Virus record (IMG/VR): IMGVR_UViG_3300022752_000019 | Span: 64,001 to 128,000 of that record | From: a virus | Length of the DNA: 64,000 nt | Direction: 5' to 3' (one strand) | Shown here: positions 1 to 64,000 of the stretch, piece by piece | Layout: the number at the start of each line of letters is the position of its first letter | Position numbering within the stretch: position 1 is the first letter of the stretch | Notes under the pieces: model-generated | What the model saw: the letters and a program-made list of their open reading frames with translations, nothing else | Told to the model about the DNA's origin: nothing | The model's database searches: none | Position numbers and translations under genes: made by a program

Positions 1-1551
1 GGCTGCAAATAGCAGCTTGGACGATGGGAGGATGTAGTCAACCTCCTTCCACGGACGCTTTGAAGTGTTCCGGTCGCTGTCGTAGACCACGACGTGCGAG
101 GCAAGTGGAGTGACCTTTACCGACCCGTCTGGCTTGCGCTCAACCTTTGCCTGATCAGGGTACGCAACGACAGCATGTTCGAGATCGGCCGCCGTCTTGT
201 GCTCAATCTTGCCTGTGCGCACGTTGACGACTTGCGCATGGAGGTCGTGACCGACCTTCTTTGCTCCAAGTGGGACGTGTAGGATGATGCCCGTGTGCGA
301 GCTTTCTGGAGTCTGAAGAGGGTCAAGCAACCCGAGGTGGCTCGGATTGATCAACTTGTCTTCCATCAGATTGACGTTCTCTCCCTTGATGCCTCCGAAC
401 TCCGCACCGAGGATGGTCGTACGCGTGTGGTTCGAGACAAACTGAAGCGGGTTTGTCTGGGTGGGCAACTGTCCGGCCTTGAAAGGCTTCAGAATGGCAG
501 CTCCGTAGCCGGAGGCGGACGCTGGGATGATGTCCTGGATCGAGGTCTTGCGGTCTACGTTGTTTCGGATCTTGCGAGTCAGGGCGTAGACAGTCTTACC
601 CTTGGTAAGCTCCTCGTAGACATAGTCCTCTGCGCCGAACAGCCTCTTGTTTGAAAGGGACTGCCGGTCATCCTCGGGCACATCGCCACGGCTAATGTCA
701 ACAAGCTTCTTCGCCGAGAGAAGCAACGCCTCTCCGGTGATCTTGTCGAACTCCTTGCCAAATGCGGCCTTCATCGTCTGAGGGCTGACCTCGGCCCCCT
801 CAAAGACTTCCTTGGTGAACTTGGCTGCTTCCGCTACAGAGGGGGCCTTGTAGTTCTCCCCTTCCTTACGTGCCTCGATCGCTTTGTGGAACTTCAGGAT
901 GTCCGTAGGAGAACTCTTGGCGCGGTTAATCTCGAAGATCTTATCGCCAAGCGCACTTCGGATCTTGCTGTCGTCGACACCCATCGCAGACAGAACCGCG
1001 TACACAGGAATCTGGACAGTAGAGGATCCGCTACTCTTGACGTCCATCGTCATCAAGCCAAGCTTCTTCGGATCCTTGCGCTCGATGTAGATGTCGAAAG
1101 AGCCAACCTTGCTCCCTGCCGCGACGTTCCACTTTGCCAGAAGATCGCCGTTCTGCGCTTCGGCATGGTAGGCGCCAGGATTCAGCCGAAATACGCTGTC
1201 CAGCTGCATCTCGTTGCCGTTAACGATGTAGCTGTAGCGAGTTGTGATCTTGGGGATCTTTCCAAGCGTCCGGGGCTTCTCATCAAGAACTTTCCCGGTG
1301 GCCTTGTCGATCAGTCGGAACACTCCGACGATGTCTGGTCCCCATGTCCTGTCATTCAGCCGAGCTTCAAGCTGACTGTTGTAGTTTGCAGGATTGAACT
1401 GCGCCGCTCCGGACGCTGAGCTGTCCTCGACCTCGATGCGCACAAGCTCCAATCGGTGCTTGCTTCCCTCAATCGGAAAGTGAGACGAAATTGCCTCTTT
1501 CGTCTTCTGCACCAGGAGATTGTAGCTTTCAATCGGGTTCAAGTTGGACAT
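1..1551 (-). CDS. rpoB: Phage multisubunit DNA-directed RNA polymerase beta subunit, N-terminal 517 aa (runs off left edge)
   Basis: My translation starts at ATG 1551 (GGAG SD) and stays open to base 1. Motifs match RpoB: LGKIPKITTRYSYIVNGNE (~GEIPLMT..GTFVINGTE), DDRQSLSNKRL (~DDIDHLGNRR), QTNPLQFVSNHTRTTILG..GGI (~[22 protein letters not shown]), INPSHLGLLDPLQTPESSHTG (~[21 protein letters not shown]). Confidence 0.92.
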   Translation of the reverse strand, partial: MSNLNPIESYNLLVQKTKEAISSHFPIEGSKHRLELVRIEVEDSSASGAAQFNPANYNSQLEARLNDRTWGPDIVGVFRLIDKATGKVLDEKPRTLGKIPKITTRYSYIVNGNEMQLDSVFRLNPGAYHAEAQNGDLLAKWNVAAGSKVGSFDIYIERKDPKKLGLMTMDVKSSGSSTVQIPVYAVLSAMGVDDSKIRSALGDKIFEINRAKSSPTDILKFHKAIEARKEGENYKAPSVAEAAKFTKEVFEGAEVSPQTMKAAFGKEFDKITGEALLLSAKKLVDISRGDVPEDDRQSLSNKRLFGAEDYVYEELTKGKTVYALTRKIRNNVDRKTSIQDIIPASASGYGAAILKPFKAGQLPTQTNPLQFVSNHTRTTILGAEFGGIKGENVNLMEDKLINPSHLGLLDPLQTPESSHTGIILHVPLGAKKVGHDLHAQVVNVRTGKIEHKTAADLEHAVVAYPDQAKVERKPDGSVKVTPLASHVVVYDSDRNTSKRPWKEVDYILPSSKLLFAA

Positions 1552-1578
1552 TAAAAATGTCTCCGATAGAGGTCATAA
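1552..1578 (+). promoter_or_regulatory. Putative phage promoter TAAA-N15-GGTCATAA (copy 1)
   Basis: TAAAAATGTCTCCGATAGAGGTCATAA lies at a divergent junction, 40 nt upstream of an AAGGAG-ATG start; the motif recurs at other divergent junctions. Confidence 0.65.
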
Positions 1579-1617
1579 GTATAACAGCCGGAGCATAACA
1601 CCGGCAAAGGAGATCAC

Positions 1618-1692
1618 ATGGGCAACTATTCCGGCCCCGACGAAGGAGCCTCAAATCCGTTCAAGGACACCGATCGCTTCGGCGATTGGTAA
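1618..1692 (+). CDS. Putative 24-aa micropeptide MGNYSGPDEGASNPFKDTDRFGDW
   Basis: Strong AAGGAG SD six nt before the ATG, directly after the promoter motif. Confidence 0.5.
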   Translation: MGNYSGPDEGASNPFKDTDRFGDW

Positions 1693-1693
1693 G

Positions 1694-1780
1694 ATGGTGC
1701 TGTTTTTCTGGATGGCGGCGATCGTCGCCGCCATCCAATCGTCGAGTGACGTCCTCGAGGACGAGCTTGGCGAGGAGTAG
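1694..1780 (+). CDS. Putative 28-aa peptide with hydrophobic N-terminus and acidic tail (MVLFFWMAAIVAAIQSSSDVLEDELGEE)
   Basis: ATG one base after the preceding TAA, consistent with translational coupling. Confidence 0.4.
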   Translation: MVLFFWMAAIVAAIQSSSDVLEDELGEE

Positions 1781-1791
1781 ACGATTCGGGC

Positions 1792-1826
1792 GCCTCCGAG
1801 CCAGACTTCAGTCTGAGCTCGGAGGC
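1792..1826 (+). other. Strong RNA hairpin (15-bp core stem, extendable to about 1772-1849)
   Basis: GCCTCCGAGC-CAGAC-ttca-GTCTG-a-GCTCGGAGGC; a T-rich tract follows at about 1855. Confidence 0.6.
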
Positions 1827-1925
1827 TTGCCCTCGCGTCCTCACTCTTCAGCACTTTTATTTAAGACGCAGGAAGAAGATACTCTAAAAGAGTACTGTCC
1901 TCTGATCGGCGAGAGGTGCGGAGTA

Positions 1926-2090
1926 ATGGAATGTCGAGGGTGCCCGGCCATCCCAGAAGGAAGATGGATGTGCTCTGTCTGCGCAAAGCCTCACAGTGTC
2001 CAGCCGTTCTGGACGTCGGGACACTGTGATGCCTGCGGCATAGAGTCAAGTTTCCTTTCCCTGGTGCCAGATGCTTCCCTTCGTATGTGA
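1926..2090 (+). CDS. Small Cys-rich zinc-ribbon protein (start uncertain)
   Basis: CRGC, CSVC and CDAC pairs; the frame is also open and Cys-rich upstream. Confidence 0.55.
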   Translation: MECRGCPAIPEGRWMCSVCAKPHSVQPFWTSGHCDACGIESSFLSLVPDASLRM

Positions 2091-2325
2091 CCACTGTGGC
2101 GCAGAGGCCGCGAAAGACGACAAGATGATCAGCGTTGCTCGGCACCGTGTCGTTCGTCGTCCGCGAAAGTGGGACATCGAGGACGAGGCATTTGCCACGC
2201 TTGGAAGCGAGGCCATGTTTCATGAGCAGTGCTTCGTAGACAACGCGCGAGAGATCCTCGCCGCGCTCTACGAAGGTCTTCCGATCGAGCAGCCCAGGAA
2301 GAGACCGGCTTACCTCGTGCGATGA
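2071..2325 (+). CDS. Hypothetical protein, CxxC...HxxC zinc finger
   Basis: FVCDHCG and FHEQC; overlaps the upstream ORF and converges on the portal stop. Confidence 0.65.
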   Translation: MLPFVCDHCGAEAAKDDKMISVARHRVVRRPRKWDIEDEAFATLGSEAMFHEQCFVDNAREILAALYEGLPIEQPRKRPAYLVR

Positions 2326-2327
2326 GG

Positions 2328-4394
2328 TCAGCCGATGGCTCTTCCTGGGTCTGCCTGCGGAGTTCCGTTAGGGGCTGGATTTTGCTGCGCGTTCAGCGGG
2401 TTGACCTGCGATCCCTTGTCATTCATTAGCTGAACAACCAGTTGATACAGCGGTGGGTTCTCAGTCTGCATCTGCTGAAGCGCCTGATACATTGCCTGCT
2501 CACCCTGTTCTTTCTTTAGCGTACGGAAGTACGCGACGGCGCGCTGAGCGACGTACCGCAGGTCTACTCCCCCTGAGCCCGGTTGAATCTGCGACTGAAC
2601 GCCTGCCATGGCAGCAGGCATGCCGGATTCGTTGGGAGCGCCTGCATTTTCTGCATAGGCAGTTGCGCCCTCTGGGAGCCCAGGAGTTTGCTGAGCAGCA
2701 TCGCCAGCCGGGGCCGCCTGCTGCTGTGCAGCGGCTTGCGCGGCGGCTTGCGTGGCGGCTTGCGCGGCGGCGGGGTCTTGTACTCCCATTTGCTGCTGGG
2801 CCTGCTGCATCTGCTGCTGCATCTCCATCTGCGCCTGACCCTGCGCCTTTAGCGTAAGGGCCTGTGCCTTCGCCTGGTAGCGTGAGGTACGAAGCTGCGC
2901 CTCTCCTTGAATGTCGGCAGAGGCAACCTGCATCTTGCGGTTGGCTTGGATCTGCTTCTTGATTTCGCGCCCCATGCGCTCAGATTCAAGATCGAAGTCC
3001 TCGCCCAGTTCCTCCATGAGGCGATGGTCGCTGATCTTCTGCGCTTGGTTGAGCTGGAGGTAGAACATGCTCCTTTGGAGGTCGTCGGCCATGCGGAACT
3101 TGTCGAACCGCGAAGAAACCCGCGGCCACTCCATGAATGCCGCAATCTTCTGCATAATGAAGACGTTGATTAGCTCATGGCGCTGCTTGTTGTAGCCGAG
3201 GAACATGTTCTCGAGCGCGCGGAGCGACGTGCTGGACCCGGACCATTGAAGTCCGCCGAAGATGAACTCCACCGGAATGCCTGCGCCTGCGAGCATCTGT
3301 TCGGCCAGGAGTCTCATCTCCTGGTACATCAGAAGGGCTCGCCCCTGGCCGCCGATCTGCTGGAACCCGATGTTGACAGGTAGGACCGGGATGTAGTTGT
3401 GATCCCGTTTCCACATGTTGATCTCTTCATCGACCCGACGCTTCCAGTTCGTCAGGTTGTAGGCCCCATAAGGCCCTTCATTACCTCCGGTGTTCTGTCC
3501 TGGGAAGATCATCCGCATCGGGACGATATTTTCCATAAGGATCGCTTCGTTCGCCTTCTTCATTACCTGAAGGTAGAACGCGTCCTTCAGGAGCGGGAAG
3601 ATGAGGGGTGTTCCCCAGCCCTGGTCCTTCTGCGCGATTGTCGGGCGCTTCAGGTGGTACAGGTTCTCCTCTGAGAAGAGGAGTGACTTGCCTGCGCGCG
3701 CGGCCTCGAGGAACTCAAGAGGCAGGCTCTCGATCTCGTCACAGTCCCCCATTTTGATGTCGTTGATCACGCTCTTGGGCAGGCGGAAGTAGTACTTCGT
3801 CTGCCCAGTGATCTCGTTGTGCTTGATGTCGATGTTTTCCGGGTTCCAGCGGACCAGTCGAATCTGCCGGAACGAGCGGATGTACACATCGTGCTGCTTG
3901 GCGTAGCCCTCGTGGCCGCAGTCGCACTTGTGCAGGTAGAAGCGAGAGTCGCGCCACTTGTAGCGAAAGCGGTTGGTCTTGGCACGATAGCGTGCCCCGC
4001 AGGAGCTACAGATCAGGTACTTCTCAAAGGGAAGGAACACGGAGACAAACGCGTTCCCGTACACGAAGTAGTCCAGGCCGACCTCGACCTGGAACGAACG
4101 TAGCTTGAGGTGGTCTTCGACCTTCTTGTAGAGCTTGATGACCTCTGGATCATCAGTCTCAAAGATCAGAGGCGTCACCGGATACTCGGCCATCTTTGAA
4201 CAGGCCGCGTTGATCACTGGATTGGTTAGGAAGTAGTACCGGCACCACTTGTGGAGTTCGTGCTGATTGGCCGGAAGAAACTGCTGGGAGATGTCAAAGA
4301 ACGGCGATGGGTAGCGGATGCCAAAGCCTCGCCCACCCTCGGCAGTAACGGGCCGAGGGTTGAAGCGGTTGACCTCGCTTGTGACGACGTTCAT
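2328..4394 (-). CDS. Portal protein with zinc-ribbon insertion and Gln/Ala-rich C-terminus
   Basis: Portal-type motifs NPVINAAC..MAEYP, GLDYFVYGNAFV, LYHLKRP...GWGTPLI and AGAGIPVEFIFGG. Confidence 0.8.
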   Translation of the reverse strand: MNVVTSEVNRFNPRPVTAEGGRGFGIRYPSPFFDISQQFLPANQHELHKWCRYYFLTNPVINAACSKMAEYPVTPLIFETDDPEVIKLYKKVEDHLKLRSFQVEVGLDYFVYGNAFVSVFLPFEKYLICSSCGARYRAKTNRFRYKWRDSRFYLHKCDCGHEGYAKQHDVYIRSFRQIRLVRWNPENIDIKHNEITGQTKYYFRLPKSVINDIKMGDCDEIESLPLEFLEAARAGKSLLFSEENLYHLKRPTIAQKDQGWGTPLIFPLLKDAFYLQVMKKANEAILMENIVPMRMIFPGQNTGGNEGPYGAYNLTNWKRRVDEEINMWKRDHNYIPVLPVNIGFQQIGGQGRALLMYQEMRLLAEQMLAGAGIPVEFIFGGLQWSGSSTSLRALENMFLGYNKQRHELINVFIMQKIAAFMEWPRVSSRFDKFRMADDLQRSMFYLQLNQAQKISDHRLMEELGEDFDLESERMGREIKKQIQANRKMQVASADIQGEAQLRTSRYQAKAQALTLKAQGQAQMEMQQQMQQAQQQMGVQDPAAAQAATQAAAQAAAQQQAAPAGDAAQQTPGLPEGATAYAENAGAPNESGMPAAMAGVQSQIQPGSGGVDLRYVAQRAVAYFRTLKKEQGEQAMYQALQQMQTENPPLYQLVVQLMNDKGSQVNPLNAQQNPAPNGTPQADPGRAIG

Positions 4395-6250
4395 GACTGA
4401 TTGTCCTTTTTCTGCCCGAACGAACTATCGAGCAAGTTTGCAGCGCCGCCAGCAATATCTGCGCCGATATTTTCAGCAGTCGTTCCAATTGCCATTCCGC
4501 CGACTGCCGGAACAATGCCTTTGGCACTGAAGCCTGATCTGCCCGTGTTGGTGAAGAGATTGGACTTACTGAGCCCGAGGTTTCGTCCGCCAAAAAGATG
4601 ACCCGTTGCCGACGCAGTGCCGGCAACTGCCAGTCCCCTTGCAAGTCTTTCTGCGGTACTTCTCTTCTTTCCGGTTTCTGGATCAACCTCCTCAGAGGCA
4701 GCACCGACTCCTCCCAGAACAGGCGCCGCAACTTCCATTACTCGCTCGCCCGGGCCGTAGTACCACATGCCGCGATTTGTTGTTGCAGTGCCTGCGGCAG
4801 CCTGTTCTTGAGCCCGCCTGCCTAAAGTCCGGTACATGCTCTCGATTTTTCCATAGTCAACATTTTGGCCAGCCTGCGCCGCAGAGTCCATTTCATCAAT
4901 TAAAGACCGCAGGCTCTTAGCGGAGTCTTCGTCAAACGCCACGTTTTGGTACTTTTGCCTTCCAGCACTAAGAAATCCTGACCGGCGCAGACTGTCCACG
5001 ATTCCTGGGGAGCCTTGTACCTCATCAAGGGCTTTAAACTGGTCAACTCTACCAACAAGTGGTTTGTTGGCCGCTGCTTGACTACGCAACGTCTCATCTA
5101 AGTTGCGCAAACTTTCCGACATAAGCTCTACTCGCTTAGACTGCGCAGCCCCTCGTGCAAACTCATCGGCTCCTTCTCCTACGTAGCTTGCACCGGTCCT
5201 TAGCCCACGACCCATTGACGTTATGGGCTTAGTTACGACCTCCTTAACTGTGGTCAAGAACTTACCGGCCCGGGCCGGGTTTCTCAGCAACGCGGCGCCG
5301 ATCAATCCCGCGCCGCCTACAGACACCGGATTAACGTGCTTCAAGATTGGAGACGATGGTTGTTTGCTCTGAGTCCCAGGGATCTGTACCTGATCATCAG
5401 GGTTTATAACGTTGTGTGCCGAAATAGCTTTTGGAACATCCGCAATTCCTGCCGTCTTTGTCGCCTGCAATGAAGCAGTGAACTCAAGCAGATCTCCGAT
5501 GCCCTCCATGAGCTTCGATGCGCAGATGTCGTCAGCAGTCTCTTTAAGCGTATGACCGCCGACCGACAGGGCGCGGACAAGCGCCTTCTGAACTCCCGCA
5601 GTCGGGAGTTTCGTGACGACTTTGACTTTGGAGCCGTTGAACTTCTTTTTTAGCTCCTCATCAGGTTCCATCTTCAGAAGGCTGTCGGTGTTGTAACGAT
5701 CGGTGCAGTAGCTACAGAGACCGTCTTCTTTTGGCTCTTCCTCGTTTCCGCACTCACCGCAGACCTGCGTGACCTTTGAGATCAGGGGGTTGAGGAACTC
5801 CAGCGGCTCAGGCACATACCAGATCCCGGACTCGTGAAGCTGCGCCGCCATGTATCGACGCACCTCCTCAGAGAACTCTGGGATGTCGCCGATCGTTCCA
5901 AGGTCCAATCTGATGCGATTCGCAGCATCCACTGCGAGCATTAGGTCGGAGACCGACTGATTGTCGATGTGAGATACGGACGGGATCTTTCCAACGAGCG
6001 CCTGGGAGACCGTGTGGAACGTCTCCCAGCTCGTCCAAAACTGATCGTGGTTGGCGACAGACACCGCCGCCATCAACTTGATCAGAACTACGCGCGGAAT
6101 GTTGATCTTGAGACGGCTCTCCACTGACCGCTTGATGACAAACGGCTCCCACTCCAACGCACCGACACCGAAGAGTCGGAGGTAGGATCGAAGAAGAAGA
6201 AGCGGGTGCGTCTTCTCATTCTTGAAGGTCTGAAGATCAGTAGCCTCCAT
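4391..6250 (-). CDS. Putative virion protein: Cys-containing N-domain, KTAG junction, then Gly-zipper C-terminal module
   Basis: Likely ATG at 6250 overlaps the upstream gene end; ATGA overlap with portal; CGECG/CSYC; Gly-rich hydrophobic segments. Confidence 0.7.
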   Translation of the reverse strand: MEATDLQTFKNEKTHPLLLLRSYLRLFGVGALEWEPFVIKRSVESRLKINIPRVVLIKLMAAVSVANHDQFWTSWETFHTVSQALVGKIPSVSHIDNQSVSDLMLAVDAANRIRLDLGTIGDIPEFSEEVRRYMAAQLHESGIWYVPEPLEFLNPLISKVTQVCGECGNEEEPKEDGLCSYCTDRYNTDSLLKMEPDEELKKKFNGSKVKVVTKLPTAGVQKALVRALSVGGHTLKETADDICASKLMEGIGDLLEFTASLQATKTAGIADVPKAISAHNVINPDDQVQIPGTQSKQPSSPILKHVNPVSVGGAGLIGAALLRNPARAGKFLTTVKEVVTKPITSMGRGLRTGASYVGEGADEFARGAAQSKRVELMSESLRNLDETLRSQAAANKPLVGRVDQFKALDEVQGSPGIVDSLRRSGFLSAGRQKYQNVAFDEDSAKSLRSLIDEMDSAAQAGQNVDYGKIESMYRTLGRRAQEQAAAGTATTNRGMWYYGPGERVMEVAAPVLGGVGAASEEVDPETGKKRSTAERLARGLAVAGTASATGHLFGGRNLGLSKSNLFTNTGRSGFSAKGIVPAVGGMAIGTTAENIGADIAGGAANLLDSSFGQKKDNQS

Positions 6251-7331
6251 TGTTCGTATCCCTGGACTGCGAGGCGAGCCGTGAGAGGAGGATCTGCTGC
6301 TCAAGAGGCATGCCCTTGAAAGTGCCTACCGGATCACGCCGGAATCGCTCAACTACGCTGTCCTCAAAGACATCTTCCAGTCCGGCGTGGCTTGCGGTGC
6401 TGCCCGAGTACCTCTTGAGCATCGACTCCGTAACGTAATCGCCTCCATGAATCCAGGAGTATTCCGCCTGTTTCTCTGTCCCGTAGACAGCCAGGACGGG
6501 GTCCGGGATGTTGTTGCCGTACCGATTCAGGAGCCCTGCCCTCTCATCCATGAGGAACAGCGTCTCCACGACATCATCGGGATCCATCGCCGCTGCCATC
6601 TTGGAAAGGCGAAGGTAGTCGCTCTGGTACTCTGGATTTGCCGTGTACTCCGCTCTCCGCGAAGCGACCTTCTCGAACCTGGGACTCAGCGTAGTCCCGC
6701 TGTAGCGGAAGATGTGATCCGGGACAACGGCGCCCACCGCACTTGCCAGCTTGACAACATCGACTGCGGCCTCATGACGATCGTAGGGATCCAGGTCGTC
6801 CCACTTGCGAATCGTCTCTGAGATCGCATCAAAGGCCGATGCCTGCTTGACCTGGTGGGCGCCAAGGGGCTGCGACATCCCCTTGCCCATCGGGCGGGCA
6901 ATCTGCGAGGGCTCGAAGGACGCAGTCTTGGCATATTGAGTGCTTGACGCGCTCTTCACCAGCACGCGACGTCCATCTCCCGGAAGGTTCTCGCCCTCGT
7001 TTGCCAGAAGGTACAGCGCGGGATGGGACTGAAGCCCGAGATCGTCAGCCGCGTTCAGTAGGTTTGCTGCGGCAACCTTGACGGCCCCGGCAGGGAGATC
7101 GTGCTCCGCGTTGAGCAGATACCACTGAGACAGGAAGGTGTTCCCGGCGTCGTGGCAGGCAAACTTCCTGTGCTCCTTGCCCTGGCTGTCGACGATGATG
7201 AGCGCAAAGTCCCGATCGTACAGGTCATCGCGCTCCTTCCAAGACGCCGTCTTGAGAAACTCAAGCCCGTCCTTCGGCCCAGAAGCGCGGAACAGATCGC
7301 AGAGGTCGTCGTGCTGGTCTACCACTGGCAT
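6237..7331 (-). CDS. Putative head-associated protein rich in K-x-A motifs
   Basis: ATG 7331 with AGGGG SD; first gene of the portal operon; 10 of 17 Lys are in K-x-A. Confidence 0.7.
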   Translation of the reverse strand: MPVVDQHDDLCDLFRASGPKDGLEFLKTASWKERDDLYDRDFALIIVDSQGKEHRKFACHDAGNTFLSQWYLLNAEHDLPAGAVKVAAANLLNAADDLGLQSHPALYLLANEGENLPGDGRRVLVKSASSTQYAKTASFEPSQIARPMGKGMSQPLGAHQVKQASAFDAISETIRKWDDLDPYDRHEAAVDVVKLASAVGAVVPDHIFRYSGTTLSPRFEKVASRRAEYTANPEYQSDYLRLSKMAAAMDPDDVVETLFLMDERAGLLNRYGNNIPDPVLAVYGTEKQAEYSWIHGGDYVTESMLKRYSGSTASHAGLEDVFEDSVVERFRRDPVGTFKGMPLEQQILLSRLASQSRDTNNGGY

Positions 7332-7364
7332 CTTTTTATCCCCTGAAAGGTCGAGTGCAGGTCT

Positions 7365-7382
7365 CATTATACGCAGTCATAA
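7365..7382. promoter_or_regulatory. Divergent promoter region: AGTCATAA on plus, TATAAT on minus
   Basis: CATTATACGCAGTCATAA lies between divergent starts at 7331 and 7415; the TAAA element is absent here. Confidence 0.5.
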
Positions 7383-7414
7383 GACTTGTAGCACCCTACT
7401 GGAGGTTAGTGCAC

Positions 7415-7822
7415 ATGGGAGCTTTCTCCGATCGGTTTGACCACGAAGACAGCGGGTCATCGCGTCGCCCCGAGTGTTATGGCGACCCGGATTACTACGA
7501 TATCACGGACGAGAGATGCCGGCAGTGTCCGGTAAAGGGTACATGCCGTATCAAGGTTCAGTCATTGGAGCGAGAACAGCGGAGAGCAAGTGCGCCGACA
7601 ACAACGACGTACTCTCCGAGTACCACTCCGGGCTCCGCGTATCGTCCGTCAGTGAAGGCGAAGGTGTATGAGGAACCGGAAGCGGCGGACACATTCACAG
7701 GCGTCCTGGCCTACAACGCGGGTCTAAACGCGATCACGACGATGAGTGAAACGTTGACGGAGGCACTTGCAGGAATTCCTCGCAAGAAATACCCGTCTCT
7801 GAAGAGGAGAAAGGTGGAATGA
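7415..7822 (+). CDS. Hypothetical protein with C-x13-CxxCPV-x3-C metal-binding motif; first gene of replication operon
   Basis: GGAGG SD; CYGDPDYYDITDERCRQCPVKGTC. Confidence 0.7.
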   Translation: MGAFSDRFDHEDSGSSRRPECYGDPDYYDITDERCRQCPVKGTCRIKVQSLEREQRRASAPTTTTYSPSTTPGSAYRPSVKAKVYEEPEAADTFTGVLAYNAGLNAITTMSETLTEALAGIPRKKYPSLKRRKVE

Positions 7823-9192
7823 TCAGGCTGCCGATCTTGGAGGAAGGTAAGGCTTACCGAGGTCGGCATCTCTTTCTGCCGAAGACAAAGGTGAGCCGCG
7901 CGACGATGGAAGGGCTGCTCACTTTCGGAGACGACCCAAGCCGGGGAAGCCGAGGGCTTGTGGTCGAGCATCCGCATCACATCCAGGTGCCGAAGTACGC
8001 GCTCTCTGATGAGCAACTTGCCAAGCTCGGCTGTCCGCTTGTCGAAGAGCAGCGCGTCTACCCAAAGATCAACCTCTCCCGCAAGCCCACCTTTGATCTG
8101 CGGGACAATCAGCTCGAAGCGTGGGAGGCACTGAAGGCAGCAAAGAGGGGGATCTTGAACCTTGCCTGCGGGAAAGGCAAGACCGTCATGGGCTGGAACA
8201 AGGCTGCGCACGAGAAGGTGCCGACCCTCATCGTCAGCCCACAGCGCGCGCACCTGGACAACTGGATTGGAGAGCTTCGGCAGTTCTTTGACTACCCTGG
8301 AGAAGTCGGCTGGATTCAAGGGAAGCGGTTTGAATACGAGGCCGACATCTGTGTATCGACCGTTCAGACGTTGGCAGCACGGGCAGAGGAGGGCACTCTC
8401 CCGGCAGACTTCTACCAGCGATTCGGCCTGGTCATCTACGACGAGTGCCACATCATGGCTGCGGACTTCTTCTCGAAGGCCAGCAGCGTAGGCTCCGGCA
8501 TTCGTCTTGGGCTCACGGCAACCCCAACACGGACAGATCGTTGCGAAGGCATCTTCTACTCTCACCTGGGGCCCGTCTTCTACTCGGACATCAGTCAGGA
8601 CCTGACGCCGACGATCTTCGTCGTCGAGACTGGCGTGTTTTACAGAGAAGAAGAACAGAAGAAGATGCTGGACAAGACGGGGCAGCTAAACGTGGGGCGC
8701 TTGCACAAGACCCTTGCCGAAAACAAGGATCGCAACGCCGTCATTCAGGAAGTCATCGACGAGTGCCTCCGAAGGGGGCGAACAGTCTATGCACTCTCGC
8801 ATGGACCAGAGCACATCGAGGAGTTCCAGAAGGCCAACCCAGGCTCAACCGTGATTCACGGCGGAACGAAGTCAGAGGAGCGGCTGGGTCGCCTGAACGG
8901 CAGCAACTTGGTGTTCGCCTCCGTAGGCGTCGGAGCTGCCGCGTACAACCGCAAGGACCTGGACACCCTCATCCTGATGACGCCCTTCGCCGCGCGGTCT
9001 CACTCGGCGATCACATTCCAACAGAGCGTGGGTCGGATCCTGCGCGCGCTTCCCGGAAAGAAGGATCCATGGGTCTTTCTCATCATGGACAAGTCCGTCG
9101 ACGCATGCAAGGGGATGGTTCACTCCCTCATCCGTGAAAGTCAGCGTCGCGGATATCGTGTCATAACGAGATGGAACTGGAACGCAGTATAG
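7819..9192 (+). CDS. Superfamily 2 DNA helicase (UvsW/XPB-like)
   Basis: LRDNQ (Q motif), LACGKGKT, DECH, GLTATP, QQSVGRILR. Confidence 0.9.
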   Translation: MIRLPILEEGKAYRGRHLFLPKTKVSRATMEGLLTFGDDPSRGSRGLVVEHPHHIQVPKYALSDEQLAKLGCPLVEEQRVYPKINLSRKPTFDLRDNQLEAWEALKAAKRGILNLACGKGKTVMGWNKAAHEKVPTLIVSPQRAHLDNWIGELRQFFDYPGEVGWIQGKRFEYEADICVSTVQTLAARAEEGTLPADFYQRFGLVIYDECHIMAADFFSKASSVGSGIRLGLTATPTRTDRCEGIFYSHLGPVFYSDISQDLTPTIFVVETGVFYREEEQKKMLDKTGQLNVGRLHKTLAENKDRNAVIQEVIDECLRRGRTVYALSHGPEHIEEFQKANPGSTVIHGGTKSEERLGRLNGSNLVFASVGVGAAAYNRKDLDTLILMTPFAARSHSAITFQQSVGRILRALPGKKDPWVFLIMDKSVDACKGMVHSLIRESQRRGYRVITRWNWNAV

Positions 9193-9200
9193 GAGATGCA

Positions 9201-9914
9201 ATGATTGGCTTCAGCGCGCTTCGCGCGCTCAATGACGAGTACAAGAAGTGCTCAAGGTGTCCGCGGCTGTGCGCAAGTCGCACTCAGCCGGTGTTCGGCA
9301 CGGGAAGCATCACGGCGGACATCGTCTATGTGGGCGGGGCCCCTGCCGCCGAGGAGGATGCGGAGGGACTTCCTTTCGTGGGACCTGCGGGCCGGATGCT
9401 TCTTCAGCTCTTTGAGAAGGTCTGGCCCACCGACGACGAGATCGACGCGATTCGGCAAGTCGACGACAACGATCTGTACTTCGACAAACTGTCCGACTAC
9501 ATGACCCAGAGAATCTTCCTCACGAACGCGGTCCTATGTCGTCCCGAGGACGACCGAGTTCCGTCTGCGACGGAACTCAAGGAGTGCCGAGATCGTCTTC
9601 ACCAGACGATCTACGCCATTGATCCCATCCTGATCATTGCCGGCGGTAAGACCGCTGCATCGCATCTGGTTGGGAAGAATGTGAACATCCTCGAGAAGCG
9701 CGGAGAGTTGATGGACATCACCATCACGTCTCCTTCGACTGACCGAGAGGTTCGATACGCCATGCTTCCGGTCCTGGACTGCGGCTTCCTTCTTCGGAAG
9801 GGAGACTCCGCACTTGTCAAGGAGAAGAAGGGGCACACATTCGATACGCTGGGCGACTTCCGCTACGCGCTCGAGATTGTTGACACACACCGCAAGTTGG
9901 TTCGGAGTCTTTGA
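9201..9914 (+). CDS. Family-4 uracil-DNA glycosylase homolog (Fe-S) with degenerate catalytic motifs
   Basis: CSRCPRL, PVFGTG, EDAEGLPFVGPAGRML, TNAVLCRP, ELKEC; GEAPG is replaced by GGAPA and HPA by DCG. Confidence 0.85.
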   Translation: MIGFSALRALNDEYKKCSRCPRLCASRTQPVFGTGSITADIVYVGGAPAAEEDAEGLPFVGPAGRMLLQLFEKVWPTDDEIDAIRQVDDNDLYFDKLSDYMTQRIFLTNAVLCRPEDDRVPSATELKECRDRLHQTIYAIDPILIIAGGKTAASHLVGKNVNILEKRGELMDITITSPSTDREVRYAMLPVLDCGFLLRKGDSALVKEKKGHTFDTLGDFRYALEIVDTHRKLVRSL

Positions 9915-10336
9915 TGGAAAACACCCAGCGCCTTGTCGAGATCTCTCACCGCCTCTCCGACATCACAGAGAGCCTGAAGGCCAGCGAACCGGAGTTGTTC
10001 GAGGAGCTCGAGGCCCTTCGCACAGAGAAGGCGGGTCTGATCGAGAAGGCCAAGCTCGAGTTGCGAGAGGCCGGGGTAGGCACGCACACCATTGGCGGCT
10101 TCAAGATCAAGGTGGCCCCGGGCACCAAGAAGCGGGTCTACAACGTCGACGACATTCAGGAGTTGGCTGAGGAGCTCGGGCACACCGATCTGCTGACGAA
10201 GTACAAGGTGTTCAAGACCGAGGTGGACACCGACCAGATCGAGCGGCTTCCGCCCGAGATCAAGGTCCACTACCAGGACCTCTACACGGAGACGGTACAG
10301 AGCGCGAAGGTGACTCTGCCGAAGGAACTTCAGTGA
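9914..10336 (+). CDS. Hypothetical phage protein (N-terminal coiled coil, Gam/Gp157-like layout)
   Basis: Coupled ORF with strong GC3 codon bias. Confidence 0.7.
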   Translation: MENTQRLVEISHRLSDITESLKASEPELFEELEALRTEKAGLIEKAKLELREAGVGTHTIGGFKIKVAPGTKKRVYNVDDIQELAEELGHTDLLTKYKVFKTEVDTDQIERLPPEIKVHYQDLYTETVQSAKVTLPKELQ

Positions 10337-10653
10337 TCGACATCTCCATCTCAAGTGGAGACGACCGCAGAATCGCGTCCTTCCCCGTAACGCCGGAGAA
10401 CACGGGCATGGCACAGAACGAGTTGTCCAAGTTGATTGGGGACGGTAAGGCATCCGTCAGTTGTGCGGTATCCTTCGCGGACAAGGACTACGGCAACGGT
10501 TACGAGGTAAGGGTCTCAGTCAGCCTTGCCTGCAACCAGGATCGAGGCACGCTTGATCTCGCTGCCGCTGCTGCGCAGGAGATTGCCTCCGTTCATCTCG
10601 AGCAAGCCAAATCCATGGCAGAGGTGATGTATGGAGAACTCTCGAGGAAGTGA
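10333..10653 (+). CDS. Hypothetical protein
   Basis: GTGA overlap with the upstream gene within the operon. Confidence 0.7.
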   Translation: MIDISISSGDDRRIASFPVTPENTGMAQNELSKLIGDGKASVSCAVSFADKDYGNGYEVRVSVSLACNQDRGTLDLAAAAAQEIASVHLEQAKSMAEVMYGELSRK

Positions 10654-10900
10654 TGTCCGCATCGACATCGTCCGCGTAGAGGTCACTCCTGCTTCCGCTG
10701 AGATCAAGGTAGCCTACCTTCTGAGCCTAAAGAACAAGGTCTTTGAGGGTGCGGTTGCCGGAGGGGAGACCCAGTTCTCGAATGAGACACTGGGTCTCCA
10801 GCTCTTAGAGCTGGTTGAGAAGATCCGGGTCCAGATCGAACAAGATCTGGGCCTGACTTCCGCATCAGAGAATTCTGTGGAAGAAGAGGACCCATTGTAA
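10631..10900 (+). CDS. Hypothetical protein
   Basis: GAGG SD; stop overlaps the dnaB ATG (TAATG). Confidence 0.6.
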   Translation: MENSRGSDVRIDIVRVEVTPASAEIKVAYLLSLKNKVFEGAVAGGETQFSNETLGLQLLELVEKIRVQIEQDLGLTSASENSVEEEDPL

Positions 10901-13545
10901 TGCCGCATCCGGAACTTGAGCTGATTAGCAACATCCTGAACTCGGGTGACTTCAACACGCCCAAGAAGAAGGGGTTGACCGCTGAGTGGTTTACACTGGA
11001 AGCTGCAAAAGACGCGTATCAGTGGCTGTGGGACGAGTACCACGACCCGCAACAGCGCGGAGAAGTGCCGACCGTTGATCGGTTCCTGCGGAAGTTCCCC
11101 AGCTTCGACTACGCGCCCAGCCGGAACTCGTTGAACGCCCTCATCACGGATGTGCGGACGTCGAAGGTCCAGGCAGACCTTCAACACATGCTGAACGAGA
11201 TGCAGGACGAGTTGGTGGATGGAGAAGATCCTTCCCTCATCCTCGACTCCTTCCTGCCGAAATTCCGGCGTATGAATGTGGAGGCGCACGAGGACGACGG
11301 CATCCTCTTGTCGTCCTCCGTTGCAATCCTAAAACAGCAGTACTCCACCCATGCCGAGTCTGGCGGTGTCGTCGGCATCCCGTACCCGTGGGAGATCTTG
11401 AACCAAAAGACCGGCGGTATGCGGGATGAGGAGTTCATTGTCATCTACGGCAGACCCGCAAACATGAAATGCGTGGTAGAGGGACAACGCATCATGATGC
11501 CCAACGGCGACATGATCCCGATTGAGGACCTTCCAGACCTCTGTACTGTCTCCTCATTCACAGATGCGACCATGAGCATGCGCTGGGCAGCAGCCCGGCG
11601 CGTGGTTAGCGGAGAAAAGGAGTGCGTTCGGGTGACGACGGAGAGCGGCCGCGTCATTGAGACAAGTACCGAGCACTACTTCATGGTCCCTGAAGGCTCC
11701 TTTGAAGGGAAGTACGACAGGATTCGAGACCTGCATGTTGGCAGTTGGATTGCTACTGCCCGCAGCGTCCCAGATTGGTCTTCGGAAAACCATGACCCTA
11801 AGCTGGGATGGCTTCTGGGCGCCCTGACGGGTGATGGGAACTACACACGAAGCGAGGTTCAATTCACCAATCACGATTCCGACGTGGTGTCCTCGCTTAG
11901 GTCCATCGCCCTCACGTACAACTGTAAGGTAAACAGTGGGAGCGTGGAGGGCGAATACCGGGTCGTGTCCTACGATACCCACAAGAACAAGATCTTGGAT
12001 CTACTCCGAGAGCTTGGGATGCACGGAAAGAAAGGGCCTGAGAAAGAAGTCCCGTCTTGGATTTTCCGATCCTCTCGTCAGACGATCGCGGCTTACTTGG
12101 GCGGTCTGTTGGACACCGATGGGACCGTTCGCAGCGCGTCTCCGTCTCGAGTCGCCTGGTACACTTCAAGCCCGAAGCTGGCCCGAGACATCCAGCATCT
12201 CTTGATGCGACTCGGCATCTCCCGGGCCGGAATCTCTGTTGATGCTGCAAAAGAGCAGCGGCAGATTTCCGTGTATGGCCCTGACCAGTACCGCATCCTG
12301 TTGAAAGTACTGGGCCCGTATTTGAGCTGCATGCGTAAGCGCACGGCACTCGAGGATCTCGCCAAAGAAACGGGAACCTCTCCAAATAACGACGGGATTC
12401 CCTGCTCTCGCAGACTGGAGGGACTGATCCTGGAGAAGAAGGGAGCACGTCTCTGGCCCCGGATGGGCAACTCGAAGCTGGATCGCTCCAAACTCTTCCG
12501 CAGGAGCGGATGCATCAGCCGCGCACTCCTCGAGAAGATGGCAACAGAATGGGGATCTGCCGAGTTGGCACTGGAGGCCCAGACACAGATTCGATGGGAG
12601 CGAATCAAGTCAATTGAACCGATTGGTAGAAAGCCCTGCTACGACGTCTGTATTCAGGACGGCCAAGATCCGAACTTCGTTGTCGAAGACTTCGTCGTTC
12701 ACAATACGTGGGCCGCGTGCGCGATTGCAGCGCATGCGTACCTTACGAACCATCGTGTGATGGTCTTCTCGAAGGAGATCTCACGCGAAGCCATGCTCAC
12801 GCGAATCTCGTCTATTCTGGGCAACGTGGACTACGACCGCCTCCGTCGCGGCTTGCTGTCCGAGGAAGACGCCGAAGAGTTCTTTGAGCTGATGGAGGAG
12901 CTTGCAGAGACCGAGGAAGACGAGAGCGTGGGTGCGCACCATCGCGCGCTCCTGTTCATGTCCGACAAGGGAAAGAAGTCGGGTAGTACCGTCGAAGACC
13001 TGATTGCGGCTGCCGAGCGGTTCCAGCCAGACCTGATCGTAGTCGACGGCTTCTACCTCATGCGCGACGGAAGGTCCGGGCAAAGAACGGCTGACTGGAA
13101 GCAGATTAGCCACATCAGCCAAGACCTCAAAGGCATGGCTCAGTTTGTTGGTTGTCCCGTCGTTGGTACGACGCAGGCCAATCGCGCGAATGCCAAAGAG
13201 CCCACTGGCGACGTTGATGACCTGTCGTTTGCGGACGGCATCGGCCAAGACGCAGACATCGCGTTCCGCGTATTCAAGGGACCAAACCCTTCGGGGAGAG
13301 GAGCCTCCCTTCTTTTTGTGTTCAGCAAGAGTAGAGAGACAGTGATTCCCCCGTTCATCATCAATGCTTCTCCCGGCTCAGACTTCAGCGTGCAGCAGGC
13401 CCATGCGAACGTGAAGGCGTTCCTTGAGTTGAAGGCGCAGATGGAGATGTCCGAGGGCGCTGACGGTGACGAGGGCGGGGGCGGCGGAGGTAAGAAGGAA
13501 GAGAAGAAAAAGCCCAAGAAGAGAGATGACCCCTTCAGAGCCTGA
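10900..13545 (+). CDS. dnaB: Replicative DnaB-family helicase, intein-containing
   Basis: GIPYPW..LN..TGG, Walker A GRPANMK|T split by the intein, FSKEIS, LIVVDGFYLM, ISQDLKGMA, TTQANR, IGQDAD. Confidence 0.92.
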   Translation: MPHPELELISNILNSGDFNTPKKKGLTAEWFTLEAAKDAYQWLWDEYHDPQQRGEVPTVDRFLRKFPSFDYAPSRNSLNALITDVRTSKVQADLQHMLNEMQDELVDGEDPSLILDSFLPKFRRMNVEAHEDDGILLSSSVAILKQQYSTHAESGGVVGIPYPWEILNQKTGGMRDEEFIVIYGRPANMKCVVEGQRIMMPNGDMIPIEDLPDLCTVSSFTDATMSMRWAAARRVVSGEKECVRVTTESGRVIETSTEHYFMVPEGSFEGKYDRIRDLHVGSWIATARSVPDWSSENHDPKLGWLLGALTGDGNYTRSEVQFTNHDSDVVSSLRSIALTYNCKVNSGSVEGEYRVVSYDTHKNKILDLLRELGMHGKKGPEKEVPSWIFRSSRQTIAAYLGGLLDTDGTVRSASPSRVAWYTSSPKLARDIQHLLMRLGISRAGISVDAAKEQRQISVYGPDQYRILLKVLGPYLSCMRKRTALEDLAKETGTSPNNDGIPCSRRLEGLILEKKGARLWPRMGNSKLDRSKLFRRSGCISRALLEKMATEWGSAELALEAQTQIRWERIKSIEPIGRKPCYDVCIQDGQDPNFVVEDFVVHNTWAACAIAAHAYLTNHRVMVFSKEISREAMLTRISSILGNVDYDRLRRGLLSEEDAEEFFELMEELAETEEDESVGAHHRALLFMSDKGKKSGSTVEDLIAAAERFQPDLIVVDGFYLMRDGRSGQRTADWKQISHISQDLKGMAQFVGCPVVGTTQANRANAKEPTGDVDDLSFADGIGQDADIAFRVFKGPNPSGRGASLLFVFSKSRETVIPPFIINASPGSDFSVQQAHANVKAFLELKAQMEMSEGADGDEGGGGGGKKEEKKKPKKRDDPFRA
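11470..12705 (+). mobile_element. Intein (412 aa) with LAGLIDADG homing endonuclease
   Basis: Starts CVVEGQRI; block B TSTEHYF; LLGALTGDG and YLGGLLDTDG; ends FVVHN followed by Thr. Confidence 0.95.
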
Positions 13546-14491
13546 CTTTCTTCCAGAGTTCCAGAAGTATGTCCCCGGACTCCGCCCAGGGTCCGGGGAC
13601 AACTTCATGGGCTTCTGTCCCATTCACGGAGAGGTGGTAGGGCAAAGCAAGCCGAGCCTGTCTGTCAACGTGAAGACGGGACTGTGGTTCTGCTTCGCAG
13701 GATGCGGCGGCGGGAACATCCGAAAGTTCCTGACGCTGCTTGGAGAAAGCAAGGCAGTTGTTGACAAGATTTCGGCTAAGAAAGTATCGACAAGTCCCGC
13801 GAAGCGAGCTAAGAAGACTGCTCCTGCGGATGAGATCCCAGAGCGGCTATTGGGCGTGTTCGACTGGTGCCCGGAGCAGCTTGTACGGGAAGGATTCCGC
13901 GAGAAGGTGCTCTTTGACAACGACGTAGGATTCGACAGGAAACTGTCGAGAATCACATTCCCTGTTCGTGATAGGACAGGGAAACTGGTCGGCATCGTAG
14001 GCAAGCAGCCGTCCAGTGAATTCGGAAAGTACAAGGTCTATACTACCGAACTTCTGGAGTATGGACTGAGAGTCCCTTCATTTTCGAAGGGAGATCACTT
14101 GTGGCGAATCGATAAGGTGGTCGAGGAGCTTCAACACGAACGCAAGCCTGTGTTCATTGTTGAGGGATTCAAGGCTGCCCTGTGGTTCTGCCAGGCGGGC
14201 ATCACGAATGTCGTTGCTCTGATGGGCAGCTACATGACGGATACCCAAAAACAGTTGGTCGAGAGTCTGAGTCCTCGGATCATCTTGTGTCTCGACAACG
14301 ACGACGCAGGGCAGTCTGGGACTCTGAAGATCGCCCAAAAACTTCAGGCTTCACGCGTTCACGTTGCCATCTTGCCGGAGGGGATTCATCAGCCCGATGA
14401 CCTCACCTCGGCGGAACTTCGTGAAGTGTGTAGCACCCCCGTAAGTATCAGTGAGGCAAGACGACAATGGCTCCTAAGACAATCCCCCTGA
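13526..14491 (+). CDS. dnaG: DNA primase (CHC2 zinc finger + TOPRIM)
   Basis: CPIH...WFCFAGC, RITFPVRD, IVEGFKAA, LCLDNDDAG. Confidence 0.9.
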   Translation: MTPSEPDFLPEFQKYVPGLRPGSGDNFMGFCPIHGEVVGQSKPSLSVNVKTGLWFCFAGCGGGNIRKFLTLLGESKAVVDKISAKKVSTSPAKRAKKTAPADEIPERLLGVFDWCPEQLVREGFREKVLFDNDVGFDRKLSRITFPVRDRTGKLVGIVGKQPSSEFGKYKVYTTELLEYGLRVPSFSKGDHLWRIDKVVEELQHERKPVFIVEGFKAALWFCQAGITNVVALMGSYMTDTQKQLVESLSPRIILCLDNDDAGQSGTLKIAQKLQASRVHVAILPEGIHQPDDLTSAELREVCSTPVSISEARRQWLLRQSP

Positions 14492-15588
14492 GTGCAAACC
14501 GTGGACGTAATGGCAAGGGCGGCCCTCGCCAGAAGAAGGCCGGCTGGAGTGCCAAGTGGTCCGATGAGTTGAAGATCGGCAAAGACGAGTCGGCGTGGAT
14601 CCAGATCACGCCGGGCAAGTACGAGGGCGAGGACGGTAACCTCCAGTCCTACTACTGCGCCCCCATGTTCAAGCTCCAGTTCCAGAACAAGTTCGGAGGC
14701 ACATCCTGGGGCTACTACCGCGGCAATGGTGGCCCGGACTGCACCCTTCAGCAGTGCGCCGATTCCAAGAACCCGAATGTTGAGGAGCCCAAGTACGGCG
14801 CCCCCAATCGGTTCTTCGTGAACGTGATTCACTACGGAGTGTACGCCCGCACCCCGCTCGAAAAGGACGGCAAGCCCGTCACCTACGCGGACGGAAAGCT
14901 GAAGGGACAGCCCGTCTACATCTGGAACGAGGTCAAGACGGTCCGGGAGAAGCGGCAGCTCATCTCGAACGGAGACCCGGAGGACGTCGGCTTCTTCCGC
15001 AAGAAGTTCCTTGAGCTGCCGGCCACGCAGTTCAAGATCATCCAGGAGGTCGCCAAGAAGGCGCGCTCCATGTGCAAGTGTGGCGGCACGCTGTTCCCCT
15101 CGGTGTTTGTCTGCCCGGAGTGCGAGGGCGTTCTTCTGGACGCCTCCGAATCGGACATGACCGACGCGGAGATCGCGAACTACGGTGACCAGGACATTCG
15201 CTGCCGCCACTGCGGCTCGGTGAACTTCCCTCGCGCGGAGTACGACTGTGACTCCTGCTCGGATCCGCGTCCGCACGAGTACCATGAGGTTGCGGCGAAG
15301 ATCAAGAAGGTGACCGGCAACAACGGCTACCCCTCCCTCGCCGTGGACAACGTAGTCTCGATGCGCGACCACACCTTCGAGAACAAGAAGCCCATCGTCG
15401 AGTCCGAGAAGGAAGACGGGTCGTTCAAGTACCCGGAGGACATCGAGAACCTGATGAAGGTCCAGTACGACTTCGAGACCTACACGGCCCCGAAGACGAA
15501 TGCGGAGTACTCTGAGCTGCTTGGGCTGCGTGAAGGTGACAACGGCTTCGTGTCCAACGCGAAGCGGTACAACAACTTCCGCGGATAG
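14467..15588 (+). CDS. Putative single-stranded DNA-binding protein with multiple zinc ribbons
   Basis: Lies between primase and PolA; extreme GC3 bias and a downstream terminator suggest high expression; RFFVNVI motif; four Cys pairs. Confidence 0.5.
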   Translation: MAPKTIPLSANRGRNGKGGPRQKKAGWSAKWSDELKIGKDESAWIQITPGKYEGEDGNLQSYYCAPMFKLQFQNKFGGTSWGYYRGNGGPDCTLQQCADSKNPNVEEPKYGAPNRFFVNVIHYGVYARTPLEKDGKPVTYADGKLKGQPVYIWNEVKTVREKRQLISNGDPEDVGFFRKKFLELPATQFKIIQEVAKKARSMCKCGGTLFPSVFVCPECEGVLLDASESDMTDAEIANYGDQDIRCRHCGSVNFPRAEYDCDSCSDPRPHEYHEVAAKIKKVTGNNGYPSLAVDNVVSMRDHTFENKKPIVESEKEDGSFKYPEDIENLMKVQYDFETYTAPKTNAEYSELLGLREGDNGFVSNAKRYNNFRG

Positions 15589-15595
15589 TTCATCT

Positions 15596-15626
15596 CCGAG
15601 GGGCCCCTTGTGGGCCCCTCGGTTTT
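15596..15626 (+). terminator. Intrinsic terminator
   Basis: CCGAGGGGCCC-cttgt-GGGCCCCTCGG-TTTT. Confidence 0.8.
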
Positions 15627-15638
15627 GTGGAGAAGAAC

Positions 15639-18044
15639 ATGCGCTACAAATTCGTCGATACCCCAGAGCCACTGTACATCTCCGACAAGAAAGATGCGGA
15701 GGCCACGGCTCGCGTGATGATGAAGCTGCGTTGCGTCGGGTTTGACACTGAAACCACTGGTCTCAGCAAGACCGAGGCGCGCATCAAGTTCTTCTCCTTT
15801 GGTTTCGAGGGGAAGAGATTTTGTGCTCCCGTAAGACTTCTTCCGGTCTTTCAGCCAGTGCTGGAGGATCCTCGCATCGACAAGTGCATGACGAACGCGA
15901 AGTTCGACATGCACATGGCGGCGAATCACGGAATCGAAATCCGGGGTCACATCTTTGATACCGTAGCCATGGACTGGCTACACGATGAGAACCGCCAGGG
16001 GCGGCACGGCCTCAAGCAGTGCGCAGCCGACTACCTTGGCCTCAAGATGGCCCCCTTCACACAGGTCTTCGGGTCCGTCGGAACGACGGACAAGGAGGTG
16101 GAGACTCTGTGTCGCATGCACGATGCGTTGGAAGACAACGATGCGTCTCATGCGCTGGAGATCCTCGCCCTCATCGGCCAAGTAGACATGGATCCAGACG
16201 CTCTGGAGGACATGCAGTCCGTCTCAAAGAAGCTGGCGGCTGGCCGCAAGGATCCACTGAAGCTCTACTCGGCGGTGCAAGTCCTCAAGATCGCGCGCAA
16301 GTACGGGCTCTGTCCGACGACGCGCGGCAAGGGAGGATACATCAGCGACTTTTCTGAGCTGCTCGGACTCGGCCCCGTGCCAAAGGAAGAGCGCGAAGAG
16401 TCCGCAGAGATTCTGGGTGACACCGACGCGCTGCTTGAGGCACACGAGTACATCCTCGAGACACTCGGCAAGAAGTCCACCAGTGAGTTGCCTCCGTTGG
16501 AGATGATTCGGCTCATGGTCGGAGACTATGCGTCTCTCGACGCCTGGGCGACATTCAAGCTTGTTGAGGAGCTGGAAGACAGGCTGTCGAGCGAAGACTT
16601 GCAGCCAGGAATCACACTCCTGGACTACTACAACTCCACAACTGCGGTCTTGGTTCGCATCCTGTGGATGATGGAGCGGCGCGGCTTCCAGCTTGACGTG
16701 GATGAGATCAACAAGCTCTCCCGTCCAATGCAGGCCGATATTTCGCGTCTCGAACGAGAGTTCGTGTCGATGGCGGGATGGGAAGTCAACCCGAACAGTC
16801 CAGCACAGTTGGTGGACCTGTTCTTCACGAAGAAAGGCAACCAATGGGTAGACCCCTTTGGGATGCCCCCGAGGAAGATGTCCTCGGGGGGTTCATCTGG
16901 AGTGAAGAAGCCCTCAATCTCGAAAGAGGTGATCGAGGACTGGGCCGAGAGGGGCGACCCTCGTGCGAAGATCCTTCAGGAGCACCGAGTGCTCCAGAAG
17001 CTTCACAGTACCTACATCGAGGCGTTGCCGCGCACGGTGGACGCACGGAGACGCATTCACACAGACCTAAAGGTCGCCGGAACGGTCACCGGGCGTCTGT
17101 CATCCGGAGAACCAAATCTACAGAACATCCCGGCGCGTGGTGATTGGGGACGCAGGATTCGGGAGTTCTTTGTTGCCGGCTTCTGGGGGTCTTGTGATCC
17201 TTGGTGCCTGCCAGAGGTAGAAGGAGTCCCGCTGCCGAAGTTTGCGCGAGATCAGCCCATGCGGCTAATCGTCGCGGACTATGAGCAGCTCGAGATGCGC
17301 ATCATGGCGCATATGAGTGGCGATCCAGTGATGATCGACACGATCAAGAGCGGGAAAGACCTCCACTCCATGACCGGAGCGTTGGCCGTCGGCGCCGACT
17401 ACGACGAGATTACCAAGGCGAAGAAGGCCGACAAGCCGACTCCCGACCAACTCAAGCTTCTCGAGCTTCGTAGTCAGATGAAGGCAGTCGGCTTCGGCTT
17501 GCTGTACGGCATCGGAGCTAAGAAGCTGGGAGGGCAGCTTGGGCTCAAGATGGTCAAGAAGTATGGCCGAAATGGGCAGGTCTACGATACTTGCCCGGAG
17601 GCCGAGGCACTGATCGAGAAGTACTTCTCGATCTACCCGAAGGTCGCAGAGTTCATCGAGGACACTCACTATGAGTGCGAAGAGAACCTGTATGTCTGCA
17701 CGATTCTGGGAAGGTATCGGCGGCTGCCAGATATCTTGTCAAAGGACCGTGGGTTGGCGATGCAGGCGCAGCGCCAGTCGGTTAACTCCAGAATTCAAGG
17801 TTCTGCCGCAGACATCGCCAATCAGGCGATGATTAACTGCGAGATGAGTAAGACCCTGCGCAAGCTCGGGGTGCGGATGCTGATGCAGATCCATGACGAG
17901 CTTGTATTTGAGGCCCCCGACATTCCAGAGATCATTGAGGAAGCCAAGCCGGAGATTCGCAGGTGCATGGAGAACCCCTTCCCAATGGACGTCCCCATCC
18001 TCATCTCGATGGATGACGCCCACTCCTGGGGAGAGGCCAAGTGA
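15639..18044 (+). CDS. polA: Family A DNA polymerase (3'-5' exonuclease + polymerase, no 5'-3' exonuclease)
   Basis: FDTETTG, NAKFD, YASLDA, TGRLSSGEPNLQNIP, ADYEQLEMR, RSQMKAVGFGLLYG, IQGSAAD, QIHDEL. Confidence 0.95.
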   Translation: MRYKFVDTPEPLYISDKKDAEATARVMMKLRCVGFDTETTGLSKTEARIKFFSFGFEGKRFCAPVRLLPVFQPVLEDPRIDKCMTNAKFDMHMAANHGIEIRGHIFDTVAMDWLHDENRQGRHGLKQCAADYLGLKMAPFTQVFGSVGTTDKEVETLCRMHDALEDNDASHALEILALIGQVDMDPDALEDMQSVSKKLAAGRKDPLKLYSAVQVLKIARKYGLCPTTRGKGGYISDFSELLGLGPVPKEEREESAEILGDTDALLEAHEYILETLGKKSTSELPPLEMIRLMVGDYASLDAWATFKLVEELEDRLSSEDLQPGITLLDYYNSTTAVLVRILWMMERRGFQLDVDEINKLSRPMQADISRLEREFVSMAGWEVNPNSPAQLVDLFFTKKGNQWVDPFGMPPRKMSSGGSSGVKKPSISKEVIEDWAERGDPRAKILQEHRVLQKLHSTYIEALPRTVDARRRIHTDLKVAGTVTGRLSSGEPNLQNIPARGDWGRRIREFFVAGFWGSCDPWCLPEVEGVPLPKFARDQPMRLIVADYEQLEMRIMAHMSGDPVMIDTIKSGKDLHSMTGALAVGADYDEITKAKKADKPTPDQLKLLELRSQMKAVGFGLLYGIGAKKLGGQLGLKMVKKYGRNGQVYDTCPEAEALIEKYFSIYPKVAEFIEDTHYECEENLYVCTILGRYRRLPDILSKDRGLAMQAQRQSVNSRIQGSAADIANQAMINCEMSKTLRKLGVRMLMQIHDELVFEAPDIPEIIEEAKPEIRRCMENPFPMDVPILISMDDAHSWGEAK

Positions 18045-18358
18045 ACCAGGCAGAGATGGAGAAGGAGATCGCCAAGAGAACTGGGCTGCCACTTCCCGCA
18101 GTTCAATTGGTGATCACCTCGCTCAAGGACGTAATGTCCGAAAGCCTCGGAAGGCAGCAAGATGTTGTCTTCCGAGGGCTCTTCCGGATCACAAGCACCA
18201 TTCGAGAGATCAGCTCCTTCCAGACTCGCGTTGGAGTAGACGAGCCTAAGAGGCAGACAGCGTATAAACTGGTTCTGGGAATCCACCCCGTCAAAGCGTT
18301 TCGCTCGGAGTTGAACCAATGGACAAGTACGCTGTCGTCCTCGACGACCAACACGTAA
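18041..18358 (+). CDS. HU/IHF-like DNA-binding protein
   Basis: MNQAEMEKEIAKRTGLP...ESLGRQQDVVFRGLFRI...PVKAFRSELN. Confidence 0.75.
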   Translation: MNQAEMEKEIAKRTGLPLPAVQLVITSLKDVMSESLGRQQDVVFRGLFRITSTIREISSFQTRVGVDEPKRQTAYKLVLGIHPVKAFRSELNQWTSTLSSSTTNT

Positions 18359-18510
18359 AGACCGCGATGGAAGGGCCGGGCTCGTGCCCTTCCTGCGGAT
18401 CACGCAAGGTTGACACGCGGGGACTCACCCCGATGTGTCCGAACTGTGGCACTCGCCCCTGGGAAAAGAATGCCTCCTCGCAAAGCAGCAACCGCCGAAG
18501 CGCCCGCTAA
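18319..18510 (+). CDS. Small zinc-ribbon protein
   Basis: GGAG SD; CPSCG...CPNCG; contains VKTA. Confidence 0.65.
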   Translation: MDKYAVVLDDQHVKTAMEGPGSCPSCGSRKVDTRGLTPMCPNCGTRPWEKNASSQSSNRRSAR

Positions 18511-19627
18511 TGGCGCCACCGCCGTCATCAACAAGCTGAAGAGCAAGTACCCCGGCAAGGTGTTCACCGCCGGGGAGTACACGATGCCCTGGAAGATGAA
18601 GCGCCTGCCGACGGGCGTCCTCGATCTCGACATCGCCCTGGGTGGCGGGCTGCCTGCCGGCGGCATGACGTTCCTGACCGGCAAGCAGGGAGTGGGGAAG
18701 AACTGGATGGTCAATCAGATCATCCGTCTTCACCAGGAGCGTCACGGCGCAAAGACCTCGGTCGCGGTAGTCTCGACTGAGATGGTGTACGACAAGGAGT
18801 ACGCGCGTCTTTGCGGCGTGAAGGTCTCCATGTCGGACCTTGAGATTGCAGAGCTTCGGGAGCAGTACGAGGCTCACGACGAACCGTGGCCTGCCGAGTA
18901 CGAGGCAGAGCTTCGGGAACAGGTCGGAGAGTTCGTCACTGTTCCTCCGTCCTTGGCCGAGGAGTCGCTCCAGATTGCGATTGACCTGATTGCCAGCCGC
19001 GAGTTCGACATCGTCGTCATTGACTCGTTTGGGTCACTCCTCACGGAGCACGATGATGAGTCAGAGCTTGCGGAGGCCAACCGTGTTGGAGGCGCTGCCC
19101 TCTTGAACACCAAGTTCGCGCGCAAGCTCAATGCGGCCCTTGGCCCGGATGAGTCGGGCAACCCGAACCTCACCTGCGTCATCGGTATCAACCAGGTTCG
19201 GGACAACACCGACCGCGCGAACAAGTACTCTCCCAAGACCATCGAGGCTGGTGGCTGGGCTCTCAAGCACGCGCGGTGGGTCACCATTGAGTTCTCCCCG
19301 CAGGCGAAGGTTCGTGACGGCGACCTGACCGTAGGTAAGACGGTTCGGTGGGAGATCACCAAGCAGAAGGCGGGCGGGCACGAGGGAGCCTCCGGCTCCT
19401 ACGACTACCTCTTCAAGTACACGGGCATCAACCGCGTCCAGCACTCCATCGCCGTTGCGGCGGACTACGGTGTCGTGACGCGGAAGGGCGCATGGTACAG
19501 CTACAACGGTGACCAGATCGGACAAGGTCTCGAAGGGGCCGCCAAGTTTATTGTGGAGAACGACCTTCTTCAGACGATTGAGGATGCCACCCTCAAGGCA
19601 GCGAACATCCGCTGCTCGTACGGGTGA
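18470..19627 (+). CDS. recA: RecA/UvsX recombinase
   Basis: PTGVLDLDIALGGGLPAG, GKQGVGKN, VVIDS, INQVR, GGWALKH, KGAWYSYNGDQIGQG. Confidence 0.9.
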   Translation: MPPRKAATAEAPANGATAVINKLKSKYPGKVFTAGEYTMPWKMKRLPTGVLDLDIALGGGLPAGGMTFLTGKQGVGKNWMVNQIIRLHQERHGAKTSVAVVSTEMVYDKEYARLCGVKVSMSDLEIAELREQYEAHDEPWPAEYEAELREQVGEFVTVPPSLAEESLQIAIDLIASREFDIVVIDSFGSLLTEHDDESELAEANRVGGAALLNTKFARKLNAALGPDESGNPNLTCVIGINQVRDNTDRANKYSPKTIEAGGWALKHARWVTIEFSPQAKVRDGDLTVGKTVRWEITKQKAGGHEGASGSYDYLFKYTGINRVQHSIAVAADYGVVTRKGAWYSYNGDQIGQGLEGAAKFIVENDLLQTIEDATLKAANIRCSYG

Positions 19628-20088
19628 GTAAGAGACCGACCTGCCCGCACTGTGGCGGAATCACACTGGCCCCGTGGTCGCTTGGAAAGATCCGTTGCCG
19701 TACTTGCGGCCGGGCTTTCCAGCGCCACGAGGTTCAGTCTGAGGAGTACGTTCCTCAGAATCCGCGCGGAAGCAGGAGCACGCGAGTGCAGGCTGAGAAG
19801 CAGGAAAGGCGAGTCGCGCGAGACCTCGGCGCTCGTCAAACCATTGCGTCCGGACAGACTCCCGTCGACAAGGCCGACGTAAAGTCGGACCTTCTTCGAG
19901 TGGAGTGCAAATACACGGATAACAAGTCATACTCTTTAAAGGTGGAGGACTTAGTCAAGGTCGCATCACAGGCGACAGGGGATCAAATCCCCTTGTTCTA
20001 TGTTGAATTCCGGGCAAACGGAGAAGCCTACTACGTCGTCCCGGAACATTGGTTCCTGCTGCTCTTGGAGAAGTTCAAAGATGATTAG
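19624..20088 (+). CDS. Hjc-like PD-(D/E)XK Holliday junction resolvase with zinc ribbon
   Basis: CPHC/CRTC; QERRVAR..GA...ASG....KADV.....VECKYT. Confidence 0.75.
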   Translation: MSKRPTCPHCGGITLAPWSLGKIRCRTCGRAFQRHEVQSEEYVPQNPRGSRSTRVQAEKQERRVARDLGARQTIASGQTPVDKADVKSDLLRVECKYTDNKSYSLKVEDLVKVASQATGDQIPLFYVEFRANGEAYYVVPEHWFLLLLEKFKDD

Positions 20089-20893
20089 AACAATCAAGGA
20101 TCTTGAGGGCCTCGACGCAAAAGAGATCGAGGCAGCGCGCTCGGCCATCAACATGCGTGGCCTGTATTACATGGGCGTCAAGCGCCTGGGTACGCAGCAA
20201 GGCATGACCCTCGATCAGTACACGGAGTGGAAGGCTCTGCCCGCAGCCGAGCCCTGTCGGGCTTGCCACGGCACGGGACTCTGGAAGAGTCCGGAAAGGA
20301 GCGTGGGCACCATTCACGCAAGTTCTTCTGCGTCGTGTGTGCGAAGGCTGTACTACGACGTGGACGGCTCTCTTCAGCCGAAGTCGAACATAAGCCCGGA
20401 GCTTCAGATTACCTTTGCGATGGGTCACGCGATTCACGATGTCGTGCAGAGGGCCCTTCACAAGGCGCTGCCTGGCAAGTTCCAGGACGAGATGACCGTC
20501 GACTTGGATGAGGCGATGGTCCTTGGGAGCCACACGGACGGCGTTGCCGAGCTTGAGCACGCGCGTGTTCTGATTGAGATCAAGTCGATTGGCAAGGAGT
20601 TCGACACGCTCACGAAGCCAAAGGACGAGCACATCACGCAGGCGGTTGCGATCTACGCCAAGGCGCTCGACGTCCCGTTCATCAGCTTCCTGTACGTGTC
20701 CAAGTCCTGGCCCCACAACGTGAAGGAGTTCGTCATGGTGTATGACGAGAAGTACTTCAAGCGGTGGTGGAAGAGCAAGGGCAGCGTCGTGGACATGGCA
20801 CTCGAAACTGGAGAGCCTCCGATTGCGGACGCATCAAAGGACGACTGCTCCATGTGTCCATATTCCTACTGCTGCCCGCAGGTTCTGAGGTAG
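20081..20893 (+). CDS. Cas4/RecB-like PD-(D/E)XK exonuclease
   Basis: ASCVRRLYY, GHAIH, HTDG, IEIKS, QAVAIY, C-terminal CSMCPYSYCC. Confidence 0.85.
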   Translation: MIRTIKDLEGLDAKEIEAARSAINMRGLYYMGVKRLGTQQGMTLDQYTEWKALPAAEPCRACHGTGLWKSPERSVGTIHASSSASCVRRLYYDVDGSLQPKSNISPELQITFAMGHAIHDVVQRALHKALPGKFQDEMTVDLDEAMVLGSHTDGVAELEHARVLIEIKSIGKEFDTLTKPKDEHITQAVAIYAKALDVPFISFLYVSKSWPHNVKEFVMVYDEKYFKRWWKSKGSVVDMALETGEPPIADASKDDCSMCPYSYCCPQVLR

Positions 20894-20896
20894 AGC

Positions 20897-21445
20897 ATGA
20901 GCAAGAGAGCACCCACTGACTTCACCGTCACTCTCGAGGAGGGAGAGGAGATGTACTCGGGGGCCAGTGAGCGCGCCCTCGAGCGCATCGAGAAGCTCGG
21001 TCTTGAGATTCCGCAGAGGCCCGTTGACTCGGACGGCAACCCGTTCGACGGCAGGCTGCCATCGAACGTGGCGGACTTTACGACGCGCGAATTAGCAGAG
21101 ATCTACACGTTGATGTGCAACTATGCAGACTACCTTGAGAACGTCTGCACAGTCGCACGCGCAGAGTCTCTCAACTGCGAGCGGCGCCTGAAGCTGACCA
21201 AGGCACTTGTCCGTAAGGGCAAGCCTGGGACGGCCCAGGAGAAGGATGACCTCTGCTTGGCAGACGTCCGCTACATCGAAGCCGATGTGGCGTTTGTCGA
21301 AGCAGCGACCTACCTCGAGCTGCTTGAGGGGCTGTCCAAGGCTGCGTCTCGGGACCGCCAGGTCCTCTCTCGTCTCATCGAGACGAAGAAAATGGAGATC
21401 GACAACAAGCGGAGAGACCACAACGCGAGGAGCTACCGTGTCTGA
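20897..21445 (+). CDS. Helical protein, possibly UvsY-like recombination mediator
   Basis: All-helical with TAQEKDDLCLADVRY pattern; in the recA cluster. Confidence 0.45.
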   Translation: MSKRAPTDFTVTLEEGEEMYSGASERALERIEKLGLEIPQRPVDSDGNPFDGRLPSNVADFTTRELAEIYTLMCNYADYLENVCTVARAESLNCERRLKLTKALVRKGKPGTAQEKDDLCLADVRYIEADVAFVEAATYLELLEGLSKAASRDRQVLSRLIETKKMEIDNKRRDHNARSYRV

Positions 21446-21899
21446 TGTACTGGAACTCGACGTCCCGTTCCTGCCTCCCTCAGAGAACAGGATCCGCGTG
21501 CATCGCCGGCAAGGAGGACAGGTCTACAGCAAGGAGGCCCGAGACTTTCAGACCCTCTTTGGGCAGCACGTCCTTCGGCAGCACTTCAACGACATCGCAT
21601 CGTTCGTAGCGGAGCATCGACACACGCACATCTACTCGGTCTCAATGAAGTTTCGCTTCGAGACCCTGGTGAACGCGGGCTGGGTTAAAAACAAGGCCAA
21701 AACGCTCTATAAGAAAACTGACGTGGGAAATCGTCGTAAGTTGATCGAGGACTGTCTTTCGAGCGCACTTGGTGTGATCGATGACTCCCTCTTCTTCGAC
21801 CTCCGTCTCACGAAGGTGATGTCTCCTGATCCCGGAGTGGAAATTGTTCTTCAACGGGTCCGAGACGTAGAGACGTTTGGACTTCCCCATGTCGGATGA
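21438..21899 (+). CDS. RusA-like Holliday junction resolvase
   Basis: GTG with GAGGAG SD; PPSEN, DVGNRRKLIEDCL, IDDSLFFDLRLTK. Confidence 0.8.
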   Translation: MSDVLELDVPFLPPSENRIRVHRRQGGQVYSKEARDFQTLFGQHVLRQHFNDIASFVAEHRHTHIYSVSMKFRFETLVNAGWVKNKAKTLYKKTDVGNRRKLIEDCLSSALGVIDDSLFFDLRLTKVMSPDPGVEIVLQRVRDVETFGLPHVG

Positions 21900-22182
21900 A
21901 TACAACAAATCCGAGCTCATTGAGCTCTTGCGCGAAGAAGGTCACGGGAATATAAGTCGTGCAAATGGCATCCCGAGACTGATTGACACGCTGGAAGGAG
22001 AGGCCAAAGCGGTCGCATGCCCTTTGGAGGAACGACGGCGCGCGATGGAGAAACACATCGAGCGTAACTGGCGGCGCATCCGCACCCAGTTGCCTCGGTG
22101 CAACGGCAAATGCACGAAATTTGGATGTCCAGACGCCATCGTCATTGGCTGCTGGCTCAGATTCAAGGACGAGATGATATGA
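21889..22182 (+). CDS. Hypothetical protein (HeH-like N-terminus, Cys-rich C-terminus)
   Basis: NKSELIELLREEG; CNGKCTKFGCP. Confidence 0.65.
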   Translation: MSDEYNKSELIELLREEGHGNISRANGIPRLIDTLEGEAKAVACPLEERRRAMEKHIERNWRRIRTQLPRCNGKCTKFGCPDAIVIGCWLRFKDEMI

Positions 22183-23099
22183 CCTGGGAGCCTTGCGTCA
22201 CCTGCGCACGGCTGACCAGGTGCACAGAGGTCGACCACAATCTCCTTGAAGAAGGAGGGGGTTGCTCTCTTCACGAGCCTGTGCACGAGGGTGTTACACG
22301 CGCCCGCCTTCGTGTCATTGACGAATTCGGCGCAGTAGCCATACCAACCAAGAAGAACTTAAAGGACGGAATCATCACGATGGCTGGTTCTCTCTCCGCA
22401 ACGGCGGCAAGCAAGCGCAATCTCCGTGCCCTCGGCAAGACCCTGGGCGTCATTCCGCGCGGAGGCGCTTCATTCAAGCTCTCGGCCGAGGAGCTGTGCG
22501 CGATGATCAAGGAGAGCGGCGATCCTCGCTTCGCCGCGCTCGAGAAGATGACGGACGAGGAAGTGGACGCCCTCACCACCGAACTTGGCGGTGGTGAGGA
22601 AGGTGAGGAGGCCGCGGCCCCCGCTGCGAAGCCCGAGCCGGCCAAGCCGGCGCCGGCTGCGGCCAAGCCCGCTCCTGCCCCGAAAGCGGCGGCCAAGCCC
22701 GCGGCCAAGCCGGCTCCGGTCGAAGAAGAGGAGGTCGAGGAGGAAGAGGAGCCTGCTCCCAAGCGTCCGGTGCGTCAGCCGGTTCGCACGGCCGAGCCGA
22801 CCGAGCCCGCGCGTCAGCCCGATGCTGGCGTGCGTCGTCCGGTTCCTCGTCAGGTGGCAACTCCGGCTGCCGCTTCGGCAGGCGCTCCCTCGGCAGACCT
22901 CTCCGAGCTGCGTGAGATGGTTCTCCTCATCGGCAAGACGGGCGACGCCCGCGATGTCGTGCTGAAGAAGCTCTCGGCCGCAGTCGAGAACCTCACCGAG
23001 AAGATCGAGGCGATCGACGGCTACCTCGCCTTCCGCTACTCGGAGGAGGCAGGACCGGGAAACGAGATCAAGTCGCTGACCGAGGTCAGTTGGCGGTAG
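22179..23099 (+). CDS. Hypothetical protein with Pro/Ala/Lys- and Glu-rich linker and C-terminal coiled coil (second possible start at 22380)
   Basis: ATGA coupling; PAAKP repeats; strong codon bias after 22380. Confidence 0.75.
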   Translation: MTWEPCVTCARLTRCTEVDHNLLEEGGGCSLHEPVHEGVTRARLRVIDEFGAVAIPTKKNLKDGIITMAGSLSATAASKRNLRALGKTLGVIPRGGASFKLSAEELCAMIKESGDPRFAALEKMTDEEVDALTTELGGGEEGEEAAAPAAKPEPAKPAPAAAKPAPAPKAAAKPAAKPAPVEEEEVEEEEEPAPKRPVRQPVRTAEPTEPARQPDAGVRRPVPRQVATPAAASAGAPSADLSELREMVLLIGKTGDARDVVLKKLSAAVENLTEKIEAIDGYLAFRYSEEAGPGNEIKSLTEVSWR

Positions 23100-23236
23100 T
23101 CGAGATTCTCGAGGATCGACTGGAGTCAATGGGGCTTCAGGAGATCTTCGAGATCCTCATGGCTGGCGGATATCGCGTCGATAAGAAGGCGACTCTTGAG
23201 GAGATGAAGCGCCTTCTCATCAGCCTGACTGCCTGA
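23090..23236 (+). CDS. 48-aa HeH-like protein (below ORF-track cutoff)
   Basis: GAGG SD and TTG start; MAVVEILEDRLESMGLQEIFEILMAGGYRVDKKATLEEMKRLLISLTA; ends just before the terminator. Confidence 0.6.
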   Translation: MAVVEILEDRLESMGLQEIFEILMAGGYRVDKKATLEEMKRLLISLTA

Positions 23237-23239
23237 CCT

Positions 23240-23271
23240 GGGCCCCCTCGAGAGAGGGGGCCCTTCTTTTT
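23240..23271 (+). terminator. Intrinsic terminator at convergence of replication and tail operons
   Basis: GGGCCCCCTC-gaga-GAGGGGGCCC-TTCTTTTT. Confidence 0.85.
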
Positions 23272-26200
23272 AGCCCCAACCCTTGTCTCCGGCGCGGTCA
23301 GTAATCCAACGAAGACGGGCGCCCCGGAACTTTACTTGAGGAGAGACTTCGGTCCGGTAGCTTTCGTTCCACCTATTGTCCTCGACCCTTGGTCCAAGCA
23401 CTCGCTTCCCGTAGATTACGAGATTTGATGTCTCTCCAAACGGAAATGACGTCAACTCTGCTGTCGTAGGAACCTGCGAAACCGTCGGTTGGCGAGTCAG
23501 GCTCCAGATGTTGTTCTCGACGTAGGACAGGTCTCTTCCAGATGAACTTAAAGGAGTCTGGGGATCTGCCCAAGTAAACGGCACTGCACGGGCAGATACT
23601 GTACGCCGAGGCCCTCCGATGAAGCGGACTACCATAGCGTATGCGTAATGTCTTCTGTCCACCCGCAAATCTGCGTCTTGACCTGGAGTGATCTCAAACG
23701 TCTTCTTCTTGAAGAGCTCTCTTCCTGCGTGGACCTCGAGGTTAGATCCCGTGTTGCCGTCGAGCCACTTTGACGTAGAGTTAGTGTCTTGTGAAGGTGG
23801 AGACTCGGAGAGATCGATTGCCTCCTGATGGATCAACTCTCCGTACCCGTACTCCGGAGTGTGGTCGCTCCAAGTAGCGAAATCTCCGACATCGAGGCCA
23901 GTATCGAGAATGCTGAACCTCCAAATCTCCACATATACGCCAGCCATGTCCTCCCACTCAGTACCCAACGAGATGTCGGTGTAGTACTTGTTTGCCTGCC
24001 AAAAGCTCTCCGGAGCGTCTCTATAGATGCCCCAATGATTGGGAGAAGTCGGAACAAAGCTGAGCGATACATCCGCGCCGCTCAGCACTGCTCCGTGTGG
24101 AGGATCAAGAGGGATGATGAAGCCGGTATGGCCTGGAGGAACGAAGGCACTTCGGGAGATGAGCGTATCGGTGGAGCTGATTGCGTCGTTCGTCGTGAGG
24201 TGAGTGCACAGCGCATACCACAGAGGATCTTGCACCGGACTGCTCATTGTAAGCGTGGCCGAGTTTGGTCCAATTCTCAGCGGAGGCAGCGGTTCCGGCT
24301 GAATCCAGAGATCCTCTACCTCAGACTTTACGATCTTGTCGTAGAGCTCTTCCGACGCCACCGCAAAGTTGCGCCAAGTCATGACTTCTTCGTAGAGGTC
24401 GCTGAGCGTGTCGATGAACACATCAAACCGTTCCTCAGTGGGTCGCTGCGCTCGTCGAGGCGGAGATGGGTAGATTTTTCTCGCAAAGCGAAAGATTGCA
24501 TCCCTGTACAGATCAAACGTCTCATCGCTGGGTGAAACAGTAAAGTCCTGGTACAGCCCGTCGATAGCATCCCACTCATCCTGCGTGTCTAAGTGGAAAA
24601 TAAGTCTTGAGGTGACAGCAGTGTAGCTGACGATTCGGACTCGCAAGTCAATCTCGTAGCCCGAGCCGGCCGCAGCGGGAGACTCCCTTCTAAAGATGGC
24701 ATCGACGGCCGTTGCCCAAGCAATCTGATCGGACAAGGTGCTTAGCGATGTCAAATTGAGGACGTGCTGTTGACCGACAATGCACGCCTCAGAAGTCGTG
24801 CGAATTAATCCAGGGCCCCCTCTGAGCTCTTGCATTCCAAAGGAGTAGGATCGGGTAGGAGGGGAGACGTACTCCGTCCCATCGTGGTCCTTCGCCCAGC
24901 TAATGTTCAGGCCGTAGTCGGCGCCGTCCAACATTCGGACATCTGCTGGTCCGAGAGTTTGGAACCCACGTACCGGGTTTGCGTGCCTAAACCCATGGGC
25001 CGCGACATGGCCTGAGACGAGCACGGGCGCACTAATGAACGTAGGATCTACCTCGTGCTCAGTGCGGATCTCCTGAAAGAACACGTAGGTAGAGGATGTT
25101 GCATCCAATGGGATCGTGATCCGCAGCTCAAGTTCCGCGTCTTTGCGGCTTTGCGCCAAAGACGGCGAGGCTCGGTCAGCTACGTTGTCAGAAGACAGCA
25201 GTACCTCGTACGACCCGATTTCGGCCGTTAAAGGATTTGTACTGCTGGAAAGACTTGCGGTACCCGAAGCAATGGTGGTTCCGTCGCAGACAAGGGCGAC
25301 AGATAGGACAACCGGACTGCTTGTGCCGACAGAGGCTGCGCGAATCTTTGCCCTGACTCGAAGGTGGTCTGTCCAGACATACCTTCTGCCACGTTGCCGC
25401 AGCACACACGGAGTAGCGGTTCGATCTACACGAAGTCCGCCTCCGTGCGTGGACACGTAGGATAGTGAGCCTCCGCTTCCAAGTAGCTTTACGATGTCTG
25501 CTAAGGCGAAGTTTGAATCCGCACCTCTGACAGCCTCGTCTGCGTAAAAGGGCGGCCGTGGCTCCTCGGCGTACGAGGCCCAGGGGGTTGTCAGGGATGG
25601 ATTTTCCGCAGTTCCAGACCAGACAGACGGAAGGATTAGCGACGGTTCCGAGCCCGCTTCGTAGTCAGCAGCAGCCCCGATCCCGACGCCATCGACTGAC
25701 AACGACCACTCTACAAACCCGAATGTCTCGGAGCTCGATGTGCGGGCAGCCGCAGGATTGGCGCGACTTGAGAGCGAGTTCGGGTCGGACGTAATGAGCG
25801 GAAGCTGGTTTAGGTCCTTGGTTGACTGATATGTTCCAACCTGAAACCAGTCGGCAATATCCAGGTAGGAGCGGTGCCACCGCAGACCATGAACTCGGAA
25901 AGAAACGGAAGTCGCTGCGGTGATCTCGGCTTCACCAACCAGCGCCATCAGCAGGTCCGTACCTACTTGCCGAATCGAGACGATCGCGTATCGCTCTCCC
26001 TCCTGCGGGTGCCCCGACTCTGTAATCTCAGCAATACAGCCGATGAATGTGACGGCAAGACCGGCCAGGTCTCCAATGGCAAACGTCAGGATTCCAGAAT
26101 GGGGGAGGTTGAACTCAGCAAAGTCGGGCCCCAGCAGGTCGCCTGTTGGATCGCTGCTCGTCTCTGCTGTGGGAAGGATGATCCCGGGCTTGCCGAGCGT

Positions 26201-29200
26201 GGTGGGCGCGGCCCAGTAGGACGCAGAGCTCTCAGCCCAGGTGTAAGGCACATGCTGGTCGAGGTGCGATCCCCACATCGGGTAGATTGCGCGCCCCGCG
26301 GCAACCACGTCCTCAGAGAAGACGCCTCCAAGCGCATGACCGTCGGCCGCAGGCGGTCTGCCATGCACCCAGATAGAGCCGACGGTCTCTACCGCGGAAC
26401 CGAGTCCCGTTACCGTCAGGGCCTCATCGGAGTTCCTTCGAGAAAAGACTGCTGTCGCAGACGGGGTGTGCCCTCCTCCCGCGGTGTCGTGTGCGTCTGC
26501 CTTACTGACTACAAGCGCGGGGTCGGCCCCCGCCTGAGAAATCAGTGCGGCAACAGACCTTCGTTCTCCAGTCGTGTAATCAGCACCGTCAACTTCTGGA
26601 TCGCGGAAAGACGGGCTGTTCCCGTAGCCCTCCGCAAGTACCTCGAGGCCAACAACGCGCGAGTCCTCCGTCGAGGAGGATGCAACCTCTACGCTAATGC
26701 CATCTGCGGGGGCATAAGCGACGACCTTGATGGAAGGCCCCTGGCTTACCGACCGGCCCCCTACCAGCGCACTGAACTCGGAATCGTTTGCGGTAACCAG
26801 AATGCCGGCGCCAATTCCTGCCCACCCGACACGGATTCCATAGGCCGTGTCGCTTGTAGAGTTTGGCTCTGACTCCTGAAACACACTGAGCCCTGCGCGT
26901 GCAGCGTTTGCACCTCCAAAGACGGGAACACCCACGCCAAGCCGCAGGTTGAGGACGCTGAACTGATGCGTTCCGGTGAATGTGGGAGTAGATCCATCCA
27001 AGCCACGGATCGTCATTTGGTTGGGACGAATCTCATAGATCTCGTACAGTCCGGCGTTGAGACCGGTCAGCACACGGACGTAGGACTTTGCCCCGTGCCC
27101 GTTCGCACTTCTCTGCGAAGTGCTGTGATGGGTGATCGGAAACACGGACCGCAGCGCGTCGGGGTCAACTGACGCTGCCGAGCTGTCTACGATTGTGGTG
27201 ATGACACCTCCCGTTGCAAACGACCCGGACAGCACTGCAAGGTCAGTTCGGAGCGTGGTGCCATCGAGCTCAATGGACTGCGTGACGTGCTCGAAGTGCG
27301 CGAACGACAGGTCTCCGCTCTCGCTGCTGTCATTCATCTTGATGTGATGGAAGCCGCCTGCACGAGGCGACTCTGTCACGCTCATGAACGCAGCGCGGAA
27401 GTCGGAGATCAGGTCATCGAAGATCTCCCAGGAAGAGACGTTGTCTACGCCAGCACCTTCCGCGAGAGTTGTCCCGATCTGATGCGGAGGAGGAACGACC
27501 TGAACCGTCCGCCCATCGATCCAGCGGACGATTCTCCAGTCGGAGTAGTTGACTCCGGCGATGACGAAGTTGATTGATCGTCCGAGGTCGGCAAGGCTGA
27601 ACGAGTCCTCACCGGAGGCGCGGAGCAGGTTGCCTGCAAGGATCTCTGCCGTATCTGCCGAAGTCCTGTCCGATGCCGCAGTGCCTACCGTAGGAATCGA
27701 GAACACAGTGAACGGACGATGAGTGGCCTCGGCAAAGAAGCCCGATCCCCTGTCCTGCCCCTGGCCCTTGTAAATGCCACCCAGGTTCATGTTGCGGTGC
27801 AGGTTCCGCAGAACCCAGCCATCCACCTCTTCCGCCGAGTTCACTGCCGGAACGAGCAGGAAGTCTTGCGGGACCGCGCCGAACTCGTTCTGCATTCCCA
27901 GGATGATCTTGATGCCACCCGAGGGAACGCGCGGAAGTGGCGGCTCTGGGGCGATGACAAGAGACGACTCGAACTTGCCGTTCGAGCGGATCGTGATCGT
28001 CTCCCCACTGGCCGGGTTCAGCAGATGAAGAGATTCGGCAGTCTCCGGACGAACGATGAGCATCGTCTCAGAGACCACGGTATCGACGACATACCTCCCG
28101 ATGTTGGTCCTCGGAGTTTCGTCTGTCGCGCCGGCAAGCTCCGCGATGTCACCGGGTTCGACGCCATCAGTCACGAAGGTTGCATCTTCCGCGACAATGG
28201 TGGCCCCGTCGATGATCTCCGTCACCGAGATCGCAGAAGTCTTTGTGGACTCGTGGCCCAGGACGTTCCTGAATGCGTCGAACGTCGAACTGGTAAGAAG
28301 GACTGAAAGCGCGTTGCCATTCTCGTCGTAGGTAGTCTTTGACAGAGGCGAGCCCGATGGAGCGAAGGCGACGGTGCCTACACGCACGACGCGGTTCAAC
28401 GAGAGGATTTCGTTCCACTCCGCATCTACGATGGCAAAGTACTTGGAGATCTGATCAATAGTCGCCGTCTCTGGAAGGTCGACGAAGATGTTCCCCTCGA
28501 GTACCGCGTCGAGGTCATCCCCAAACCCAGTCCGCAGGTCGATAAAGTCCACTTCCCCCGTGGCGGCGTTCTCGATAAGACGTGCGCTGCCTTCCGGGAC
28601 CTCGAGGACAACCGGAACAGCCACCTCGCGGACCATCTTCACCTGATGGTTGTCGAGGTTCTTTGCCAGGCTGTGTAGAGCCCGGTTGAAGTTCTCGCTG
28701 GTCCTGTCCTCTCCGCGCGCAATGAAGCTGGCGCTCGGACGGTTGTGCTGGGTCATCGCACGAGGGCTGGAAGAGGCCAGGTCTCCCGCAGTGACCTTTG
28801 CCGCAGGGTGCGGGCTCACGTAGAAGCCCAGCAGCGGGGCCAGATCAGTTGCACCAAGCAGGTTGAGCGGCAGGACTTCGATGAACGCCTGGATGATCGG
28901 AGAAACAGAAACACTGCCAAGTTCGGTGGACTTGAGACAGAGAACTCCCTCAATCGCAGACGCAGTCAGCGGCACCGGAGAGATGGCCGAAGCTGCGGTA
29001 TTGATGCCGTCGACGATGTCCTGAAGGGTAGGAGCCGACGCAAAGGAAAACGTCACCTGCAAGGACGCGCAGCTTTCTGTTGCGAGCTCGATGCCGTAGG
29101 ATCCTGCGCCGACGTCATCGAAGCCCCCATCCACATTGACATGGACGGAGCCGTAGATCACTGGCTCGGAAAGCACGCGTACGTCGGTGCCGCTGGCGAG

Positions 29201-29224
29201 AAAAGGACGGCGAACGAAGCTCAT
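23270..29224 (-). CDS. Very large virion structural protein (tail fibre or baseplate-associated), 1984 aa
   Basis: Last gene of the baseplate operon; beta-rich and acidic; GEDRTSENFNRAL motif. Confidence 0.7.
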   Translation of the reverse strand: MSFVRRPFLASGTDVRVLSEPVIYGSVHVNVDGGFDDVGAGSYGIELATESCASLQVTFSFASAPTLQDIVDGINTAASAISPVPLTASAIEGVLCLKSTELGSVSVSPIIQAFIEVLPLNLLGATDLAPLLGFYVSPHPAAKVTAGDLASSSPRAMTQHNRPSASFIARGEDRTSENFNRALHSLAKNLDNHQVKMVREVAVPVVLEVPEGSARLIENAATGEVDFIDLRTGFGDDLDAVLEGNIFVDLPETATIDQISKYFAIVDAEWNEILSLNRVVRVGTVAFAPSGSPLSKTTYDENGNALSVLLTSSTFDAFRNVLGHESTKTSAISVTEIIDGATIVAEDATFVTDGVEPGDIAELAGATDETPRTNIGRYVVDTVVSETMLIVRPETAESLHLLNPASGETITIRSNGKFESSLVIAPEPPLPRVPSGGIKIILGMQNEFGAVPQDFLLVPAVNSAEEVDGWVLRNLHRNMNLGGIYKGQGQDRGSGFFAEATHRPFTVFSIPTVGTAASDRTSADTAEILAGNLLRASGEDSFSLADLGRSINFVIAGVNYSDWRIVRWIDGRTVQVVPPPHQIGTTLAEGAGVDNVSSWEIFDDLISDFRAAFMSVTESPRAGGFHHIKMNDSSESGDLSFAHFEHVTQSIELDGTTLRTDLAVLSGSFATGGVITTIVDSSAASVDPDALRSVFPITHHSTSQRSANGHGAKSYVRVLTGLNAGLYEIYEIRPNQMTIRGLDGSTPTFTGTHQFSVLNLRLGVGVPVFGGANAARAGLSVFQESEPNSTSDTAYGIRVGWAGIGAGILVTANDSEFSALVGGRSVSQGPSIKVVAYAPADGISVEVASSSTEDSRVVGLEVLAEGYGNSPSFRDPEVDGADYTTGERRSVAALISQAGADPALVVSKADAHDTAGGGHTPSATAVFSRRNSDEALTVTGLGSAVETVGSIWVHGRPPAADGHALGGVFSEDVVAAGRAIYPMWGSHLDQHVPYTWAESSASYWAAPTTLGKPGIILPTAETSSDPTGDLLGPDFAEFNLPHSGILTFAIGDLAGLAVTFIGCIAEITESGHPQEGERYAIVSIRQVGTDLLMALVGEAEITAATSVSFRVHGLRWHRSYLDIADWFQVGTYQSTKDLNQLPLITSDPNSLSSRANPAAARTSSSETFGFVEWSLSVDGVGIGAAADYEAGSEPSLILPSVWSGTAENPSLTTPWASYAEEPRPPFYADEAVRGADSNFALADIVKLLGSGGSLSYVSTHGGGLRVDRTATPCVLRQRGRRYVWTDHLRVRAKIRAASVGTSSPVVLSVALVCDGTTIASGTASLSSSTNPLTAEIGSYEVLLSSDNVADRASPSLAQSRKDAELELRITIPLDATSSTYVFFQEIRTEHEVDPTFISAPVLVSGHVAAHGFRHANPVRGFQTLGPADVRMLDGADYGLNISWAKDHDGTEYVSPPTRSYSFGMQELRGGPGLIRTTSEACIVGQQHVLNLTSLSTLSDQIAWATAVDAIFRRESPAAAGSGYEIDLRVRIVSYTAVTSRLIFHLDTQDEWDAIDGLYQDFTVSPSDETFDLYRDAIFRFARKIYPSPPRRAQRPTEERFDVFIDTLSDLYEEVMTWRNFAVASEELYDKIVKSEVEDLWIQPEPLPPLRIGPNSATLTMSSPVQDPLWYALCTHLTTNDAISSTDTLISRSAFVPPGHTGFIIPLDPPHGAVLSGADVSLSFVPTSPNHWGIYRDAPESFWQANKYYTDISLGTEWEDMAGVYVEIWRFSILDTGLDVGDFATWSDHTPEYGYGELIHQEAIDLSESPPSQDTNSTSKWLDGNTGSNLEVHAGRELFKKKTFEITPGQDADLRVDRRHYAYAMVVRFIGGPRRTVSARAVPFTWADPQTPLSSSGRDLSYVENNIWSLTRQPTVSQVPTTAELTSFPFGETSNLVIYGKRVLGPRVEDNRWNESYRTEVSPQVKFRGARLRWITDRAGDKGWG

Positions 29225-29835
29225 AGGAAACGAACCTCCCAGATGACCCGGAGGGTAAAGTCAGTCGTCTTGGTAACCGGCTCGAAGGTCTTGTAGGCCA
29301 TTGGAGCTTCATCCGCAGTCGCGAGACCTGTTGGACGCGAGGTCGTACTCCAGCCGTTGGCCGGGTCTCCGTCCGTGAACAAACCTGCTTCCGTCAAGAT
29401 CATGTTGTCGGGGAGAGAGATCTCAGTCTGCCCATACTCGCGCACAAACCGAACAGCGGTTCTCGAAGAGGTAGACGACAGCACGGGAAACGTGGCCGGA
29501 ACCTTCAGACGAGCAAGGTACTCTCCGGGAGCGTACGGAACCATCTGCACGAGACTCGGGATGTTGGCAACCTCGGGCTGAGATCCGATACCCACACCAA
29601 CGAAGGCGATGCGGTCATTGCGGAAGAACTTGTCTCCGCTGAACGCCTTGAGCGCAATCAACTCGGAGAGGTACTCCCTCCCAGTGAGGGTCCAGATGTT
29701 GGAACCCTCTACATGCTGCCGAACCTTGCCGCGCTCGAAGCAGTCGATCGTCACATGCCCCTCAATCGCAGGGGCAGACTTTTTGTCCTGGATGATCTTC
29801 GGTCCAAACCAAGGCAGCAGTTTGAGGATATTCAT
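29221..29835 (-). CDS. Tail-collar/fibre-attachment-like protein
   Basis: N.WTLTGREYL, VGVGIG, LTEAGLF, YKTFEPVTKTTDFTLRVIWEVRF. Confidence 0.7.
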   Translation of the reverse strand: MNILKLLPWFGPKIIQDKKSAPAIEGHVTIDCFERGKVRQHVEGSNIWTLTGREYLSELIALKAFSGDKFFRNDRIAFVGVGIGSQPEVANIPSLVQMVPYAPGEYLARLKVPATFPVLSSTSSRTAVRFVREYGQTEISLPDNMILTEAGLFTDGDPANGWSTTSRPTGLATADEAPMAYKTFEPVTKTTDFTLRVIWEVRFL

Positions 29836-30023
29836 ACCGAAAATCTCCCGATGATCTCTTTGGCCTTATCCAGCGTAACACCGAAGTTCCTTGCAATCAC
29901 TTCGGGGTCGAGCGGCTTACCGTCCGCAGATTGTATCCCACCGCGGCGGGCTCCGCGGATTCCGCCCTCGACATGAAGTTCATCTTTGACCTTTGGTGTT
30001 TCTTTCCGGTACTGAATCATCAA
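29832..30023 (-). CDS. Hypothetical protein
   Basis: Overlaps both neighbours by 4 bp. Confidence 0.65.
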   Translation of the reverse strand: MMIQYRKETPKVKDELHVEGGIRGARRGGIQSADGKPLDPEVIARNFGVTLDKAKEIIGRFSV

Positions 30024-33000
30024 GTGAGCCTACCTTGATTCGGGATCTCTCGTCGATAAATCCGACCCGAGACTTCGCCCGAGCCAACAGTATCCGCAAG
30101 CGTGATTGTTGTGCCAGTTACTCCGATGATTAGCCGAGTAACTGTTCCATCTTCATCTGTATACTCAAAGAAGTCTCCAGGTCGCACGCCAAGGGCTTGC
30201 ACATCATCAGCACACACTACCTCATCGGAGCCATCCAGCGTGAACGCGCTTGCTGGGCGACAAAGCACAGCACTCACGGTTTCCGTTGAGGGGGACAGTG
30301 CGTCCAGGGTCAGCAGATCTCCATCCGCCTCCAGAATCCCGAACGCTCCGAGAGCCAGCGCGCCAAGGGGCCCGGTCACTACGAGCGTGTCGTCCGTCTG
30401 CGGGACCTCAGTAGGTACTCCAAGCACAGTTGCAAATGCGGAGTTCAGCGTCAACTCGACGGACCAAGACTCCAACTGGTCGAGGGGACGGTAGATATCC
30501 AACTCGACGGTATCGTAGCCCGTGAGGCGCTCAAGGCGACCATCCGAGTCTCCATCGAGGTCCTCGAACATCTCCTTGTGGATCTCAATGCTGGTGACAC
30601 TGCTTGCGGGACGGTCGACGTAGACTCGATTTCCCGAAACTCCGACCACTCTAAAGTAGACTCCATCCTGGTCGTAGATGCGATCGCCCTTATCAATGGG
30701 AAGAAGGTCCGCGTCGACTACCTCGACGAAGTCTGTGCCGCCAACCGCAGGCCCATCATAGATTGGGTTCTCCAACAGGGCCCACCGCTCGATTCTGTAG
30801 GGAGCACCCTCCGTGCTGGACGGAATCTGAGAGGCCAGTGTAAGCTTGGTTTCTGTGTTGTCGAATACCCCCGAGGTCCAGTTGTAAGTGCCCAGATCCT
30901 CGATGAGGTACACGCCGCGACTGTCGCCACTCTCGATGATGAGGCGGTCCCCCTGCGCAACCCCATCCGAGCGGAATGACGCGGACCCGTCTACGAAAAC
31001 ATAGTTGGAAAGATCGACATAGTCATCACCAACCGTGTCATCAATCAAAAAGCTGCTCCCAGTGGCGATGACATGCCCGCTGTCACGAAGGATCTGGAAC
31101 TTGACATTCGTGTCCGCCGAGATTGCAGCGATCTCGATAGCGCGTGGTGCTTCTTCCGCGTGCTTCACGAGTGTCAACTGCGTCGCTGAATCGACAGATT
31201 GGATGTCGAACAATCCGTAGTTTGCGCCCGTGAGGACCAGCAGGCGGTCTCCTGGGCGGACCAGATTGAGGCCGTGTACCGGCACAGACCCCGAAAAGAC
31301 TGAGTTCAGGCTGTCAAGCTCGGTGAGGACTCCGCTAAAGCCTCCGCGGGCTGAGGTGACAATGCCCGAGCCTGCGGACATGGCCAAGTCATCGCCCTGG
31401 AAGAGCGTGCGAGTTGAGCGACTTCCATAGTCCACGCGCCGCAGGGCAACGCCGCTCCCATAGTCCACGCGCCGCAGGGCAACGCCGCTCCCGTTGAAGT
31501 CATCGAACGCGTGTGACGACTCTCGGCTGAACGCAGGGTCATCCAGGAAGTAGGCATCCATCTCCAGAGACAGCGCAGCATCTACGGTCACGGTGTCGAG
31601 CAGGGACAGCACAGCAACCACAATGGGCTTTGTGTAGATCGGACGGATGTTTCGAAGGAACTGTGTTGCAAGTGGCAGGTCGCGGGAGTCCACAGCACGG
31701 ACGTCTACTTCGACCTGCCAGGTGTGGTACTTCTGAAGCTCGACCTCGCCTGCAACATCCGAGTACTCGCGCCACCAGTTCGGAGAGATCACATTGTCTG
31801 TGATGATCACCGAGTTGGTCAGCGGAGTGAACGGAGGCAAGAAGTCCCCCTCGGCAAAGGTGCTTCCCGTCAGCGGGTTGATGCCCAGCCCCTTGAACTT
31901 CTCCAAGCTGTAAAGGTCGCTGCGCGGATACCGGAAGACGTTGAAGATGCCAGTGCCCAGGCCCTCGTTGTCCAGCTCCTCGGTCACAACCCTGCCATAC
32001 GACTCTGTGTACTCGGCATCGATCGTGACGATCTCACTGGGCTTCTCGGTTACCGGCAGGTCCAGCAAGATGTGTGAACCGATCTCAGCTGAGCGCAGCG
32101 TGGGGCCAGATGCCCACGCGTACATCAGGCCTGCGACCGCGGAACGAAACGTGATTTGCGTCGTTCCATACGCATCCAGATCGGCCTTGCGGACACCAAC
32201 GAGCACGCCGAAGTTGTCCTCGATGTACTTGAAGTTGTCCAGCAGCGTCAGCGGAGCCCAGAGATGTGCCGGTGCTGGAGACGAAGGGCTGAACCGGCTG
32301 GCGAACTCGACGAACCGCCCAGTCCCGCGACGCCGGATGACGTACTCAAGAGAGGGCTGCGAAGCGACCGGCAGCGATCCATCGGCGATACGCGGGCTAA
32401 CTCTGATCTCCGTATCGGAGACGACCGACGTAATGACGTAAGAGCCTTGACTCAGGCCGCTCTTGATCTCGAGCTCATCACCCGGGCGTACTCCGTGGAA
32501 GGCCAGTGCGTAGTCCGCAATCTGGATGACAGACGAACGTGCGCGCGTCGTTAGCGCGGCGCCTCGAACTTCTGTGTCCGTGAGGCTGAAGTCGTTGTTC
32601 TCAGACAGCTTGACTGGGGACCGCTTGAGCGCAGAGGTGGTCTCATCTTTGTGCGTCATGACGGCAGTGCCGTCTGCCTGCGTCTCCACCTGCTCAGTCG
32701 AGATGTACTCGAACAGCGCCGGAATGGAGTAGACCGGATGCTCGAGTGTGTTGTCGGGGTCGAGAGGAATGCGCGAGTTTCGCAGGATCCTCTTTGGGAC
32801 CACGCGGAACTGGAAGTACCCCGGAAGCGCGATGTTCGTAGAAGGATCCAGCGGGAGGTTGCGCCAAGAGTTCTTGAACTCTGTGCTGTGCATCAGCTCG
32901 TAGATGTCGAGGGCTGAGGATGTCAGAAGGGCCTCTCCAGACTCGGAGATGGTCACCGTCGGGATCGACATTTCTACCGCAAGCCTTTCCAGGTCGGCGG

Positions 33001-34789
33001 CGTCAATCTTGCCTCTGTAAAAGTTCCCGTTTTCGTCCTTCCCAAACTCGATGTCAGTCGTGCCGAAGTCGAAGGCAAACTTGTTTCCTTGCGCACCGAA
33101 GATCTGCCCTTTGAAGGTGGAACCGATCTCCAGGTCTGTGCGGAAGACTTCAAACTCAATGACGTCTCCGGCAGAAACGCCCAGACGCTCGAAGTCCTCA
33201 ATCGAGTCGGACCTGTAGGTGGGGCAAAGCCTCCAGCGAATCCCCTCCCTTCCCGCAGGGGCCGTTGGAGCAGCCAGTGTGATTGCCCAGAGGTTGCCGC
33301 GACCTCCCTCCTCCTCGGAGGACAGCCCTTCCAGAAGCTCGTACGCAGCAACCTGATGTCCGACGCCATCCAAGACCAGCAGTCGATCTTCGAACCCAAA
33401 CCGAAGATCGACTGCGTATTGGACGGCCTCTGGGAAGATCGTGCCCTGGATCTTCGAGGAGGTGACAATCCCCGTGAGGCTTTGATTCAGGGAGGCAATC
33501 TCGAGCACAAGTCCCGCGCGAGAGCCGCTCAGGATTCGGATCCGCGACCCTTGGATTGAGTCCAGGACATGCCTGCCCTCAAGCCGAATCTCGAAGTTGT
33601 TGACCAGCGTGCCCGACCCCTGAAGCGAAGCAGCATCGAACAGCGGAAGGCTTGCCTGAGCCGCGGGGATGTAGACCGTGTCTGTGTAGGCGGATTGCGG
33701 ACTCTTGAAGCTTGCCCGTACTGCGCGGAGGACGCGGTACTTCATGTTCGAGGTCAGAGCAGGAACCCGGTCAACAAGAACAAGACTTGTGCTCGATGTT
33801 ACTTGTGCAATCTCGTAAAAGCCGGCGTTCGCCCCTACGAGGATCTGAAGGTAGTCCCCTTCATTGACGGCACTGAAGTCGGCGGACAGGTCGTAGACCG
33901 TGTCGTAAGACGCAGCCGCGACGAGGGTCACGCCGCTCTCTACCTCCTCTACTCCTCCAAGGGCGACCTCATCAGAGACGATGTACCCAGAGCCGTCTGC
34001 GTTCAGGCGGTTGATGAGGTAAGTGCCGCGGCTGGTCCCGGAGAACAACGTCATTGTCGTGCCGATTGCACGGATCGTTGTCGGTCCTGTGACCAGCACT
34101 TCCTTCGCAGAAAGCACCACAGCCTTCGCTACGAAGGTAACGGAACCCGTGAATGCGCCGGTTCCGCTTTGCATCCCGCCGTAGATGATGTCTGTTGAGG
34201 CGGGGTCGAGAGGAAGCTCTGGCGAGTATTTTAGCCACCGCTTCTGAAAGAGGGGCTGGATCGTTGCGATAGACTTGGCGCGATCGACCTGGACTGCTCG
34301 CAGGAAGTCGGAGGCGACAGCCTGTGTCATTCCTGACCAGACGATCGGGAAGATCTCTCTGTCGTTGACGAGCTTCCAGAAGTCCGACAGCACGTTGAAC
34401 ATGAACGTGCCGTCTACATCGAGACGCCTAACCGCAGGGACAACCGCCGGAGAAAAGAAGACTGACGCCTGTACGGTGTCGCTCCGAACTCCGTCAGCCT
34501 CGACGTACAGCGAGATCGTGTAGGTTCCCGTAATGTCGCCTTCGAGATCTACCGCCTTGTCCGCAGTCTGCGAGAGCGAAAGAGCTGCGGTGCTGTCTAC
34601 GGGCCTCGTTGAAAGTTTCCAGAAGAACGTCAGGTTATCGTACGAACCCTGGACGGTAGATCCAGCGCCGCTGAACTGAAGGCGAGTCCCGATGATGCCC
34701 GTCGCCTCTACGGGAGTGATCTGAGCAACCGGCTTCGCCCTGAAAGGTTCGACATCGAAGCGATGAGTTTCGGTTGCTCTGGTTGGCAT
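30020..34789 (-). CDS. Large baseplate wedge-like protein with N-terminal PKD-like domain
   Basis: FSGAGST...LTFFWKL...GTYTISLYV; VAGLMYAWASGPT; FLRNIRPIYT; repeated GD.L.I..G...G.Y.I modules. Confidence 0.7.
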   Translation of the reverse strand: MPTRATETHRFDVEPFRAKPVAQITPVEATGIIGTRLQFSGAGSTVQGSYDNLTFFWKLSTRPVDSTAALSLSQTADKAVDLEGDITGTYTISLYVEADGVRSDTVQASVFFSPAVVPAVRRLDVDGTFMFNVLSDFWKLVNDREIFPIVWSGMTQAVASDFLRAVQVDRAKSIATIQPLFQKRWLKYSPELPLDPASTDIIYGGMQSGTGAFTGSVTFVAKAVVLSAKEVLVTGPTTIRAIGTTMTLFSGTSRGTYLINRLNADGSGYIVSDEVALGGVEEVESGVTLVAAASYDTVYDLSADFSAVNEGDYLQILVGANAGFYEIAQVTSSTSLVLVDRVPALTSNMKYRVLRAVRASFKSPQSAYTDTVYIPAAQASLPLFDAASLQGSGTLVNNFEIRLEGRHVLDSIQGSRIRILSGSRAGLVLEIASLNQSLTGIVTSSKIQGTIFPEAVQYAVDLRFGFEDRLLVLDGVGHQVAAYELLEGLSSEEEGGRGNLWAITLAAPTAPAGREGIRWRLCPTYRSDSIEDFERLGVSAGDVIEFEVFRTDLEIGSTFKGQIFGAQGNKFAFDFGTTDIEFGKDENGNFYRGKIDAADLERLAVEMSIPTVTISESGEALLTSSALDIYELMHSTEFKNSWRNLPLDPSTNIALPGYFQFRVVPKRILRNSRIPLDPDNTLEHPVYSIPALFEYISTEQVETQADGTAVMTHKDETTSALKRSPVKLSENNDFSLTDTEVRGAALTTRARSSVIQIADYALAFHGVRPGDELEIKSGLSQGSYVITSVVSDTEIRVSPRIADGSLPVASQPSLEYVIRRRGTGRFVEFASRFSPSSPAPAHLWAPLTLLDNFKYIEDNFGVLVGVRKADLDAYGTTQITFRSAVAGLMYAWASGPTLRSAEIGSHILLDLPVTEKPSEIVTIDAEYTESYGRVVTEELDNEGLGTGIFNVFRYPRSDLYSLEKFKGLGINPLTGSTFAEGDFLPPFTPLTNSVIITDNVISPNWWREYSDVAGEVELQKYHTWQVEVDVRAVDSRDLPLATQFLRNIRPIYTKPIVVAVLSLLDTVTVDAALSLEMDAYFLDDPAFSRESSHAFDDFNGSGVALRRVDYGSGVALRRVDYGSRSTRTLFQGDDLAMSAGSGIVTSARGGFSGVLTELDSLNSVFSGSVPVHGLNLVRPGDRLLVLTGANYGLFDIQSVDSATQLTLVKHAEEAPRAIEIAAISADTNVKFQILRDSGHVIATGSSFLIDDTVGDDYVDLSNYVFVDGSASFRSDGVAQGDRLIIESGDSRGVYLIEDLGTYNWTSGVFDNTETKLTLASQIPSSTEGAPYRIERWALLENPIYDGPAVGGTDFVEVVDADLLPIDKGDRIYDQDGVYFRVVGVSGNRVYVDRPASSVTSIEIHKEMFEDLDGDSDGRLERLTGYDTVELDIYRPLDQLESWSVELTLNSAFATVLGVPTEVPQTDDTLVVTGPLGALALGAFGILEADGDLLTLDALSPSTETVSAVLCRPASAFTLDGSDEVVCADDVQALGVRPGDFFEYTDEDGTVTRLIIGVTGTTITLADTVGSGEVSGRIYRREIPNQGRLT
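31425..31492. repeat. Perfect 33-bp in-frame tandem duplication (SGVALRRVDYG x2)
   Basis: CCATAGTCCACGCGCCGCAGGGCAACGCCGCTC at 31425 and 31458. Confidence 0.95.
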
Positions 34790-37095
34790 CAGTCAGTGTC
34801 CGTGAAGTCGATGAACACGTTGGCTCTTGCGCCGTAGATCTTGGACTCTAACACCGACCGAGTCGGCGCGAGTGTGACGGCGTAATCGTAACCAGAACCG
34901 ACTCCGACCGCCGCGCTGCGCAAGTTCACGTCCATGCGATTGTATACCGATCCGTACTTCAATGTCGGGATGGATCCAACCGCCACGGTTGTAGACGCAA
35001 GGCGGTCATCTACGTCCGCCTTGCCCACCGCGTCTTTGTCGAGCCACGAAATGTCGATGCTGGGCTCTTCCTCAAAGTCAACGAATACGCGAATCCCCTT
35101 GCCAGGCAGATACGTCACAAGGAAGAAGTGCTCAACAGACAGATCGATGGGCGACGAAATCAGTCTGCCGAACTCTGACTCTGGGTTCAGTACCTCGAGG
35201 TAGTCCTGGGCATCCTGGCACATGAACATGAACGTCTCAGACCCGTCCTCAGTAGTTACAAACTGAAGCTGAAGAAAGCGATCGTTTCCGACGTCGATGC
35301 TCAGCAGTGCAGGGCTTGGGATGCGAACAGGATTGATCTGCTCGAACTGGTCGGTGATGTCCAAGACCTGCGCCTGAACAAGCACTGCGATGCCGGTCTC
35401 TCCTGGCTCATAGTCCTGCGGATCGTAGGAGCGCGAGTAGAGGCAGAACGACGCAGGCTCCGGTCTGATTTCCAGGAGACCATCGACGACCGCTGCTGAG
35501 CCGCCATCCGATGACCACCCGGGCGGTGAGCTGAAGTCCCCGTCTTTTGCAAAGTCCGCAACTGGCATGAATACGAAGTTCTCAAGAACAAAGAATCCTT
35601 CGTAGTCACTTCCAAGCAGTCCGTGGTCCAGCGCACCAATCTCGAACCGAGCAAGGGTCTCTACGTCCGCGAGCGTGCTTAGTGCTGTCGACGTGAATGA
35701 GTTCCCATAGCGAAGGGCCGCGACGCTATCCGCGACGCTGGCATGTACCGCAGTGCCATCAAAGGCCACAAGCACGCACGCGGCAGAGTCGCGCCAATCA
35801 AAATCAACTGACTCAAAGTTCTCAAGAAGAAGCTGATTGTCGTTGCCCAACGTGTTGACGTAGAGCCCAAAGGTACGCACTCCCTCTCGCGCGAAGGACG
35901 TACCTTCGTTGAGGAAGCGAAACTTGAGGAGGTCGGTGCCGTTGCTGATGTTGAATCCCATCCCGCTGTTGTACGACCCGGGGTGCGACTCCTGATCTGG
36001 ACGCCCGCGAAAGAACACCAACCACTTCGACGTCTCCAGCTGCGGCTCTTCAGTACGTAGCCGCGAGTTTTCCGTTGTAGAGGTCTGGAGGACCAAGAGG
36101 TCAGTGTCGGTAAGCCAGGTAAGTTCGTCCCTCTTCATCCGAAGAACGTCTTCCTTGCGTGCAGCAACAAGGCAGCCAGATGCTTCCGCCGTACCAGTCT
36201 GGGCGTACTCGACAGCCCCAGAAGCGACGAGCGTCTCCCCGTGCTCCTTGAGCAGCAGATAGTGAAGATGGACCTCTCCCGCGCGCTCCTGATCAATGCC
36301 AATCAGTGCGCTACACCCGGCGGCAGGGTTTGCAGATTCGATGGACCCAATCCTTGCCGTTGGGATGAACGTCCCAAGACTCGAGATGGGCTCGTCAAAG
36401 ATCCTCTCCTCCTGATTGGTTGCCCGGTCTGTCACCACAATGACAACGCGGCCTAAGTAGCCAGACGCCTCAAAGAGGATGCCGAAGGAGTGGGTATCAA
36501 CTGACCAGTCGATGTCGTAAGTCTGGTCTACTGCTCGGTTTCCATCGGCATCCGCAGGGCCGGTGATCCTAACGTACTTCGTCCCGGAGTTCTCCCCGCA
36601 GAATAGGAACACGCCGGTGCTTCTCTGCCAGTGGATGAATCCAAAAAGCACTCCTTGGAAGTTAGTATCGTCGAGGTACGCAGATGGCCCGGCGGCGGGT
36701 ACGGTAGGCACTGCGAAACGGATTTCGCACCCCACTGGGGCGCTGGCCGTAACCTCGCCGTGCAGAAACAAGGTGTTTGAGGACTTCGAAGTGGTCGGGC
36801 TCTCGATGGCGAGCACAGGCTCTACGCTTGAAGTAGCCGTGAACTCCAGGTTCGCGCGCGCAGAGGTCGAGGTGACTGGCAGTGAGTCACTGAACACGTC
36901 GAACACGAACGGATACGCCAGCGGAAGTTCATCCGCCGTCGTTGCGTCGAACTCCAGACGGGAAAACGTCACGAATGCGTTGACCGTATCTGGATCGACC
37001 CGGTGATCGTTGTCCCTGACCCCGAAGTAGATAGGAGATGAGGGTGAAAATAGAGAGTCACCCTCCGCTGGAGTCAGGTTCACGGTCTTAGGCAT
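34789..37095 (-). CDS. Virion structural protein, beta-sandwich rich
   Basis: Coupled within the baseplate operon. Confidence 0.65.
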   Translation of the reverse strand: MPKTVNLTPAEGDSLFSPSSPIYFGVRDNDHRVDPDTVNAFVTFSRLEFDATTADELPLAYPFVFDVFSDSLPVTSTSARANLEFTATSSVEPVLAIESPTTSKSSNTLFLHGEVTASAPVGCEIRFAVPTVPAAGPSAYLDDTNFQGVLFGFIHWQRSTGVFLFCGENSGTKYVRITGPADADGNRAVDQTYDIDWSVDTHSFGILFEASGYLGRVVIVVTDRATNQEERIFDEPISSLGTFIPTARIGSIESANPAAGCSALIGIDQERAGEVHLHYLLLKEHGETLVASGAVEYAQTGTAEASGCLVAARKEDVLRMKRDELTWLTDTDLLVLQTSTTENSRLRTEEPQLETSKWLVFFRGRPDQESHPGSYNSGMGFNISNGTDLLKFRFLNEGTSFAREGVRTFGLYVNTLGNDNQLLLENFESVDFDWRDSAACVLVAFDGTAVHASVADSVAALRYGNSFTSTALSTLADVETLARFEIGALDHGLLGSDYEGFFVLENFVFMPVADFAKDGDFSSPPGWSSDGGSAAVVDGLLEIRPEPASFCLYSRSYDPQDYEPGETGIAVLVQAQVLDITDQFEQINPVRIPSPALLSIDVGNDRFLQLQFVTTEDGSETFMFMCQDAQDYLEVLNPESEFGRLISSPIDLSVEHFFLVTYLPGKGIRVFVDFEEEPSIDISWLDKDAVGKADVDDRLASTTVAVGSIPTLKYGSVYNRMDVNLRSAAVGVGSGYDYAVTLAPTRSVLESKIYGARANVFIDFTDTD

Positions 37096-40000
37096 TGGCA
37101 GACCTCGCGCGGATCAAGATGCGCTCCTGTCCCGTGCCGGGCTCTACTGTGACGGGGGCGCCCGGAATGTAGAAGGTCGTCCTGTGCGTTCCGTTGAACG
37201 TCCCCTCTTCCAGCCCGATTGCGTCAGTCGAGCGTGTCAGAACTCGGCGCCGATCGAGGTCGTGCGTGATGATCTGAAGGATGATGGGATGCCGATACGA
37301 CGTCACGTTGTTCGAGTGAAGGAACTTCTCGATCTTCGAGACATCCAACACCTCGTCTGGCTCGAGGCTGTTGATGTAGTTGGCAATCTCGGCTGCCATC
37401 TTCGTCCGGTTGCCCCCACTCGCCTCAATGTCCAAGTAGACGAACGAGGGCAGGAAGTGCCGTGCCAGCGGATCGGCGCACAAGATTCGGTTCAGATTGG
37501 ACGTCAGCAACGCCTGGATCTGCCCAACCTCCGCTGAGTACTCGTGGCGAACAGTGAAGACCGCACCATTGAGGACGACTCTGTTCTCCGCGACGTCATT
37601 CAGATCACTCGGGAGGAAGGATGCCGAGAAGTAGATCTTGCACTGTTCCGCTGCACTGTAGGTGTAGAAAGGATCGATGACCTCCATTCGGTAGCCATCG
37701 GAGTCGTAGGTGCCAAAGACCGGAGTAAGGTGGGCATCCTTCGGGATGTTGTAGACCGGCCTCCCGCCGAGGGAGTGTGCCCGGACATCCATGTAGAACA
37801 GCCCGCTTTCCGTGCCCTGTGTCCTCATGGTGGAGGAAGGCATGTGAACTGTGTGCGGGCGGACGATCTCGTACGGCTGCTTGACGCCACGCACGGGACC
37901 GTTGACCTCAAGCTCGCGCTGGCGCGCATACCCGACGTCAATGCTTCCGCCCTGGTAGATTGCGCGAACAGTTGAGGTCAGCCTGTCCGTCGACGGGTGA
38001 ACAGTGGCGATTCTCCACACGGAAGGTACTCCGCTGTAGATTCGAACCGGCCGAACTCCAAGAAGCTCCGTCGTACCTCCGATGCCGGAGTTATCAAGGT
38101 CGTCTACTGGAGCCTTGACCACGCTCCAATGAACTCCGGTCTCATCGGACGCAAAGTTGTCTCGATCCAGCGTTACCGTGCTCCCATCGGGAGACACCGC
38201 GGTGATCTGATAGCTGCCGTCTACCTCCTCAAAGTTAGACAGGTAGATGGTCAAATACCGGCCTACGTCCTGAGAACTAAACGGGTTGTTTAGGTCTACG
38301 AGGCCCGGCGAGCCCGCCTCTACAGAGCCCTCGTTTCCACTCTTGTAGATTTGAGCGGTAGACGCCGGCATCGGGCGGTCGACATTGACGTAGTCGTCCC
38401 CCACTTCCGTGATTCGGTAGCCTCCTGCGCCGTCTCCCTCCTCGATGAAGAGGTAATCACCCGGACGCACAACATCCTGGTCATTTTCCGAACTCGGAGA
38501 GAGGAACGTAAACTCGCGTGACCCGTAGTTTAGACGGGGAATCCGAAGCGTAGAAGAGTTGGCCTGTGTCGTGACTACTGCAACGCGGTCGGTTTCCTTT
38601 TCTCCACTCGAGCCTGTCAGAGTCAATAGAGTGCGCTGTTCATAGATGTGCAGGAAGTCCGAACCTGGCTGGACCCCGGCAGCCAGGAAGGACGACAAGA
38701 GCGCATCAGAGGGAGTCACGTCGAACGCGTCAACGCCCGCCGTGTGCTCACTCAGCGTAATGTCCCGAGGAAGCTCTGTCGGTGGCGTCCTTCCAGTGCG
38801 AGTTGCACCTGGGAAGACCTGTCTTGGCGGCTCAGTGCCCGCTGCGACGAACAACAGCTCCTCCGCTCCCGCAGGAACCGAGAACAGGGTCGGTGCATGC
38901 GGATGGTACACGCCCCGCGTAAGCTCGTCGTTCTCAGTCCACTGGTAATCCACACACGAGCTTGGCCCGTAAACCGTAACAGAGGTTGGCTCGGTGAAGT
39001 AGAGACGGACAATCTGTTCGGCGGTCGGCCTTGCGACAACATAGTTGTCAAAGAAGCCATCGACAATTTTCTTGAGCACCGACCCCGGGTTCACGATGAA
39101 CTCAGAGGGCATGTCGTAGCCAGCCGAGGCGAGAGTCTGGAACAGCCAGGTAAAGGACTCCTGCACCAGTTCCCACGGGTTGACTGCATCCCCTGCGCGC
39201 GGTCCAGTCGCAATCGAGGCCGTGACGTTGAAAGATGGCGGGTAGAGCGAGAGCGCGGGTGCCGTGCGGGGAACAAACCCGGACAGTCCCTCGTAGGGAT
39301 TGACTGGGAACTCGTTTTTGATCTTCACGATCGCAAACGTGTAGGCAAGGCGATCGTCGAGGTAGTCTTCGGAGCCACCGGAGACGATACACCCTCCGTG
39401 GTACACCTTGTATGTGTAGACCTTGTCGATGACGTAAGAGCCGGCGTTGGCCCCCTCGTCAATCGTGAGAATGTCCCCAGGCTTGGCGCGAGACAGCGCG
39501 GCTGGCGTATTGGGGAGATTACCGTTGTTGTAGAGGCTCATCGCCTCCTCGAACGTCACCTCGTTTGAGAAGATCGCCTTCCAGTCGATTTCCGGGGCTG
39601 CGATGAAGATGTTGTTGCAGCCATCGAACAGTGCCTTTGGAATCAGCACTTCGTACTGAGCAAGGATCGTCCATCCCGAGAAGTGATCATCGAGGTCCTT
39701 CATGGTGAAGGGGGCAAACAAGTCAAAGAACGCGCGGAAGTCGTCCCCCAGCGAAAAGGAGGTCGTAAGCTCTACGAGCCATCCTCGAATGGTATCGAGG
39801 AAGCCCTGCACCGCACTGGGCAGCGCGATGCTTAGGTTGGTCTGCACGGAGTGACCAGTGGTCACGGCCGGGTCAGACAGGAGTGTCATTACCGCCACGT
39901 AGTCATCGTCCGTGGGCAGACACTCGTCGGTGTAGCAGGTGCCTGGCCTGCCCGAGTACTGAGTGATGGACACCAGGTCTGCTGCCTTGATGGTGCCATC

Positions 40001-42436
40001 CGGAGAGCGAGAGCCCGTCCCACTCTTTGCGCCGGTCACTGAGTCAACGTCGTATGCACGCAGCCGCACATGCTCTGTTGGTGCCCACTCGAACCCTGCG
40101 TCCGGGAACACGAAGCCATTCATCCCGCGCTGAGTCTCACGAGCCCCTGAGAAGCCGTCAACTGCGCGCGCGCCAACCGGAAGTGACGGAGGTACGGAAT
40201 AGCCAGTGGACTGCCCCGAGGCGGTCTGGACAACCATTCCTCCGGGCGCGACTCGTACCAGCGGCCGACTGAGGCCTGTTCCTGCTGCGTAGACTCGGAA
40301 GGAGACATTCGAATCTGTCGCAGGCAGCGCCGTCTCTAAGACAGGGCCCCTGCCGCCGAGCGTAGAGTCAAAGCCAGCAATCCGATATTCTCCGACGTTA
40401 GGGCCATCGAGAATCTCAAGAACGCTACCGACGGACGCGCCGTAGCTAATGAGGTCCACATCTGTTCGAACTGTAGACGTGCCAATGACGGTCCGTAGAT
40501 CCGAAGCAGTAGCACCAGCAAAAGGATAGATGGGAGCCTTTGGAGCAAACGCATCGAGCACGACCTCGTTGATGATGCGGAACCGATAGTCTCCCCCAAG
40601 CACCGTCATCGCGGTGTCCAGGACAAGCTCGGGCCCTCGCACGTCCATGATCTTGTAGGAACCGACATCTGGACCGTTGACCACACTGAGGGTCATGCCC
40701 CGCTGGATGCCGTAGTCCTCCCAGCGTGTCTGCTCGACGCCTACAATAGTGGCAGTTGCTCCCGAAGTGAGCCCGATGACATACCCCGGGGCCGCCCACT
40801 CGTTGTCTGAGGTGAGGGCCACGAGGTCAATGTAGTTCTCCGTGCTGGAGATCTGAACTGCATACGAAAGACCGCCGGTGTCGAGCTCTGGCGTGCTTCC
40901 ATCCGAAGAGAAGTGGATCACTTCTCCCAGCGCAAACAGCCCCACGACGCTTGCCAGCCGCAGCCGCAGTCGTGCGTGAACTTTGTTTGCGGAGGCTTGG
41001 TAGTCACGCAGCTCGCTTACGATTTCTGCATCTGAAACCGTGAAAAGGTCAGTGCCTTCATAGACGCTGACCTCTCCCGAGGCGGCCCCAAAGTTGGCGA
41101 CCGCAATCGAGGTCCGCGAGGGGCGTACATACACGTCGTAATGGCCGCCAATGTGGACCTGATCGTCACGAAGGACGATCTCATCACCCTCATCGGGATT
41201 GGTGATCCCACCAGGGATGCCGGAGATACGAATCTCCGCACGATCGTAAGCAGCCGCAAAGACCCCAGGAAGTAACCCTGGGATCAGAGAGCCGGGAGGC
41301 GCTTCAACATCGGGGGACTGATTGAGTCGCAGCAAGTAGACCGTCGGGATGCCCTCGAGGTCCTCTGAGCTTTCGTAGAGGACCTCCTCCACGACAAACC
41401 GCTGGTTCTCCCGAACCGCGCCGTATAGGAACTTCCAGAAGTTCAGGTCGATCTGACCCCCTGCACGGATTCTTCTACGACCGTCCCTGCCCTTGTTCTC
41501 GAACATCGAGAGGAGGATCATGTAGCGGCCGAGGATCAGGCTCATGCCAGAGCAGATGACATCTCCGCCTCCGGCACCCGTGATCTTGTCGCGCTGCATT
41601 TCGGCGTCGCCAAAACCCACGACCTCGAGGTTCCGAACGTTTGGGAACTCCGAGAAGATCCGGGCCCGAATACCCCTGCGCGTGTTTAGGCTGCGCTCGG
41701 TGAGTGCGGTCTGGGTACGTGCCAGCAGTTCGGTGGCCGACTCATCGTCACCGCCGCCTCCGAACTCGAACTGATTCGTGACGCGCACGGCCGCTTCGAT
41801 GCCGGCAACTGTGTTGACGGCCCCGGCCGGCACGTTGTACGCAGCTCCGGGTGACTCGGCGATGACCGCGATGTCCACGTAGTACAGGTGACCGCTGCGC
41901 TGCGCTGCCACAATTTCCGGTCTGAAAAATTGAGGCACCGTAGGGAAGAAGCCAAGTCCTCCCGCGCTGAAACGGGTTCCTACCAGAACTGAAACAAAGG
42001 TCGGGTTGCCGAAGAAGATGCGGACCGTCCCTGTCGCCCGGGAACCAGCGTTACGGGACACGAAGAAGTTTGCGGCCAGGTCTTCGGCGTCTTGGATGCG
42101 CATCTGAGATGCGTTTCTCGTGGACTGCCCAGTTCTGATGATCTGAATCTCGCGCTTGAACCCCTCCAGTAGAAGCTGAAGCGGGCGGATGACGATGTCG
42201 ACAATCGCGTCTCCGTCCTGCACCGACAGGGTCGGGAACTCCTGCTTTAGTCGCGTCTTGAGAAACTCCTCGATGTCCGTATCGAAGGGATCCACTGACA
42301 AGGCACGGAACACAGGCGCGACAACCTGCTCATACAGAGAACTTCCCTGTGCGAGGTCAAATGTCGGATCGAACGCCTCGAGCCTCTCGACAAGAAGATC
42401 TCGAATCTGAGCGGCCTGAGAGGTCGTGTTTGCCAT
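37088..42436 (-). CDS. Baseplate J-like (gp6-like) protein with very large insertion
   Basis: LAANFFVSRNAGSRATGTVRIFF, PGAAYNVPAG, VTNQFEFGGGGDDES..ELLAR; C-terminal IANYINSLEP..VLDVSKI. Confidence 0.85.
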   Translation of the reverse strand: MANTTSQAAQIRDLLVERLEAFDPTFDLAQGSSLYEQVVAPVFRALSVDPFDTDIEEFLKTRLKQEFPTLSVQDGDAIVDIVIRPLQLLLEGFKREIQIIRTGQSTRNASQMRIQDAEDLAANFFVSRNAGSRATGTVRIFFGNPTFVSVLVGTRFSAGGLGFFPTVPQFFRPEIVAAQRSGHLYYVDIAVIAESPGAAYNVPAGAVNTVAGIEAAVRVTNQFEFGGGGDDESATELLARTQTALTERSLNTRRGIRARIFSEFPNVRNLEVVGFGDAEMQRDKITGAGGGDVICSGMSLILGRYMILLSMFENKGRDGRRRIRAGGQIDLNFWKFLYGAVRENQRFVVEEVLYESSEDLEGIPTVYLLRLNQSPDVEAPPGSLIPGLLPGVFAAAYDRAEIRISGIPGGITNPDEGDEIVLRDDQVHIGGHYDVYVRPSRTSIAVANFGAASGEVSVYEGTDLFTVSDAEIVSELRDYQASANKVHARLRLRLASVVGLFALGEVIHFSSDGSTPELDTGGLSYAVQISSTENYIDLVALTSDNEWAAPGYVIGLTSGATATIVGVEQTRWEDYGIQRGMTLSVVNGPDVGSYKIMDVRGPELVLDTAMTVLGGDYRFRIINEVVLDAFAPKAPIYPFAGATASDLRTVIGTSTVRTDVDLISYGASVGSVLEILDGPNVGEYRIAGFDSTLGGRGPVLETALPATDSNVSFRVYAAGTGLSRPLVRVAPGGMVVQTASGQSTGYSVPPSLPVGARAVDGFSGARETQRGMNGFVFPDAGFEWAPTEHVRLRAYDVDSVTGAKSGTGSRSPDGTIKAADLVSITQYSGRPGTCYTDECLPTDDDYVAVMTLLSDPAVTTGHSVQTNLSIALPSAVQGFLDTIRGWLVELTTSFSLGDDFRAFFDLFAPFTMKDLDDHFSGWTILAQYEVLIPKALFDGCNNIFIAAPEIDWKAIFSNEVTFEEAMSLYNNGNLPNTPAALSRAKPGDILTIDEGANAGSYVIDKVYTYKVYHGGCIVSGGSEDYLDDRLAYTFAIVKIKNEFPVNPYEGLSGFVPRTAPALSLYPPSFNVTASIATGPRAGDAVNPWELVQESFTWLFQTLASAGYDMPSEFIVNPGSVLKKIVDGFFDNYVVARPTAEQIVRLYFTEPTSVTVYGPSSCVDYQWTENDELTRGVYHPHAPTLFSVPAGAEELLFVAAGTEPPRQVFPGATRTGRTPPTELPRDITLSEHTAGVDAFDVTPSDALLSSFLAAGVQPGSDFLHIYEQRTLLTLTGSSGEKETDRVAVVTTQANSSTLRIPRLNYGSREFTFLSPSSENDQDVVRPGDYLFIEEGDGAGGYRITEVGDDYVNVDRPMPASTAQIYKSGNEGSVEAGSPGLVDLNNPFSSQDVGRYLTIYLSNFEEVDGSYQITAVSPDGSTVTLDRDNFASDETGVHWSVVKAPVDDLDNSGIGGTTELLGVRPVRIYSGVPSVWRIATVHPSTDRLTSTVRAIYQGGSIDVGYARQRELEVNGPVRGVKQPYEIVRPHTVHMPSSTMRTQGTESGLFYMDVRAHSLGGRPVYNIPKDAHLTPVFGTYDSDGYRMEVIDPFYTYSAAEQCKIYFSASFLPSDLNDVAENRVVLNGAVFTVRHEYSAEVGQIQALLTSNLNRILCADPLARHFLPSFVYLDIEASGGNRTKMAAEIANYINSLEPDEVLDVSKIEKFLHSNNVTSYRHPIILQIITHDLDRRRVLTRSTDAIGLEEGTFNGTHRTTFYIPGAPVTVEPGTGQERILIRARSANA

Positions 42437-42445
42437 TTTTTGATC

Positions 42446-43081
42446 CTACAAGGATACGCCGGCTACGACGCTTGTTCCTTCGGCAGAGATAATCCGCAGT
42501 CTAACATCTAACGAGGTATCGCTCGGCGTGTAGTTAACGGACAGAATCTCAACGCCTGAAAGTCTCTGAGAAGGAGGGGACGCGTCCCCAGGCTGAGCCA
42601 TCATTAGGTCTCTTACGCCGGCCTCGATTCGCAAGGAGACAAGCGCGTGAGCGGCCGACGGATCTACGGGGACAGGCCCAATCAGAGAAAGAAGCCCCCC
42701 TCCGGCGGTAGGCCGAAAGATATCAGACCCCGGCGTGGTTAGCAGCGCCTTCAGAACTCGCTGAACCAAGTAAGTAGCTTCAGTGACCTGCGGAGACGGG
42801 ACAGCCGCCTCAAACGACACAACAGTGTTCTCACTGTTCTGGGTCGTAGAACGCAAGACGCTAACAGTCCTGATGGGTACACCGATCTGCGACGGAGGCA
42901 CGTCGGCGAGGAGCCGGGTATCGCTCATCACGACGAAGGTCGGAGACCGATAGCCGTTGATGAGGATCGCGGAGGCCCCTGTGAAGTCCCGTCCCCTGAT
43001 GTCCAGAGATCCTCCTCCTGAGAAGAGGGCGAGGTCGGAAACCTTGGCTACGTGCTGAAAGGCGAGGATTGGGAAGTCCAT
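42446..43081 (-). CDS. Baseplate gp25/gpW-like protein with N-terminal IPT/TIG-like domain
   Basis: LDIRGRDF...VVMSDTRLLADVP; LVQRVLKALLTTPGSDIFRPTAGGGL; directly upstream of the J-like gene. Confidence 0.75.
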   Translation of the reverse strand: MDFPILAFQHVAKVSDLALFSGGGSLDIRGRDFTGASAILINGYRSPTFVVMSDTRLLADVPPSQIGVPIRTVSVLRSTTQNSENTVVSFEAAVPSPQVTEATYLVQRVLKALLTTPGSDIFRPTAGGGLLSLIGPVPVDPSAAHALVSLRIEAGVRDLMMAQPGDASPPSQRLSGVEILSVNYTPSDTSLDVRLRIISAEGTSVVAGVSL

Positions 43082-43461
43082 CAGTCCCACTCATTGAGCA
43101 AAGTTTTGAGAGCACTGACTGCACCTGGTTCGTCGATGGAGGCCCCATACAGCAGCCGCCGAAGTGCTCGGATCCTCTGGAGTTTACCCTCTGGGCGTCG
43201 AGTGGGCAGGACACCCGATGCAAAGACCTCTTCTTCTGCGACGCCGGGGACTTCGGTCGCCTCAACCAGCTCGTCAGGCTCCGAATCGATCTCAAAGATC
43301 GCATCCTCAATGCTGGTCAGGAGAGTCTGCCCCTGAACGGTGTTCGCGCTCGAGCTTGTTGTCGCCTCGGTCATGGCGCGCACCAAGAGTCCGATGACCT
43401 CTCTCGAGAGCGCGCGGATCTGATTCCTTGAGGACAGCTCGGTTACGACGGACTGGCTCAT
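43081..43461 (-). CDS. Hypothetical protein
   Basis: Coupled to both neighbours. Confidence 0.6.
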   Translation of the reverse strand: MSQSVVTELSSRNQIRALSREVIGLLVRAMTEATTSSSANTVQGQTLLTSIEDAIFEIDSEPDELVEATEVPGVAEEEVFASGVLPTRRPEGKLQRIRALRRLLYGASIDEPGAVSALKTLLNEWD

Positions 43462-44801
43462 AGGGTTGACCTCAGCGCCTGAGAGAACTGCGCCAGCGAT
43501 GAATCAATAGACCCTACGCCGTCTGCCGCATCTCGCGGGTCTGCGCTGAATAGCGCGCCGTAGTCTCCGCGAAGCATGGAGTCCGCTGCACGAACAAAGC
43601 CCTCATCTCGCAAGGAGCGCAACATCGTCTCGGCGACATCAACTACATCAGCAGAGAACTCAAACTGGAGGGCACGGAGTTCCCCCAGACGATCCTGTGC
43701 CGGGGGCGCGTCTACTCCCAAAGAGGAGAGTGCAGCCGAGGCATCGCGCGTCAGAGCACTGATCTCTGCGGCCAGCGCAGCCAGTCTACGAGCAAGGTCA
43801 GCAACCGATGGACGGTTCTGGAGATTGATCGCGCGCTCTATGGACTCGCCTCGTAGAAAGAGAAGCGGTGTAATCGCGGACTGGAACGACTCAAATTGTG
43901 CATAAGTCGGACTATGAAGCGTGAGCGTGCCTGACGGCAGAGACGCGCTAAGCGTGAGCGTCTTCTGGGAGATGGACACGACCTCTGCGGAGGACTGGCC
44001 TACGAAGACGGTGTCTCCTACTTGGATGTCCAGGAGAGATGGAGACACGGAAAGGGTGACGCTGGCTCCAGCGATGACTGACTTAAAGGGCACCGGACAT
44101 GCGTTGGCCTCGGAAACCTTATACTTCAACAGACCTCTTCTACTCGACAAATTCAGCGCACCCAGCGATGAGACGCAGTCGATGACTCTCTGCGGGCCGG
44201 GCTCAGAGCCGAGGGCCTGGTGAAGCTTCTGAAGGACTGGCCGACGGGCCAGCTCTTGTACGCCCTCGTTGATGACCTCGGCAGACAAGACGTCCGAAAC
44301 TCGCCGCTTTAGCGAGGTTAGCCTACGGGAAACCTCCGCCAGAAGCGCATTGATCCCTGAAAGAGAAGGTGCCTCGCGGAGTCGTTTGTTTACAACAGCT
44401 CCCTTGACTTCGGGTTGCAGCGCCGCCGTCACCTCTCGTAGAAGCGTCGGGATTGGAACAGGGTCTCCCTGTAGAGTGCGCTCGATCATCTCGCGCGCTG
44501 AGCTGGTATCGCCCGGGACAGGGCCGGGGACAAAATCAACCACCTCTTGCACGAGTTCGATGATCTTGCAGAGAATGGCGTGGAGCTGAGCCAGCTCCGA
44601 GAGAATTGGGTTTCTGTTTTTGCACTTAAAGTAGAGAAGGATCTGAGGTTCGGCAACCAGCGCCTGCGCGCACGCCGATCGCGCAAAGTCCCACTTACGC
44701 TTGCGCTCTTCAAACCCGACTACGGCCGCGCCAGGCTGGGTCTTCACCGCCAAGCGAGACTCGAAGTCCCTTGCTGATAGGACGACCCTACGAGACATCA
44801 C
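43458..44801 (-). CDS. Hypothetical structural-region protein
   Basis: 447 aa with 4-bp overlaps to neighbours. Confidence 0.65.
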   Translation of the reverse strand: MMSRRVVLSARDFESRLAVKTQPGAAVVGFEERKRKWDFARSACAQALVAEPQILLYFKCKNRNPILSELAQLHAILCKIIELVQEVVDFVPGPVPGDTSSAREMIERTLQGDPVPIPTLLREVTAALQPEVKGAVVNKRLREAPSLSGINALLAEVSRRLTSLKRRVSDVLSAEVINEGVQELARRPVLQKLHQALGSEPGPQRVIDCVSSLGALNLSSRRGLLKYKVSEANACPVPFKSVIAGASVTLSVSPSLLDIQVGDTVFVGQSSAEVVSISQKTLTLSASLPSGTLTLHSPTYAQFESFQSAITPLLFLRGESIERAINLQNRPSVADLARRLAALAAEISALTRDASAALSSLGVDAPPAQDRLGELRALQFEFSADVVDVAETMLRSLRDEGFVRAADSMLRGDYGALFSADPRDAADGVGSIDSSLAQFSQALRSTL

Positions 44802-45688
44802 ACCACCGTGATCAGAAGGGTATTCAGATCTGGAGGTGCAGGAAAGCGATTTGCATGGGCAAGCCTGCGCTGGAAGAGGATCTCACACTCCCCGACTCCC
44901 ACCGCCGTAATCGTCAGCGTCGATCCCTCCTGATGGACTGTCGCCACGTCTGTGTCGGAAGACTTCGCGCTGATCAGCCAGTCCTTCGGAGATGTGTCAT
45001 CCCCCGACATGTACGGCGCACGGCGGCCGCTCGACAAGACCGCTACTGCCGTAACTTCGGCATCTTCTCCGACCGGTATCGAGAGCGCGTTGGACGAGAG
45101 ATCCACATACGCGACGTACGGCCAGATGAGGTCGGTGAACCCTGTTGAGGGCGCATCCGGCACATATACCGAGAACACCTGCTCCCCGTAGGTCTCTACG
45201 ACGACGTCGTAGCGCGCGTTTCGGAGCAGATCGAACTCAAAGTATCCGTCCGAGTCCGATACAACGAGCACCTTGTCATTCCCAGTTGCCGTGCCCGCGC
45301 TGATCCGCAAGTAGTCCACCAGCATGAACTCGACCGTCACATCAGGCAGTCGCTGGCCCGCAGCTCCGATGACGAATCCACTCACGCGGCAGAGATTTGA
45401 CTGTGTGGCCGGAGGCCGCTCATCAAGGTTCTGCCCTCCGACATCATAAGTGCCGTCCGTACTCACGACGACACTTAGCTTCTTGGGAAAGCTAAATCCC
45501 GCCTTGAAGAAGCGCACCCAGTAAGTTGCGGCAGGCAGCTCGAAAACAACTTCTCCGTTCTCGTCAGTGTCACCACTGTCAATGAAGGAGGATCCATCCG
45601 ACGTGAACACGAATACCGTGGTGGCATCCAGCGCGGTAAGGCGAGTCTCGTCTTCCGAGTCATATGTGTAGAACGTCACCGATGCCAT
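44798..45688 (-). CDS. Virion protein with carboxypeptidase-regulatory-like and Ig-like domains
   Basis: TDENGEVVFELPAATYWVRFFKAG; SDSDGYFEFDL; SSDTDVATV...ITAVGVG. Confidence 0.7.
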   Translation of the reverse strand: MASVTFYTYDSEDETRLTALDATTVFVFTSDGSSFIDSGDTDENGEVVFELPAATYWVRFFKAGFSFPKKLSVVVSTDGTYDVGGQNLDERPPATQSNLCRVSGFVIGAAGQRLPDVTVEFMLVDYLRISAGTATGNDKVLVVSDSDGYFEFDLLRNARYDVVVETYGEQVFSVYVPDAPSTGFTDLIWPYVAYVDLSSNALSIPVGEDAEVTAVAVLSSGRRAPYMSGDDTSPKDWLISAKSSDTDVATVHQEGSTLTITAVGVGECEILFQRRLAHANRFPAPPDLNTLLITVV

Positions 45689-46353
45689 CAGGACCTCCGC
45701 GGAAGAGGGACAAGTTCGAGTTCCTGTACCTCAAGAAGATCGGCCCCAGTTGCAGAAAGGTCGAAGAGGTCGACTGTTGCCGCGTCTGGGATCGTCACAT
45801 TCCGAACAAGTGCGGTGCCCGAGATTGCAAGAAGCCCTTGGATCCCGCGCACTACATTGAATGAGACCTGGCCCGACACGTTGGATACCGCCGTCACGTC
45901 CTCGGCGACGAACCCAATCCCCATCTTGCGTGCTGACTCAATGCTTGGGCTAAAGCGGACGTAGACGCCCTTGAGGTAGTTCCCGCTTGCGTCAATGAAC
46001 CTGCCGGTGACGAGGCAGGTGTTGTCTGTTCCGACATCCGGAGCATCTGGAACGTCGACGGACGACGCATGGTCGAATGCGAAGACGTTGTCGGTCGCAG
46101 TGTACGAAACGCCGTTGACCTCAAACTCCCAGGTCAGCGAGTACTCGCCCGCATCCTCTGGAGTCCATGGGGCTTCGTATACACCCGTCGAGGTGTTTGT
46201 CGCAGACGTAATGGTGTCTACGACGCTCCCGCCAAACGAGATGACCAACGTGGGCGTACTGTCGGCGTTGACGCGGAAGGTAGAGCCCGCGCTTGAGGTG
46301 AACTGAATCGTGAGGATCGAGGAGGTCTCGACGCCGACAGCCTTGAAGGTCAT
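45688..46353 (-). CDS. Ig-like virion protein
   Basis: STGVYEAPWTPEDAGEYSLTW; CLVTGRFID. Confidence 0.7.
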   Translation of the reverse strand: MTFKAVGVETSSILTIQFTSSAGSTFRVNADSTPTLVISFGGSVVDTITSATNTSTGVYEAPWTPEDAGEYSLTWEFEVNGVSYTATDNVFAFDHASSVDVPDAPDVGTDNTCLVTGRFIDASGNYLKGVYVRFSPSIESARKMGIGFVAEDVTAVSNVSGQVSFNVVRGIQGLLAISGTALVRNVTIPDAATVDLFDLSATGADLLEVQELELVPLPRRS

Positions 46354-46354
46354 C

Positions 46355-46747
46355 TCAACTCCGAACGCTAAAGGTCAGAGTACCCGACAAGTCTCCGATG
46401 ACAGCAGGAACATCAAGCTGCGACCCGTCAGGTAGTGGGCCAGCGGACACGGGCGGGTTCGTAAGCGCCGCAGTGCCCGTAACAGCCTCAAAACGAGTGA
46501 CGTCTGTTTTGACGATCGTATCGCCGTCGCTTGCGGTGTAGTGGACAACGTGCCACCCAGGGGCAGTCGGCGTAAACGTCCCGAGGTACACCCGCGTCTG
46601 TGCGTTACTCAGAGGTGCGCTCTCGGTCATCGTCACAGCAGACGACGACCCCGTCTCGATCCGGATGACCGAAACCTCTACCGTGAGGCCCGAGGTCGGG
46701 TGGTAAAACGCAAGCGTATATGGAGTGCCGATGGTGGCAGTCGTCAC
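46355..46747 (-). CDS. Small Ig-like virion protein
   Basis: VYLGTFTPTAPGWHVVHY. Confidence 0.6.
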   Translation of the reverse strand: MTTATIGTPYTLAFYHPTSGLTVEVSVIRIETGSSSAVTMTESAPLSNAQTRVYLGTFTPTAPGWHVVHYTASDGDTIVKTDVTRFEAVTGTAALTNPPVSAGPLPDGSQLDVPAVIGDLSGTLTFSVRS

Positions 46748-47250
46748 GCATCCCTCCTCAGAAGGTCAGAGAGCGACCCTCCGTAAGACCCGTAGATGCA
46801 GTTGATCTTGGTGAACTTCAAGCCGTCGAAGGCACCGCAGAAGCTCATCTTCTTAGTAGGGCTGTTGTAGAGGGCCATGAGATACCACGGGAAGTCTCCC
46901 TCCTCGATGATTTCCTGCGGCATTCCCAGAAGTTGCTCTCCCTTGGCGACGCCCGGAGAGCCCGACCACTTTGCTTTCGGGACGGGAAGTCCCGGCAGCA
47001 CGACGAGGTACGCGTAAGTCTTGGGGTCGCCGACAATCTTCAGTGCCGACTCTACGTCTTCTGGGATGAAGAGAAACGGCAGTGTAGGTAGCCCGGGGAT
47101 GCCATCATCCAACTCGAACGTGTAGATCTGCGCGAGCAGCGGGCGAGTTTGAGCTTCTCGCTGCTCGACAAGATCATCAATCAGAAACCGACTCCAGGCC
47201 AGCCCGATTTCATCAGGATGGATTAGGCCGTCCAGATTCGCCACCGCCAT
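46744..47250 (-). CDS. Hypothetical protein
   Basis: GGAG SD before ATG 47250. Confidence 0.6.
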   Translation of the reverse strand: MAVANLDGLIHPDEIGLAWSRFLIDDLVEQREAQTRPLLAQIYTFELDDGIPGLPTLPFLFIPEDVESALKIVGDPKTYAYLVVLPGLPVPKAKWSGSPGVAKGEQLLGMPQEIIEEGDFPWYLMALYNSPTKKMSFCGAFDGLKFTKINCIYGSYGGSLSDLLRRDA

Positions 47251-47581
47251 GCTTACTCCGCAACGTCTTGTAGATCTCGGCTGCCGTGACAACTGCATCC
47301 TTCGCCAGCGCCGGACTCAGCCTCGAGATCATAGCCGCTACAGTCTTGGTGGGAAAGGGCAAGGATGCTGCGCTGACGAGAGAACAGACCCCAAGGATCT
47401 CCTTGACGGCCGAGTACTCGGCAGGAGTCAGAATCGTGGTCCGCTCTCCGCTCAGCGAGTAGATGTCTCCCGTTTCGGTATCGAAGATGGCCTTCTCGCC
47501 CTCGAAACCCTCCATGACCGCCTTGACTGCGGCATCCAGCGTCTTCTTCGCGCGCTTCTTTCCACCGATGAACGCAAACAT
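47213..47581 (-). CDS. Hypothetical protein
   Basis: GGAGG SD. Confidence 0.65.
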   Translation of the reverse strand: MFAFIGGKKRAKKTLDAAVKAVMEGFEGEKAIFDTETGDIYSLSGERTTILTPAEYSAVKEILGVCSLVSAASLPFPTKTVAAMISRLSPALAKDAVVTAAEIYKTLRSKHGGGESGRPNPS

Positions 47582-47599
47582 GAGTCCTCCGAATGCAAC

Positions 47600-47628
47600 G
47601 AGGCCCCGGCGGGTTGCGCCGGGGCCTC
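47600..47628 (-). terminator. 12-bp stem-loop after the fibre gene (terminator or mRNA stabiliser)
   Basis: GAGGCCCCGGCG-ggttg-CGCCGGGGCCTC; weak U-tract. Confidence 0.6.
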
Positions 47629-47647
47629 TACTACCTAACCGTTCAGA

Positions 47648-49375
47648 TCAGAACGCGCCGCCGCCGCCGGCCGAAGCCTGGATCGGAGAACGAACGACCA
47701 TGAACCGCTCGGAGGTGAAGGTCTGCTGCGCAGAGACAGGGTCGCTGTCGAAGCAGAGGAACTGCACCTGAACGCTCTTGTTGAAGTAGGCGGGGAGCTC
47801 GGCCCATGCCTCGAACCGACCGGCGCCCTGGCGGCTCATGTTGAACCACGAGGTGAACCCGGTCTGGTTGTTGTTGGACAGAGCCGAACCAGCCGACGCC
47901 GCGTTGTAGAGGGTCGGGTTGGAGCCGCCGCCGATCGTCTGAGCGAGGATGAGGGCCTGACCGTTGCCGAAGGTGTCCGGATCCTCGAGAGCGCCGGTCT
48001 CGCCATCGTTGATGGTGAGGCCGAAGCGAACGCGGAACGCGGCAGCCGCGGAGTAGACCTCGGAGGGCACCGAGGGGGTCAGACGGGCGTTGGTGGACAC
48101 CTGGAGGGTGTCAACCACGGCCTTGATGGCCGCGATGTCAGCAGACATCGTCGCGCCCGCAGGAGCGCCGAGCTTGCTGTCGATCGCGGTCACGTCGCCA
48201 GCGATGGCGGCCGTCTCCGTCTTGATGGCGTCCAGACCGTAGGTGGCGTTGGTCAGCTCCTCATGCGCCTCGCGCAGGAGGTAGCCGGCCGTGCCAGCCG
48301 TGGTGTAGGAAGCCAGGTCCTCAGCCCACACGTCGGTGCCAGCCAGGTTGTCGTAGATCTTCTTCAGACCCTCGGCAACGCTGACGGGGTTACCGGCGAT
48401 GGCGCCGCCCGCGAACACCGCGCTCACGTCGCCGATCTCGGTCGCAAGACCGTCCACGACGCCGTCGATGGTGTCCACCTTGGTCTCGATCGAGTCGACA
48501 ACCGAGTCAACGGTGTCGAGCTTGCTCTCGATGTTGCCCAGGTCGGTGTCAACGCTGTCGAGACGGGTCTCGAGGGCGCTGAGGCCGTAGGTGGCATCCT
48601 CGACAGCCGCCTTGATCGCGTCCACGTTGCTGTCCACGGTGGCGAGGTCGCCGCTCAGAGCAGCGATCTTGCCGAACACGGTAGCAGCGGACGAGGTGTC
48701 AGCGGCGAGACCGATCAGGTCCTCAGCGGCCTCAGAAGCAGCCACGGTGCGGTCGAGCAGCGCGTCGAGACGGCCGCCGTCAGCCCAGTCACCCTGGAGC
48801 TCGTTGGTGTCGGCGAGGATCGAGGTGACGTCGCCCTGGAGCGAGCCAACCTCGGAGTCGATCGTGTCGATGAGGGACTTCAGCGCGCCGAGGCCGTCGG
48901 TGGCGTTGTCCAGGTCATCCTGAACACCGTCAACCTTGTTGAAGATCTCAGCGAGCGCAGCAGCGACAGTCGCCGGAGCAGAGATGCCCGAGAACGACTC
49001 ACCACTGACGTCGCCGATCTCAGCGGCGAGGTTGTCCACGACGGTGTCCACAGTCGCCACGTCCGTGAGGACCTGAGCGATGTGGTTGGCCGGAGCGTAC
49101 GCCCACAGCGGGATACGAACCGACTCGGTGCCGGACGTAACCACCGCGTAGTACATGTTGTCCGCGGTCATGTTCGCCGAGAGGACCTTGAGCGCGTAGA
49201 GACCGCCGCCCATGTCGTCAACGGACACGCCGGACGCGAGGGTGGAGTCGGCGCCGGAGGCGTCGTTGGCGACATAGACCGTGGCCGTCGGGTTGAGTGA
49301 GGCCGCGGACATCTGGAACGGCCAGTAGGCGTTCTTGCCAGAGGGAACGATGCGATCAAAAACCATGGTAGCCAT
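47648..49375 (-). CDS. Probably abundant acidic segmented coiled-coil fibre protein (fibritin/head-fibre-like)
   Basis: V..VD..V heptads, repeated AT(D/Y)GL.A(L/I) and LA.EIGDVS, beta-rich ends, near-total GC3 bias. Confidence 0.65.
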   Translation of the reverse strand: MATMVFDRIVPSGKNAYWPFQMSAASLNPTATVYVANDASGADSTLASGVSVDDMGGGLYALKVLSANMTADNMYYAVVTSGTESVRIPLWAYAPANHIAQVLTDVATVDTVVDNLAAEIGDVSGESFSGISAPATVAAALAEIFNKVDGVQDDLDNATDGLGALKSLIDTIDSEVGSLQGDVTSILADTNELQGDWADGGRLDALLDRTVAASEAAEDLIGLAADTSSAATVFGKIAALSGDLATVDSNVDAIKAAVEDATYGLSALETRLDSVDTDLGNIESKLDTVDSVVDSIETKVDTIDGVVDGLATEIGDVSAVFAGGAIAGNPVSVAEGLKKIYDNLAGTDVWAEDLASYTTAGTAGYLLREAHEELTNATYGLDAIKTETAAIAGDVTAIDSKLGAPAGATMSADIAAIKAVVDTLQVSTNARLTPSVPSEVYSAAAAFRVRFGLTINDGETGALEDPDTFGNGQALILAQTIGGGSNPTLYNAASAGSALSNNNQTGFTSWFNMSRQGAGRFEAWAELPAYFNKSVQVQFLCFDSDPVSAQQTFTSERFMVVRSPIQASAGGGGAF

Positions 49376-49433
49376 GGAGAACCTCTCGTCTTGGGGGTCG
49401 AACGGAGGCGGACGCTAACTGCGTCGCTCTTGC

Positions 49434-49646
49434 TTACTGCTTACGGATCTGGTTCTTCAACGTCTGGTACGTGCTGAAGAACCTACACTCTTCAGTGGAC
49501 GGCCACTTTGATTCGGCCTGGTCCAGTTCCTCTGGTGTGATGCTAAACACCCAGAACACGCGCCGACCTTCACGCTTCACAGACACGATGGAGTGCCCAC
49601 GAGAGACGAGGTACGAGGCAAATGCCATGTCCTGGGTTTCAAACAT
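49434..49646 (-). CDS. Small DUF5659-like protein
   Basis: FETQDMAFASYLVSRG...VFWVF...YQTLKNQI pattern, recalled from memory. Confidence 0.55.
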   Translation of the reverse strand: MFETQDMAFASYLVSRGHSIVSVKREGRRVFWVFSITPEELDQAESKWPSTEECRFFSTYQTLKNQIRKQ

Positions 49647-49885
49647 TAGGAGAGGGCCGAGGAGAGAGTCGGAAAGAACTCGGAGATAAACTCTTCCGAG
49701 TGGAGACGAGACAACTCTACCGCACGGCGCCGTAGTTGTCTACTTCCCGTCCTGCCTTCGTACGCTATTAGTAGAAGTTCTTTTTCCTTTAAAAGTCTCT
49801 CCTCCTCAATGCGTAACAACTCTAACACATCACTGGCGATCGCATCAATCCGCAGAGAAAACTCCCCCGTCGTCTCGGTCGCCAT
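49646..49885 (-). CDS. Hypothetical protein
   Basis: 1-bp overlaps with both neighbours. Confidence 0.55.
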   Translation of the reverse strand: MATETTGEFSLRIDAIASDVLELLRIEEERLLKEKELLLIAYEGRTGSRQLRRRAVELSRLHSEEFISEFFPTLSSALS

Positions 49886-50718
49886 CAGAAGTTTTCCTCA
49901 TACGCTTTGTACTTGTCCGCGATCTTCTTCTTGACCTGGGACACCTTAGAGTCACTCCACCCGAGGGAGCGTGCAATTTCGCCGGTCGAGGAGGTCTGCT
50001 TCTTACCGCTTAGTCCGAAGAGGTAGCTGAAGACCTGCTGCTCCTCCGTGGTCAGCTCGTACGGCAACATCTCGACAATCTCACGATGGACGGGAGACAT
50101 TTCCGTAAACGGGTTGAGGTCCATCCCTCCTTCTTCGCCACCGGAGGGGATCACGAAGATGTCCGGGCGCATCTCGAGCTTGAGGCGCTCCACCTTCTTT
50201 ACGCCGATCTTCATCCGGTCTGCAATCTCGAGGCTCGTCGGAGGACGCCCAAGCTCCTCGGTGAGTGAGTCCTGCGTCCGCTGAAGCTCTCCAATCTTGT
50301 GTGCCTGTGCCTCGACGATGCGCGTAAAGTTCTGATGCTTCTTCACGAAGCGGTTGAGCCCGCGCAAGTTTGTCGTCACATGGGTCGTGATCTGCGCCCC
50401 GCGCGACGGGTCGTACTTCTTAAGCGCCTTGACTGTCAGCGCGCGAGCCTCGGCTTCGATGGCAGGTCGATACATGCGCGGAGGCGCATGGCGGTTGACC
50501 TGCGCAGTGATCACCGGATTCAACGAGTTCAAGAGGGGCTGGAGCTTCTCTGGGTTCTCGTTGGAGACCTTCCACTGCCTCCAGAGGTCAAGCTCGGTCG
50601 CAGCCTTTCCGGTGTAAGGCACGGCCTTGCCGGAGGGATCTTTCTGCTCCCAGGTTTCCGGGAACTGAAAGGGATCCTTCTCTGCCAGCTTCTCAAGCCT
50701 TTCCCGGAGAGTTCTCAT
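49885..50718 (-). CDS. RNA polymerase sigma factor, sigma70 family group 3 (FliA/SigB/SigF-like)
   Basis: Region 2 ALKKYDPSRGAQITTHV; region 3 ELGRPPTSLEIADRMKI; region 4 LTTEEQQVFSYLFGL...STGEIARSLGWSDSKVSQVKKK. Confidence 0.88.
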   Translation of the reverse strand: MRTLRERLEKLAEKDPFQFPETWEQKDPSGKAVPYTGKAATELDLWRQWKVSNENPEKLQPLLNSLNPVITAQVNRHAPPRMYRPAIEAEARALTVKALKKYDPSRGAQITTHVTTNLRGLNRFVKKHQNFTRIVEAQAHKIGELQRTQDSLTEELGRPPTSLEIADRMKIGVKKVERLKLEMRPDIFVIPSGGEEGGMDLNPFTEMSPVHREIVEMLPYELTTEEQQVFSYLFGLSGKKQTSSTGEIARSLGWSDSKVSQVKKKIADKYKAYEENF

Positions 50719-50960
50719 CGAGACTCGACGGCCCTCTTTAGCAGCTTCGACGCTTGTTCGGCTGACACGCCAAGACGCACATTTCTGCCGTAGTGTTCCT
50801 TGTTCGTGAACAAAGAAGCAAGTTGACGGTACGCGCGTTCTGCCAGAACGTCGCGCGACTTAAACAGGTCGTCTAAGAGAAGATTGGTGTCGCGGAGGTT
50901 GAGGGTTTCCGCAGCAGACGAAAGTTGCGCCTCTGGTCTGCGCTGAAAGAGGTCACTCAT
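50715..50960 (-). CDS. Hypothetical protein
   Basis: Coupled ORF. Confidence 0.6.
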   Translation of the reverse strand: MSDLFQRRPEAQLSSAAETLNLRDTNLLLDDLFKSRDVLAERAYRQLASLFTNKEHYGRNVRLGVSAEQASKLLKRAVESR

Positions 50961-51193
50961 CAGTGGGATCCTTTCATGGCTGCGAGCTGGTGAGCGGTTT
51001 GCAGGTCTCGTAGCTGACGGCTATTCCTACCTTCTTTTAGATCTCGTAGCGAGCCTCCCGCATACATCCCTCCTCCGAGAAGACCGATAGAAGCAAGGCC
51101 GCCGAGAGCCTTTTGATCTGGAGTAAGAGACGCAATGGACGCCATCTTGTCAAGTTCTGCAAAAAAGCCTTGAAACACAGCCCGACTGATCAT
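50960..51193 (-). CDS. Small Gly-zipper protein with FFAELDKMAS leader
   Basis: K-x-A leader followed by ALGGLASIGLLGGGMYAGG. Confidence 0.65.
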   Translation of the reverse strand: MISRAVFQGFFAELDKMASIASLTPDQKALGGLASIGLLGGGMYAGGSLRDLKEGRNSRQLRDLQTAHQLAAMKGSH

Positions 51194-51195
51194 AG

Positions 51196-54100
51196 CTACC
51201 CTCTCTTACCGATTCCGGTGATTGAAGTTACCCCTAACGCGCTGTTTCCGTCAATGGCAGAGACGTAGTCTTTGACCCTTTTTGCGCGCTCAGCACGCGG
51301 GTCAAGTCTGGTAGCCTCCTGCTTGTCGATTGTAAACGGATCTTGGCCCCCGGAGTGCCCAGTGTGCCTAAGCCCGGCATCCAAGATGTCCAGGAACTCA
51401 AGTTCTGTCCCGTAGTCGCTACGGCCGAAGTTTACCGCGTTGGAGTGGAAGCCTCCATAGTACTTTGCATCCGCAGGCAACGGCGAGGGCGGCGGAGGCT
51501 CGACGTTTACGACTGCTTTTTTTGTAGTGTCATACCTGACCCGTTTCGAGCCGAGGACCTCGGAGAACGTCGCAACATCTCTGCGCGTATACTCGTAGAT
51601 CCACTCAAGCGGATCGGGCGCGATCTCTCCAGAAGACCCAGAGTCCACGCGAGCTACCTGCTTTGCGTAGGTGATGCAGAGCTGATCTACGGCCTCTTCC
51701 ACGCTGTTTACTGAGAACTTGGAGTTCTGCACGTCATCGACGATCGCGCGCGTACCGAAGAACGGGTCGTAGATCTCACTCGAAATCCGCTCGGCCCCGT
51801 ACGCATCCGACATCCAAATCGGACGCAGTGACTCCTCGACTGGTAAAATCTTCTCTGGATCGACTTGGCCGCCAAGGTCCGCCTCGAACTGCGAACCGGG
51901 CAGGATTAGCGGCATGTAACTAATAACATATTGTCCACTGTTATAGAAAAACCGTGTAAGCACGATGTCCGTCTCAGAATCCAGCGGTCCGAGATCGAAC
52001 TCAGTTGGAAGCGCCGTGCTGATCGAGATCTCAGTGTTGTCTGTGTCCTCTACGCCGTCACTGGTATCTTGCGCCTCGACTGCCGTTCGGACCCATACAA
52101 GCGTTGGAGTTCCCGTCCACGACCCGGACTTGACGTCCTTGCCTCGGTAACGAACACTCTTAAACGTGGTGACGCTTGTCTCAGCCTCATCGCTGCTTGC
52201 ATCGTAGGAGGCTCCCACTGCGGGAAGGCTGGTTGGGTCAATGACCTGCTTTGGAGTAGCGCCATACTGGACCTCGAACAGCTGCGCGTCGTTCAGAAGA
52301 TCCTCGATCTTAGACCGCTTAAATGAAGCAGCGATCGCCGCCCAACCGAAGTCGAAATCTTTCCCACTTTCGGCTACGGTCCTCTTTTGACCCATCGGAA
52401 TGAAAATCCCTTCACCACCAAGCTGTTGATCCGCTCGAGACGGGTCTTGGATCTCAAGGGTTCCTTCACGGTTAATCAGCGTCGAGAACAGGTCGTCGGT
52501 CTTGTCTCCCGTGCGATGTGACCGAACATGTGTCAGTCGAACCTGGGTCTGCGACCCCGCCTGAGAGATAGAATGAGTGACGGCCTGAACCATTCCCAGC
52601 TTAAAGCTTCGGTTTAGACGAAAGTCAGGGTTGCCTGCCTCCTCGGAGGTAATTACCGCGTCGATGACTACTCCTGGAAAGCCGCAGATGATGTGAGGGC
52701 TAAATGCAAGTGACACCGACGCCTGACGAGCCTGATACCGCTCATTCAGAAGATGGAAGTGCGCAATCTTGGGGGCGTAAAGGGCAAGCTCTCCAGTCTC
52801 GTCCGTCTCAGTCGTCGATGCTCCGGAGTCCTTGTTGATGTAGAACATCGTATCGAGCATGCGCTCAAACTTCGGCACGACTCCGCTGAACTTCTCGTGG
52901 TCGTAGATGATGATCTCGGCCGCACTGTTGAGGCCTTGGCTTTCGAGCGAAGCACGCCCGTTGATCTGCGGAGCGAAGATGGTGTTGCTGACTGCGGCGC
53001 TGTTCTCCGCAAACTCAAATCCGACGTTTAGAGACAGTCGCGAGGTTTCGCGCATCATCTCTCTTTGCGCTGTAAATGCTTGGATCATGTCGGGAAACAT
53101 GACATTGCTGCGCGGAGGGGACACGAACCACACGTCAGGACGTAGAACAAACGAGTGCAGGCGCTCACGCGGACTCGTCGGACCAGAATCCAGCCTTACA
53201 TCCTCAACGGTAGTCGGCGTAACCCCCGGGATGTCTGCGTACTGCACATGAACTGGATCGTTGCCGATTCCAAGGATGGAGTCGAAAAGGGGGTCAATTT
53301 TTTGACCACGGCCAATCTTAAGGAGCACATGAAGCAGAGGGGTCTTGGCCCCGCTTAAGATAGCACCGAATGTCCTCCAGTCCTCTGCAAGGATGAGATC
53401 CGAAGTCAGCAATTCTTGGCTGCTAGAGTAGATCGTGGCGTAGATATCCGGATAGGCAACAATCCGTGCACGGAGCTGTGCAACGTCGGTCACGGAGACG
53501 TCTCTCAGGCTCAGTCGATAAAGGGCGTTTCTGAGCCTCAGATACCAACTTCCTTGACCGTCAACACGCTCCAAGCCCTTCCCCGGTGCGTGCGTCTTAT
53601 AAGGCATTCTCACGTTACCCAGCGCAGGAGCGTCTACCGGGCCCAGGATCTTTGCTTTCGTGACCTTGTCTTGGTCCAGGTATCTAAAGCGAATATCGAT
53701 AGCAAGGCCTCGCTCGTGCGCCGTGAGTGTCTCGTCCCCAGGCGCGTTCTCTCTGTACGCAGACGTGATGTAGACCTCTGCCGGACCTCCCTTCAGAACT
53801 CCACGTCGAAGAGTGTCATCTACTATCTTAAGGAACGGAGTTACCTCGTCTACGAACTTCTTTGAGAGGGACAACGTATTCGCGCGTCCTGACGCCGCAA
53901 ATTCGCTGAAGGTTGCGTCCTGTGACGTCTCTGCCAGTGGGATCGAGAACTCGGGTACGTCCCGATTTGGGTACGTTGGCTTAGTAAGGCTGACTCCTGG
54001 GACATACTTTGCCACAGGGTTCGGCACCATCGCGTACATGATGTAGTTCAGGACAATGTCTACGACCCGCCTGAAGGAGATGACGCTTCCCTCAGAGCCA

Positions 54101-54825
54101 ATCTTGTTCCTGAGCCAGTCGGAGAACTGCACTGCATCGAAGATCTTCGCGGCAGTTTCTCCGGAGTCAGCTACGAGCGTCTCCAGCAGGCGTACTTGCC
54201 GCTCATGGACAGTCGTCCACTGATTGACTCCGTAGGTGTGGCCCTGAACGCCCACCAGTCTTTCGATAATCGCAAGTAGACCTCCCAACACACTCGAGCT
54301 GACGGGGCTGGCGGAACTTGTAGGTCCGAGCTGAGAAAGCTGCCGAATCATCTCGGAGGGCGAGTTGATGATGTTGTCAAACTCAGAGTCCAGCGTTGCA
54401 AGGAACCTCGAGCTGTTTGCTAAGATTGGATTATTTTGGTCATCGCTGGTAGTGAAATTCATGCTGTAGATGTAAGAGGTATCGAGGACGTTCGAGAAAT
54501 CCATGCAGTTGAGGGTTACGGACCGCGACCCCATTCCAACTTTGCTCTGAGAAATGCTGAATACTTCGCCGCAAAACAGCAACCTGTAGTCGCTGTTGTC
54601 TGGGCTACTCTTTCCGCTGTTCTTGAATTTGATGTGGTCAAGGTAGAAGAGGTGGACAATCGTTCTTGGGAGGATCAGGTCTACCGTGTCGTGTGGGACG
54701 ATGTCGATGCTTGCGGTCGCGGCCGTACCTACCGCAGCACTGACCGAGGCTCCGATCACGGGAACTTGGATCCCTTCGAGGTAGAGCCGCAGGTCAAGGA
54801 GGTAGCCAGGCGCAGACTGCATCAT
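51196..54825 (-). CDS. Baseplate hub-like tail protein with inserted M15-family Zn peptidase
   Basis: LRLYLEGIQVPV, LLFCGEV, VTLNCMD; ITSAYR...HERGLAIDI...PVHVQ; GMVQAVTHSIS. Confidence 0.7.
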   Translation of the reverse strand: MMQSAPGYLLDLRLYLEGIQVPVIGASVSAAVGTAATASIDIVPHDTVDLILPRTIVHLFYLDHIKFKNSGKSSPDNSDYRLLFCGEVFSISQSKVGMGSRSVTLNCMDFSNVLDTSYIYSMNFTTSDDQNNPILANSSRFLATLDSEFDNIINSPSEMIRQLSQLGPTSSASPVSSSVLGGLLAIIERLVGVQGHTYGVNQWTTVHERQVRLLETLVADSGETAAKIFDAVQFSDWLRNKIGSEGSVISFRRVVDIVLNYIMYAMVPNPVAKYVPGVSLTKPTYPNRDVPEFSIPLAETSQDATFSEFAASGRANTLSLSKKFVDEVTPFLKIVDDTLRRGVLKGGPAEVYITSAYRENAPGDETLTAHERGLAIDIRFRYLDQDKVTKAKILGPVDAPALGNVRMPYKTHAPGKGLERVDGQGSWYLRLRNALYRLSLRDVSVTDVAQLRARIVAYPDIYATIYSSSQELLTSDLILAEDWRTFGAILSGAKTPLLHVLLKIGRGQKIDPLFDSILGIGNDPVHVQYADIPGVTPTTVEDVRLDSGPTSPRERLHSFVLRPDVWFVSPPRSNVMFPDMIQAFTAQREMMRETSRLSLNVGFEFAENSAAVSNTIFAPQINGRASLESQGLNSAAEIIIYDHEKFSGVVPKFERMLDTMFYINKDSGASTTETDETGELALYAPKIAHFHLLNERYQARQASVSLAFSPHIICGFPGVVIDAVITSEEAGNPDFRLNRSFKLGMVQAVTHSISQAGSQTQVRLTHVRSHRTGDKTDDLFSTLINREGTLEIQDPSRADQQLGGEGIFIPMGQKRTVAESGKDFDFGWAAIAASFKRSKIEDLLNDAQLFEVQYGATPKQVIDPTSLPAVGASYDASSDEAETSVTTFKSVRYRGKDVKSGSWTGTPTLVWVRTAVEAQDTSDGVEDTDNTEISISTALPTEFDLGPLDSETDIVLTRFFYNSGQYVISYMPLILPGSQFEADLGGQVDPEKILPVEESLRPIWMSDAYGAERISSEIYDPFFGTRAIVDDVQNSKFSVNSVEEAVDQLCITYAKQVARVDSGSSGEIAPDPLEWIYEYTRRDVATFSEVLGSKRVRYDTTKKAVVNVEPPPPSPLPADAKYYGGFHSNAVNFGRSDYGTELEFLDILDAGLRHTGHSGGQDPFTIDKQEATRLDPRAERAKRVKDYVSAIDGNSALGVTSITGIGKRG

Positions 54826-56483
54826 AGGATCACCGACATGATCGCCCCAATGGTCCCAGGATAGATAACCCCTGTCTCTCCACGAAGCCGTGCAGCCTTG
54901 CTCTCTTGGACGAGACGCTCTTGCTCCGCGTTCCTCTGTGAACGTGCCACCTTCTCCTGAAAGTCTGACCGCTGAGCTGCGCCGAGATTACCGGAGTTCG
55001 GATTCGTAATGCTCTCTTGTAGCTTCTTGCGGCTATTAACCACACTCTTCCCAATAAAGAACGTCGCAACTCCAAACGCAGCTCTGCTGACGATTCGGAG
55101 CGTTTCGGACACTTTCTGGGCCTTATAGTTTGCCCAGTAGTACGATTCTGCCTGCTGCTCGAGAGAATCTGCGCCACGAACCACCGGGCCTGGGAACGGG
55201 GTGACGTCGATGCCGAAGGCTGCAAACGCGGCCACTGACTGTGGGGCGTATAGAGCAGCCTGCCCAGCTTGCGCTAACTCCCTCTTACGAATCTCGAAGT
55301 CTATCAATGCCTCTTGCACAAATGGAAAATTTACTGGGTAGTTTGTGTACTCATCGGTGTTCTGGTAATAGTAGCGTGAAGTGCGTTGGAGGGACTTTAG
55401 CAGGTCGTCCGAAATTTCTCCATCGGTGTTTGAGCGCAGAATGACCGTCTTGGCTGCTCCGGGCTCGTCGGAAAATGCCAAGATTTTTGATCCAAAGAAG
55501 TTTGTTAGTGCAAGACCTTGCAGGCTTTCTACCGCCGATCCCTCAGCAAAGAGCGAGTTCCTTGGAGGACCGGACGCAACGTAATTGATCGGAATTACCA
55601 AGTTCCGCCCAAACAAAAAGTTTCTTGCTTCTCGAACAGTGTTGTCAATTGCCGCATCAATCGCATTTAGAGCGGATGCAAACTTGGACATGCCGGAGGG
55701 CTCTGCCCGAAAAGGAGACAGCTTGATGTTGGTTCGGCGTACTGACGCTGTCGAACTCTCCTCAAGTCGGAGCTGATCCTCTGGACTCGAGAGGGCGCCG
55801 ACGCCCAGTAGGTCTTGTTTCTCACCAATTCGCCGCGGAGCCTCGTAGTAGATCTGCGAACGGACAAGCCTTTCGACGAATATAGAGAAGCTTACCTGGA
55901 TCGTGTAGGGATCCTGGGCAGTGATCATTGAGGTGCAGTTGGTGATGTATCCGCGGATAATGGTCGAGTCTCGGCCGTCGGCGTATGTCAGCTCCGCAAT
56001 TGAGTTTGAGGAAGCCAAGCTCGTTCCACGTAGAGACTGGCTGTAGTTTTCCCACCACTCCTTGTGCCACTCAAAGTCGGCTGAGTTCGGGAGGATGGCA
56101 GTGCAGGAGATGATCCGAGGCTGTTCTCCGAAGAAGAACGCGTAAGTGGCGCCGAATGTCGTGATGAACTGAGACTTTTCGTTCCGAGTCTCGGTTACGT
56201 TCTGAAGTAGGAAGTTATGCGTTGTAACAACCGGACGCCCGGTAGCGGGGGAGCTGGTGTTGATGAGTTGCGATCTTCCCGCCTTATCGACGATGGTCAG
56301 CGAGGCATGCGTATCCTTTGGGACCACAATCCCGCGCATTGGCCTACGAATGAAATCTGGGTTGTCAGTCTCAGCACGCATACCCCAGAACGAGATTTTA
56401 TCTTCACGCTCTCCGAGGTCCGCACTTAAAAATCTCCTGCTCATGTCAACTTCGGCTGCATTTTGGAATACAGTTACGCTCAT
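54822..56483 (-). CDS. Tail tube-initiator/baseplate-like protein
   Basis: NFLLQNVTETRNEKSQFITTFG..YAFFFGEQPR; lies between tape measure and hub. Confidence 0.55.
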   Translation of the reverse strand: MSVTVFQNAAEVDMSRRFLSADLGEREDKISFWGMRAETDNPDFIRRPMRGIVVPKDTHASLTIVDKAGRSQLINTSSPATGRPVVTTHNFLLQNVTETRNEKSQFITTFGATYAFFFGEQPRIISCTAILPNSADFEWHKEWWENYSQSLRGTSLASSNSIAELTYADGRDSTIIRGYITNCTSMITAQDPYTIQVSFSIFVERLVRSQIYYEAPRRIGEKQDLLGVGALSSPEDQLRLEESSTASVRRTNIKLSPFRAEPSGMSKFASALNAIDAAIDNTVREARNFLFGRNLVIPINYVASGPPRNSLFAEGSAVESLQGLALTNFFGSKILAFSDEPGAAKTVILRSNTDGEISDDLLKSLQRTSRYYYQNTDEYTNYPVNFPFVQEALIDFEIRKRELAQAGQAALYAPQSVAAFAAFGIDVTPFPGPVVRGADSLEQQAESYYWANYKAQKVSETLRIVSRAAFGVATFFIGKSVVNSRKKLQESITNPNSGNLGAAQRSDFQEKVARSQRNAEQERLVQESKAARLRGETGVIYPGTIGAIMSVIL

Positions 56484-56734
56484 CGACGCACCACTGGAAC
56501 ACGGGACTGGATTAGAGCACTGATTGCTGAGTATTCCATCACGGACACGTACGCCTCCCTGGAGACGCGCTCAGCAACCAAGTTCCGTACTGCCTGCCGC
56601 ATGAAGTCATCCGCCGCAGGATACTCTACAATGGTGACCTCTCGCAGCAATCCTCTTTCATCGGTAATCTTGAACTGTCGCGCAGTACGAGAGTCCGAGA
56701 TGGCATCGAGAATCTGAACTGTTGACATGGTCAC
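56480..56734 (-). CDS. Hypothetical protein
   Basis: Coupled ORF after the tape measure. Confidence 0.6.
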   Translation of the reverse strand: MTMSTVQILDAISDSRTARQFKITDERGLLREVTIVEYPAADDFMRQAVRNLVAERVSREAYVSVMEYSAISALIQSRVPVVRR

Positions 56735-59700
56735 TCCTCCGGATTTTCAATTTTGATGACATTGTCGGCTTTCAGCTTAGTGTACAGCGAGTCAACCATC
56801 TCAGCGGTCTTGTAGATAGACAGTGACTGTCGCTCCATTTCGCTCATGCCGCCGTTCAAGAACTGCTCGGCCTTCCCGGACATGCCGATGCCCTCTGTCA
56901 CGACGCCCGCAAGGGCGGAGCGTAACCCTGCCTGGTCGGTGGTCTTGATCTGCCCTCCCTCCGTCACCGCACCGGAAGACGCCAGTACCCGTGTCAGAGT
57001 TTCCTCGTCGAGTCCTGTCGCCTGCTTGGCCTCTGCAAGAGTGAGACCTCCCTTCTCTGCCTGCTCGAGCTGCTTGTAGACCTGGACACCAAACCCAAGA
57101 ACACGCTCTCCCTCGGAAGCAGTAGACCCGGCGCTAAAGTCCTGCTTGGCAAGCTGTTCAATAGCTGACCGGATGCCTTGCTGGTTGCCCTCAACCGTTA
57201 GACCCTGCGCTGCTGCGGCAGTCACAAGGCCCTGGAGCTTCTCCTGCCTCTTGGCAGTAGACACCTTCGAGTCAATGGCTCCAGCAGCCTTGGAGATGGC
57301 CTCTGTAATCTCTTTCGATACCCCAGTCGCAGCACGATCGGCAGCACCCTTTCCGGTACGGCCCTTCAGCATTGTGTTCATATCCTTCAGGTCTCTTCCA
57401 GAGACGTTTAGGCCATACTTTGAATTTATCCTCTTAGCCGCAGCCTCAAACTCGTCGTCAGTGACAAGTCCAGAAAGCTCCTTGTCGATATCCTTTTGAT
57501 TGTCCGAGTACAGCTTCAGCAGTCCGGATGCCTCTCCTCCCTCTGCCAGTCGAGAGACTGCCTCCTCGTTATCGGTATCGAAGGCCAGCAGGCTTACTCC
57601 TCCCAGGAAGGCATTCCTGGCGCCAAACATGTCTGCGTCGGTGAACCCCGCAAACAAAGAGTCTCCGTACATTGCGCGCTTGGCATCAAGTTGGAGCTGC
57701 TTAATGTCCTTCGCAGAACCCTCCGCGCCCTCTGTCCTTCCTACATTTGCTTCGGTGACAAGCTTGAGCCCGGCCTCTCCTCCCTGCTCTGCGATAAGCG
57801 CAAAGAGTTGGTCCTTATCGTAGGTGCGATACGTCTCCCCTTGTCGAAAACGGCCAAGTTTTAGGTCGTTAGCAAGGCGATCCATTTCCCGCTCAGTAAG
57901 AGCACCGCCACCCTCCCTTAGCCGCGCGACTCGATTTGCAATGTCTACTCCGGAAGCGGCCGCACGCGCACGCGTCTCATCAGTCATGGAGGGCAGAGCG
58001 TTGCGCAGCGCCCCGAAGTCTCCCGATACCGCGGATAGCCGAGCTGCATCTCCCACGCCGAGCTTCACGTTGAGCGTATCTGCTCCGCGAAGTCCGCTGA
58101 TGATGGCATCTTGCATCGCCTTACTGCTGGCTCCGGCGATTACATCGTTGCCGCCACCAAGCATAACCCGCTCGACGTCCTGGAGACCCCCTACAATATC
58201 TCGGTAGCCTTCTGAGAACGGTTTTGTAAGCGTCTTTTTCGCATCCTCGAGGGTTCCAGTAATCTTTGTATAGGTCCCGCCTAACGTGCGCTGCTCTTTA
58301 AGTTCGGCCGCCCTGTCGTTAACACGCATCTCTTGAACCAACGCATCCATACGCTGCTTTCTCGTGTCCCTGAGTTTCTGGAGGTTGCGGACAGTTCTTC
58401 GATCCATGTTCAGCTGAGTTTCAGCGACCAGCTGGAAGAGATCTTCGTTTTCTCCCGCTCCAGCACCATGCTGTTGTTCTGTCAGCGACTTGATCATGCC
58501 GAGAAGCGCATCCTGCCCCTCGCCAGTCTCCAGCATCGAGGACATGATGTCCTGTCTACGGGCTACGAACGATGCCTGCCCCTCTCTCGTATTCCGCTTA
58601 CCTCCCGCAATACGGGACATCTGATCCCGCGTCATCACGCCGGCAGACATCGACTCGAGGATTCCGCGGTCAACATCGCCCGTAAATCGCCCAGACTCGT
58701 CTACCTGGCCTGCGGCAAGAAGCATGGCGGTTCCAAGACCGCCGGAGAGGCCTTGCATTGTGCCCGAAAGCGTCTGCTGCGCGAGCATCTGCGCTGCTTC
58801 GAGCGGAGTGCCTGCGCCCGTAATGTCGATCATCTGCTCTGGACTCATCGCGCCCGACTTGATCGCGCCCATAAACTGCTCAGTCATCGCAGTCATCGTG
58901 CGCGCACCGCCGAGACCGGACATCTGCGCACTACGAGTCATTCCAGCCCCAGCGCGCTGCATGGCCGCAAACTGGTCCGAGGACATGCCAAAGCCGCGCA
59001 TCAGGGTCATGCTGGCAGTGTTGCCCATGACATCTTGAGCAGTGTAGAAGCCCGATCCCCGCATGTCGCGGAAGATGTTTCCTGCCTCCTCCATGCTGGT
59101 CCCGAGCTTACGGGCCATCTCGTGCATGGTCTTTCCAAGCTGAGTCACACGCTTGGCAAGCTTTTCTGCATCCTGGATGCCTTGGTGCATCCCCATTTCG
59201 GTAAAGCGTTCCGTCGCACGGAGTGCATCAGACATCGACACAAACGGGTTATTTGCTCCAATCGCAGAGATTCCCCTTTGAAGGGTCATTAGGTCGCGCT
59301 GACTGAATCCTCTGCCGGTTCGCGGATCTCCAGACGCATTTGCGAACTGCATGTTTCCAAACATTGCCCCAACTTGATTGGCTTGTTGCACTCCCGACGC
59401 AGCGAGGCCCGCTACTGCGGAGGCGCCCATGAGCCCAAGCCCCGCGTATCCTCCTACCATACCCATCATGAGGCCGCTATCCGCGGCAGTTCCAATCCAG
59501 CCGGACGTCAAAATGGGAGCTCCCAGCAACCGAGACCCAAGGTTGATTAGCCCTGCGCCCATGACGCCTGCCTGTCCGGCTTCTGCCATCCCATGTACTG
59601 CGCCAATTCCTCCTGAGACTAAGGAGTTACCCATGTAAGCCCCCCCTCGATGCTGCGCATGAGGAGTGTCTTGGGCGTAGCTAAACGAGGGGGGGTAGTG

Positions 59701-59751
59701 AGATGAGCCCAAGGTGGGCTGCATCTGCTGCATTCCCGGGTTGGTGTACAT
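56731..59751 (-). CDS. Tape measure protein
   Basis: 1006 aa, helical and Gly/Ala/Met-rich with hydrophobic segments; upstream of hub genes. Confidence 0.7.
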   Translation of the reverse strand: MYTNPGMQQMQPTLGSSHYPPSFSYAQDTPHAQHRGGAYMGNSLVSGGIGAVHGMAEAGQAGVMGAGLINLGSRLLGAPILTSGWIGTAADSGLMMGMVGGYAGLGLMGASAVAGLAASGVQQANQVGAMFGNMQFANASGDPRTGRGFSQRDLMTLQRGISAIGANNPFVSMSDALRATERFTEMGMHQGIQDAEKLAKRVTQLGKTMHEMARKLGTSMEEAGNIFRDMRGSGFYTAQDVMGNTASMTLMRGFGMSSDQFAAMQRAGAGMTRSAQMSGLGGARTMTAMTEQFMGAIKSGAMSPEQMIDITGAGTPLEAAQMLAQQTLSGTMQGLSGGLGTAMLLAAGQVDESGRFTGDVDRGILESMSAGVMTRDQMSRIAGGKRNTREGQASFVARRQDIMSSMLETGEGQDALLGMIKSLTEQQHGAGAGENEDLFQLVAETQLNMDRRTVRNLQKLRDTRKQRMDALVQEMRVNDRAAELKEQRTLGGTYTKITGTLEDAKKTLTKPFSEGYRDIVGGLQDVERVMLGGGNDVIAGASSKAMQDAIISGLRGADTLNVKLGVGDAARLSAVSGDFGALRNALPSMTDETRARAAASGVDIANRVARLREGGGALTEREMDRLANDLKLGRFRQGETYRTYDKDQLFALIAEQGGEAGLKLVTEANVGRTEGAEGSAKDIKQLQLDAKRAMYGDSLFAGFTDADMFGARNAFLGGVSLLAFDTDNEEAVSRLAEGGEASGLLKLYSDNQKDIDKELSGLVTDDEFEAAAKRINSKYGLNVSGRDLKDMNTMLKGRTGKGAADRAATGVSKEITEAISKAAGAIDSKVSTAKRQEKLQGLVTAAAAQGLTVEGNQQGIRSAIEQLAKQDFSAGSTASEGERVLGFGVQVYKQLEQAEKGGLTLAEAKQATGLDEETLTRVLASSGAVTEGGQIKTTDQAGLRSALAGVVTEGIGMSGKAEQFLNGGMSEMERQSLSIYKTAEMVDSLYTKLKADNVIKIENPEE

Positions 59752-59777
59752 AAAAAACCCCTGGTTTTAGGTCATAA
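59751..59777 (+). promoter_or_regulatory. Putative phage promoter TAAA-N15-GGTCATAA (copy 2)
   Basis: TAAAAAACCCCTGGTTTTAGGTCATAA followed by TAAGGAGG SD and ATG 59797. Confidence 0.7.
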
Positions 59778-59796
59778 TATAGGTAAGGAGGTGCCT

Positions 59797-60141
59797 ATGT
59801 TTTTGGCTCTTATTGCGTTCGCAGTGGCAAACGTTACCGCAACCACCGCCGCCAAAGTCCGCGAGGACGAGGCGGAGAAGAACGAGCGGCGGGCCTTTGC
59901 CGCCGCCTTGAAGGAGGCGACTGTCCTCCTTCAGGGGGAGAAGGTCAGCCCCTGGGCGGAAAGGGGCTACGAAGACAACGGTGCTCGATCGGTCGTTCTC
60001 CACGGGGTGGAGTTTTTCTTCACGCCCGCGGAGGTCTCGTGGCTGGAAACGGCCACGAGCGGGGGCACTGATTTCAGTGCTCCCGAAGTTGCCCATCTGT
60101 TGGGCAAAGGCCTGCTGCGGGCCCACGCAAAGCCGCAGTAG
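59797..60141 (+). CDS. Monocistronic hypothetical protein with hydrophobic N-terminus
   Basis: Perfect TAAGGAGGT SD, with its own promoter motif and downstream hairpin. Confidence 0.75.
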   Translation: MFLALIAFAVANVTATTAAKVREDEAEKNERRAFAAALKEATVLLQGEKVSPWAERGYEDNGARSVVLHGVEFFFTPAEVSWLETATSGGTDFSAPEVAHLLGKGLLRAHAKPQ

Positions 60142-60145
60142 TAGA

Positions 60146-60167
60146 GCGGGGCCCTTCGGGGCCCCGC
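60146..60167. terminator. UUCG-tetraloop hairpin between convergent genes
   Basis: GCGGGGCCC-ttcg-GGGCCCCGC. Confidence 0.7.
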
Positions 60168-60179
60168 CTCTCAGCGCGG

Positions 60180-60374
60180 TCACGTTAGCTGACATGGACC
60201 GCGCTCTTTCTCATTCGAGAGCGTGAACTTACCCGTCTCTTTAGCTACCAGAAAAGACTTGATGATAGATCGCTCAAACCGCGCCAGCGGCTCAGCTCCC
60301 TGAGACTGAAACCACTTGTCGAACGCCTCGATTTCTCGATCCGTACGATCTAAAAGTTCTTTCTTTGTGGTCAT
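60180..60374 (-). CDS. 64-aa hypothetical protein (MTTKKELLDR...)
   Basis: GGAG SD before ATG 60374; only this 3' part of the 341-aa track ORF is plausible. Confidence 0.6.
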   Translation of the reverse strand: MTTKKELLDRTDREIEAFDKWFQSQGAEPLARFERSIIKSFLVAKETGKFTLSNEKERGPCQLT

Positions 60375-60376
60375 AA
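60351..60376 (+). promoter_or_regulatory. Putative phage promoter TAAA-N14-GGTCATAA (copy 3) for the ligase gene
   Basis: TAAAAGTTCTTTCTTTGTGGTCATAA, 16 nt upstream of the ligase ATG. Confidence 0.6.
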
Positions 60377-60392
60377 CTTCTCCGGAGGTCAC

Positions 60393-61667
60393 ATGGAGTA
60401 TATCACCCTGTACAATCATGCGCGAAACGGCGGACTGCGGATCTGGCAGGTTGCCGTCGTTGGGAACGAGGTCCACACGCGGTTTGGTCAGCTTAACGGC
60501 AAGCTCCAGACCGTCGTGGACTACGGCATGGAGAAGAATGTTGGCAAGACCAACTACATTTCGGCCGAGCAGGATGCTCAGAACATGATGTCTCGGATGA
60601 TCCGCGATCAGAAGCGGCAGGGCTACTCCGAGGACGCCCCGGCGGGAGATGTGGGGTTTGCTCCGTTTGCGGAGCTTCCCGACAATCTGGCCTTCTACAA
60701 GCCGCAGAACACGCTCAGTCCGGCTCTGCGGAAGAAGCTGGACGAAGGCATGGCGTGGGCTCTGCGGAAGTACGACGGCGAGATGATGGTCATCCAGCGT
60801 CGTCTGGACGGTTCGGTGGTTATGTACTCGCGGCGCATGCTGAAGTCGCACCACAACGAGGACATTCCCTGGGCAGAGCGGTTTCCGTTCATCGCCGAGG
60901 AGGCGCGTCGCCTGCCGGTCGGCACGATTCTGCTTGGCGAGGTCACGGGGCCGCACGATCACGATGATCGCTGGCTCGTGGCGCAGGTGATGAAGTCCCT
61001 CACCCCGCGCTCCCTCGAGCTTCAGCAGGAGCACGGGTTCTTGCGCTACCGTGCGTGGGATGTGGCATGGTACAAATACATACAGCTTCTCGGAGAGATA
61101 CAGTATCGCTACAGGTACGACGTGCTCGAAGAGATCGCCGGCACTCACATCCTGGCAGCAGAGGCATTCATCGACTCCGACGTGGAGAGTGCGGATCAAC
61201 TGCAAGAGATGGCCGCCAGGAACAAGTGGGAGGGCTTCGTCATCGTCGATCCCACGTCAACGTACGGAGATCGCGGCTTCAACCTGCGGGGAAAGGCCGA
61301 GCGGCCGTCAACCTGCGGCAAGCTGAAGCCCTTCTTCGAGGACGACTTCATCGCACGCTGGAACCCCGCGCAAGGAGTGGGAAGTCACGGGAGCGGCAAG
61401 TACTCGGGAATGCTCGGCGCAGTCGAGCTCTACCAGTACGACGCCGCAGGAGAGCTGCGATACATCTGCGAATGTGGCAACGGGTTCACGGCCGACTTCA
61501 TCGCCAGGAACTCAGACCCCTCATGCTGGCCCAAGGTCATTCAGGTGCGCTACGAGTCTCGCACCTACATGAGCGAGGGCGATAAGTCCAACGCCCTTCA
61601 GTTCCCGCGCTTCATCGCAGAGCGCGGAGACAAGGACGCGGAGGAGTGCATCAACCCCCTGCTGTAG
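60393..61667 (+). CDS. lig: ATP-dependent DNA ligase with N-terminal WGR-like domain
   Basis: RKYDG, YSRR, LLGEV, AWDV, WEGFVI, KLKP, GSGKYSGMLGA, CGNGF, LQFPRF...R.DK. Confidence 0.92.
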   Translation: MEYITLYNHARNGGLRIWQVAVVGNEVHTRFGQLNGKLQTVVDYGMEKNVGKTNYISAEQDAQNMMSRMIRDQKRQGYSEDAPAGDVGFAPFAELPDNLAFYKPQNTLSPALRKKLDEGMAWALRKYDGEMMVIQRRLDGSVVMYSRRMLKSHHNEDIPWAERFPFIAEEARRLPVGTILLGEVTGPHDHDDRWLVAQVMKSLTPRSLELQQEHGFLRYRAWDVAWYKYIQLLGEIQYRYRYDVLEEIAGTHILAAEAFIDSDVESADQLQEMAARNKWEGFVIVDPTSTYGDRGFNLRGKAERPSTCGKLKPFFEDDFIARWNPAQGVGSHGSGKYSGMLGAVELYQYDAAGELRYICECGNGFTADFIARNSDPSCWPKVIQVRYESRTYMSEGDKSNALQFPRFIAERGDKDAEECINPLL

Positions 61668-61670
61668 TAC

Positions 61671-61703
61671 AAGGTCCCCGCAGATAACTGCGGGGCCTTT
61701 TTT
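61671..61703 (+). terminator. Intrinsic terminator after the ligase gene
   Basis: CCCCGCAG-ataa-CTGCGGGG-CCTTTTTT. Confidence 0.8.
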
Positions 61704-62067
61704 AGCCTCCGAAGATGAATGCTTCCTTCGGATGTCCGGCTTGCTCTTTGGCAGCCTCCTCTGCCCTGCGGGATACCTCGGCCATCTCTTGTTGCTGCCT
61801 GCGATGCGCCTCGGCTCGCCTGCGAATCTGGTGAATCTCTTTGAGCTTCTCTTCCACTGCATCTTCCGAGAAGATGCGCTGCTCGATCAGCAGTGCCTTC
61901 ATCGAGGCAAGGAGGTCATCGTGCGTGGTGGCCGCCTCTCCCAGCACCGCGTCATTGGCAAAGAGAGCCTGAACTTCACGAATGAGGCGATCAATCCCAT
62001 CCGCCTGAACCTTCTCGAGAGTGGCAACTCGCTTCTCGAGCGCGATAATGCGTTCTTCCTGGGTCAT
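61702..62067 (-). CDS. Coiled-coil hypothetical protein
   Basis: GGAG SD and ATGA coupling. Confidence 0.7.
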   Translation of the reverse strand: MTQEERIIALEKRVATLEKVQADGIDRLIREVQALFANDAVLGEAATTHDDLLASMKALLIEQRIFSEDAVEEKLKEIHQIRRRAEAHRRQQQEMAEVSRRAEEAAKEQAGHPKEAFIFGG

Positions 62068-62330
62068 GTCAGCTCCGCTCCAAGGATGACTTTGACTTCC
62101 TTCTCCATCTCAGTGACCCCCTCCTCCAGCTCCTCCACGAACTCCTCAATGAGATCGGTGGAGACGGGGGCTCCCTCACAGGAGATCTGAGCCAGAGGCT
62201 CAGGTACTCCATCACGCGGCAAATAACGCGTGCGAAGAATTTGGGCCAGTGTAGATTGGACCGCGGCGCGCTGTTTGAGTTCTCGAACCTGTGTCAGGAC
62301 AAGGCCAACCGTCTTTGTTGCAGCAGGCAT
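62064..62330 (-). CDS. Hypothetical protein (MPAATKTV...)
   Basis: GGAGG SD before ATG 62330. Confidence 0.7.
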   Translation of the reverse strand: MPAATKTVGLVLTQVRELKQRAAVQSTLAQILRTRYLPRDGVPEPLAQISCEGAPVSTDLIEEFVEELEEGVTEMEKEVKVILGAELT

Positions 62331-62356
62331 AAAAAAGTCCTCCAAATCAGGTATAA
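62330..62356 (+). promoter_or_regulatory. Variant promoter TAAA-N15-AGGTATAA (copy 4)
   Basis: TAAAAAAGTCCTCCAAATCAGGTATAA, same spacing as copies 1 and 2. Confidence 0.45.
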
Positions 62357-62456
62357 CATACTTGTGAAGAAACTGAGAAGTCTCCGGAGAAATCGACGAA
62401 GTACTCACCGCACCCAGGGCGTACCGGACTGTTCGGGAAAGCTGGGTGTGATTTTT

Positions 62457-63998
62457 TTAGGAGGACTTCTCTTTCTTGCGCTTATCCCTGAAGTGCTTAA
62501 TCGCAGGCACTCCGAGCACACCAAGACCTCCGAGCTCTACTGCATGCTCGAGGGAGTGGTTCTTGTGTAGGTAGTCTGACAGCGGCTTTGCGGCGCTGCG
62601 CACCCCGGGGATCTTGGCCCCCAGATGGGCCGCGGCCGGGGCAGCTAAGATGCCAAGACCGGCGAGTTCCATTCCGTGGCCGAGGTCTTCGTCCGAAGAC
62701 GCTATCTTAAATGAGGCTTCTTTCAGAGTCGAGTTGCCGCGCTTGGCCGATTTTAGCGCGTTTCTGGCGTCGGACAGAGTTCCATAGAAGTGAATGCCCT
62801 CAGAACCTTTAGCACCGTGAAGGTGACTCTCTGTTCTGCCAAAAGGGCGCCCGTAGTCGCCGCGAGCGTCTGCTACTGACTCTCCGAGCGCAACTGCTTC
62901 CTCTCTCTGCTTCTTTAGCCACGTTTTACTGGCAGGGTTTCCTTTCTTGTTCAGATACCACCAACGGGGATCGGTGACTTGCCCTCTGTACTGTAGAATC
63001 GGCCTTCCTGCCTTCTTCTCAAGTTGTTTTCCGGAAGTCCTATTTTTAGCTGACCCGTCTGCCGGCTCGTTCTTCGGCCAAAGCTCGCGCCGAGCCCAGT
63101 AGTTTGCGCTGAACTTGTCGTTCGCGGTCAGACTTCCGTCCTTTCCGCGGATACCGGCAGAGCGCGTCAGGTAGTTCTTCTTGGCGGCATCTGAGTAGTT
63201 GTGCTTGTAGCCCTTCTGTCCAAAGTGGATCAGCTTGACTTTGTCCCCCTTCTTGGCGAGGACCATCTTCTTCTTCTCAGGCCGGTCGGAGTCGACAGGC
63301 TGATTGTATCCAGGGAACTTCTTGCCTCGGTACTCGACCTCGGCCTCTTTACCCATCGCGTTTGCGATGCGGGCCTTCTTGCCGGCGCTGTACTCCGGGT
63401 GCTCCCGCTTGAGGGCACGGTAGATCTCTTTGACCTTTTCGGGTCGATCTTGGCTTAGAAATGGGGGCATGTCTGCTGCTGTCTTTGCTACAGGTCTCTC
63501 TGGATTAGTGAGCTTTTTTGCTAAGTTGTACTCTGCTACGTTGTAGAGCCCTTTACCAAGGGCTCCTAAGCCAAACCCAATTGCTCCCGCTCCGACTCCT
63601 GCCTTTAGTCGCCTATTTACAATATCTGTAACTTCTGGGTTAAGAGAAACATTCTTGTTCAGTAGCGAATCTATAACAGACCTTGTTCCTGCGTTTTGCA
63701 AAATGGCGTAGTCTTTTACCGCCTGGGCGATAGCCTTTGATCGCGGCTCTGACCGAAGCAACGTACTAGTTACAAAGGGACTTCCAACGGCGGCCCCTGC
63801 CGCTGCGCCTCCGGCAACTCCGGCAGCGCCTGTTGCCAAGACATTATGAGAGTACGCCAGCCCTTTCTGCTCGGGATCCCCTCTGCCTGCGCCAATCCCG
63901 TAAGATCTTGCCGAGTCTTTGAGCCCGATTCCCATCGCCACTTGTGACCCATCTGCGGGATGAGGGACGCCCCCTCCTGTCTTCAAAATTGCAGGAAA
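62457..63998 (-). CDS. Modular polyprotein-like putative virion protein (5' partial): Gly-zipper modules and a DUF5754-like module separated by K-x-A motifs
   Basis: Frame is open to the window edge; junctions AKTAA, GKEAE, EKKAG, LKEAS-FKIAS; KKKMVL...LIHFGQKGY...SANYWAR module. Confidence 0.75.
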   Translation of the reverse strand, partial: FPAILKTGGGVPHPADGSQVAMGIGLKDSARSYGIGAGRGDPEQKGLAYSHNVLATGAAGVAGGAAAGAAVGSPFVTSTLLRSEPRSKAIAQAVKDYAILQNAGTRSVIDSLLNKNVSLNPEVTDIVNRRLKAGVGAGAIGFGLGALGKGLYNVAEYNLAKKLTNPERPVAKTAADMPPFLSQDRPEKVKEIYRALKREHPEYSAGKKARIANAMGKEAEVEYRGKKFPGYNQPVDSDRPEKKKMVLAKKGDKVKLIHFGQKGYKHNYSDAAKKNYLTRSAGIRGKDGSLTANDKFSANYWARRELWPKNEPADGSAKNRTSGKQLEKKAGRPILQYRGQVTDPRWWYLNKKGNPASKTWLKKQREEAVALGESVADARGDYGRPFGRTESHLHGAKGSEGIHFYGTLSDARNALKSAKRGNSTLKEASFKIASSDEDLGHGMELAGLGILAAPAAAHLGAKIPGVRSAAKPLSDYLHKNHSLEHAVELGGLGVLGVPAIKHFRDKRKKEKSS

Positions 63999-64000
63999 AT

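Follow-up and report, generated by a model that had tools for sequence, protein, structure and literature searches.

The RNA polymerases (RNAPs) of the phages phiKZ and AR9 come in paralogous virion and non-virion sets of four to five very divergent polypeptides, with the virion copy reading the early genes. The virion RNAP of N4 is a single-subunit, T7-like enzyme with hairpin promoters, which is made late, packaged and injected, and then reads early promoters without help from the host. The virion RNAPs of crAss and P23-45 are sigma-less to our knowledge, and we know of no sigma70-type -35/-10 promoter used by N4, crAss or P23-45. Phage factors such as T4 gp55 or SPO1 gp28 and gp33/34 are encoded by early or middle genes and switch on later gene classes in phages that have no RNAP. 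As far as we know, the multisubunit RNAPs characterised in phages (phiKZ, AR9, crAss, P23-45) are all sigma-less, and the phage sigmas characterised so far all act on the core enzyme of the host. The closest known systems to the one described here are those of Salmonella phage Arash (OQ632216.1; RNAP gp206 plus gp216, sigma gp10; PMC10585845) and of the Vibrio phages D69, D148 and D181. Beyond the Arash annotation, we found no published description of this transcription system, and the word 'promoter' occurs zero times in the Arash paper (PMC10585845).

Positions given below refer to a window of 64,000 nucleotides, i.e. the whole stretch of DNA analysed, from the 165-kb genome of an uncultured river phage, unless genome positions are stated. 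As an earlier note on this DNA had proposed, the phage has genes for an RNAP of bacterial type and for one sigma factor of the sigma70 family, both co-oriented with the virion genes. What that note had called an RpoB homologue (positions 1-1551, minus strand) is indeed polymerase, but not RpoB alone: it is the N-terminal 517 amino acids of a beta-beta' fusion of 2119 amino acids (genome positions 59192-65551), with the Pfam domains Rpb2_6 (5e-63), Rpb2_7, Rpb1_2 (3e-31), Rpb1_3 and Rpb1_5 in one ORF, all above the Pfam cut-offs except for Rpb2_7, which is just under. By this domain set and the catalytic loop NADFDGD at residues 1402-1408, the protein is an RNAP of the bacterial beta/beta' type, like the homologues in D69 (29% identity over 97% of the chain), and forms a single chain, whereas the Arash enzyme consists of gp206 and gp216, divided behind the catalytic domain. 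The alignment with beta' begins at about E. coli residue 176 and spans the clamp-helix region, where sigma docks. The second zinc site is present (C1726...C1788-x6-C-x2-C), but no cysteine precedes residue 1726, so the N-terminal zinc-binding domain of beta' is absent, unlike in sigma28 systems. Alpha and omega families (PF01000, PF01193, PF01192) were unmatched in the genome and matched in all 14 control genomes, with the qualification that genome completeness is estimated at 89% (CheckV), so that their absence is not certain. Like the phiKZ/AR9 enzymes, this is thus a phage two-barrel RNAP homologous to cellular beta/beta' without alpha or omega. We nevertheless do not assign it to that class, since it is a single fused ORF, a search of the genome found no second polymerase, i.e. 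there is one set only, and a canonical sigma is present, whereas phiKZ and AR9 have split subunits, two sets and no sigma; moreover, PDB beta' chains match it at an E-value of 1e-120, in contrast to the very divergent phiKZ/AR9 polypeptides.

The sigma factor (277 amino acids; 49885-50718, minus strand) is the one clear sigma in the genome inventory. Region 3 is recognized by Pfam Sigma70_r3 (3e-10; 40.3 bits, cut-off 25.3) and the helix-turn-helix region 4 by Sigma70_r4 (2e-4; 21.2 bits, just below the cut-off of 24.1), and by these two regions the protein is a member of the sigma70 family. PDB chains of SigA, RpoS and FliA align to residues 44-274, through region 4. Region 2 is unmatched by Pfam Sigma70_r2 at E <= 1; SigA of T. 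aquaticus and of T. thermophilus align from residue 44, and the AF2 model (pLDDT 78.5) has confident helices at residues 38-129, which Foldseek superposed on sigma2. About 250 columns of the model aligned to SigD, sigmaS and SigA, with B. subtilis SigD as the top Foldseek match. The N-terminal extension of 38 amino acids ends in GKAA, which is kept in about 20 close homologues and resembles K23-T-A-A of the capsid protein; the Arash and D69 sigmas have no such leader. The gene lies deep in a tail/baseplate operon of overlapping genes, with its start overlapping the upstream gene by 4 nt, and no promoter of its own was found. It is orthologous to Arash gp10 (8e-26), and no homologue of the second Arash sigma, gp196, was found in this phage. 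Two small genes upstream, a virion-type protein of 1209 amino acids (51196-54825, minus strand) is weakly homologous to the structural cell-wall hydrolase gp8 of Arash (colinear segments with E-values of 2e-5 and 1e-4), which itself lies two genes upstream of gp10, with the small gene 9 in between. Thus, sigma follows closely downstream of a gp8-like gene in both phages and, as in Arash and the Vibrio phages named above, an orthologous sigma resides in the structural module and the RNAP gene adjoins the portal gene.

An exact search of the window located GTCATAA where the earlier note had reported it, i.e. at 1572, 7376, 9160, 59771 and 60370, always on the plus strand, as part of the 8-mers GGTCATAA (1571, 59770, 60369) and AGTCATAA (7375), with a variant GGTATAAC at 62349-62356. 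The upstream A-rich element also exists at four sites, with AAAA at -18 to -15 relative to the core G; the cores at 7376 and 9160 have no A-run. The first putative promoter (1553-1586; A-run 1553-1557, core 1572-1578, predicted start A1586) precedes a plus-strand island between a portal-side gene and the RNAP gene, with ORFs of 24 (1618-1692) and 84 (2071-2325) amino acids. The second (7376-7390) heads a 16-kb replication operon (7415-23236), whose products are a helicase, a uracil-DNA glycosylase (UDG), a primase-helicase, a DnaG primase, DNA polymerase A, a UvsX-like recombinase, a Cas4-like nuclease and RusA; its core is matched at the equivalent place upstream of the orthologue in G001, an IMG/VR phage, even though the protein is only 36% identical. 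A putative internal promoter (9160-9174, core only) lies inside the helicase gene at its 3' end, and the UDG gene (9201-9914; PF03167, 8e-21) begins 41 nt further on. The best motif match in the window (59752-59785; A-run 59752-59757, core 59771-59777 followed by TATAGGTA, predicted start A59785) precedes a gene for 114 amino acids (59797-60141) that ends at a hairpin (60146-60167). The next site (60352-60384; A-run 60352-60355, core 60370-60376, predicted start G60384) serves an ATP-dependent DNA ligase gene (60393-61667) ending at a terminator (61676-61704), with the core kept 19 nt upstream of the G001 orthologue. Within this core, CAT is the ATG of a small divergent minus-strand gene (60183-60374), whose stop-free translation of 64 amino acids yielded no family. 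Finally, the variant putative promoter (62331-62458, plus strand; A-run 62331-62336, GGTATAA 62350-62356) has no plus-strand gene or ORF downstream but a 9-bp hairpin with U7 (62411-62458) behind it, and its possible transcript would be an RNA of about 95 nt; the fold z-score of the region (-0.77) was not significant, and an Rfam search gave no match.

Within the 64-kb window alone, GTCATAA is not above chance (5 copies versus 2.86 expected; at least 5 in 15 of 100 shuffles). The genome-wide enrichment check that the earlier note had called for turned out clearly positive, with 26 exact copies versus 7.1 +/- 2.5 and a maximum of 14 in 200 Markov shuffles. As many as 23 of the 26 are on the plus strand and 20 are intergenic, with intergenic DNA making up 8.8% of the genome, and GTCATAA ranks among the most enriched intergenic 7-mers. 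The composite of A-run and G[GT]CATAA occurs 22 times in the genome (0.97 +/- 0.96 in shuffles, maximum 4), and 15 of these sites have a gene on the same strand that starts at most 130 nt downstream (background 8%). In full, the motif reads AAAA-N14-G(T/G)CATAA. Of 25 sites, 18 have T at +13 and 24 have a purine at +14, counted from the core G; this pair occupies the place expected of a sigma70-type start site and is also present in G001, Arash and D69. At three window sites the A-run doubles as the ribosome-binding-site spacer of the divergent gene, a caveat rightly raised in the earlier note; as it also occurs at many non-divergent sites, e.g. behind terminators at genome positions 151-158 kb, it belongs to the motif. 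The densest sites with the best consensus head a terminator-punctuated region of small genes that resembles the earliest class. By genome statistics and gene association, the motif is a strand-specific, gene-proximal promoter-like element of non-structural genes, and very probably a real promoter.

The geometry of the motif recurs, with a shifted core, in three relatives, each time on the respective non-structural strand: G[GT]CATAA in G001 (19 of 20 sites on one strand), GGTATAAG in Arash (40 of 41) and GTTATAAG in D69 (9 intergenic sites), with CCAATAA in Arash and D69 as the upstream element in place of AAAA. Among eight promoter-proximal genes with a G001 homologue, five retain the core at the same place, with proteins only 24-54% identical. 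Such a core, shifted at constant geometry in relatives of other hosts, fits better with a phage-encoded specificity factor than with host sigma70. The sigma28-like character claimed for sigma and promoter is weak, however: among NCBIfam models, FliA/WhiG (TIGR02479) ranks first or second for three sigma orthologues, but its score of 44.8 bits is far below the cut-off of 189.6 and is tied by RpoD_Cterm (44.7). The promoter of sigma28 (FliA/WhiG/SigD) is TAAA-N15-GCCGATAA, which the GTCATAA core matches at only 5 of 8 positions with a spacing 1-2 nt shorter, and the relatives' cores (TGnTATAAG) resemble an extended -10 no less than they do GCCGATAA. What is shared with sigma28 systems is an A-rich upstream element, a -10 ending in ATAA, and a sigma with regions 3 and 4, probably also region 2, and without region 1.1.

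We propose that the non-structural genes, i.e. small host-takeover genes, ncRNAs, and replication and repair genes, have AAAA-N14-G(T/G)CATAA as their promoter, and that it would be read by a sigma70-family factor. CATAA(G/T) would serve as the -10 hexamer, the G two bases before it would take the extended -10 position, the A-run lies where region 4 would touch a -35 element, and the start would be the purine 7 nt past the hexamer. The phage sigma would partner the single-chain RNAP, which lacks the beta' zinc-binding domain and, as far as the searches show, alpha and omega. We infer both this pairing and the recognition of the motif by sigma, and consider it probable that the phage sigma and polymerase read the motif. 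Complex prediction with sigma residues 40-277 and RNAP residues 1100-1500 gave a score of 0.43 (best control 0.00), with runs sharing at least 40% of contacts and a partner pLDDT of at least 69. It lends weak support to the pairing: of 80 solved complexes, 58 pass the mark applied, only 7 of them with scores of 0.60 or less, whereas the 2 passes among 110 mismatches both fall in that low range. With sigma-beta' complexes already solved, a pass may reflect likeness only. Like the T4 and SPO1 factors, this sigma would be a phage-encoded specificity subunit defining a phage promoter class, but it is encoded in the virion operon and the class would be early and replicative.

RNAP and sigma would be produced alongside the virion proteins, taken up into the particle and brought into the cell together with the DNA, which would render early transcription independent of the host holoenzyme. 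This is the logic of the N4 virion RNAP, proposed here for a phage known from sequence alone. Indirect pointers to packaging are the late-operon context, the sigma leader ending in GKAA, and the orthologues in an Arash particle preparation, where mass spectrometry found beta as the top protein (3516 spectra), together with beta' (1210) and sigma gp10 (467; 100% coverage) (PMC10585845). This preparation contained 116 proteins, including ribonucleotide reductase, RNA ligases and helicases, with no mention of gradient purification (PMC10585845); it is not a clean virion proteome, and the presence of RNAP and sigma in it is no proof of packaging. We regard the packaging of both proteins as an even call. 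The same holds for the explanation as a whole, i.e. a motif read by phage sigma and single-chain RNAP that are both virion-delivered. Slightly less than even is our confidence in its most specific form, a minimal sigma-dependent machine in the virion that would consist of one beta-beta' chain and a canonical sigma with a protease-cut head-targeting leader and would initiate from a cognate -35/-10-type promoter.

If sigma, RNAP and promoter were paired but nothing were packaged, host RNAP would have to transcribe the RNAP and sigma genes first, and the GTCATAA genes would form a middle class. Two elements could serve this purpose, an extended -10-like TGTTATACT on the minus strand, 38 nt ahead of the ATG of the RNAP gene, and a TATAAT upstream of position 7331. 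The impure Arash preparation fits as well, and so does the RNAP, in which no N-terminal leader was found and K-x-A tags are sparse. We consider this unlikely, however, because TGTTATACT is not kept in G001, sigma is buried in its tail operon without a promoter of its own, the best motif sites head the apparently earliest region, and upstream regions on the late strand score no higher for sigma70-type promoters than random windows do (means of 5.8 and 6.1, respectively).

The motif could instead be an extended -10-type early promoter of the host holoenzyme, with phage RNAP and sigma transcribing the late genes. CATAAT, TATAAG and, in Arash and D69, TG at -15/-14 resemble the extended -10 consensus of the host, TGnTATAAT, from which the relatives' cores TGGTATAAG and TGTTATAAG differ by one base; the A-run could act as an UP-like element for host alpha; and 5 of 52 early-strand upstream regions reach a sigma70 match score of 9.5 or more, compared with 0.4% of random windows. 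Yet T at -7 is nearly invariant in sigma70 promoters, whereas of the 33 intergenic sites in Arash, 24 have G there and only 2 have T, and in our phage G and T are about equally frequent. TTGACA is absent from the motif in all four phages, including Salmonella-infecting Arash, and the core changes between phages in step with sigma divergence. In addition, no conserved motif that a phage sigma could read was found before the late genes (the lack of a late-gene promoter also counts against our own explanation, as it leaves the transcription cycle not closed), and a late-only sigma inside an operon that needs this very sigma poses a bootstrap problem; host reading of the motif thus appears a little less likely still. 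It is quite improbable that phage sigma redirects host core to the motif while the single-chain RNAP works sigma-less on other promoters in the manner of phiKZ and AR9. A canonical sigma aligned with bacterial sigmas over regions 2-4, the precedent of T4 gp55 and SPO1 gp28 serving host core, and the weak complex prediction would allow it, but each of the four lineages examined has both a sigma and bacterial-type beta/beta', the beta' alignment covers the sigma-docking clamp-helix region, and a search for another promoter class, on which a sigma-less enzyme could act, found none.

Should the reading by a packaged phage sigma and single-chain RNAP hold true, this would be the first virion RNAP that works with a sigma and, among natural sigma-dependent RNAPs, the smallest. 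A clade with a single-chain core, its own sigma and a readable promoter would bridge both phage strategies, and it would reveal how far alpha, omega and the zinc domain are dispensable for promoter-specific initiation. As a natural minimal sigma-dependent polymerase, it could be of use to structural and synthetic biology, the latter as an orthogonal set of promoter, sigma and core. With the promoter consensus, the claim can be tested immediately in relatives that are in culture, Arash (Salmonella) and D69 (Vibrio), and transcription units and several ORF-less RNAs can be annotated in otherwise dark genomes.

A promoter-like motif, AAAA-N14-G(T/G)CATAA with the core GTCATAA, recurs throughout this phage genome (a single IMG/VR contig of 164,603 bp, of which the window is bases 64001–128000; GC 58%, ends overlapping by about 150 bp, completeness estimated by CheckV at 89%). 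The coordinates that the earlier note gave for its copies were all correct on checking; within the window alone, the core occurs five times against 2.86 expected, a count reached in 15 of 100 shuffles and thus not above chance. Genome-wide, 26 exact copies (23 on the plus strand) compare with 7.1 ± 2.5, at most 14, in 200 Markov shuffles, and 20 of these 26 fall in intergenic sequence, which makes up 8.8% of the genome. The core ranks among the most enriched intergenic 7-mers, and for nearly all copies a gene on the same strand starts 20–120 nt downstream. In the site alignment, counted from the core G, AAAA occupies positions -18 to -15 and a W-rich patch -5/-4, followed by G-T-C-A-T-A-A-(G/T); of the 25 sites aligned, 18 carry T at +13 and 24 a purine at +14. 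Promoters of the sigma70 family usually start 7 nt after the -10 hexamer; if CATAA(G/T) is taken as this hexamer, the +14 purine is found exactly 7 nt after it, i.e. at the usual start. When the A-run is combined with G[GT]CATAA, the genome contains 22 sites (0.97 ± 0.96 in shuffles), 15 of which have a gene on their own strand starting no more than 130 nt downstream (background 8%). The best-consensus sites, TAAAAA-N14-GGTCATAAT, are concentrated at genome 147–160 kb, where GC-rich hairpins separate short genes and ORF-less stretches, a gene layout that has the look of an early region. PWM candidates at window positions 19926 and 21706 were dropped, being intragenic and having no matching sequence upstream of their orthologs in G001, a related phage on a 142-kb IMG/VR contig. 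A second intergenic word, (G)TCCTATCA, was also observed at genome 139–159 kb and at window positions 13975 (-) and 44781 (-), with 12 of 14 copies intergenic and several 8–35 nt ahead of start codons; copies in the early-like region are often preceded by TTAGCT.

Within the window, the predicted promoter at position 1572 heads a small plus-strand island between a portal-side gene and the RNA polymerase (RNAP) gene, that at 7376 a 16-kb replication operon with a predicted internal promoter at 9160 before the UDG gene, that at 59771 a gene for 114 amino acids, and that at 60370 the DNA ligase gene, whose unit ends at a clear terminator. The transcripts predicted at window 59785–59799 and 60384–60395 have leaders of 9–12 nt starting with AAGGAGG or GGAGG and would thus begin almost at the Shine–Dalgarno sequence, a pattern repeated at other sites here as well as in Salmonella phage Arash and Vibrio phage D69. 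In the ligase promoter, the CAT within the GTCATAA core doubles as the start codon of a divergent 64-aa gene (window 60183–60374, minus strand), so that promoter occupancy and transcription or translation of the opposite gene may interfere mutually. A variant promoter at window 62331–62458 (plus strand), between two minus-strand genes, combines a good A-run with GGTATAA at 62350, the core type of Arash. It has no ORF downstream, and about 60 nt further on a 9-bp hairpin with a U7 run suggests that it may produce a small RNA of about 95 nt (62364–62458); the fold z-score of this candidate (-0.77) is not significant, and an Rfam search of the whole window gave no matches.

Window positions 1–1551 are the beginning of a single ORF (genome 59192–65551) for a 2119-aa protein that unites beta with beta' domains, the two parts being joined by a linker of some 90 aa. 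Bacterial beta' chains match it with an E-value of 1e-120. It retains NADFDGD as well as the second zinc site of beta', whereas the beta' N-terminal zinc-binding domain is absent, since no cysteine precedes residue 1726. Neither a second RNAP set nor detectable alpha and omega subunits were found in the phage genome at its estimated completeness. A K-x-A tag was considered for the RNAP, where an N-terminal TKEAI is conserved, but this motif belongs to the conserved N-terminal part of beta and such tags are sparse, so that a leader is unsupported.

The product of window 49885–50718 (minus strand) is a 277-aa protein of the sigma70 family, with a clear region 3 and a region 4 that narrowly misses the cut-off. 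It aligns over its full length with SigA, RpoS and FliA, and its AF2 model (pLDDT 78.5) is superposed by Foldseek over about 250 columns on SigD, sigmaS and SigA. The NCBIfam models FliA/WhiG and RpoD score equally at about 45 bits, with cut-offs near 190–380 bits. This is therefore a divergent sigma below the cut-off of the FliA/WhiG family: the group-3 architecture proposed earlier stands, but a sigma28 identity is not demonstrable. The gene overlaps the preceding one by 4 nt in a long tail/baseplate operon. Two small genes upstream of it lies the gene of a protein of 1209 aa with weak homology to Arash gp8, which itself is two genes upstream of the Arash sigma gp10, with gp9 alone in between. 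The sigma shares with some 20 close homologs a 38-aa N-terminal leader that ends in a conserved GKAA; the Arash and D69 orthologs lack this leader. It resembles K23-T-A-A of the capsid protein and may serve for head targeting or cleavage. As for a second sigma in this genome, Arash gp196 gives no tblastn match, weak region-4-like matches at genome 7978 and 22315 are an unassigned short reading frame and a ParB-like protein, respectively, and the product of window 6237–7367 is not gp196-like. Arash gp196 itself (L006:20656-21693 in the Arash genome) is a second, more RpoD/RpoS-like sigma encoded in opposite orientation to the adjacent helicase genes and is not among the proteins of the particle proteome (PMC10585845).

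At the nucleotide level, the RNAP/sigma region matched none of 50,697 phage records, and relatives are visible at the protein level only: for the RNAP, Vibrio phages D69, D148 and D181 (29% identity over 97%) and Arash; for the sigma, Arash gp10 (28% identity, full length, E 8e-26) and, more closely, G001 (57%). For a comparative test, genes were called and upstream k-mers ranked in each relative. G001 has G[GT]CATAA with unchanged AAAA-N14 spacing, and one strand bears 19 of the 20 copies. The top 7-mer in Arash is GGTATAA, with the consensus tCCAATAA-N13-tGGTATAAGtaaagTGTAA; 40 of its 41 copies share a strand with the metabolic and replication genes. Another Arash k-mer, TAACTAAC, proved to be stop-codon/terminator context. 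D69 has AATAA-N13-tGTTATAAG at nine intergenic sites, again on that type of strand. In all four phages an A/T-rich patch spans -18 to -14, the core contains ATAA, and T at +13 is followed by a purine at +14. Eight promoter-proximal genes of this phage have a homolog in G001; five of them have an equivalently placed core there, although the proteins are just 24–54% identical.

In four riverine metatranscriptome runs, contigs of at least 99% identity cover genome 154783–155260 (L002:15784-16260), where a gene for 140 aa follows the promoter at 154757, so this phage, or one very closely related to it, was present in these libraries. Three contigs begin 12–30 nt past the predicted start and one crosses the promoter, at most a weak hint of a start; contigs cover only 5–9% of the early region, and the gaps carry no meaning. 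The k-mers enriched ahead of late-strand genes, here and in G001, amounted to nothing but the early core in reverse complement, at divergent junctions. Host sigma70 promoters heading the late genes are unsupported, since a scan of 17 late-strand upstream regions for TTGACA-N16-18-TATAAT, a consensus that may not be the host's, scored 5.8 versus 6.1 in random windows.

Who reads the motif promoter? The phage sigma together with the single-chain RNAP, both brought in by the particle, would be our preferred answer, to be weighed against a host holoenzyme acting on an extended -10-like early promoter, the phage sigma on host core, and de novo synthesis of RNAP and sigma without packaging; jointly, these three fall somewhat short of an even chance. 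With respect to the host, Arash intergenic sites carry G at -7 in 24 of 33 cases and T in two, and no TTGACA, though the host is Salmonella, and the core changes from phage to phage alongside sigma divergence. This pattern, itself a correlation, fits better with a phage-encoded specificity factor than with host sigma70. One early-strand gene of D69 (L023:23371-23910 in D69) is annotated as a T4 Srd-like anti-sigma factor, which would suit shut-off of host holoenzyme in this phage group. As to the core enzyme, complex prediction for the sigma with the beta' clamp region scored 0.43 (best control 0.00; at least 40% of contacts shared between runs; partner pLDDT at least 69), a level at which only 7 of 80 solved complexes lay, together with both mismatches that passed. 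It hints weakly at a sigma–beta' clamp pairing, and as sigma–beta' complexes have already been solved, the pass may reflect likeness alone.

On possible packaging, the one paper found in the library searched to touch such a system is that on the Arash genome. In the Arash particle preparation, the most spectra came from the beta subunit gp206 (3516), with 1210 for beta' gp216 and 467 for sigma gp10 at 100% coverage; the list for this preparation, however, runs to 116 proteins, including ribonucleotide reductases and RNA ligases, and no gradient step is mentioned (PMC10585845). Early transcription is offered there as one reading, and promoters are not discussed (PMC10585845).

Since RNAP and sigma are both made alongside the virion proteins, the simplest explanation is that they travel as cargo in the particle and would start the next infection. 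Such a system, known here from sequence, would be alike in logic to the virion RNAPs of N4 and phiKZ and in chemistry to a bacterial holoenzyme; being fused, single-set and sigma-bearing, its RNAP is not of the phiKZ/AR9 type. G001, together with 46 sigma homologs from metagenomes whose contigs reach 168 kb, shows that the clade is uncultured and sizeable.

What the first reader, a model, noticed from the sequence alone, without database searches (positions are those of the whole stretch)
4391..63998. K-x-A tag system: candidate protease-cleavage or packaging signal shared by otherwise unrelated virion-cargo proteins
Seen: K-x-A(S/A/G/E) occurs 10 times in the 6237-7331 protein, at the domain junction of 4391-6250 (TKTAG), in N-terminal leaders of the sigma (LEKLAE) and 50960-51193 (ELDKMAS), in 18319 (VKTAM), and at module boundaries of the 62457 ORF. 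By eye it is not similarly concentrated in tail or replication proteins. Known: T4 and phiKZ prohead proteases cleave many head proteins at short Glu-ending motifs. Inference: this lineage uses a Lys-x-Ala specificity instead, to load and release internal proteins, including Gly-zipper peptides that may be ejected into the host envelope.
Basis: partly seen in the sequence, partly recalled or inferred. Interest (0 to 1): 0.85.

Follow-up and report, generated by a model that had tools for sequence, protein, structure and literature searches.

The report
Lys-x-Ala head-protease cutting motif
This uncultured 165-kb phage and its relatives mark their head-assembly proteins with a short Lys-x-Ala-Ser/Ala signal that is most likely where the phage's own capsid-maturation protease cuts, but only one protein in this window clearly carries it, and no cut has been measured.

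Summary

**Enrichment.** An unbiased scan of the whole 164.6-kb genome ranks K.AS as the top gapped tripeptide (47 observed, 16.5 expected). Of these, 34 lie in the head-morphogenesis genes, most of them just upstream of the window, or in the window protein 6237-7331. That protein has 10 K-x-A where 2.1 are expected, and 0 of 200,000 shuffles reach this.

**Rest of the window.** Elsewhere in the window the motif is at chance (30 K.A[SAGE] observed, 25.9 expected). The sigma, TKTAG and 18319 examples are weak. ELDKMAS (50960-51193) fits the extended consensus, and the sites flanking a domain in the 62457 ORF are suggestive.

**Replication.**
- The enrichment recurs in 10 metagenomic relatives.
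- It also recurs in cultured Salmonella phage Arash and Vibrio phage D69.
- All 87 homologues of the 6237 protein carry it.
- The protease family itself carries it: 108 of 136 members have [L/F]-E-K-T-A-S near residue 30.

**Conservation.** The site Lys and Ala are conserved, while the middle residue varies.

**Best reading (about 0.75).** This is the cleavage code of the phage's own head-maturation protease (genome 43652-45334). The cut is probably K-x-A|S, which resembles herpesvirus assemblin sites rather than the Glu-ending sites of T4 and phiKZ. The Gly-zipper and packaging-tag ideas are not supported here.

Follow-up agents in this scan reported the same motif on several other genomes. 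I found no paper that describes it.

The parts
6237..7331 (-). Head-module protein of unknown fold (364 aa from the likely start at 7331; the ORF is open to 7367). Predicted multi-site substrate of the head protease.
   Evidence: 10 K-x-A vs 2.1 expected, with 0 of 200,000 shuffles reaching this. 87 homologues carry 473 K.A[SAG] vs 49 expected, each at least 3x its own expectation. Sites are conserved while the middle residue varies. No Pfam or PHROG family.
6591..7253 (-). Eight K-x-A-[S/A] sites of that protein, at nt 7242-7253, 7068-7079, 6945-6956, 6918-6929, 6837-6848, 6741-6752, 6660-6671 and 6591-6602. These are residues K27, K85, K126, K135, K162, K194, K221 and K244, counted from 7331.
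   Evidence: Coordinates. Matrix scores run from 0.4 to 7.0. K126, K135 and K162 lie in a stretch that is variable, rich in indels and of low confidence (pLDDT about 26).
2328..4394 (-). Portal protein. This shows that the left end of the window belongs to the head-morphogenesis operon.
   Evidence: tblastn: 32% identity to Salmonella phage Arash gp204 'portal protein' (E 1e-84) and a match to Bacillus phage G gp14 portal. It has no good-scoring site.
1..1551 (-). N-terminal 517 aa of a 2119-aa fused beta-beta' RNA polymerase (genome 59192-65551), encoded inside the head operon. The motif does not mark it as a substrate.
   Evidence: Pfam Rpb2 domain 6 (E 5e-63) and Rpb1 domains 2, 3 and 5. 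10 K.A against about 16 expected, all scoring -1.0 or lower.
51137..51148 (-). K-M-A-S of ELDKMAS, residue 16 of the 77-aa protein 50960-51193. Candidate extra site.
   Evidence: Matrix score 7.2, the second best outside the head block. In the window outside 6237, 3 sites score 5 or more against 0.4 expected. The protein has no homologue in L061 or in 5 related genomes.
63006..63485 (-). K190 (KTAA, nt 63474-63485) and K346 (KKAG, nt 63006-63017) flank the conserved domain, roughly residues 204-338, of the 531-aa ORF 62457-64052.
   Evidence: Domain: phrog_220 'minor head protein and DNA pilot', E 3e-33. In the multi-domain relatives in L062 and L064, a K-x-A-[S/A] also lies 2-4 residues after the end of the domain. 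The scores are weak (2.7, -1.0) and the ORF as a whole is not enriched.
50680..50691 (-). K-L-A-E of LEKLAE at residue 10 of the sigma-70-like factor 49885-50718. Judged to be chance.
   Evidence: Matrix score -3.4. K-x-A is kept as QKIAA in the one relative found, but its flanks are equally conserved. Sigma70 regions 3 and 4 match.
5447..5458 (-). K-T-A-G of TKTAG at residue 265 of the 619-aa protein 4391-6250. Judged to be chance.
   Evidence: This is the only K.A in the protein, where about 3.9 are expected from composition. Score 1.7.
55674..55685 (-). K-F-A-S of GMSKFAS, residue 267 of the 553-aa protein 54822-56483. Possible extra site.
   Evidence: Matrix score 5.0. Not followed up.
19957..19968 (+). 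K-V-A-S of DLVKVAS, residue 58 of the 100-aa protein 19786-20088 in the replication module. Probably chance.
   Evidence: Matrix score 6.7. The gene's context among replication genes argues against a head protein.

Best explanation
K-x-A-(S/A/G) is the recognition and cleavage site of the phage's own head-maturation serine protease. The fuller form is [L/M/F]-[E/V/T]-K-x-A-[S/A/G]-[A/V]. The protease is a 560-aa protein encoded outside the window at genome 43652-45334 (window -20348 to -18666).

**Inferred mechanism**
1. The protease is built into the prohead together with scaffold and core proteins.
2. Once active, it removes short N-terminal leaders. These include MCP at K23, its own leader at K37, and the first sites at residues 17-39 of several head proteins.
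3. It frees its catalytic domain at K293.
4. It chops scaffold-like proteins at 5-13 sites so that the fragments can leave the shell.

The scissile bond is probably Ala|Ser, with Lys at P3 and Ala at P1. This is inferred by analogy with the P3-x-P1 format of T4 (L/I-x-E|), phiKZ and SPN3US (S/A/G-x-E|) and herpesvirus assemblin (V/L-x-A|S).

**In this window.** The protein 6237-7331, two genes upstream of the portal, is a multi-site substrate. Its central variable region would be cut out, leaving separate N- and C-terminal pieces.

**Shown versus inferred.** Shown here: enrichment, restriction to head genes, conservation, and co-occurrence with the protease family. Inferred: that cleavage happens, which bond is cut, and what becomes of the fragments.
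For: 1. **Enrichment found without a prior motif.** K.AS is the top X.YZ pattern genome-wide (47 vs 16.5), and 34 of the 47 lie in head genes or in 6237-7331.
2. **Lys-specific and register-specific.** In the head genes K.A is 92 vs 43 expected and R.A is 39 vs 45. Genome-wide, adjacent KA, K..A and the reverse order A.K are not enriched. 39% of head-gene 'AS' dipeptides have Lys at -2, against 5% elsewhere.
3. **Replication in relatives.** K.AS is the top pattern in the 10 kb upstream of the MCP gene in 9 of 10 IMG/VR relatives (MCP identity 81-38%), at about 10-fold enrichment. In the most distant relative (37% identity) K.AA leads the K-x-A patterns (11 vs 2.2). The tail side is near expectation.
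4. **Replication in cultured phages.** Arash has K.AS 12 vs 1.5 and EK.A 14 vs 1.4. Vibrio phage D69 has 18 vs 1.5 and 15 vs 1.5. Both MCPs carry GL[VT]KEAGA at K27.
5. **Conservation.** In nine head-protein alignments, site Lys and Ala are conserved at 0.72 and 0.77, against 0.37 and 0.45 for other Lys and Ala (p about 1e-7). The middle residue is conserved at only 0.39.
6. **Protease assignment.**
   - phrog_18299 'head maturation protease' matches 15 of 18 family members, best E 3.5e-10.
   - The top structural match among 48,161 chains is T4 gp21 (5jbl_A, Z 3.6, 109 residues aligned), which is weak.
   - H138 and S194 are invariant in 43 diverse members. Their spacing is 56 residues, against 55 for H85 and S140 of T4 gp21.
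   - Inteins sit right after S194-M-G in two relatives.
   - A Gordonia phage homologue is annotated as a capsid maturation protease.
7. **The protease family carries its own motif.** 150 representatives have 671 K.A[SAG] vs 159 expected. 108 of 136 full-length members have the site within residues 11-70, with consensus [L/F]-E-K-T-A-S.
8. **The window substrate.** 87 homologues of 6237-7331 carry 473 sites vs 49 expected.
9. **Published precedent.** Multi-site cutting of propeptides and core proteins is described for T4 and SPN3US (PMC5694885; PMC10052503). Ala|Ser/Thr sites are described for assemblin (PMC4498786).
Against: - No cleavage has been observed. No N-terminal or semi-specific mass-spectrometry data exist for this phage or its cultured relatives. 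The Arash paper gives only per-protein coverage, and its supplement has no peptide list.
- The protease fold model is mediocre (pLDDT 61). The gp21 match is weak (Z 3.6). Foldseek, Pfam, a PDB profile search and hhalign against T4 gp21 give nothing significant.
- In Arash, proteins rich in sites (gp220, gp223, gp225) were still detected in virions with high nominal coverage. At the least, they are not fully expelled.
- Several sites in the 6237 protein lie in predicted helices rather than linkers, although that model is poor.
- The scissile bond rests on analogy alone.
Confidence: 0.75

Rival explanations
1. The motif is a docking or capsid-targeting signal that is not cut. It would bind the scaffold, the portal or the inner shell to recruit proteins into the prohead.
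For: The motif is restricted to head-module proteins. T4 uses a short capsid-targeting sequence for its internal proteins (PMC5694885). Site-rich Arash proteins remain detectable in virions.
Against: Up to 13 copies per protein, and copies at both borders of the protease domain, are unnecessary for docking but typical of processing. The single MCP site sits where other phages trim the capsid protein. The preference for small residues after Ala (S over A over G) looks like a protease S1' pocket.
Confidence: 0.1
2. The sites are cut, but by another enzyme: a host protease or a second phage protease, not the 560-aa protein.
For: The protease assignment rests on a PHROG family name, a weak fold match and conserved His and Ser residues. 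Other phages use host proteases; staphylococcal phage 80alpha is an example I recall from memory and did not check.
Against: The motif travels with this protease family across phages of very different hosts (Salmonella, Vibrio, Bacillus, Gordonia, many metagenomes). It is also embedded in the protease's own N-terminus in 108 of 136 representatives.
Confidence: 0.07
3. The motif is a by-product of composition or secondary structure, for example Ala/Lys-rich helices or coiled coils in scaffold proteins, and has no role as a signal.
For: Several carriers are helical, Ala-rich, scaffold-like proteins. The 122-aa protein gives only coiled-coil-type weak hits. A...A is also enriched genome-wide.
Against: Shuffles that keep composition never reach the observed counts. 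Arg does not substitute for Lys, and other spacings and the reverse order are not enriched. Lys and Ala are conserved while the flanks and the middle residue drift. The motif also occurs in non-helical N-terminal leaders of MCP and the protease.
Confidence: 0.03
4. The conserved Lys is the target of a modification or cross-link (for example an isopeptide bond or acylation) rather than part of a protease site.
For: The Lys is strictly required. Some capsids, such as HK97, cross-link through Lys (PMC12749128).
Against: The sites are concentrated in scaffold-like and leader regions that other phages discard, not in the mature MCP shell. Mature MCP has no good-scoring site. I did not look for a modifying enzyme in the module.
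Confidence: 0.03

Closest known systems
T4 gp21 prohead protease (MEROPS S77) and phiKZ gp175 / SPN3US gp245 (S80), with their x-E| cleavage motifs
   Same: - A phage-encoded protease in the head module.
- A three-residue P3-x-P1 style motif.
- One N-terminal cut in MCP, autoprocessing of the protease, and many cuts in scaffold and core proteins and in long propeptides (PMC5694885; PMC10052503).
- T4 gp21 is the best, though weak, structural match.
- The His-to-Ser spacing is 56 here and 55 in gp21.
   Different: - All characterised members cut after Glu. Here Glu-ending motifs are not enriched, and the motif is Lys-x-Ala followed by Ser/Ala/Gly.
- No detectable sequence similarity to gp21 (hhalign probability 0.2%) and no Pfam protease family.
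- The protein is much longer (560 aa), with a roughly 240-aa C-terminal extension and a Cys-rich insert after the serine.
Herpesvirus assemblin (MEROPS S21) with its release and maturational sites
   Same: - Sites end in Ala followed by Ser or Thr (PrV YLQA|T and VQA|S; PMC4498786). This matches K-x-A-[S/A/G].
- The protease domain lies at the N-terminus of a longer protein. A site follows the domain (K293), and a conserved site lies near the C-terminus (K505, about 55 residues from the end), much like the R and M sites.
- VZV protease appears among the weak fold matches (Z 2.3).
   Different: - Lys at P3 is required here, whereas assemblin prefers a hydrophobic residue there.
- The herpesvirus Ser-His-His triad was not established here.
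- There are many more substrates and sites per virion.
- The host is a bacterium.
- Neither homology nor the scissile bond is shown.
Salmonella phage Arash and Vibrio phage D69 (cultured, unclassified myoviruses of 181-187 kb)
   Same: - They share the protease (33-34% identity), the portal (32%) and, for D69, the MCP (24.5%).
- RNA polymerase genes sit inside the head module.
- They show the same K-x-A-S/A enrichment and the same MCP N-terminal site.
- The Arash virion proteome contains the RNA polymerase subunits and the sigma factor (PMC10585845).
   Different: - They are very distant. There is no nucleotide similarity, and the 6237-7331 and 4391-6250 proteins have no homologue there.
- The RNA polymerase is split into two genes in Arash and fused into one 2119-aa protein here.
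- The Arash paper names no protease (the word 'protease' occurs 0 times in its text).

Membership tests
Phage prohead (head-maturation) serine protease of the assemblin-like fold (T4 gp21 / phiKZ gp175 type) | Assemblin-like protease fold | tested here: inconclusive
   AF2 model of residues 1-300: pLDDT 60.9, pTM 0.59. VIA-align top hit of 48,161 chains is T4 gp21 5jbl_A (Z 3.6, rmsd 4.7, 109 residues aligned); VZV protease scores Z 2.3. Foldseek finds nothing at E<=0.001, with gp21 chains at ranks 10, 23 and 26.
Phage prohead (head-maturation) serine protease of the assemblin-like fold (T4 gp21 / phiKZ gp175 type) | Conserved catalytic His and Ser | tested here: inconclusive
   H138 and S194 are invariant in 43 diverse members, as are D202 and D252. 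Spacing is 56 residues vs 55 for H85/S140 of gp21. The only hhalign local match places S194 on gp21 S140, but it is not significant. Inteins are inserted after S194-M-G in two relatives. Catalysis was not tested.
Phage prohead (head-maturation) serine protease of the assemblin-like fold (T4 gp21 / phiKZ gp175 type) | Sequence membership in a curated protease family | tested here: inconclusive
   phrog_18299 'head maturation protease' matches 15 of 18 members, best E 3.5e-10; for this phage's own protein E is 3.6e-4. No Pfam family matches at E<=1. No PDB sequence match. hhalign against T4 gp21 gives probability 0.2%.
Phage prohead (head-maturation) serine protease of the assemblin-like fold (T4 gp21 / phiKZ gp175 type) | Encoded in the head module between portal and MCP, next to scaffold-like genes | tested here: met
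   Gene order: portal (window 2328-4394), RNA polymerase, site-rich proteins, protease (genome 43652-45334), scaffold-like 122-aa protein, MCP (37771-38898). Arash and D69 have the same order.
Phage prohead (head-maturation) serine protease of the assemblin-like fold (T4 gp21 / phiKZ gp175 type) | Cleaves after Glu in an [L/I/A/S/G]-x-E motif | tested here: not met
   In the head genes: L.E 54 vs 40, I.E 26 vs 20, A.E 42 vs 50, S.E 24 vs 34, G.E 29 vs 36. K.A is 92 vs 43. This tests motif enrichment only, not cleavage.
Herpesvirus assemblin (S21) | Cleavage between Ala and Ser/Thr at (V/L/I)-x-A|S | not testable with these tools
   The motif K-x-A-[S>A>G] is compatible with an Ala|Ser bond (PMC4498786). 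The scissile bond cannot be read from sequence.
Herpesvirus assemblin (S21) | Ser-His-His catalytic triad | tested here: inconclusive
   H137-H138 are adjacent and invariant in the 18 close relatives. Only H138 is invariant in the wider set of 43. No second conserved His was found after S194.
T4-type capsid-targeting sequence (CTS) / internal-protein system | Short N-terminal leader, removed by the head protease, that directs a protein into the prohead core | tested here: inconclusive
   Nine head proteins have their first site at residues 17-39, which is compatible with removable leaders. I did not look for a shared leader sequence, and targeting cannot be tested in silico.

The most novel reading that the evidence does not exclude
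A very large, uncharacterised family of phage head-maturation proteases has a Lys(P3)-x-Ala(P1)|Ser specificity. The family has at least 3,716 clusters at 50% identity in metagenomes, and its cultured members include Salmonella phage Arash, Vibrio phage D69 and Bacillus phage G. The specificity resembles herpesvirus assemblin sites rather than the Glu-ending sites of every characterised large-phage protease. In this lineage the code also trims a set of internal head proteins, including the window's 6237-7331 protein and possibly modules of the 62457 ORF. These proteins would be packaged alongside a virion-borne RNA polymerase and sigma factor.
Probability: 0.5. Interest if true: 0.7.

Novelty: new variant of a known kind. 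Interest (0 to 1): 0.6.

Why it matters
**Practical use.** Maturation cleavage by a head protease is a known principle, but every large-phage protease characterised so far cuts after Glu. A Lys-x-Ala code would give a rule for predicting mature protein ends, removed leaders and scaffold or internal proteins. The rule would apply to thousands of uncultured large phages whose head genes have no annotation.

**Evolutionary link.** An Ala|Ser-type site would also bring phage and herpesvirus maturation proteases closer in specificity, not only in fold.

**Testability.** The idea can be tested directly, because cultured relatives (Arash, D69, phage G) carry the same motif.

Tried and rejected
**Searches that gave nothing**
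- Nucleotide and protein searches of the cultured-phage collection with the 575-aa window protein found no match.
- The 6237-7331 and 4391-6250 proteins have no match in cultured phages.
- Pfam and PHROGs give no family for 6237-7331, 4391-6250 (only a sub-threshold Pre-toxin TG hit) or most site-rich head proteins.

**Protease fold and family**
- Foldseek against the PDB found nothing significant.
- PDB profile searches with A2 and A4 gave only noise.
- hhalign of A2 and A4 against T4 gp21 gave probability 0.2%.
- No Pfam protease family matched any of 18 members.

**Other attempts**
- The AF2 model of the 6237 protein is too poor (pLDDT 54.8, pTM 0.29) to search by fold or to place sites firmly.
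- The protein atlas returned only unnamed viral clusters.
- The Arash supplement holds gene and protein tables only, with no peptides. It therefore gives no evidence on processed ends.
- The 77-aa ELDKMAS protein has no homologue in L061 or in five related genomes, so conservation of its site could not be tested.
- Bacillus phage G shows good sites in its protease and portal, but no significant enrichment over the whole block (K.A 28 vs 16.8).
- Two literature searches were wasted on prefix matches. A search for the motif together with prohead-protease terms found no paper describing it.

**Gly-zipper idea.** Gly-zipper segments occur in about 20 proteins. Only three or four, all outside the window, follow a reasonable K-x-A site. 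None of those in the window does.

I did not use complex prediction, because the tool's own notes say an enzyme-substrate pair is rarely worth a job.

Full report
**Setting.** The window is bases 64001-128000 of a single 164,603-bp virus record. I called 208 genes with a codon-usage score trained on the long ORFs.

The left end of the window (1-7367, minus strand) belongs to the head-morphogenesis operon:
- 2328-4394 is the portal (32% identity to Salmonella phage Arash gp204, E 1e-84).
- 1-1551 is the start of a 2119-aa fused beta-beta' RNA polymerase.
- Further downstream, outside the window, lie site-rich proteins, a head protease, a scaffold-like protein and the MCP (genome 37771-38898), followed by neck and tail genes. 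The tail genes include a 1242-aa sheath protein.

The rest of the window holds replication genes (plus strand, 7.4-23 kb), giant baseplate or fibre proteins, a sigma-70-like factor and other late genes.

Per-protein shuffles give K.A 289 vs 240 expected (z 3.5) and K.A[SAGE] 136 vs 79 (z 6.7) genome-wide. K.AS is the top X.YZ pattern (47 vs 16.5, Poisson 6e-10). KVA and KTA are among the top contiguous tripeptides, and EK.A is also enriched. Adjacent KA, K..A and the reverse order A.K are not enriched.

Of the 47 K.AS, 34 lie in genome 28160-58678 or in the window protein 6237-7367. In the head genes 33 of 85 'AS' dipeptides have Lys at -2. Elsewhere the figure is 14 of 268, which equals the Lys background. 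In the head genes Arg does not replace Lys (R.A 39 vs 45), and the Glu-ending motifs of T4 and phiKZ are not enriched.

The 6237 protein has 10 K.A (2.1 expected), and 0 of 200,000 shuffles reach this.

All other genes overlapping 4391-64000 together have 30 K.A[SAGE] against 25.9 expected.

**Replication and conservation.**
- The MCP and the 6237 protein recover 38 and 14 related loci from IMG/VR.
- In ten relatives spanning 81-37% MCP identity, K.AS is the top X.YZ pattern in the 10 kb upstream of the MCP gene in nine, at about 10-fold enrichment. K.AA leads the K-x-A patterns in the tenth (L042, 11 vs 2.2). The 10 kb on the tail side is near expectation.
- In alignments of nine head proteins, the Lys and Ala of the sites are conserved at 0.72 and 0.77, against 0.37 and 0.45 for other Lys and Ala (p about 1e-7). 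The middle residue is conserved at only 0.39.
- A protein search found 98 clusters of homologues of the 6237 protein, all unnamed. The 87 full-length ones carry 473 K.A[SAG] against 49 expected. Each is at least 3-fold over its own expectation, down to 28% identity.

**The protease.**
- Genome 43652-45334 encodes a 560-aa protein. Its family matches phrog_18299 'head maturation protease' in 15 of 18 members, best E 3.5e-10.
- Its N-terminal 300 residues fold only moderately (pLDDT 61). T4 gp21 (5jbl_A) is the top hit of 48,161 chains, but at Z 3.6, and VZV protease also appears. Foldseek, Pfam, PDB profile searches and hhalign against T4 gp21 give nothing significant.
- H138 and S194 are invariant in 43 diverse members. 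They are 56 residues apart, against 55 for H85 and S140 of gp21.
- Two relatives carry inteins inserted directly after S194-M-G. Inteins usually sit in catalytic motifs, so this points to S194 as the active-site region (inference).
- The profile finds 3,716 clusters at 50% identity (1,339 at E<=1e-30), so the family is very large.
- In the 150 best representatives K.A[SAG] occurs 671 times against 159 expected. 108 of 136 full-length members have a site within residues 11-70, with consensus [L/F]-E-K-T-A-S.
- In this phage the protease has GLSKTAS at K37 (nearly invariant), MKIAS at K293 just after the catalytic domain, and conserved K-x-A at K317 and K505 in the C-terminal extension.

**Cultured relatives.**
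- The protease domain matches Salmonella phage Arash gp222 (34%), Vibrio phages D69, D181 and D148 (33%), Bacillus phage G gp19 (31%) and Gordonia phage Stormageddon gp13, which is annotated as a capsid maturation protease.
- Arash and D69 show the same enrichment in the genes between helicase and MCP (K.AS 12 vs 1.5 and 18 vs 1.5; EK.A 14 vs 1.4 and 15 vs 1.5). Both MCPs have GL[VT]KEAGA at K27, matching GPTKTAA at K23 here.
- Phage G has good sites in its protease and portal but no block-wide enrichment. Stormageddon shows [K/R].AS.
- The Arash virion proteome lists both RNA polymerase subunits and the sigma factor (PMC10585845). It identified 116 proteins in all, so carry-over of non-structural proteins is possible. 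It gives no peptide-level data.

I built a position matrix from 213 sites in distant relatives only: P5 M/L/F, P4 E/V/T, P2 T/E/Q/V, P1' S>A>G, P2' A/V.
- At a score of 4 or more, the head genes have 21 sites (0.4 expected). The non-head proteome has 10 (2.2 expected). The window outside 6237 has 3 (1.1 expected), or 3 against 0.4 at a score of 5 or more. So a few extra true sites are likely.
- ELDKMAS in 50960-51193 scores 7.2, but the protein is not conserved in relatives.
- TKTAG scores 1.7, the sigma factor's LEKLAE -3.4, ORF 18319 at most 1.2, and the RNA polymerase at most -1.0.
- In ORF 62457 the sites score low. However, K190 and K346 flank the conserved phrog_220 domain, and two multi-domain relatives also have K-x-A-[S/A] 2-4 residues after that domain. 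This is suggestive, not established.
- Gly-zipper segments in the window are not preceded by sites. In two relatives (L052, L055), Gly-rich inserts do lie between sites of the 6237 homologue.

**Mechanism.** The pattern matches what is published for T4 and SPN3US. The head protease removes N-terminal propeptides from the MCP and internal proteins. It processes itself, and it cuts core and scaffold proteins at many motif copies (PMC5694885; PMC10052503).

Here the motif is Lys-x-Ala followed by a small residue. T4, phiKZ, SPN3US and assemblin all read P3 and P1 and cut after the third motif residue, and assemblin cuts Ala|Ser/Thr (PMC4498786). I therefore infer K-x-A|S.

The layout of the protease resembles the herpesvirus protease-scaffold fusion: an N-terminal domain, then a site, then a C-terminal extension with a conserved site near its end.

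For the window protein 6237-7331, I predict cuts at K27 and at up to seven further sites between K85 and K244. These would remove the variable middle region.

**Novelty.** I found no paper that links this motif to a prohead protease. Follow-up agents in this scan reached the same reading on other genomes, and other first-stage readers noted the motif in overlapping windows of this genome. Those are unchecked AI notes. I had found Arash, D69 and phage G myself before reading them.

**Verdict.** The thing is a new specificity within a known kind of system.
- Motif real and specific to head genes: about 0.97.
- Cleavage by the phage's own head protease: about 0.75.
- Ala|Ser as the cut bond: about 0.5.
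- The wider 'cargo tag' and Gly-zipper reading for this window: low.

Noticed in passing
window 1-1551 (gene runs to genome 59192, outside the window): A single 2119-aa protein fuses RNA polymerase beta (Rpb2 domains 6 and 7) and beta' (Rpb1 domains 2, 3 and 5). It is encoded inside the head operon next to the portal. In the distant cultured relative Arash, the split subunits are among the most abundant virion proteins by MS (PMC10585845).
   Followed up: partly
window 49885-50718: Sigma-70-like factor (regions 3 and 4; phrog_351). The Arash sigma Gp10 was detected in virions, so a packaged polymerase plus sigma is conceivable. The K-x-A motif gives no support for its processing.
   Followed up: partly
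L022:2660-5797 and L042:4238-6925 (relatives' protease genes): Inteins with Hint and LAGLIDADG domains are inserted at the same point of the head-protease gene, right after the invariant Ser-Met-Gly. Many of the 150 protease representatives are also split at profile position 197.
   Followed up: partly
L002:1167-4187 (genome 48167-51187, outside the window): The large terminase (GpA ATPase domain) carries an intein with a LAGLIDADG endonuclease.
   Followed up: no
It is probably not a gene.
   Followed up: partly
window 62457-63998 (ORF runs to 64052): About 100 aa of this ORF (residues roughly 235-338) form a domain (phrog_220 'minor head protein and DNA pilot'). The same domain occurs as a stand-alone 93-130-aa protein, and inside larger proteins of differing architecture, in many IMG/VR contigs.
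   Followed up: partly
window 4391-6250: The 619-aa protein between the 6237 protein and the portal has a sub-threshold Pre-toxin TG (PF14449) hit at residues 517-545. It has no homologue in cultured phages.
   Followed up: no
L052:10025-11176 and L055:9986-11476: Homologues of the 6237 protein in two relatives carry Gly-rich, zipper-like inserts in the variable region between conserved K-x-A sites. The window copy has none.
   Followed up: no
L001:2929-6657 (genome 29929-33657, outside the window): The tail sheath protein is unusually long (1242 aa). Only its last 200 or so residues match sheath families.
   Followed up: no
L057 (Arash gp206) and L058 (D69 gene 261): The RNA polymerase beta subunits of Arash and D69 both begin with M-P-K-[S/K]-A-S, a K-x-A-S at the very N-terminus. 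The fused polymerase of this phage does not.
   Followed up: no

Follow-up and report, generated by a model that had tools for sequence, protein, structure and literature searches.

The window analysed here is a 64,000-nt stretch (positions 64,001 to 128,000 of IMG/VR record IMGVR_UViG_3300022752_000019) of the 164.6-kb genome of an uncultured phage. Its minus strand carries a gene for a 364-aa protein rich in the motif K-x-A (Table 1). The start was placed at the ATG at 7331, the same Met at which the homologs begin. A ribosome-binding site and two promoter-like motifs lie upstream, one of which, TATAAT, has just six occurrences genome-wide. The promoter motif TTATGAC was found also 5′ of the RNA polymerase and TerL genes. 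As it is common to presumed early and virion genes alike, it does not date the expression of the 364-aa gene, and the idea of reading expression timing from it was dropped.

The gene is the first of a minus-strand unit whose order is kept around a 28%-identical homolog. The next gene corresponds to two genes of relatives (264 and 352 aa) that are fused here, and a K-T-A-G is located exactly at the joint. Two ORFs downstream of the 364-aa gene lies the portal gene, identified by the similarity of its product to the annotated portal of Salmonella phage Arash (32% identity, E 1e-84) and to that of Bacillus phage G. The original prediction, made from the DNA letters, that the 364-aa protein heads the portal operon was thus borne out. 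The protein is accordingly encoded with head-morphogenesis genes, as are core proteins diced by a protease. Further downstream in the same gene column, the N-terminal part of a single-chain RNA polymerase beta-beta′ has K-x-A at background frequency.

Table 1. Features of the 364-aa protein gene and its surroundings (window coordinates unless stated otherwise).
Feature	Position	Strand	Remarks
Promoter-like elements upstream of the 364-aa protein gene	7366..7382	-	two motifs
Phage motif CTTATGAC	7375-7382	-	promoter-like, 5′ of the 364-aa protein gene
TATAAT	7366-7371	-	promoter-like
Ribosome-binding site GGGGA	7339..7343	-	7 nt before ATG 7331
Gene for the 364-aa K-x-A protein	6237..7331	-	ORF, 364 aa plus stop
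N-terminal folded domain, residues 1-125	6957..7331	-	alpha/beta, pLDDT mostly 80-96
K27-T-A (then S)	7245..7253	-	K and A together in 201/224 members; helix end
K56-F-A (then C)	7158..7166	-	215/224 members; beta-strand end
K85-V-A (then A)	7071..7079	-	190/224 members; inside helix 81-98
Disordered linker, residues 126-164	6840..6956	-	pLDDT ~40; K-x-A-S at K126, K135, K162
C-terminal helical domain, residues 165-357	6261..6839	-	sites K194, K221, K244, K287 and R351-L-A-S
Lineage-variable in-helix sites	6594..6752	-	K194-L-A-S 78/224, K221-V-A-S 32/224, K244-M-A-A 92/224
K287-Q-A (then E)	6465..6473	-	186/224 members; loop before strand 292
R351-L-A (then S)	6273..6281	-	conserved Arg variant; R 189/224, A 196/224
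Next gene	4391..6250	-	start overlaps end of 364-aa gene by 14 nt
Portal protein gene	2328..4394	-	688 aa; similarity to annotated portals
Single-chain RNA polymerase beta-beta′ gene, N-terminal part	1..1551	-	downstream, same gene column
Predicted head-maturation protease, 560 aa	43652-45334 of the genome		outside the window; predicted gp21/assemblin fold

Ten of the 17 lysines of the 364-aa protein stand in K-x-A and six in K-x-A-S (KTAS27, KFAC56, KVAA85, KSAS126, KTAS135, KQAS162, KLAS194, KVAS221, KMAA244, and KQAE287), which are exactly the sites listed in the original prediction. The prediction had also held that the motifs exceed what the Ala content predicts, and a mean of only 1.87 K-x-A in 200,000 shuffles of the protein agrees with this; the maximum was nine, and ten was never reached. 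The binomial test that it proposed gave p values of 2.4e-6 for K-x-A and 4e-9 for K-x-A-S. The protein ranked first in K-x-A enrichment among the 178 ORFs of the genome, with a p of 9e-6 (longer start) that survives Bonferroni correction. Because the motif was picked after the sequence had been seen, replication in homologs outweighs these p values. Of the three frames of the gene, one holds AAR-NNN-GCN 10 times and the other two lack it, and both the Ala codons (GCG/GCC/GCA/GCT) and the Ser codons vary among the sites. This indicates that the signal lies at the protein level and is not a DNA motif.

Replication was sought in the family of the protein, an uncharacterised, very large one of about 1,950 metagenomic clusters at 50% identity, on contigs that are abundant in some freshwater and marine samples. 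Among the lysines of 135 further representatives with pairwise identities below 50%, about 37% were in K-x-A (1612 of 4371, against 512 expected), whereas x-A followed Arg in 13% and other residues in 5–12% of cases. After the motif, S was enriched 3.8-fold, C, A, and G were also enriched, and bulky and charged residues were depleted. At the most conserved sites this residue is not always small: 52 members have His at site 27, and Glu occurs at site 287. Alignment of the homologs, another of the checks originally proposed, showed K27, K56, K85, and K287 to be near-universal, while the remaining sites shift between lineages. The median number of K-x-A per protein nonetheless stays at 11. The sites are also evenly spaced. 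In 224 family members, the median coefficient of variation of the fragment sizes was 0.55, against 0.87 for random placement, and 62% of the members were more even than at least 95% of random placements.

Similarity searches did not assign a function to the family. Neither the 364-aa protein nor the family profile matched any entry in Pfam, PHROGs, or the PDB sequences, and no homolog was found by tblastn in cultured phages. Foldseek with the model of the protein returned no PDB match and, from BFVD, only two uncharacterised phage proteins; a VIA-wide search returned generic helical bundles (Z ≤6.0). A helix-turn-helix like that of Aca11 or AcrIIA15 in residues 298–364 was rejected, since the Z scores (5.6 and 4.9) were within noise. 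A Pfam scan of ten long members with big inserts was uninformative, with one DUF5661 and one weak match, the latter to the C-terminal domain of T4 RNA ligase 2. Arash and phage G have the protease and the motif but lack the family; Arash gp199, considered as a counterpart because of its equivalent position, was found to be unrelated (hhalign probability 0.1).

The other K-x-A-enriched ORFs among the 178 all belong to the head module. They are a scaffold-like coiled-coil protein of 446 aa, with 12 of its 27 lysines in K-x-A, and three more ORFs (501, 321, and 376 aa). The motif-rich coiled-coil protein adjoins the protease gene and is a more canonical scaffold candidate than the 364-aa protein, which is conserved, globular, and two-domain; the word scaffold used in the original prediction was therefore imprecise. 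In the capsid protein, K23-T-A-A precedes the conserved body and is kept in 119 of 120 homologs, and Arash has K27-E-A-G at the matching position of its own capsid protein.

The 560-aa head-module protein encoded outside the window was compared with known proteases. Its model (pLDDT 73) aligned best with T4 gp21 (5jbl_A; VIA-align Z 9.4, rmsd 2.8, 132 aa), followed by the VZV (Z 7.8), HCMV (Z 6.1), and KSHV proteases, with unrelated chains at 5.0 or below; Foldseek gave the same ranking with weak E-values (best 0.05). Judged from the model, the protein has an assemblin-type fold. The putative catalytic residues H138 and S194 were invariant in 38 homologs, and their spacing is presumably similar to that of His and Ser in gp21. 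Matches at the sequence level, which identify it as a homolog of annotated head-maturation proteases, were Arash gp222 (3e-37), phage G gp19 head protease (4e-14), a gene of Gordonia phage Stormageddon annotated as ‘capsid maturation protease’ (4e-4; PMC12484599), and, weakly, PHROG 18299 (E 0.0011). A profile of the protease alignment found only a chance zinc-finger match among PDB sequences. Conserved K-T-A-S and K-I-A-S lie in disordered segments directly before and after the folded protease domain, and in phage G gp19 K-x-A also flanks that domain on both sides. Prediction of a complex between the protease domain and the linker of the 364-aa protein gave no answer (score 0.03).

In 88 kb of Arash, K-x-A-enriched ORFs were confined to gp220, gp222, gp223, and gp225, just upstream of the capsid gene. 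Apart from gp222, the homolog of the 560-aa protease, these are ‘structural proteins’ rich in K-x-A-(S/A/G) (10/21, 8/17, and 7/13 lysines in gp220, gp223, and gp225). They are not homologous to the 364-aa protein and are found in the protease-capsid block, not in a portal operon. Arash carries an RNA polymerase in its virion (PMC10585845).

Short motifs of this kind are cut by known proteases of the same fold. The T4 protease, which cuts at L/I-x-E, reduces gp22, gp67, and gp68, core proteins built into the prohead, to numerous fragments that mostly leave the head (PMC9026906), and the SPN3US head protease cuts at A-x-E (PMC10052503). Since a P3-x-P1 reading is known for proteases of the gp21/assemblin fold, it was counted in favour of K-x-A as a cleavage site. 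In herpesviruses, Ala is predicted as the last residue before the cut and Ser or Thr as the first after it, with YLQA-T and VQA-S predicted from alignments in pseudorabies virus (PMC4498786). The R- and M-sites of the herpesvirus assemblin (pUL26/pUL26.5) match K-x-A-S in P1 and P1′; P3 differs, being Lys (rarely Arg) in K-x-A but non-basic in the herpesvirus sites quoted. Taken together, we infer that K-x-A(-S) is probably the cutting site of the phage head-maturation protease.

Like T4 gp22, gp67, and gp68, the 364-aa protein is made with head genes and is accompanied by a protease of predicted gp21 fold, and the short motif along its chain may be of the P3-x-P1 kind. No similarity to them in sequence or fold was detected. 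The protein further differs in having K-x-A in place of L/I-x-E and a globular two-domain architecture with a variable insert, and its gene heads the portal operon instead of lying beside the protease. The large phages phiKZ and SPN3US, which also package RNA polymerase in the virion, have several redundant S/A-x-E sites in internal head proteins (processed by gp175/gp245), but P1 is Glu and not Ala, and the cuts mostly remove N-terminal propeptides to leave a mature body, whereas the sites of the 364-aa protein span its whole length (PMC10052503, PMC9026906). Herpesvirus substrates have one or two sites each, against about ten here.

K-x-A might instead be bound and not cut, serving as a docking or targeting motif, for instance in multivalent attachment to the protease, the scaffold, or the capsid interior, with the 364-aa protein as an intact adaptor. 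A short motif can serve loading, as the capsid-targeting sequence of T4 is itself a cleavage site (PMC9026906), and in our genome K-x-A marks the N-terminal leaders of unrelated proteins. We regard this as distinctly improbable. With its P3-x-P1 geometry and a small residue at P1′, K-x-A looks like a site that a protease of this fold would cut, and it occurs where one would look for cleavage of a propeptide or of the protease by itself. Even spacing would not be required of a motif that is only bound.

Within the 364-aa protein, the predicted model consists of two folded domains joined by a disordered linker. In relatives the linker is hypervariable, with 15–82 aa in the aligned set and far more in some members, and at times it holds a Gly-zipper or a Met/Pro-rich insert, nearly always bounded by K-x-A. 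In 67 members with locatable domain boundaries, 114 of 221 linker lysines were in K-x-A (36 expected), and a K-x-A was found at the linker start in 49 and at its end in 53, Gly-zipper inserts included. These observations would also suit a limited processing in which only K126, K135, and K162 are cut and the in-domain sites are protected, releasing two stable domains and a linker peptide. On this view the protein would be a small polyprotein, and its products would either remain in the head or be injected. The linker is the sole clearly disordered region, unrelated modules have been inserted between its sites in relatives, the model gives confident folds for both domains, which are also strongly conserved, and the K-T-A-G at the fusion joint of the downstream ORF points in the same direction. 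Even so, we hold this to be unlikely, because it leaves unexplained the 37% of lysines in K-x-A across folded parts, the lack of Arg substitution, the turnover of in-domain sites at a kept count, and the even spacing.

The N-terminal domain carries three of the near-universal sites, K27, K56, and K85, exactly 29 residues apart. An internal repeat was considered on account of this spacing and rejected, as the three segments are dissimilar by eye. Four of the ten sites fall within predicted helices, where the Ala belongs to a conserved face that is probably buried. The sites showed no preference for loops or secondary-structure ends compared with random positions (p 0.56). The original prediction would have been contradicted by motifs that were buried or not conserved; burial thus probably applies in part, while conservation holds.

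Structural constraints alone could account for the conservation of the four universal sites. Extended to the whole protein, K-x-A would be a feature of the fold, such as helix packing or Lys modification, and the role of the protein would lie in replication or transcription and not in head maturation. The universal sites are in folded parts, where invariant small residues are typical of packing, and none of the fold matches points to a role in the head. Over 20 kb also separate the gene from those of the protease and the capsid protein, a fact that counts against a head-core protein, and the gene abuts the replication module, divergent from it and upstream of the RNA polymerase gene. We nevertheless think this very improbable, since K-x-A is kept in disordered, unalignable linkers and at lineage-specific positions, and in three distant phages head-module proteins alone are enriched in it.

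Our preferred interpretation, which we hold with slightly better than even confidence, is that the 364-aa protein is a sacrificial prohead-core or assembly protein that is diced at K-x-A. It would be made with the portal and enter the prohead as an internal assembly or core protein, in which its two conserved domains probably fold and work in head assembly. The protease of predicted gp21/assemblin fold would then probably cut after the Ala of K-x-A, with Lys at P3, Ala at P1, and a small residue, in most cases Ser, at P1′. Cutting would start at the exposed linker sites and proceed to the in-domain sites while the fold falls apart. As K-x-A is probably a cutting site, the protein is probably diced during head maturation into small peptides, about 11 of 9–75 residues, which would be small enough to exit the shell or remain as internal peptides. 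The original proposal that the protein is cut into pieces is thus indirectly supported by the conservation of the motif, its retention in linkers, the even spacing, the sites in the capsid protein and protease, and the parallels in Arash and phage G; the four sites in helices speak against it, as do the lack of a preference for loops, the globular architecture, the absence of the family from Arash and phage G, and the occasional P1′ residue that is not small.

A further proposal concerns the linker. The two domains may serve to load the prohead, and the linker fenced by K-x-A may be a slot for lineage-specific peptides, which the protease would free and which would travel with the DNA into the host. 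The slot would hold glycine-zipper segments, which look membrane-active, Met/Pro-rich segments, or larger modules. We offer this as a doubtful but conceivable role. If true, it would be a widespread and unrecognised route by which phages produce small effector peptides and deliver them.

If the cleavage reading is true, K-x-A followed by S, A, or G would be a new substrate code for the ancient protease fold that tailed phages and herpesviruses have in common, with a herpesvirus-like Ala/Ser bond yet a basic P3. It would also give a first functional handle on this unannotated family. Processed head proteins and their released peptides could then be predicted from sequence alone in a widespread clade of uncultured 100–200-kb phages that package their own RNA polymerase.

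Our analysis showed that the 364-aa product of the target gene contains 17 lysines, 10 of which belong to Lys-x-Ala (K-x-A) motifs, six of these being K-x-A-S, exactly as in the original prediction. The claimed excess over the Ala content also held, with binomial p values of 2.4e-6 for K-x-A and 4e-9 for K-x-A-S; 200,000 shuffles of the protein averaged 1.87 K-x-A and never exceeded 9. ORFs were called anew over the single 164,603-bp contig, of which the window is positions 64001–128000. By this call K-x-A is at background genome-wide (234 of 2153 Lys, 10.9%, vs an Ala frequency of 9.3%), and the target ranks first in enrichment among 178 ORFs. The codons at its sites vary and the triplet pattern is confined to the coding frame, which indicates that selection acts on the protein.

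On the plus strand, translation of the same region runs into stops. On the minus strand, an open frame could start at either ATG 7367 (376 aa) or ATG 7331 (364 aa). A GGGGA ribosome-binding site lies 7 nt 5′ of the latter, and all close homologs have the same Met-Pro-Val start. Because a TATAAT sits 35 nt upstream of the gene, the longer start would be excluded. This hexamer is strongly depleted: by our own estimate from base composition 164.6 kb should hold roughly 28, and there are only six. TTATGAC occurs 26 times vs about 11 expected, often with a T-run some 12–20 nt after it. Most of its copies stand between genes and precede many small genes as well as those for the target, the terminase and the RNA polymerase. 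Besides the copy in front of the target, occurrences include genome positions 65578, 51203 and 123777 and a cluster at 143–158 kb. TTATGAC is probably the phage's own promoter.

Features discussed in the text (window, positions in the stretch; genome, positions in the whole record)
Feature	Coordinates	Strand	Remarks
Target gene	window 6237–7331	minus	open frame, 364 aa from ATG 7331
TTATGAC / TATAAT promoter-like elements	window 7366–7382	minus	upstream of target
R-L-A-S near target C-terminus	window 6273–6281	minus	R in 189/224, A in 196/224 family members
ORF after target	window 4391–6250	minus	fusion of genes separate in relatives (264 aa + 352 aa)
DnaB-type helicase	window 10900–13545	plus	intein with LAGLIDADG homing-endonuclease domain
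Large terminase	genome 48167–51187	minus	outside window; intein with LAGLIDADG homing-endonuclease domain
560-aa head-module protein, candidate protease	genome 43652–45334		outside window; predicted fold and homology
Arash K-x-A-(S/A/G)-enriched block	Arash 141765–160583		gp220, gp222, gp223, gp225, capsid protein K27-E-A-G

The target matched no Pfam or PHROG family, and no homologs were found among 50,697 cultured-phage records. Close homologs in metagenomes number 98, the longest contig carrying one being 199 kb, and a profile search with the family gave 1,947 cluster representatives at E ≤ 1e-3 and 679 at ≤ 1e-30. All homologs of 320–430 aa, including those with 28% identity, contain 6–12 K-x-A. 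The motif takes up 1612 of 4371 Lys (37%) in 135 further representatives, vs 512 expected, while residue-x-A stands at 13% for Arg and 5–12% for other residues. After the motif Ala, Ser is enriched 3.8-fold and Cys 11-fold, Ala and Gly more weakly, and L, V, I, K, R, P, F and Y are depleted 3- to 5-fold. The observation is real, strong and evolutionarily conserved.

Among 224 members aligned to one profile (median 11 K-x-A), four sites, named by the position of the Lys, are near-universal: K27 (201), K56 (215), K85 (190) and K287 (186). K194, K221, K244 and the linker sites are found in 5–92 members each, and other lineages carry the motif at different alignment columns. The number and density of K-x-A are maintained, and the positions turn over. 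R-L-A-S is the only conserved Arg version in the family; the target's 75-residue C-terminal piece that contains it is otherwise without K-x-A.

If every target site were cut, the predicted pieces would be 29, 29, 29, 41, 9, 27, 32, 27, 23, 43 and 75 residues. Fragment sizes in the 224 members are more even than under random placement (median CV 0.55 vs 0.87; 62% of members within the lowest 5% of random placements), and the median largest piece is 75 residues vs 111, a statistic that is descriptive, the members being related. This is consistent with selection against any long leftover piece.

The AlphaFold2 model of the target, built with 55 sequences, is confident (mean pLDDT 85). It has an alpha/beta domain (1–125), a helical domain (163–357) and a disordered linker (130–162). 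No resembling fold was found among solved structures, and matches in BFVD were limited to two uncharacterised phage proteins. Of the ten sites, six are in coil or occupy the final residue of an element, and K85, K194, K221 and K244 lie 2–8 residues inside helices; overall, the sites are not shallower in structural elements than random positions (p 0.56). At the helical sites the Ala forms part of a conserved stripe whose residues are small or hydrophobic (A83/A87/N90-L91/A94; Y239/L242/A246/M249), so that it is probably buried while the Lys is exposed. The idea of a protein cut into pieces had been said to fail if the motifs were buried or not conserved; they are conserved, and four of the ten are inside helices. 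In the model these four would require unfolding for cutting.

The most telling part of the family is the linker. Its length is 15–82 residues among the aligned relatives and much greater in some members (e.g. the 601-aa homolog P0041). Its sequence is unalignable, with sometimes a glycine-zipper segment and sometimes a Met/Pro/Gly-rich one. In the 67 members with locatable domain boundaries, 114 of 221 linker Lys are in K-x-A vs 36 expected; a motif stands within 9 residues of the linker start in 49 of them and just ahead of the C-domain in 53. Since a short motif persists in disordered, fast-evolving sequence, it is probably read by something in trans rather than being a packing feature. It is plausible that cutting is confined to the linker, which would free two stable domains and a variable peptide. 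It is possible that K-x-A serves as a docking motif without cleavage.

A minus-strand gene column begins with the target, and 84 bp separate it from a divergently oriented replication module (helicase, UDG and intein-bearing DnaB; a relative's DnaB also has an intein). The target's end, stop included, and the start of the gene after it share 14 nt. The fused ORF that follows has K-T-A-G at its joint. In relatives the separate proteins are one of 264 aa with a Cys-rich motif and a Gly-rich one of 352 aa, the latter beginning with an F-x-x-E-M-x-K-L-S leader in place of the joint. A 688-aa protein then follows, with 32% identity (E 1e-84) to the annotated portal of the cultured Salmonella phage Arash and a match to that of the cultured Bacillus phage G, and next a single-chain RNA polymerase. 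Homologs with 72%, 55%, 40% and 28% identity sit in the same gene order: target, variable genes, a gene of portal size (~680 aa, judged from length alone) and RNA polymerase. The portal homology downstream and this conserved order bear out the prediction that the target heads the portal operon.

The genome's other K-x-A-enriched ORFs are all in the head module, further along the same strand. One codes for a 446-aa protein (12 of 27 Lys) in which Pfam gave a weak, sub-threshold match to a coiled-coil rod domain; the others are of 501, 321 and 376 aa. Background levels were seen in the RNA polymerase (10 of 188 Lys) and the tail proteins. The capsid protein matches that of Arash (E 1e-17) and weakly a PHROG family of major head proteins. 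In 119 of its 120 homologs a leader of 22 residues is followed by K23-T-A-A; Arash has its capsid motif, K27-E-A-G, at the corresponding place.

The candidate protease, whose model (pLDDT 73) has a folded core at 42–291, best resembled T4 gp21 among 48,161 chains (Z 9.4, rmsd 2.8, 132 aa), followed by the VZV (7.8), HCMV (6.1) and KSHV (5.1) proteases, with unrelated chains at ≤ 5.0; Foldseek ranked the same proteins first, with weak E-values. Its homologs include Arash gp222 (3e-37), phage G gp19 (4e-14), named a head maturation protease (PMC12484599), and a Gordonia phage protein annotated 'capsid maturation protease'. Throughout its family H138 and S194 do not vary. Inside the fold, an invariant C204-x2-C207 ... 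C218-x-H220 cluster is a putative zinc site. Conserved K-T-A-S (37–40) and K-I-A-S (293–296) lie in disordered segments directly before and after the fold, and prohead proteases commonly self-trim at sites flanking their fold.

In the 88 kb of Arash sampled, K-x-A enrichment is confined to gp220 (10 of 21 Lys), the protease homolog gp222, gp223 (8 of 17) and gp225 (7 of 13), all immediately upstream of the capsid gene. In the phage G region 9000–32000, the motif accounts for 8 of the 32 Lys of gp19, with KIAG, KTAA and KIAP before its domain and KVAS and KIAS right after. The acidic phage G gp21, downstream of gp19, has 7 of 51 Lys in K-x-A. The phage G capsid protein gp27 has no K-x-A, and the target family is missing from both phages. 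Since head genes of Arash and phage G are enriched too, K-x-A tracks the protease lineage across three distant phages.

Proteases of the gp21/assemblin fold bind the substrate as a strand and read P3 and P1. Cleavage is after L/I-x-E by T4 gp21, after S/A-x-E in phiKZ and after A-x-E in SPN3US (PMC9026906, PMC10052503). For the sites of herpesvirus assemblins, the scissile bond is predicted to lie between Ala and Ser/Thr, as in pseudorabies virus YLQA-T and VQA-S (PMC4498786). T4 shows a correlation between cut positions and function: virion components are trimmed of a short N-terminal propeptide, and gp22, gp67 and gp68 of the core are broken up into multiple fragments, most of which exit the head (PMC9026906). 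Judged by this rule, the target, with sites along its whole length, would be a core or assembly protein destined for destruction, in line with the original prediction. We favour, at slightly better than even odds, multi-site processing, in which a head protease of the gp21/assemblin fold would cut the target at K-x-A followed by S/A/G, and the target would be a sacrificial core or assembly protein encoded in the portal operon. The original prediction had offered 'scaffold or core'; judging from its model, the target looks more like a globular domain protein than a scaffold. The Arash proteome paper lists 116 'virion' proteins without peptide positions. Being cultured and sharing the motif, Arash offers itself directly for experiments on the proposed protease code.
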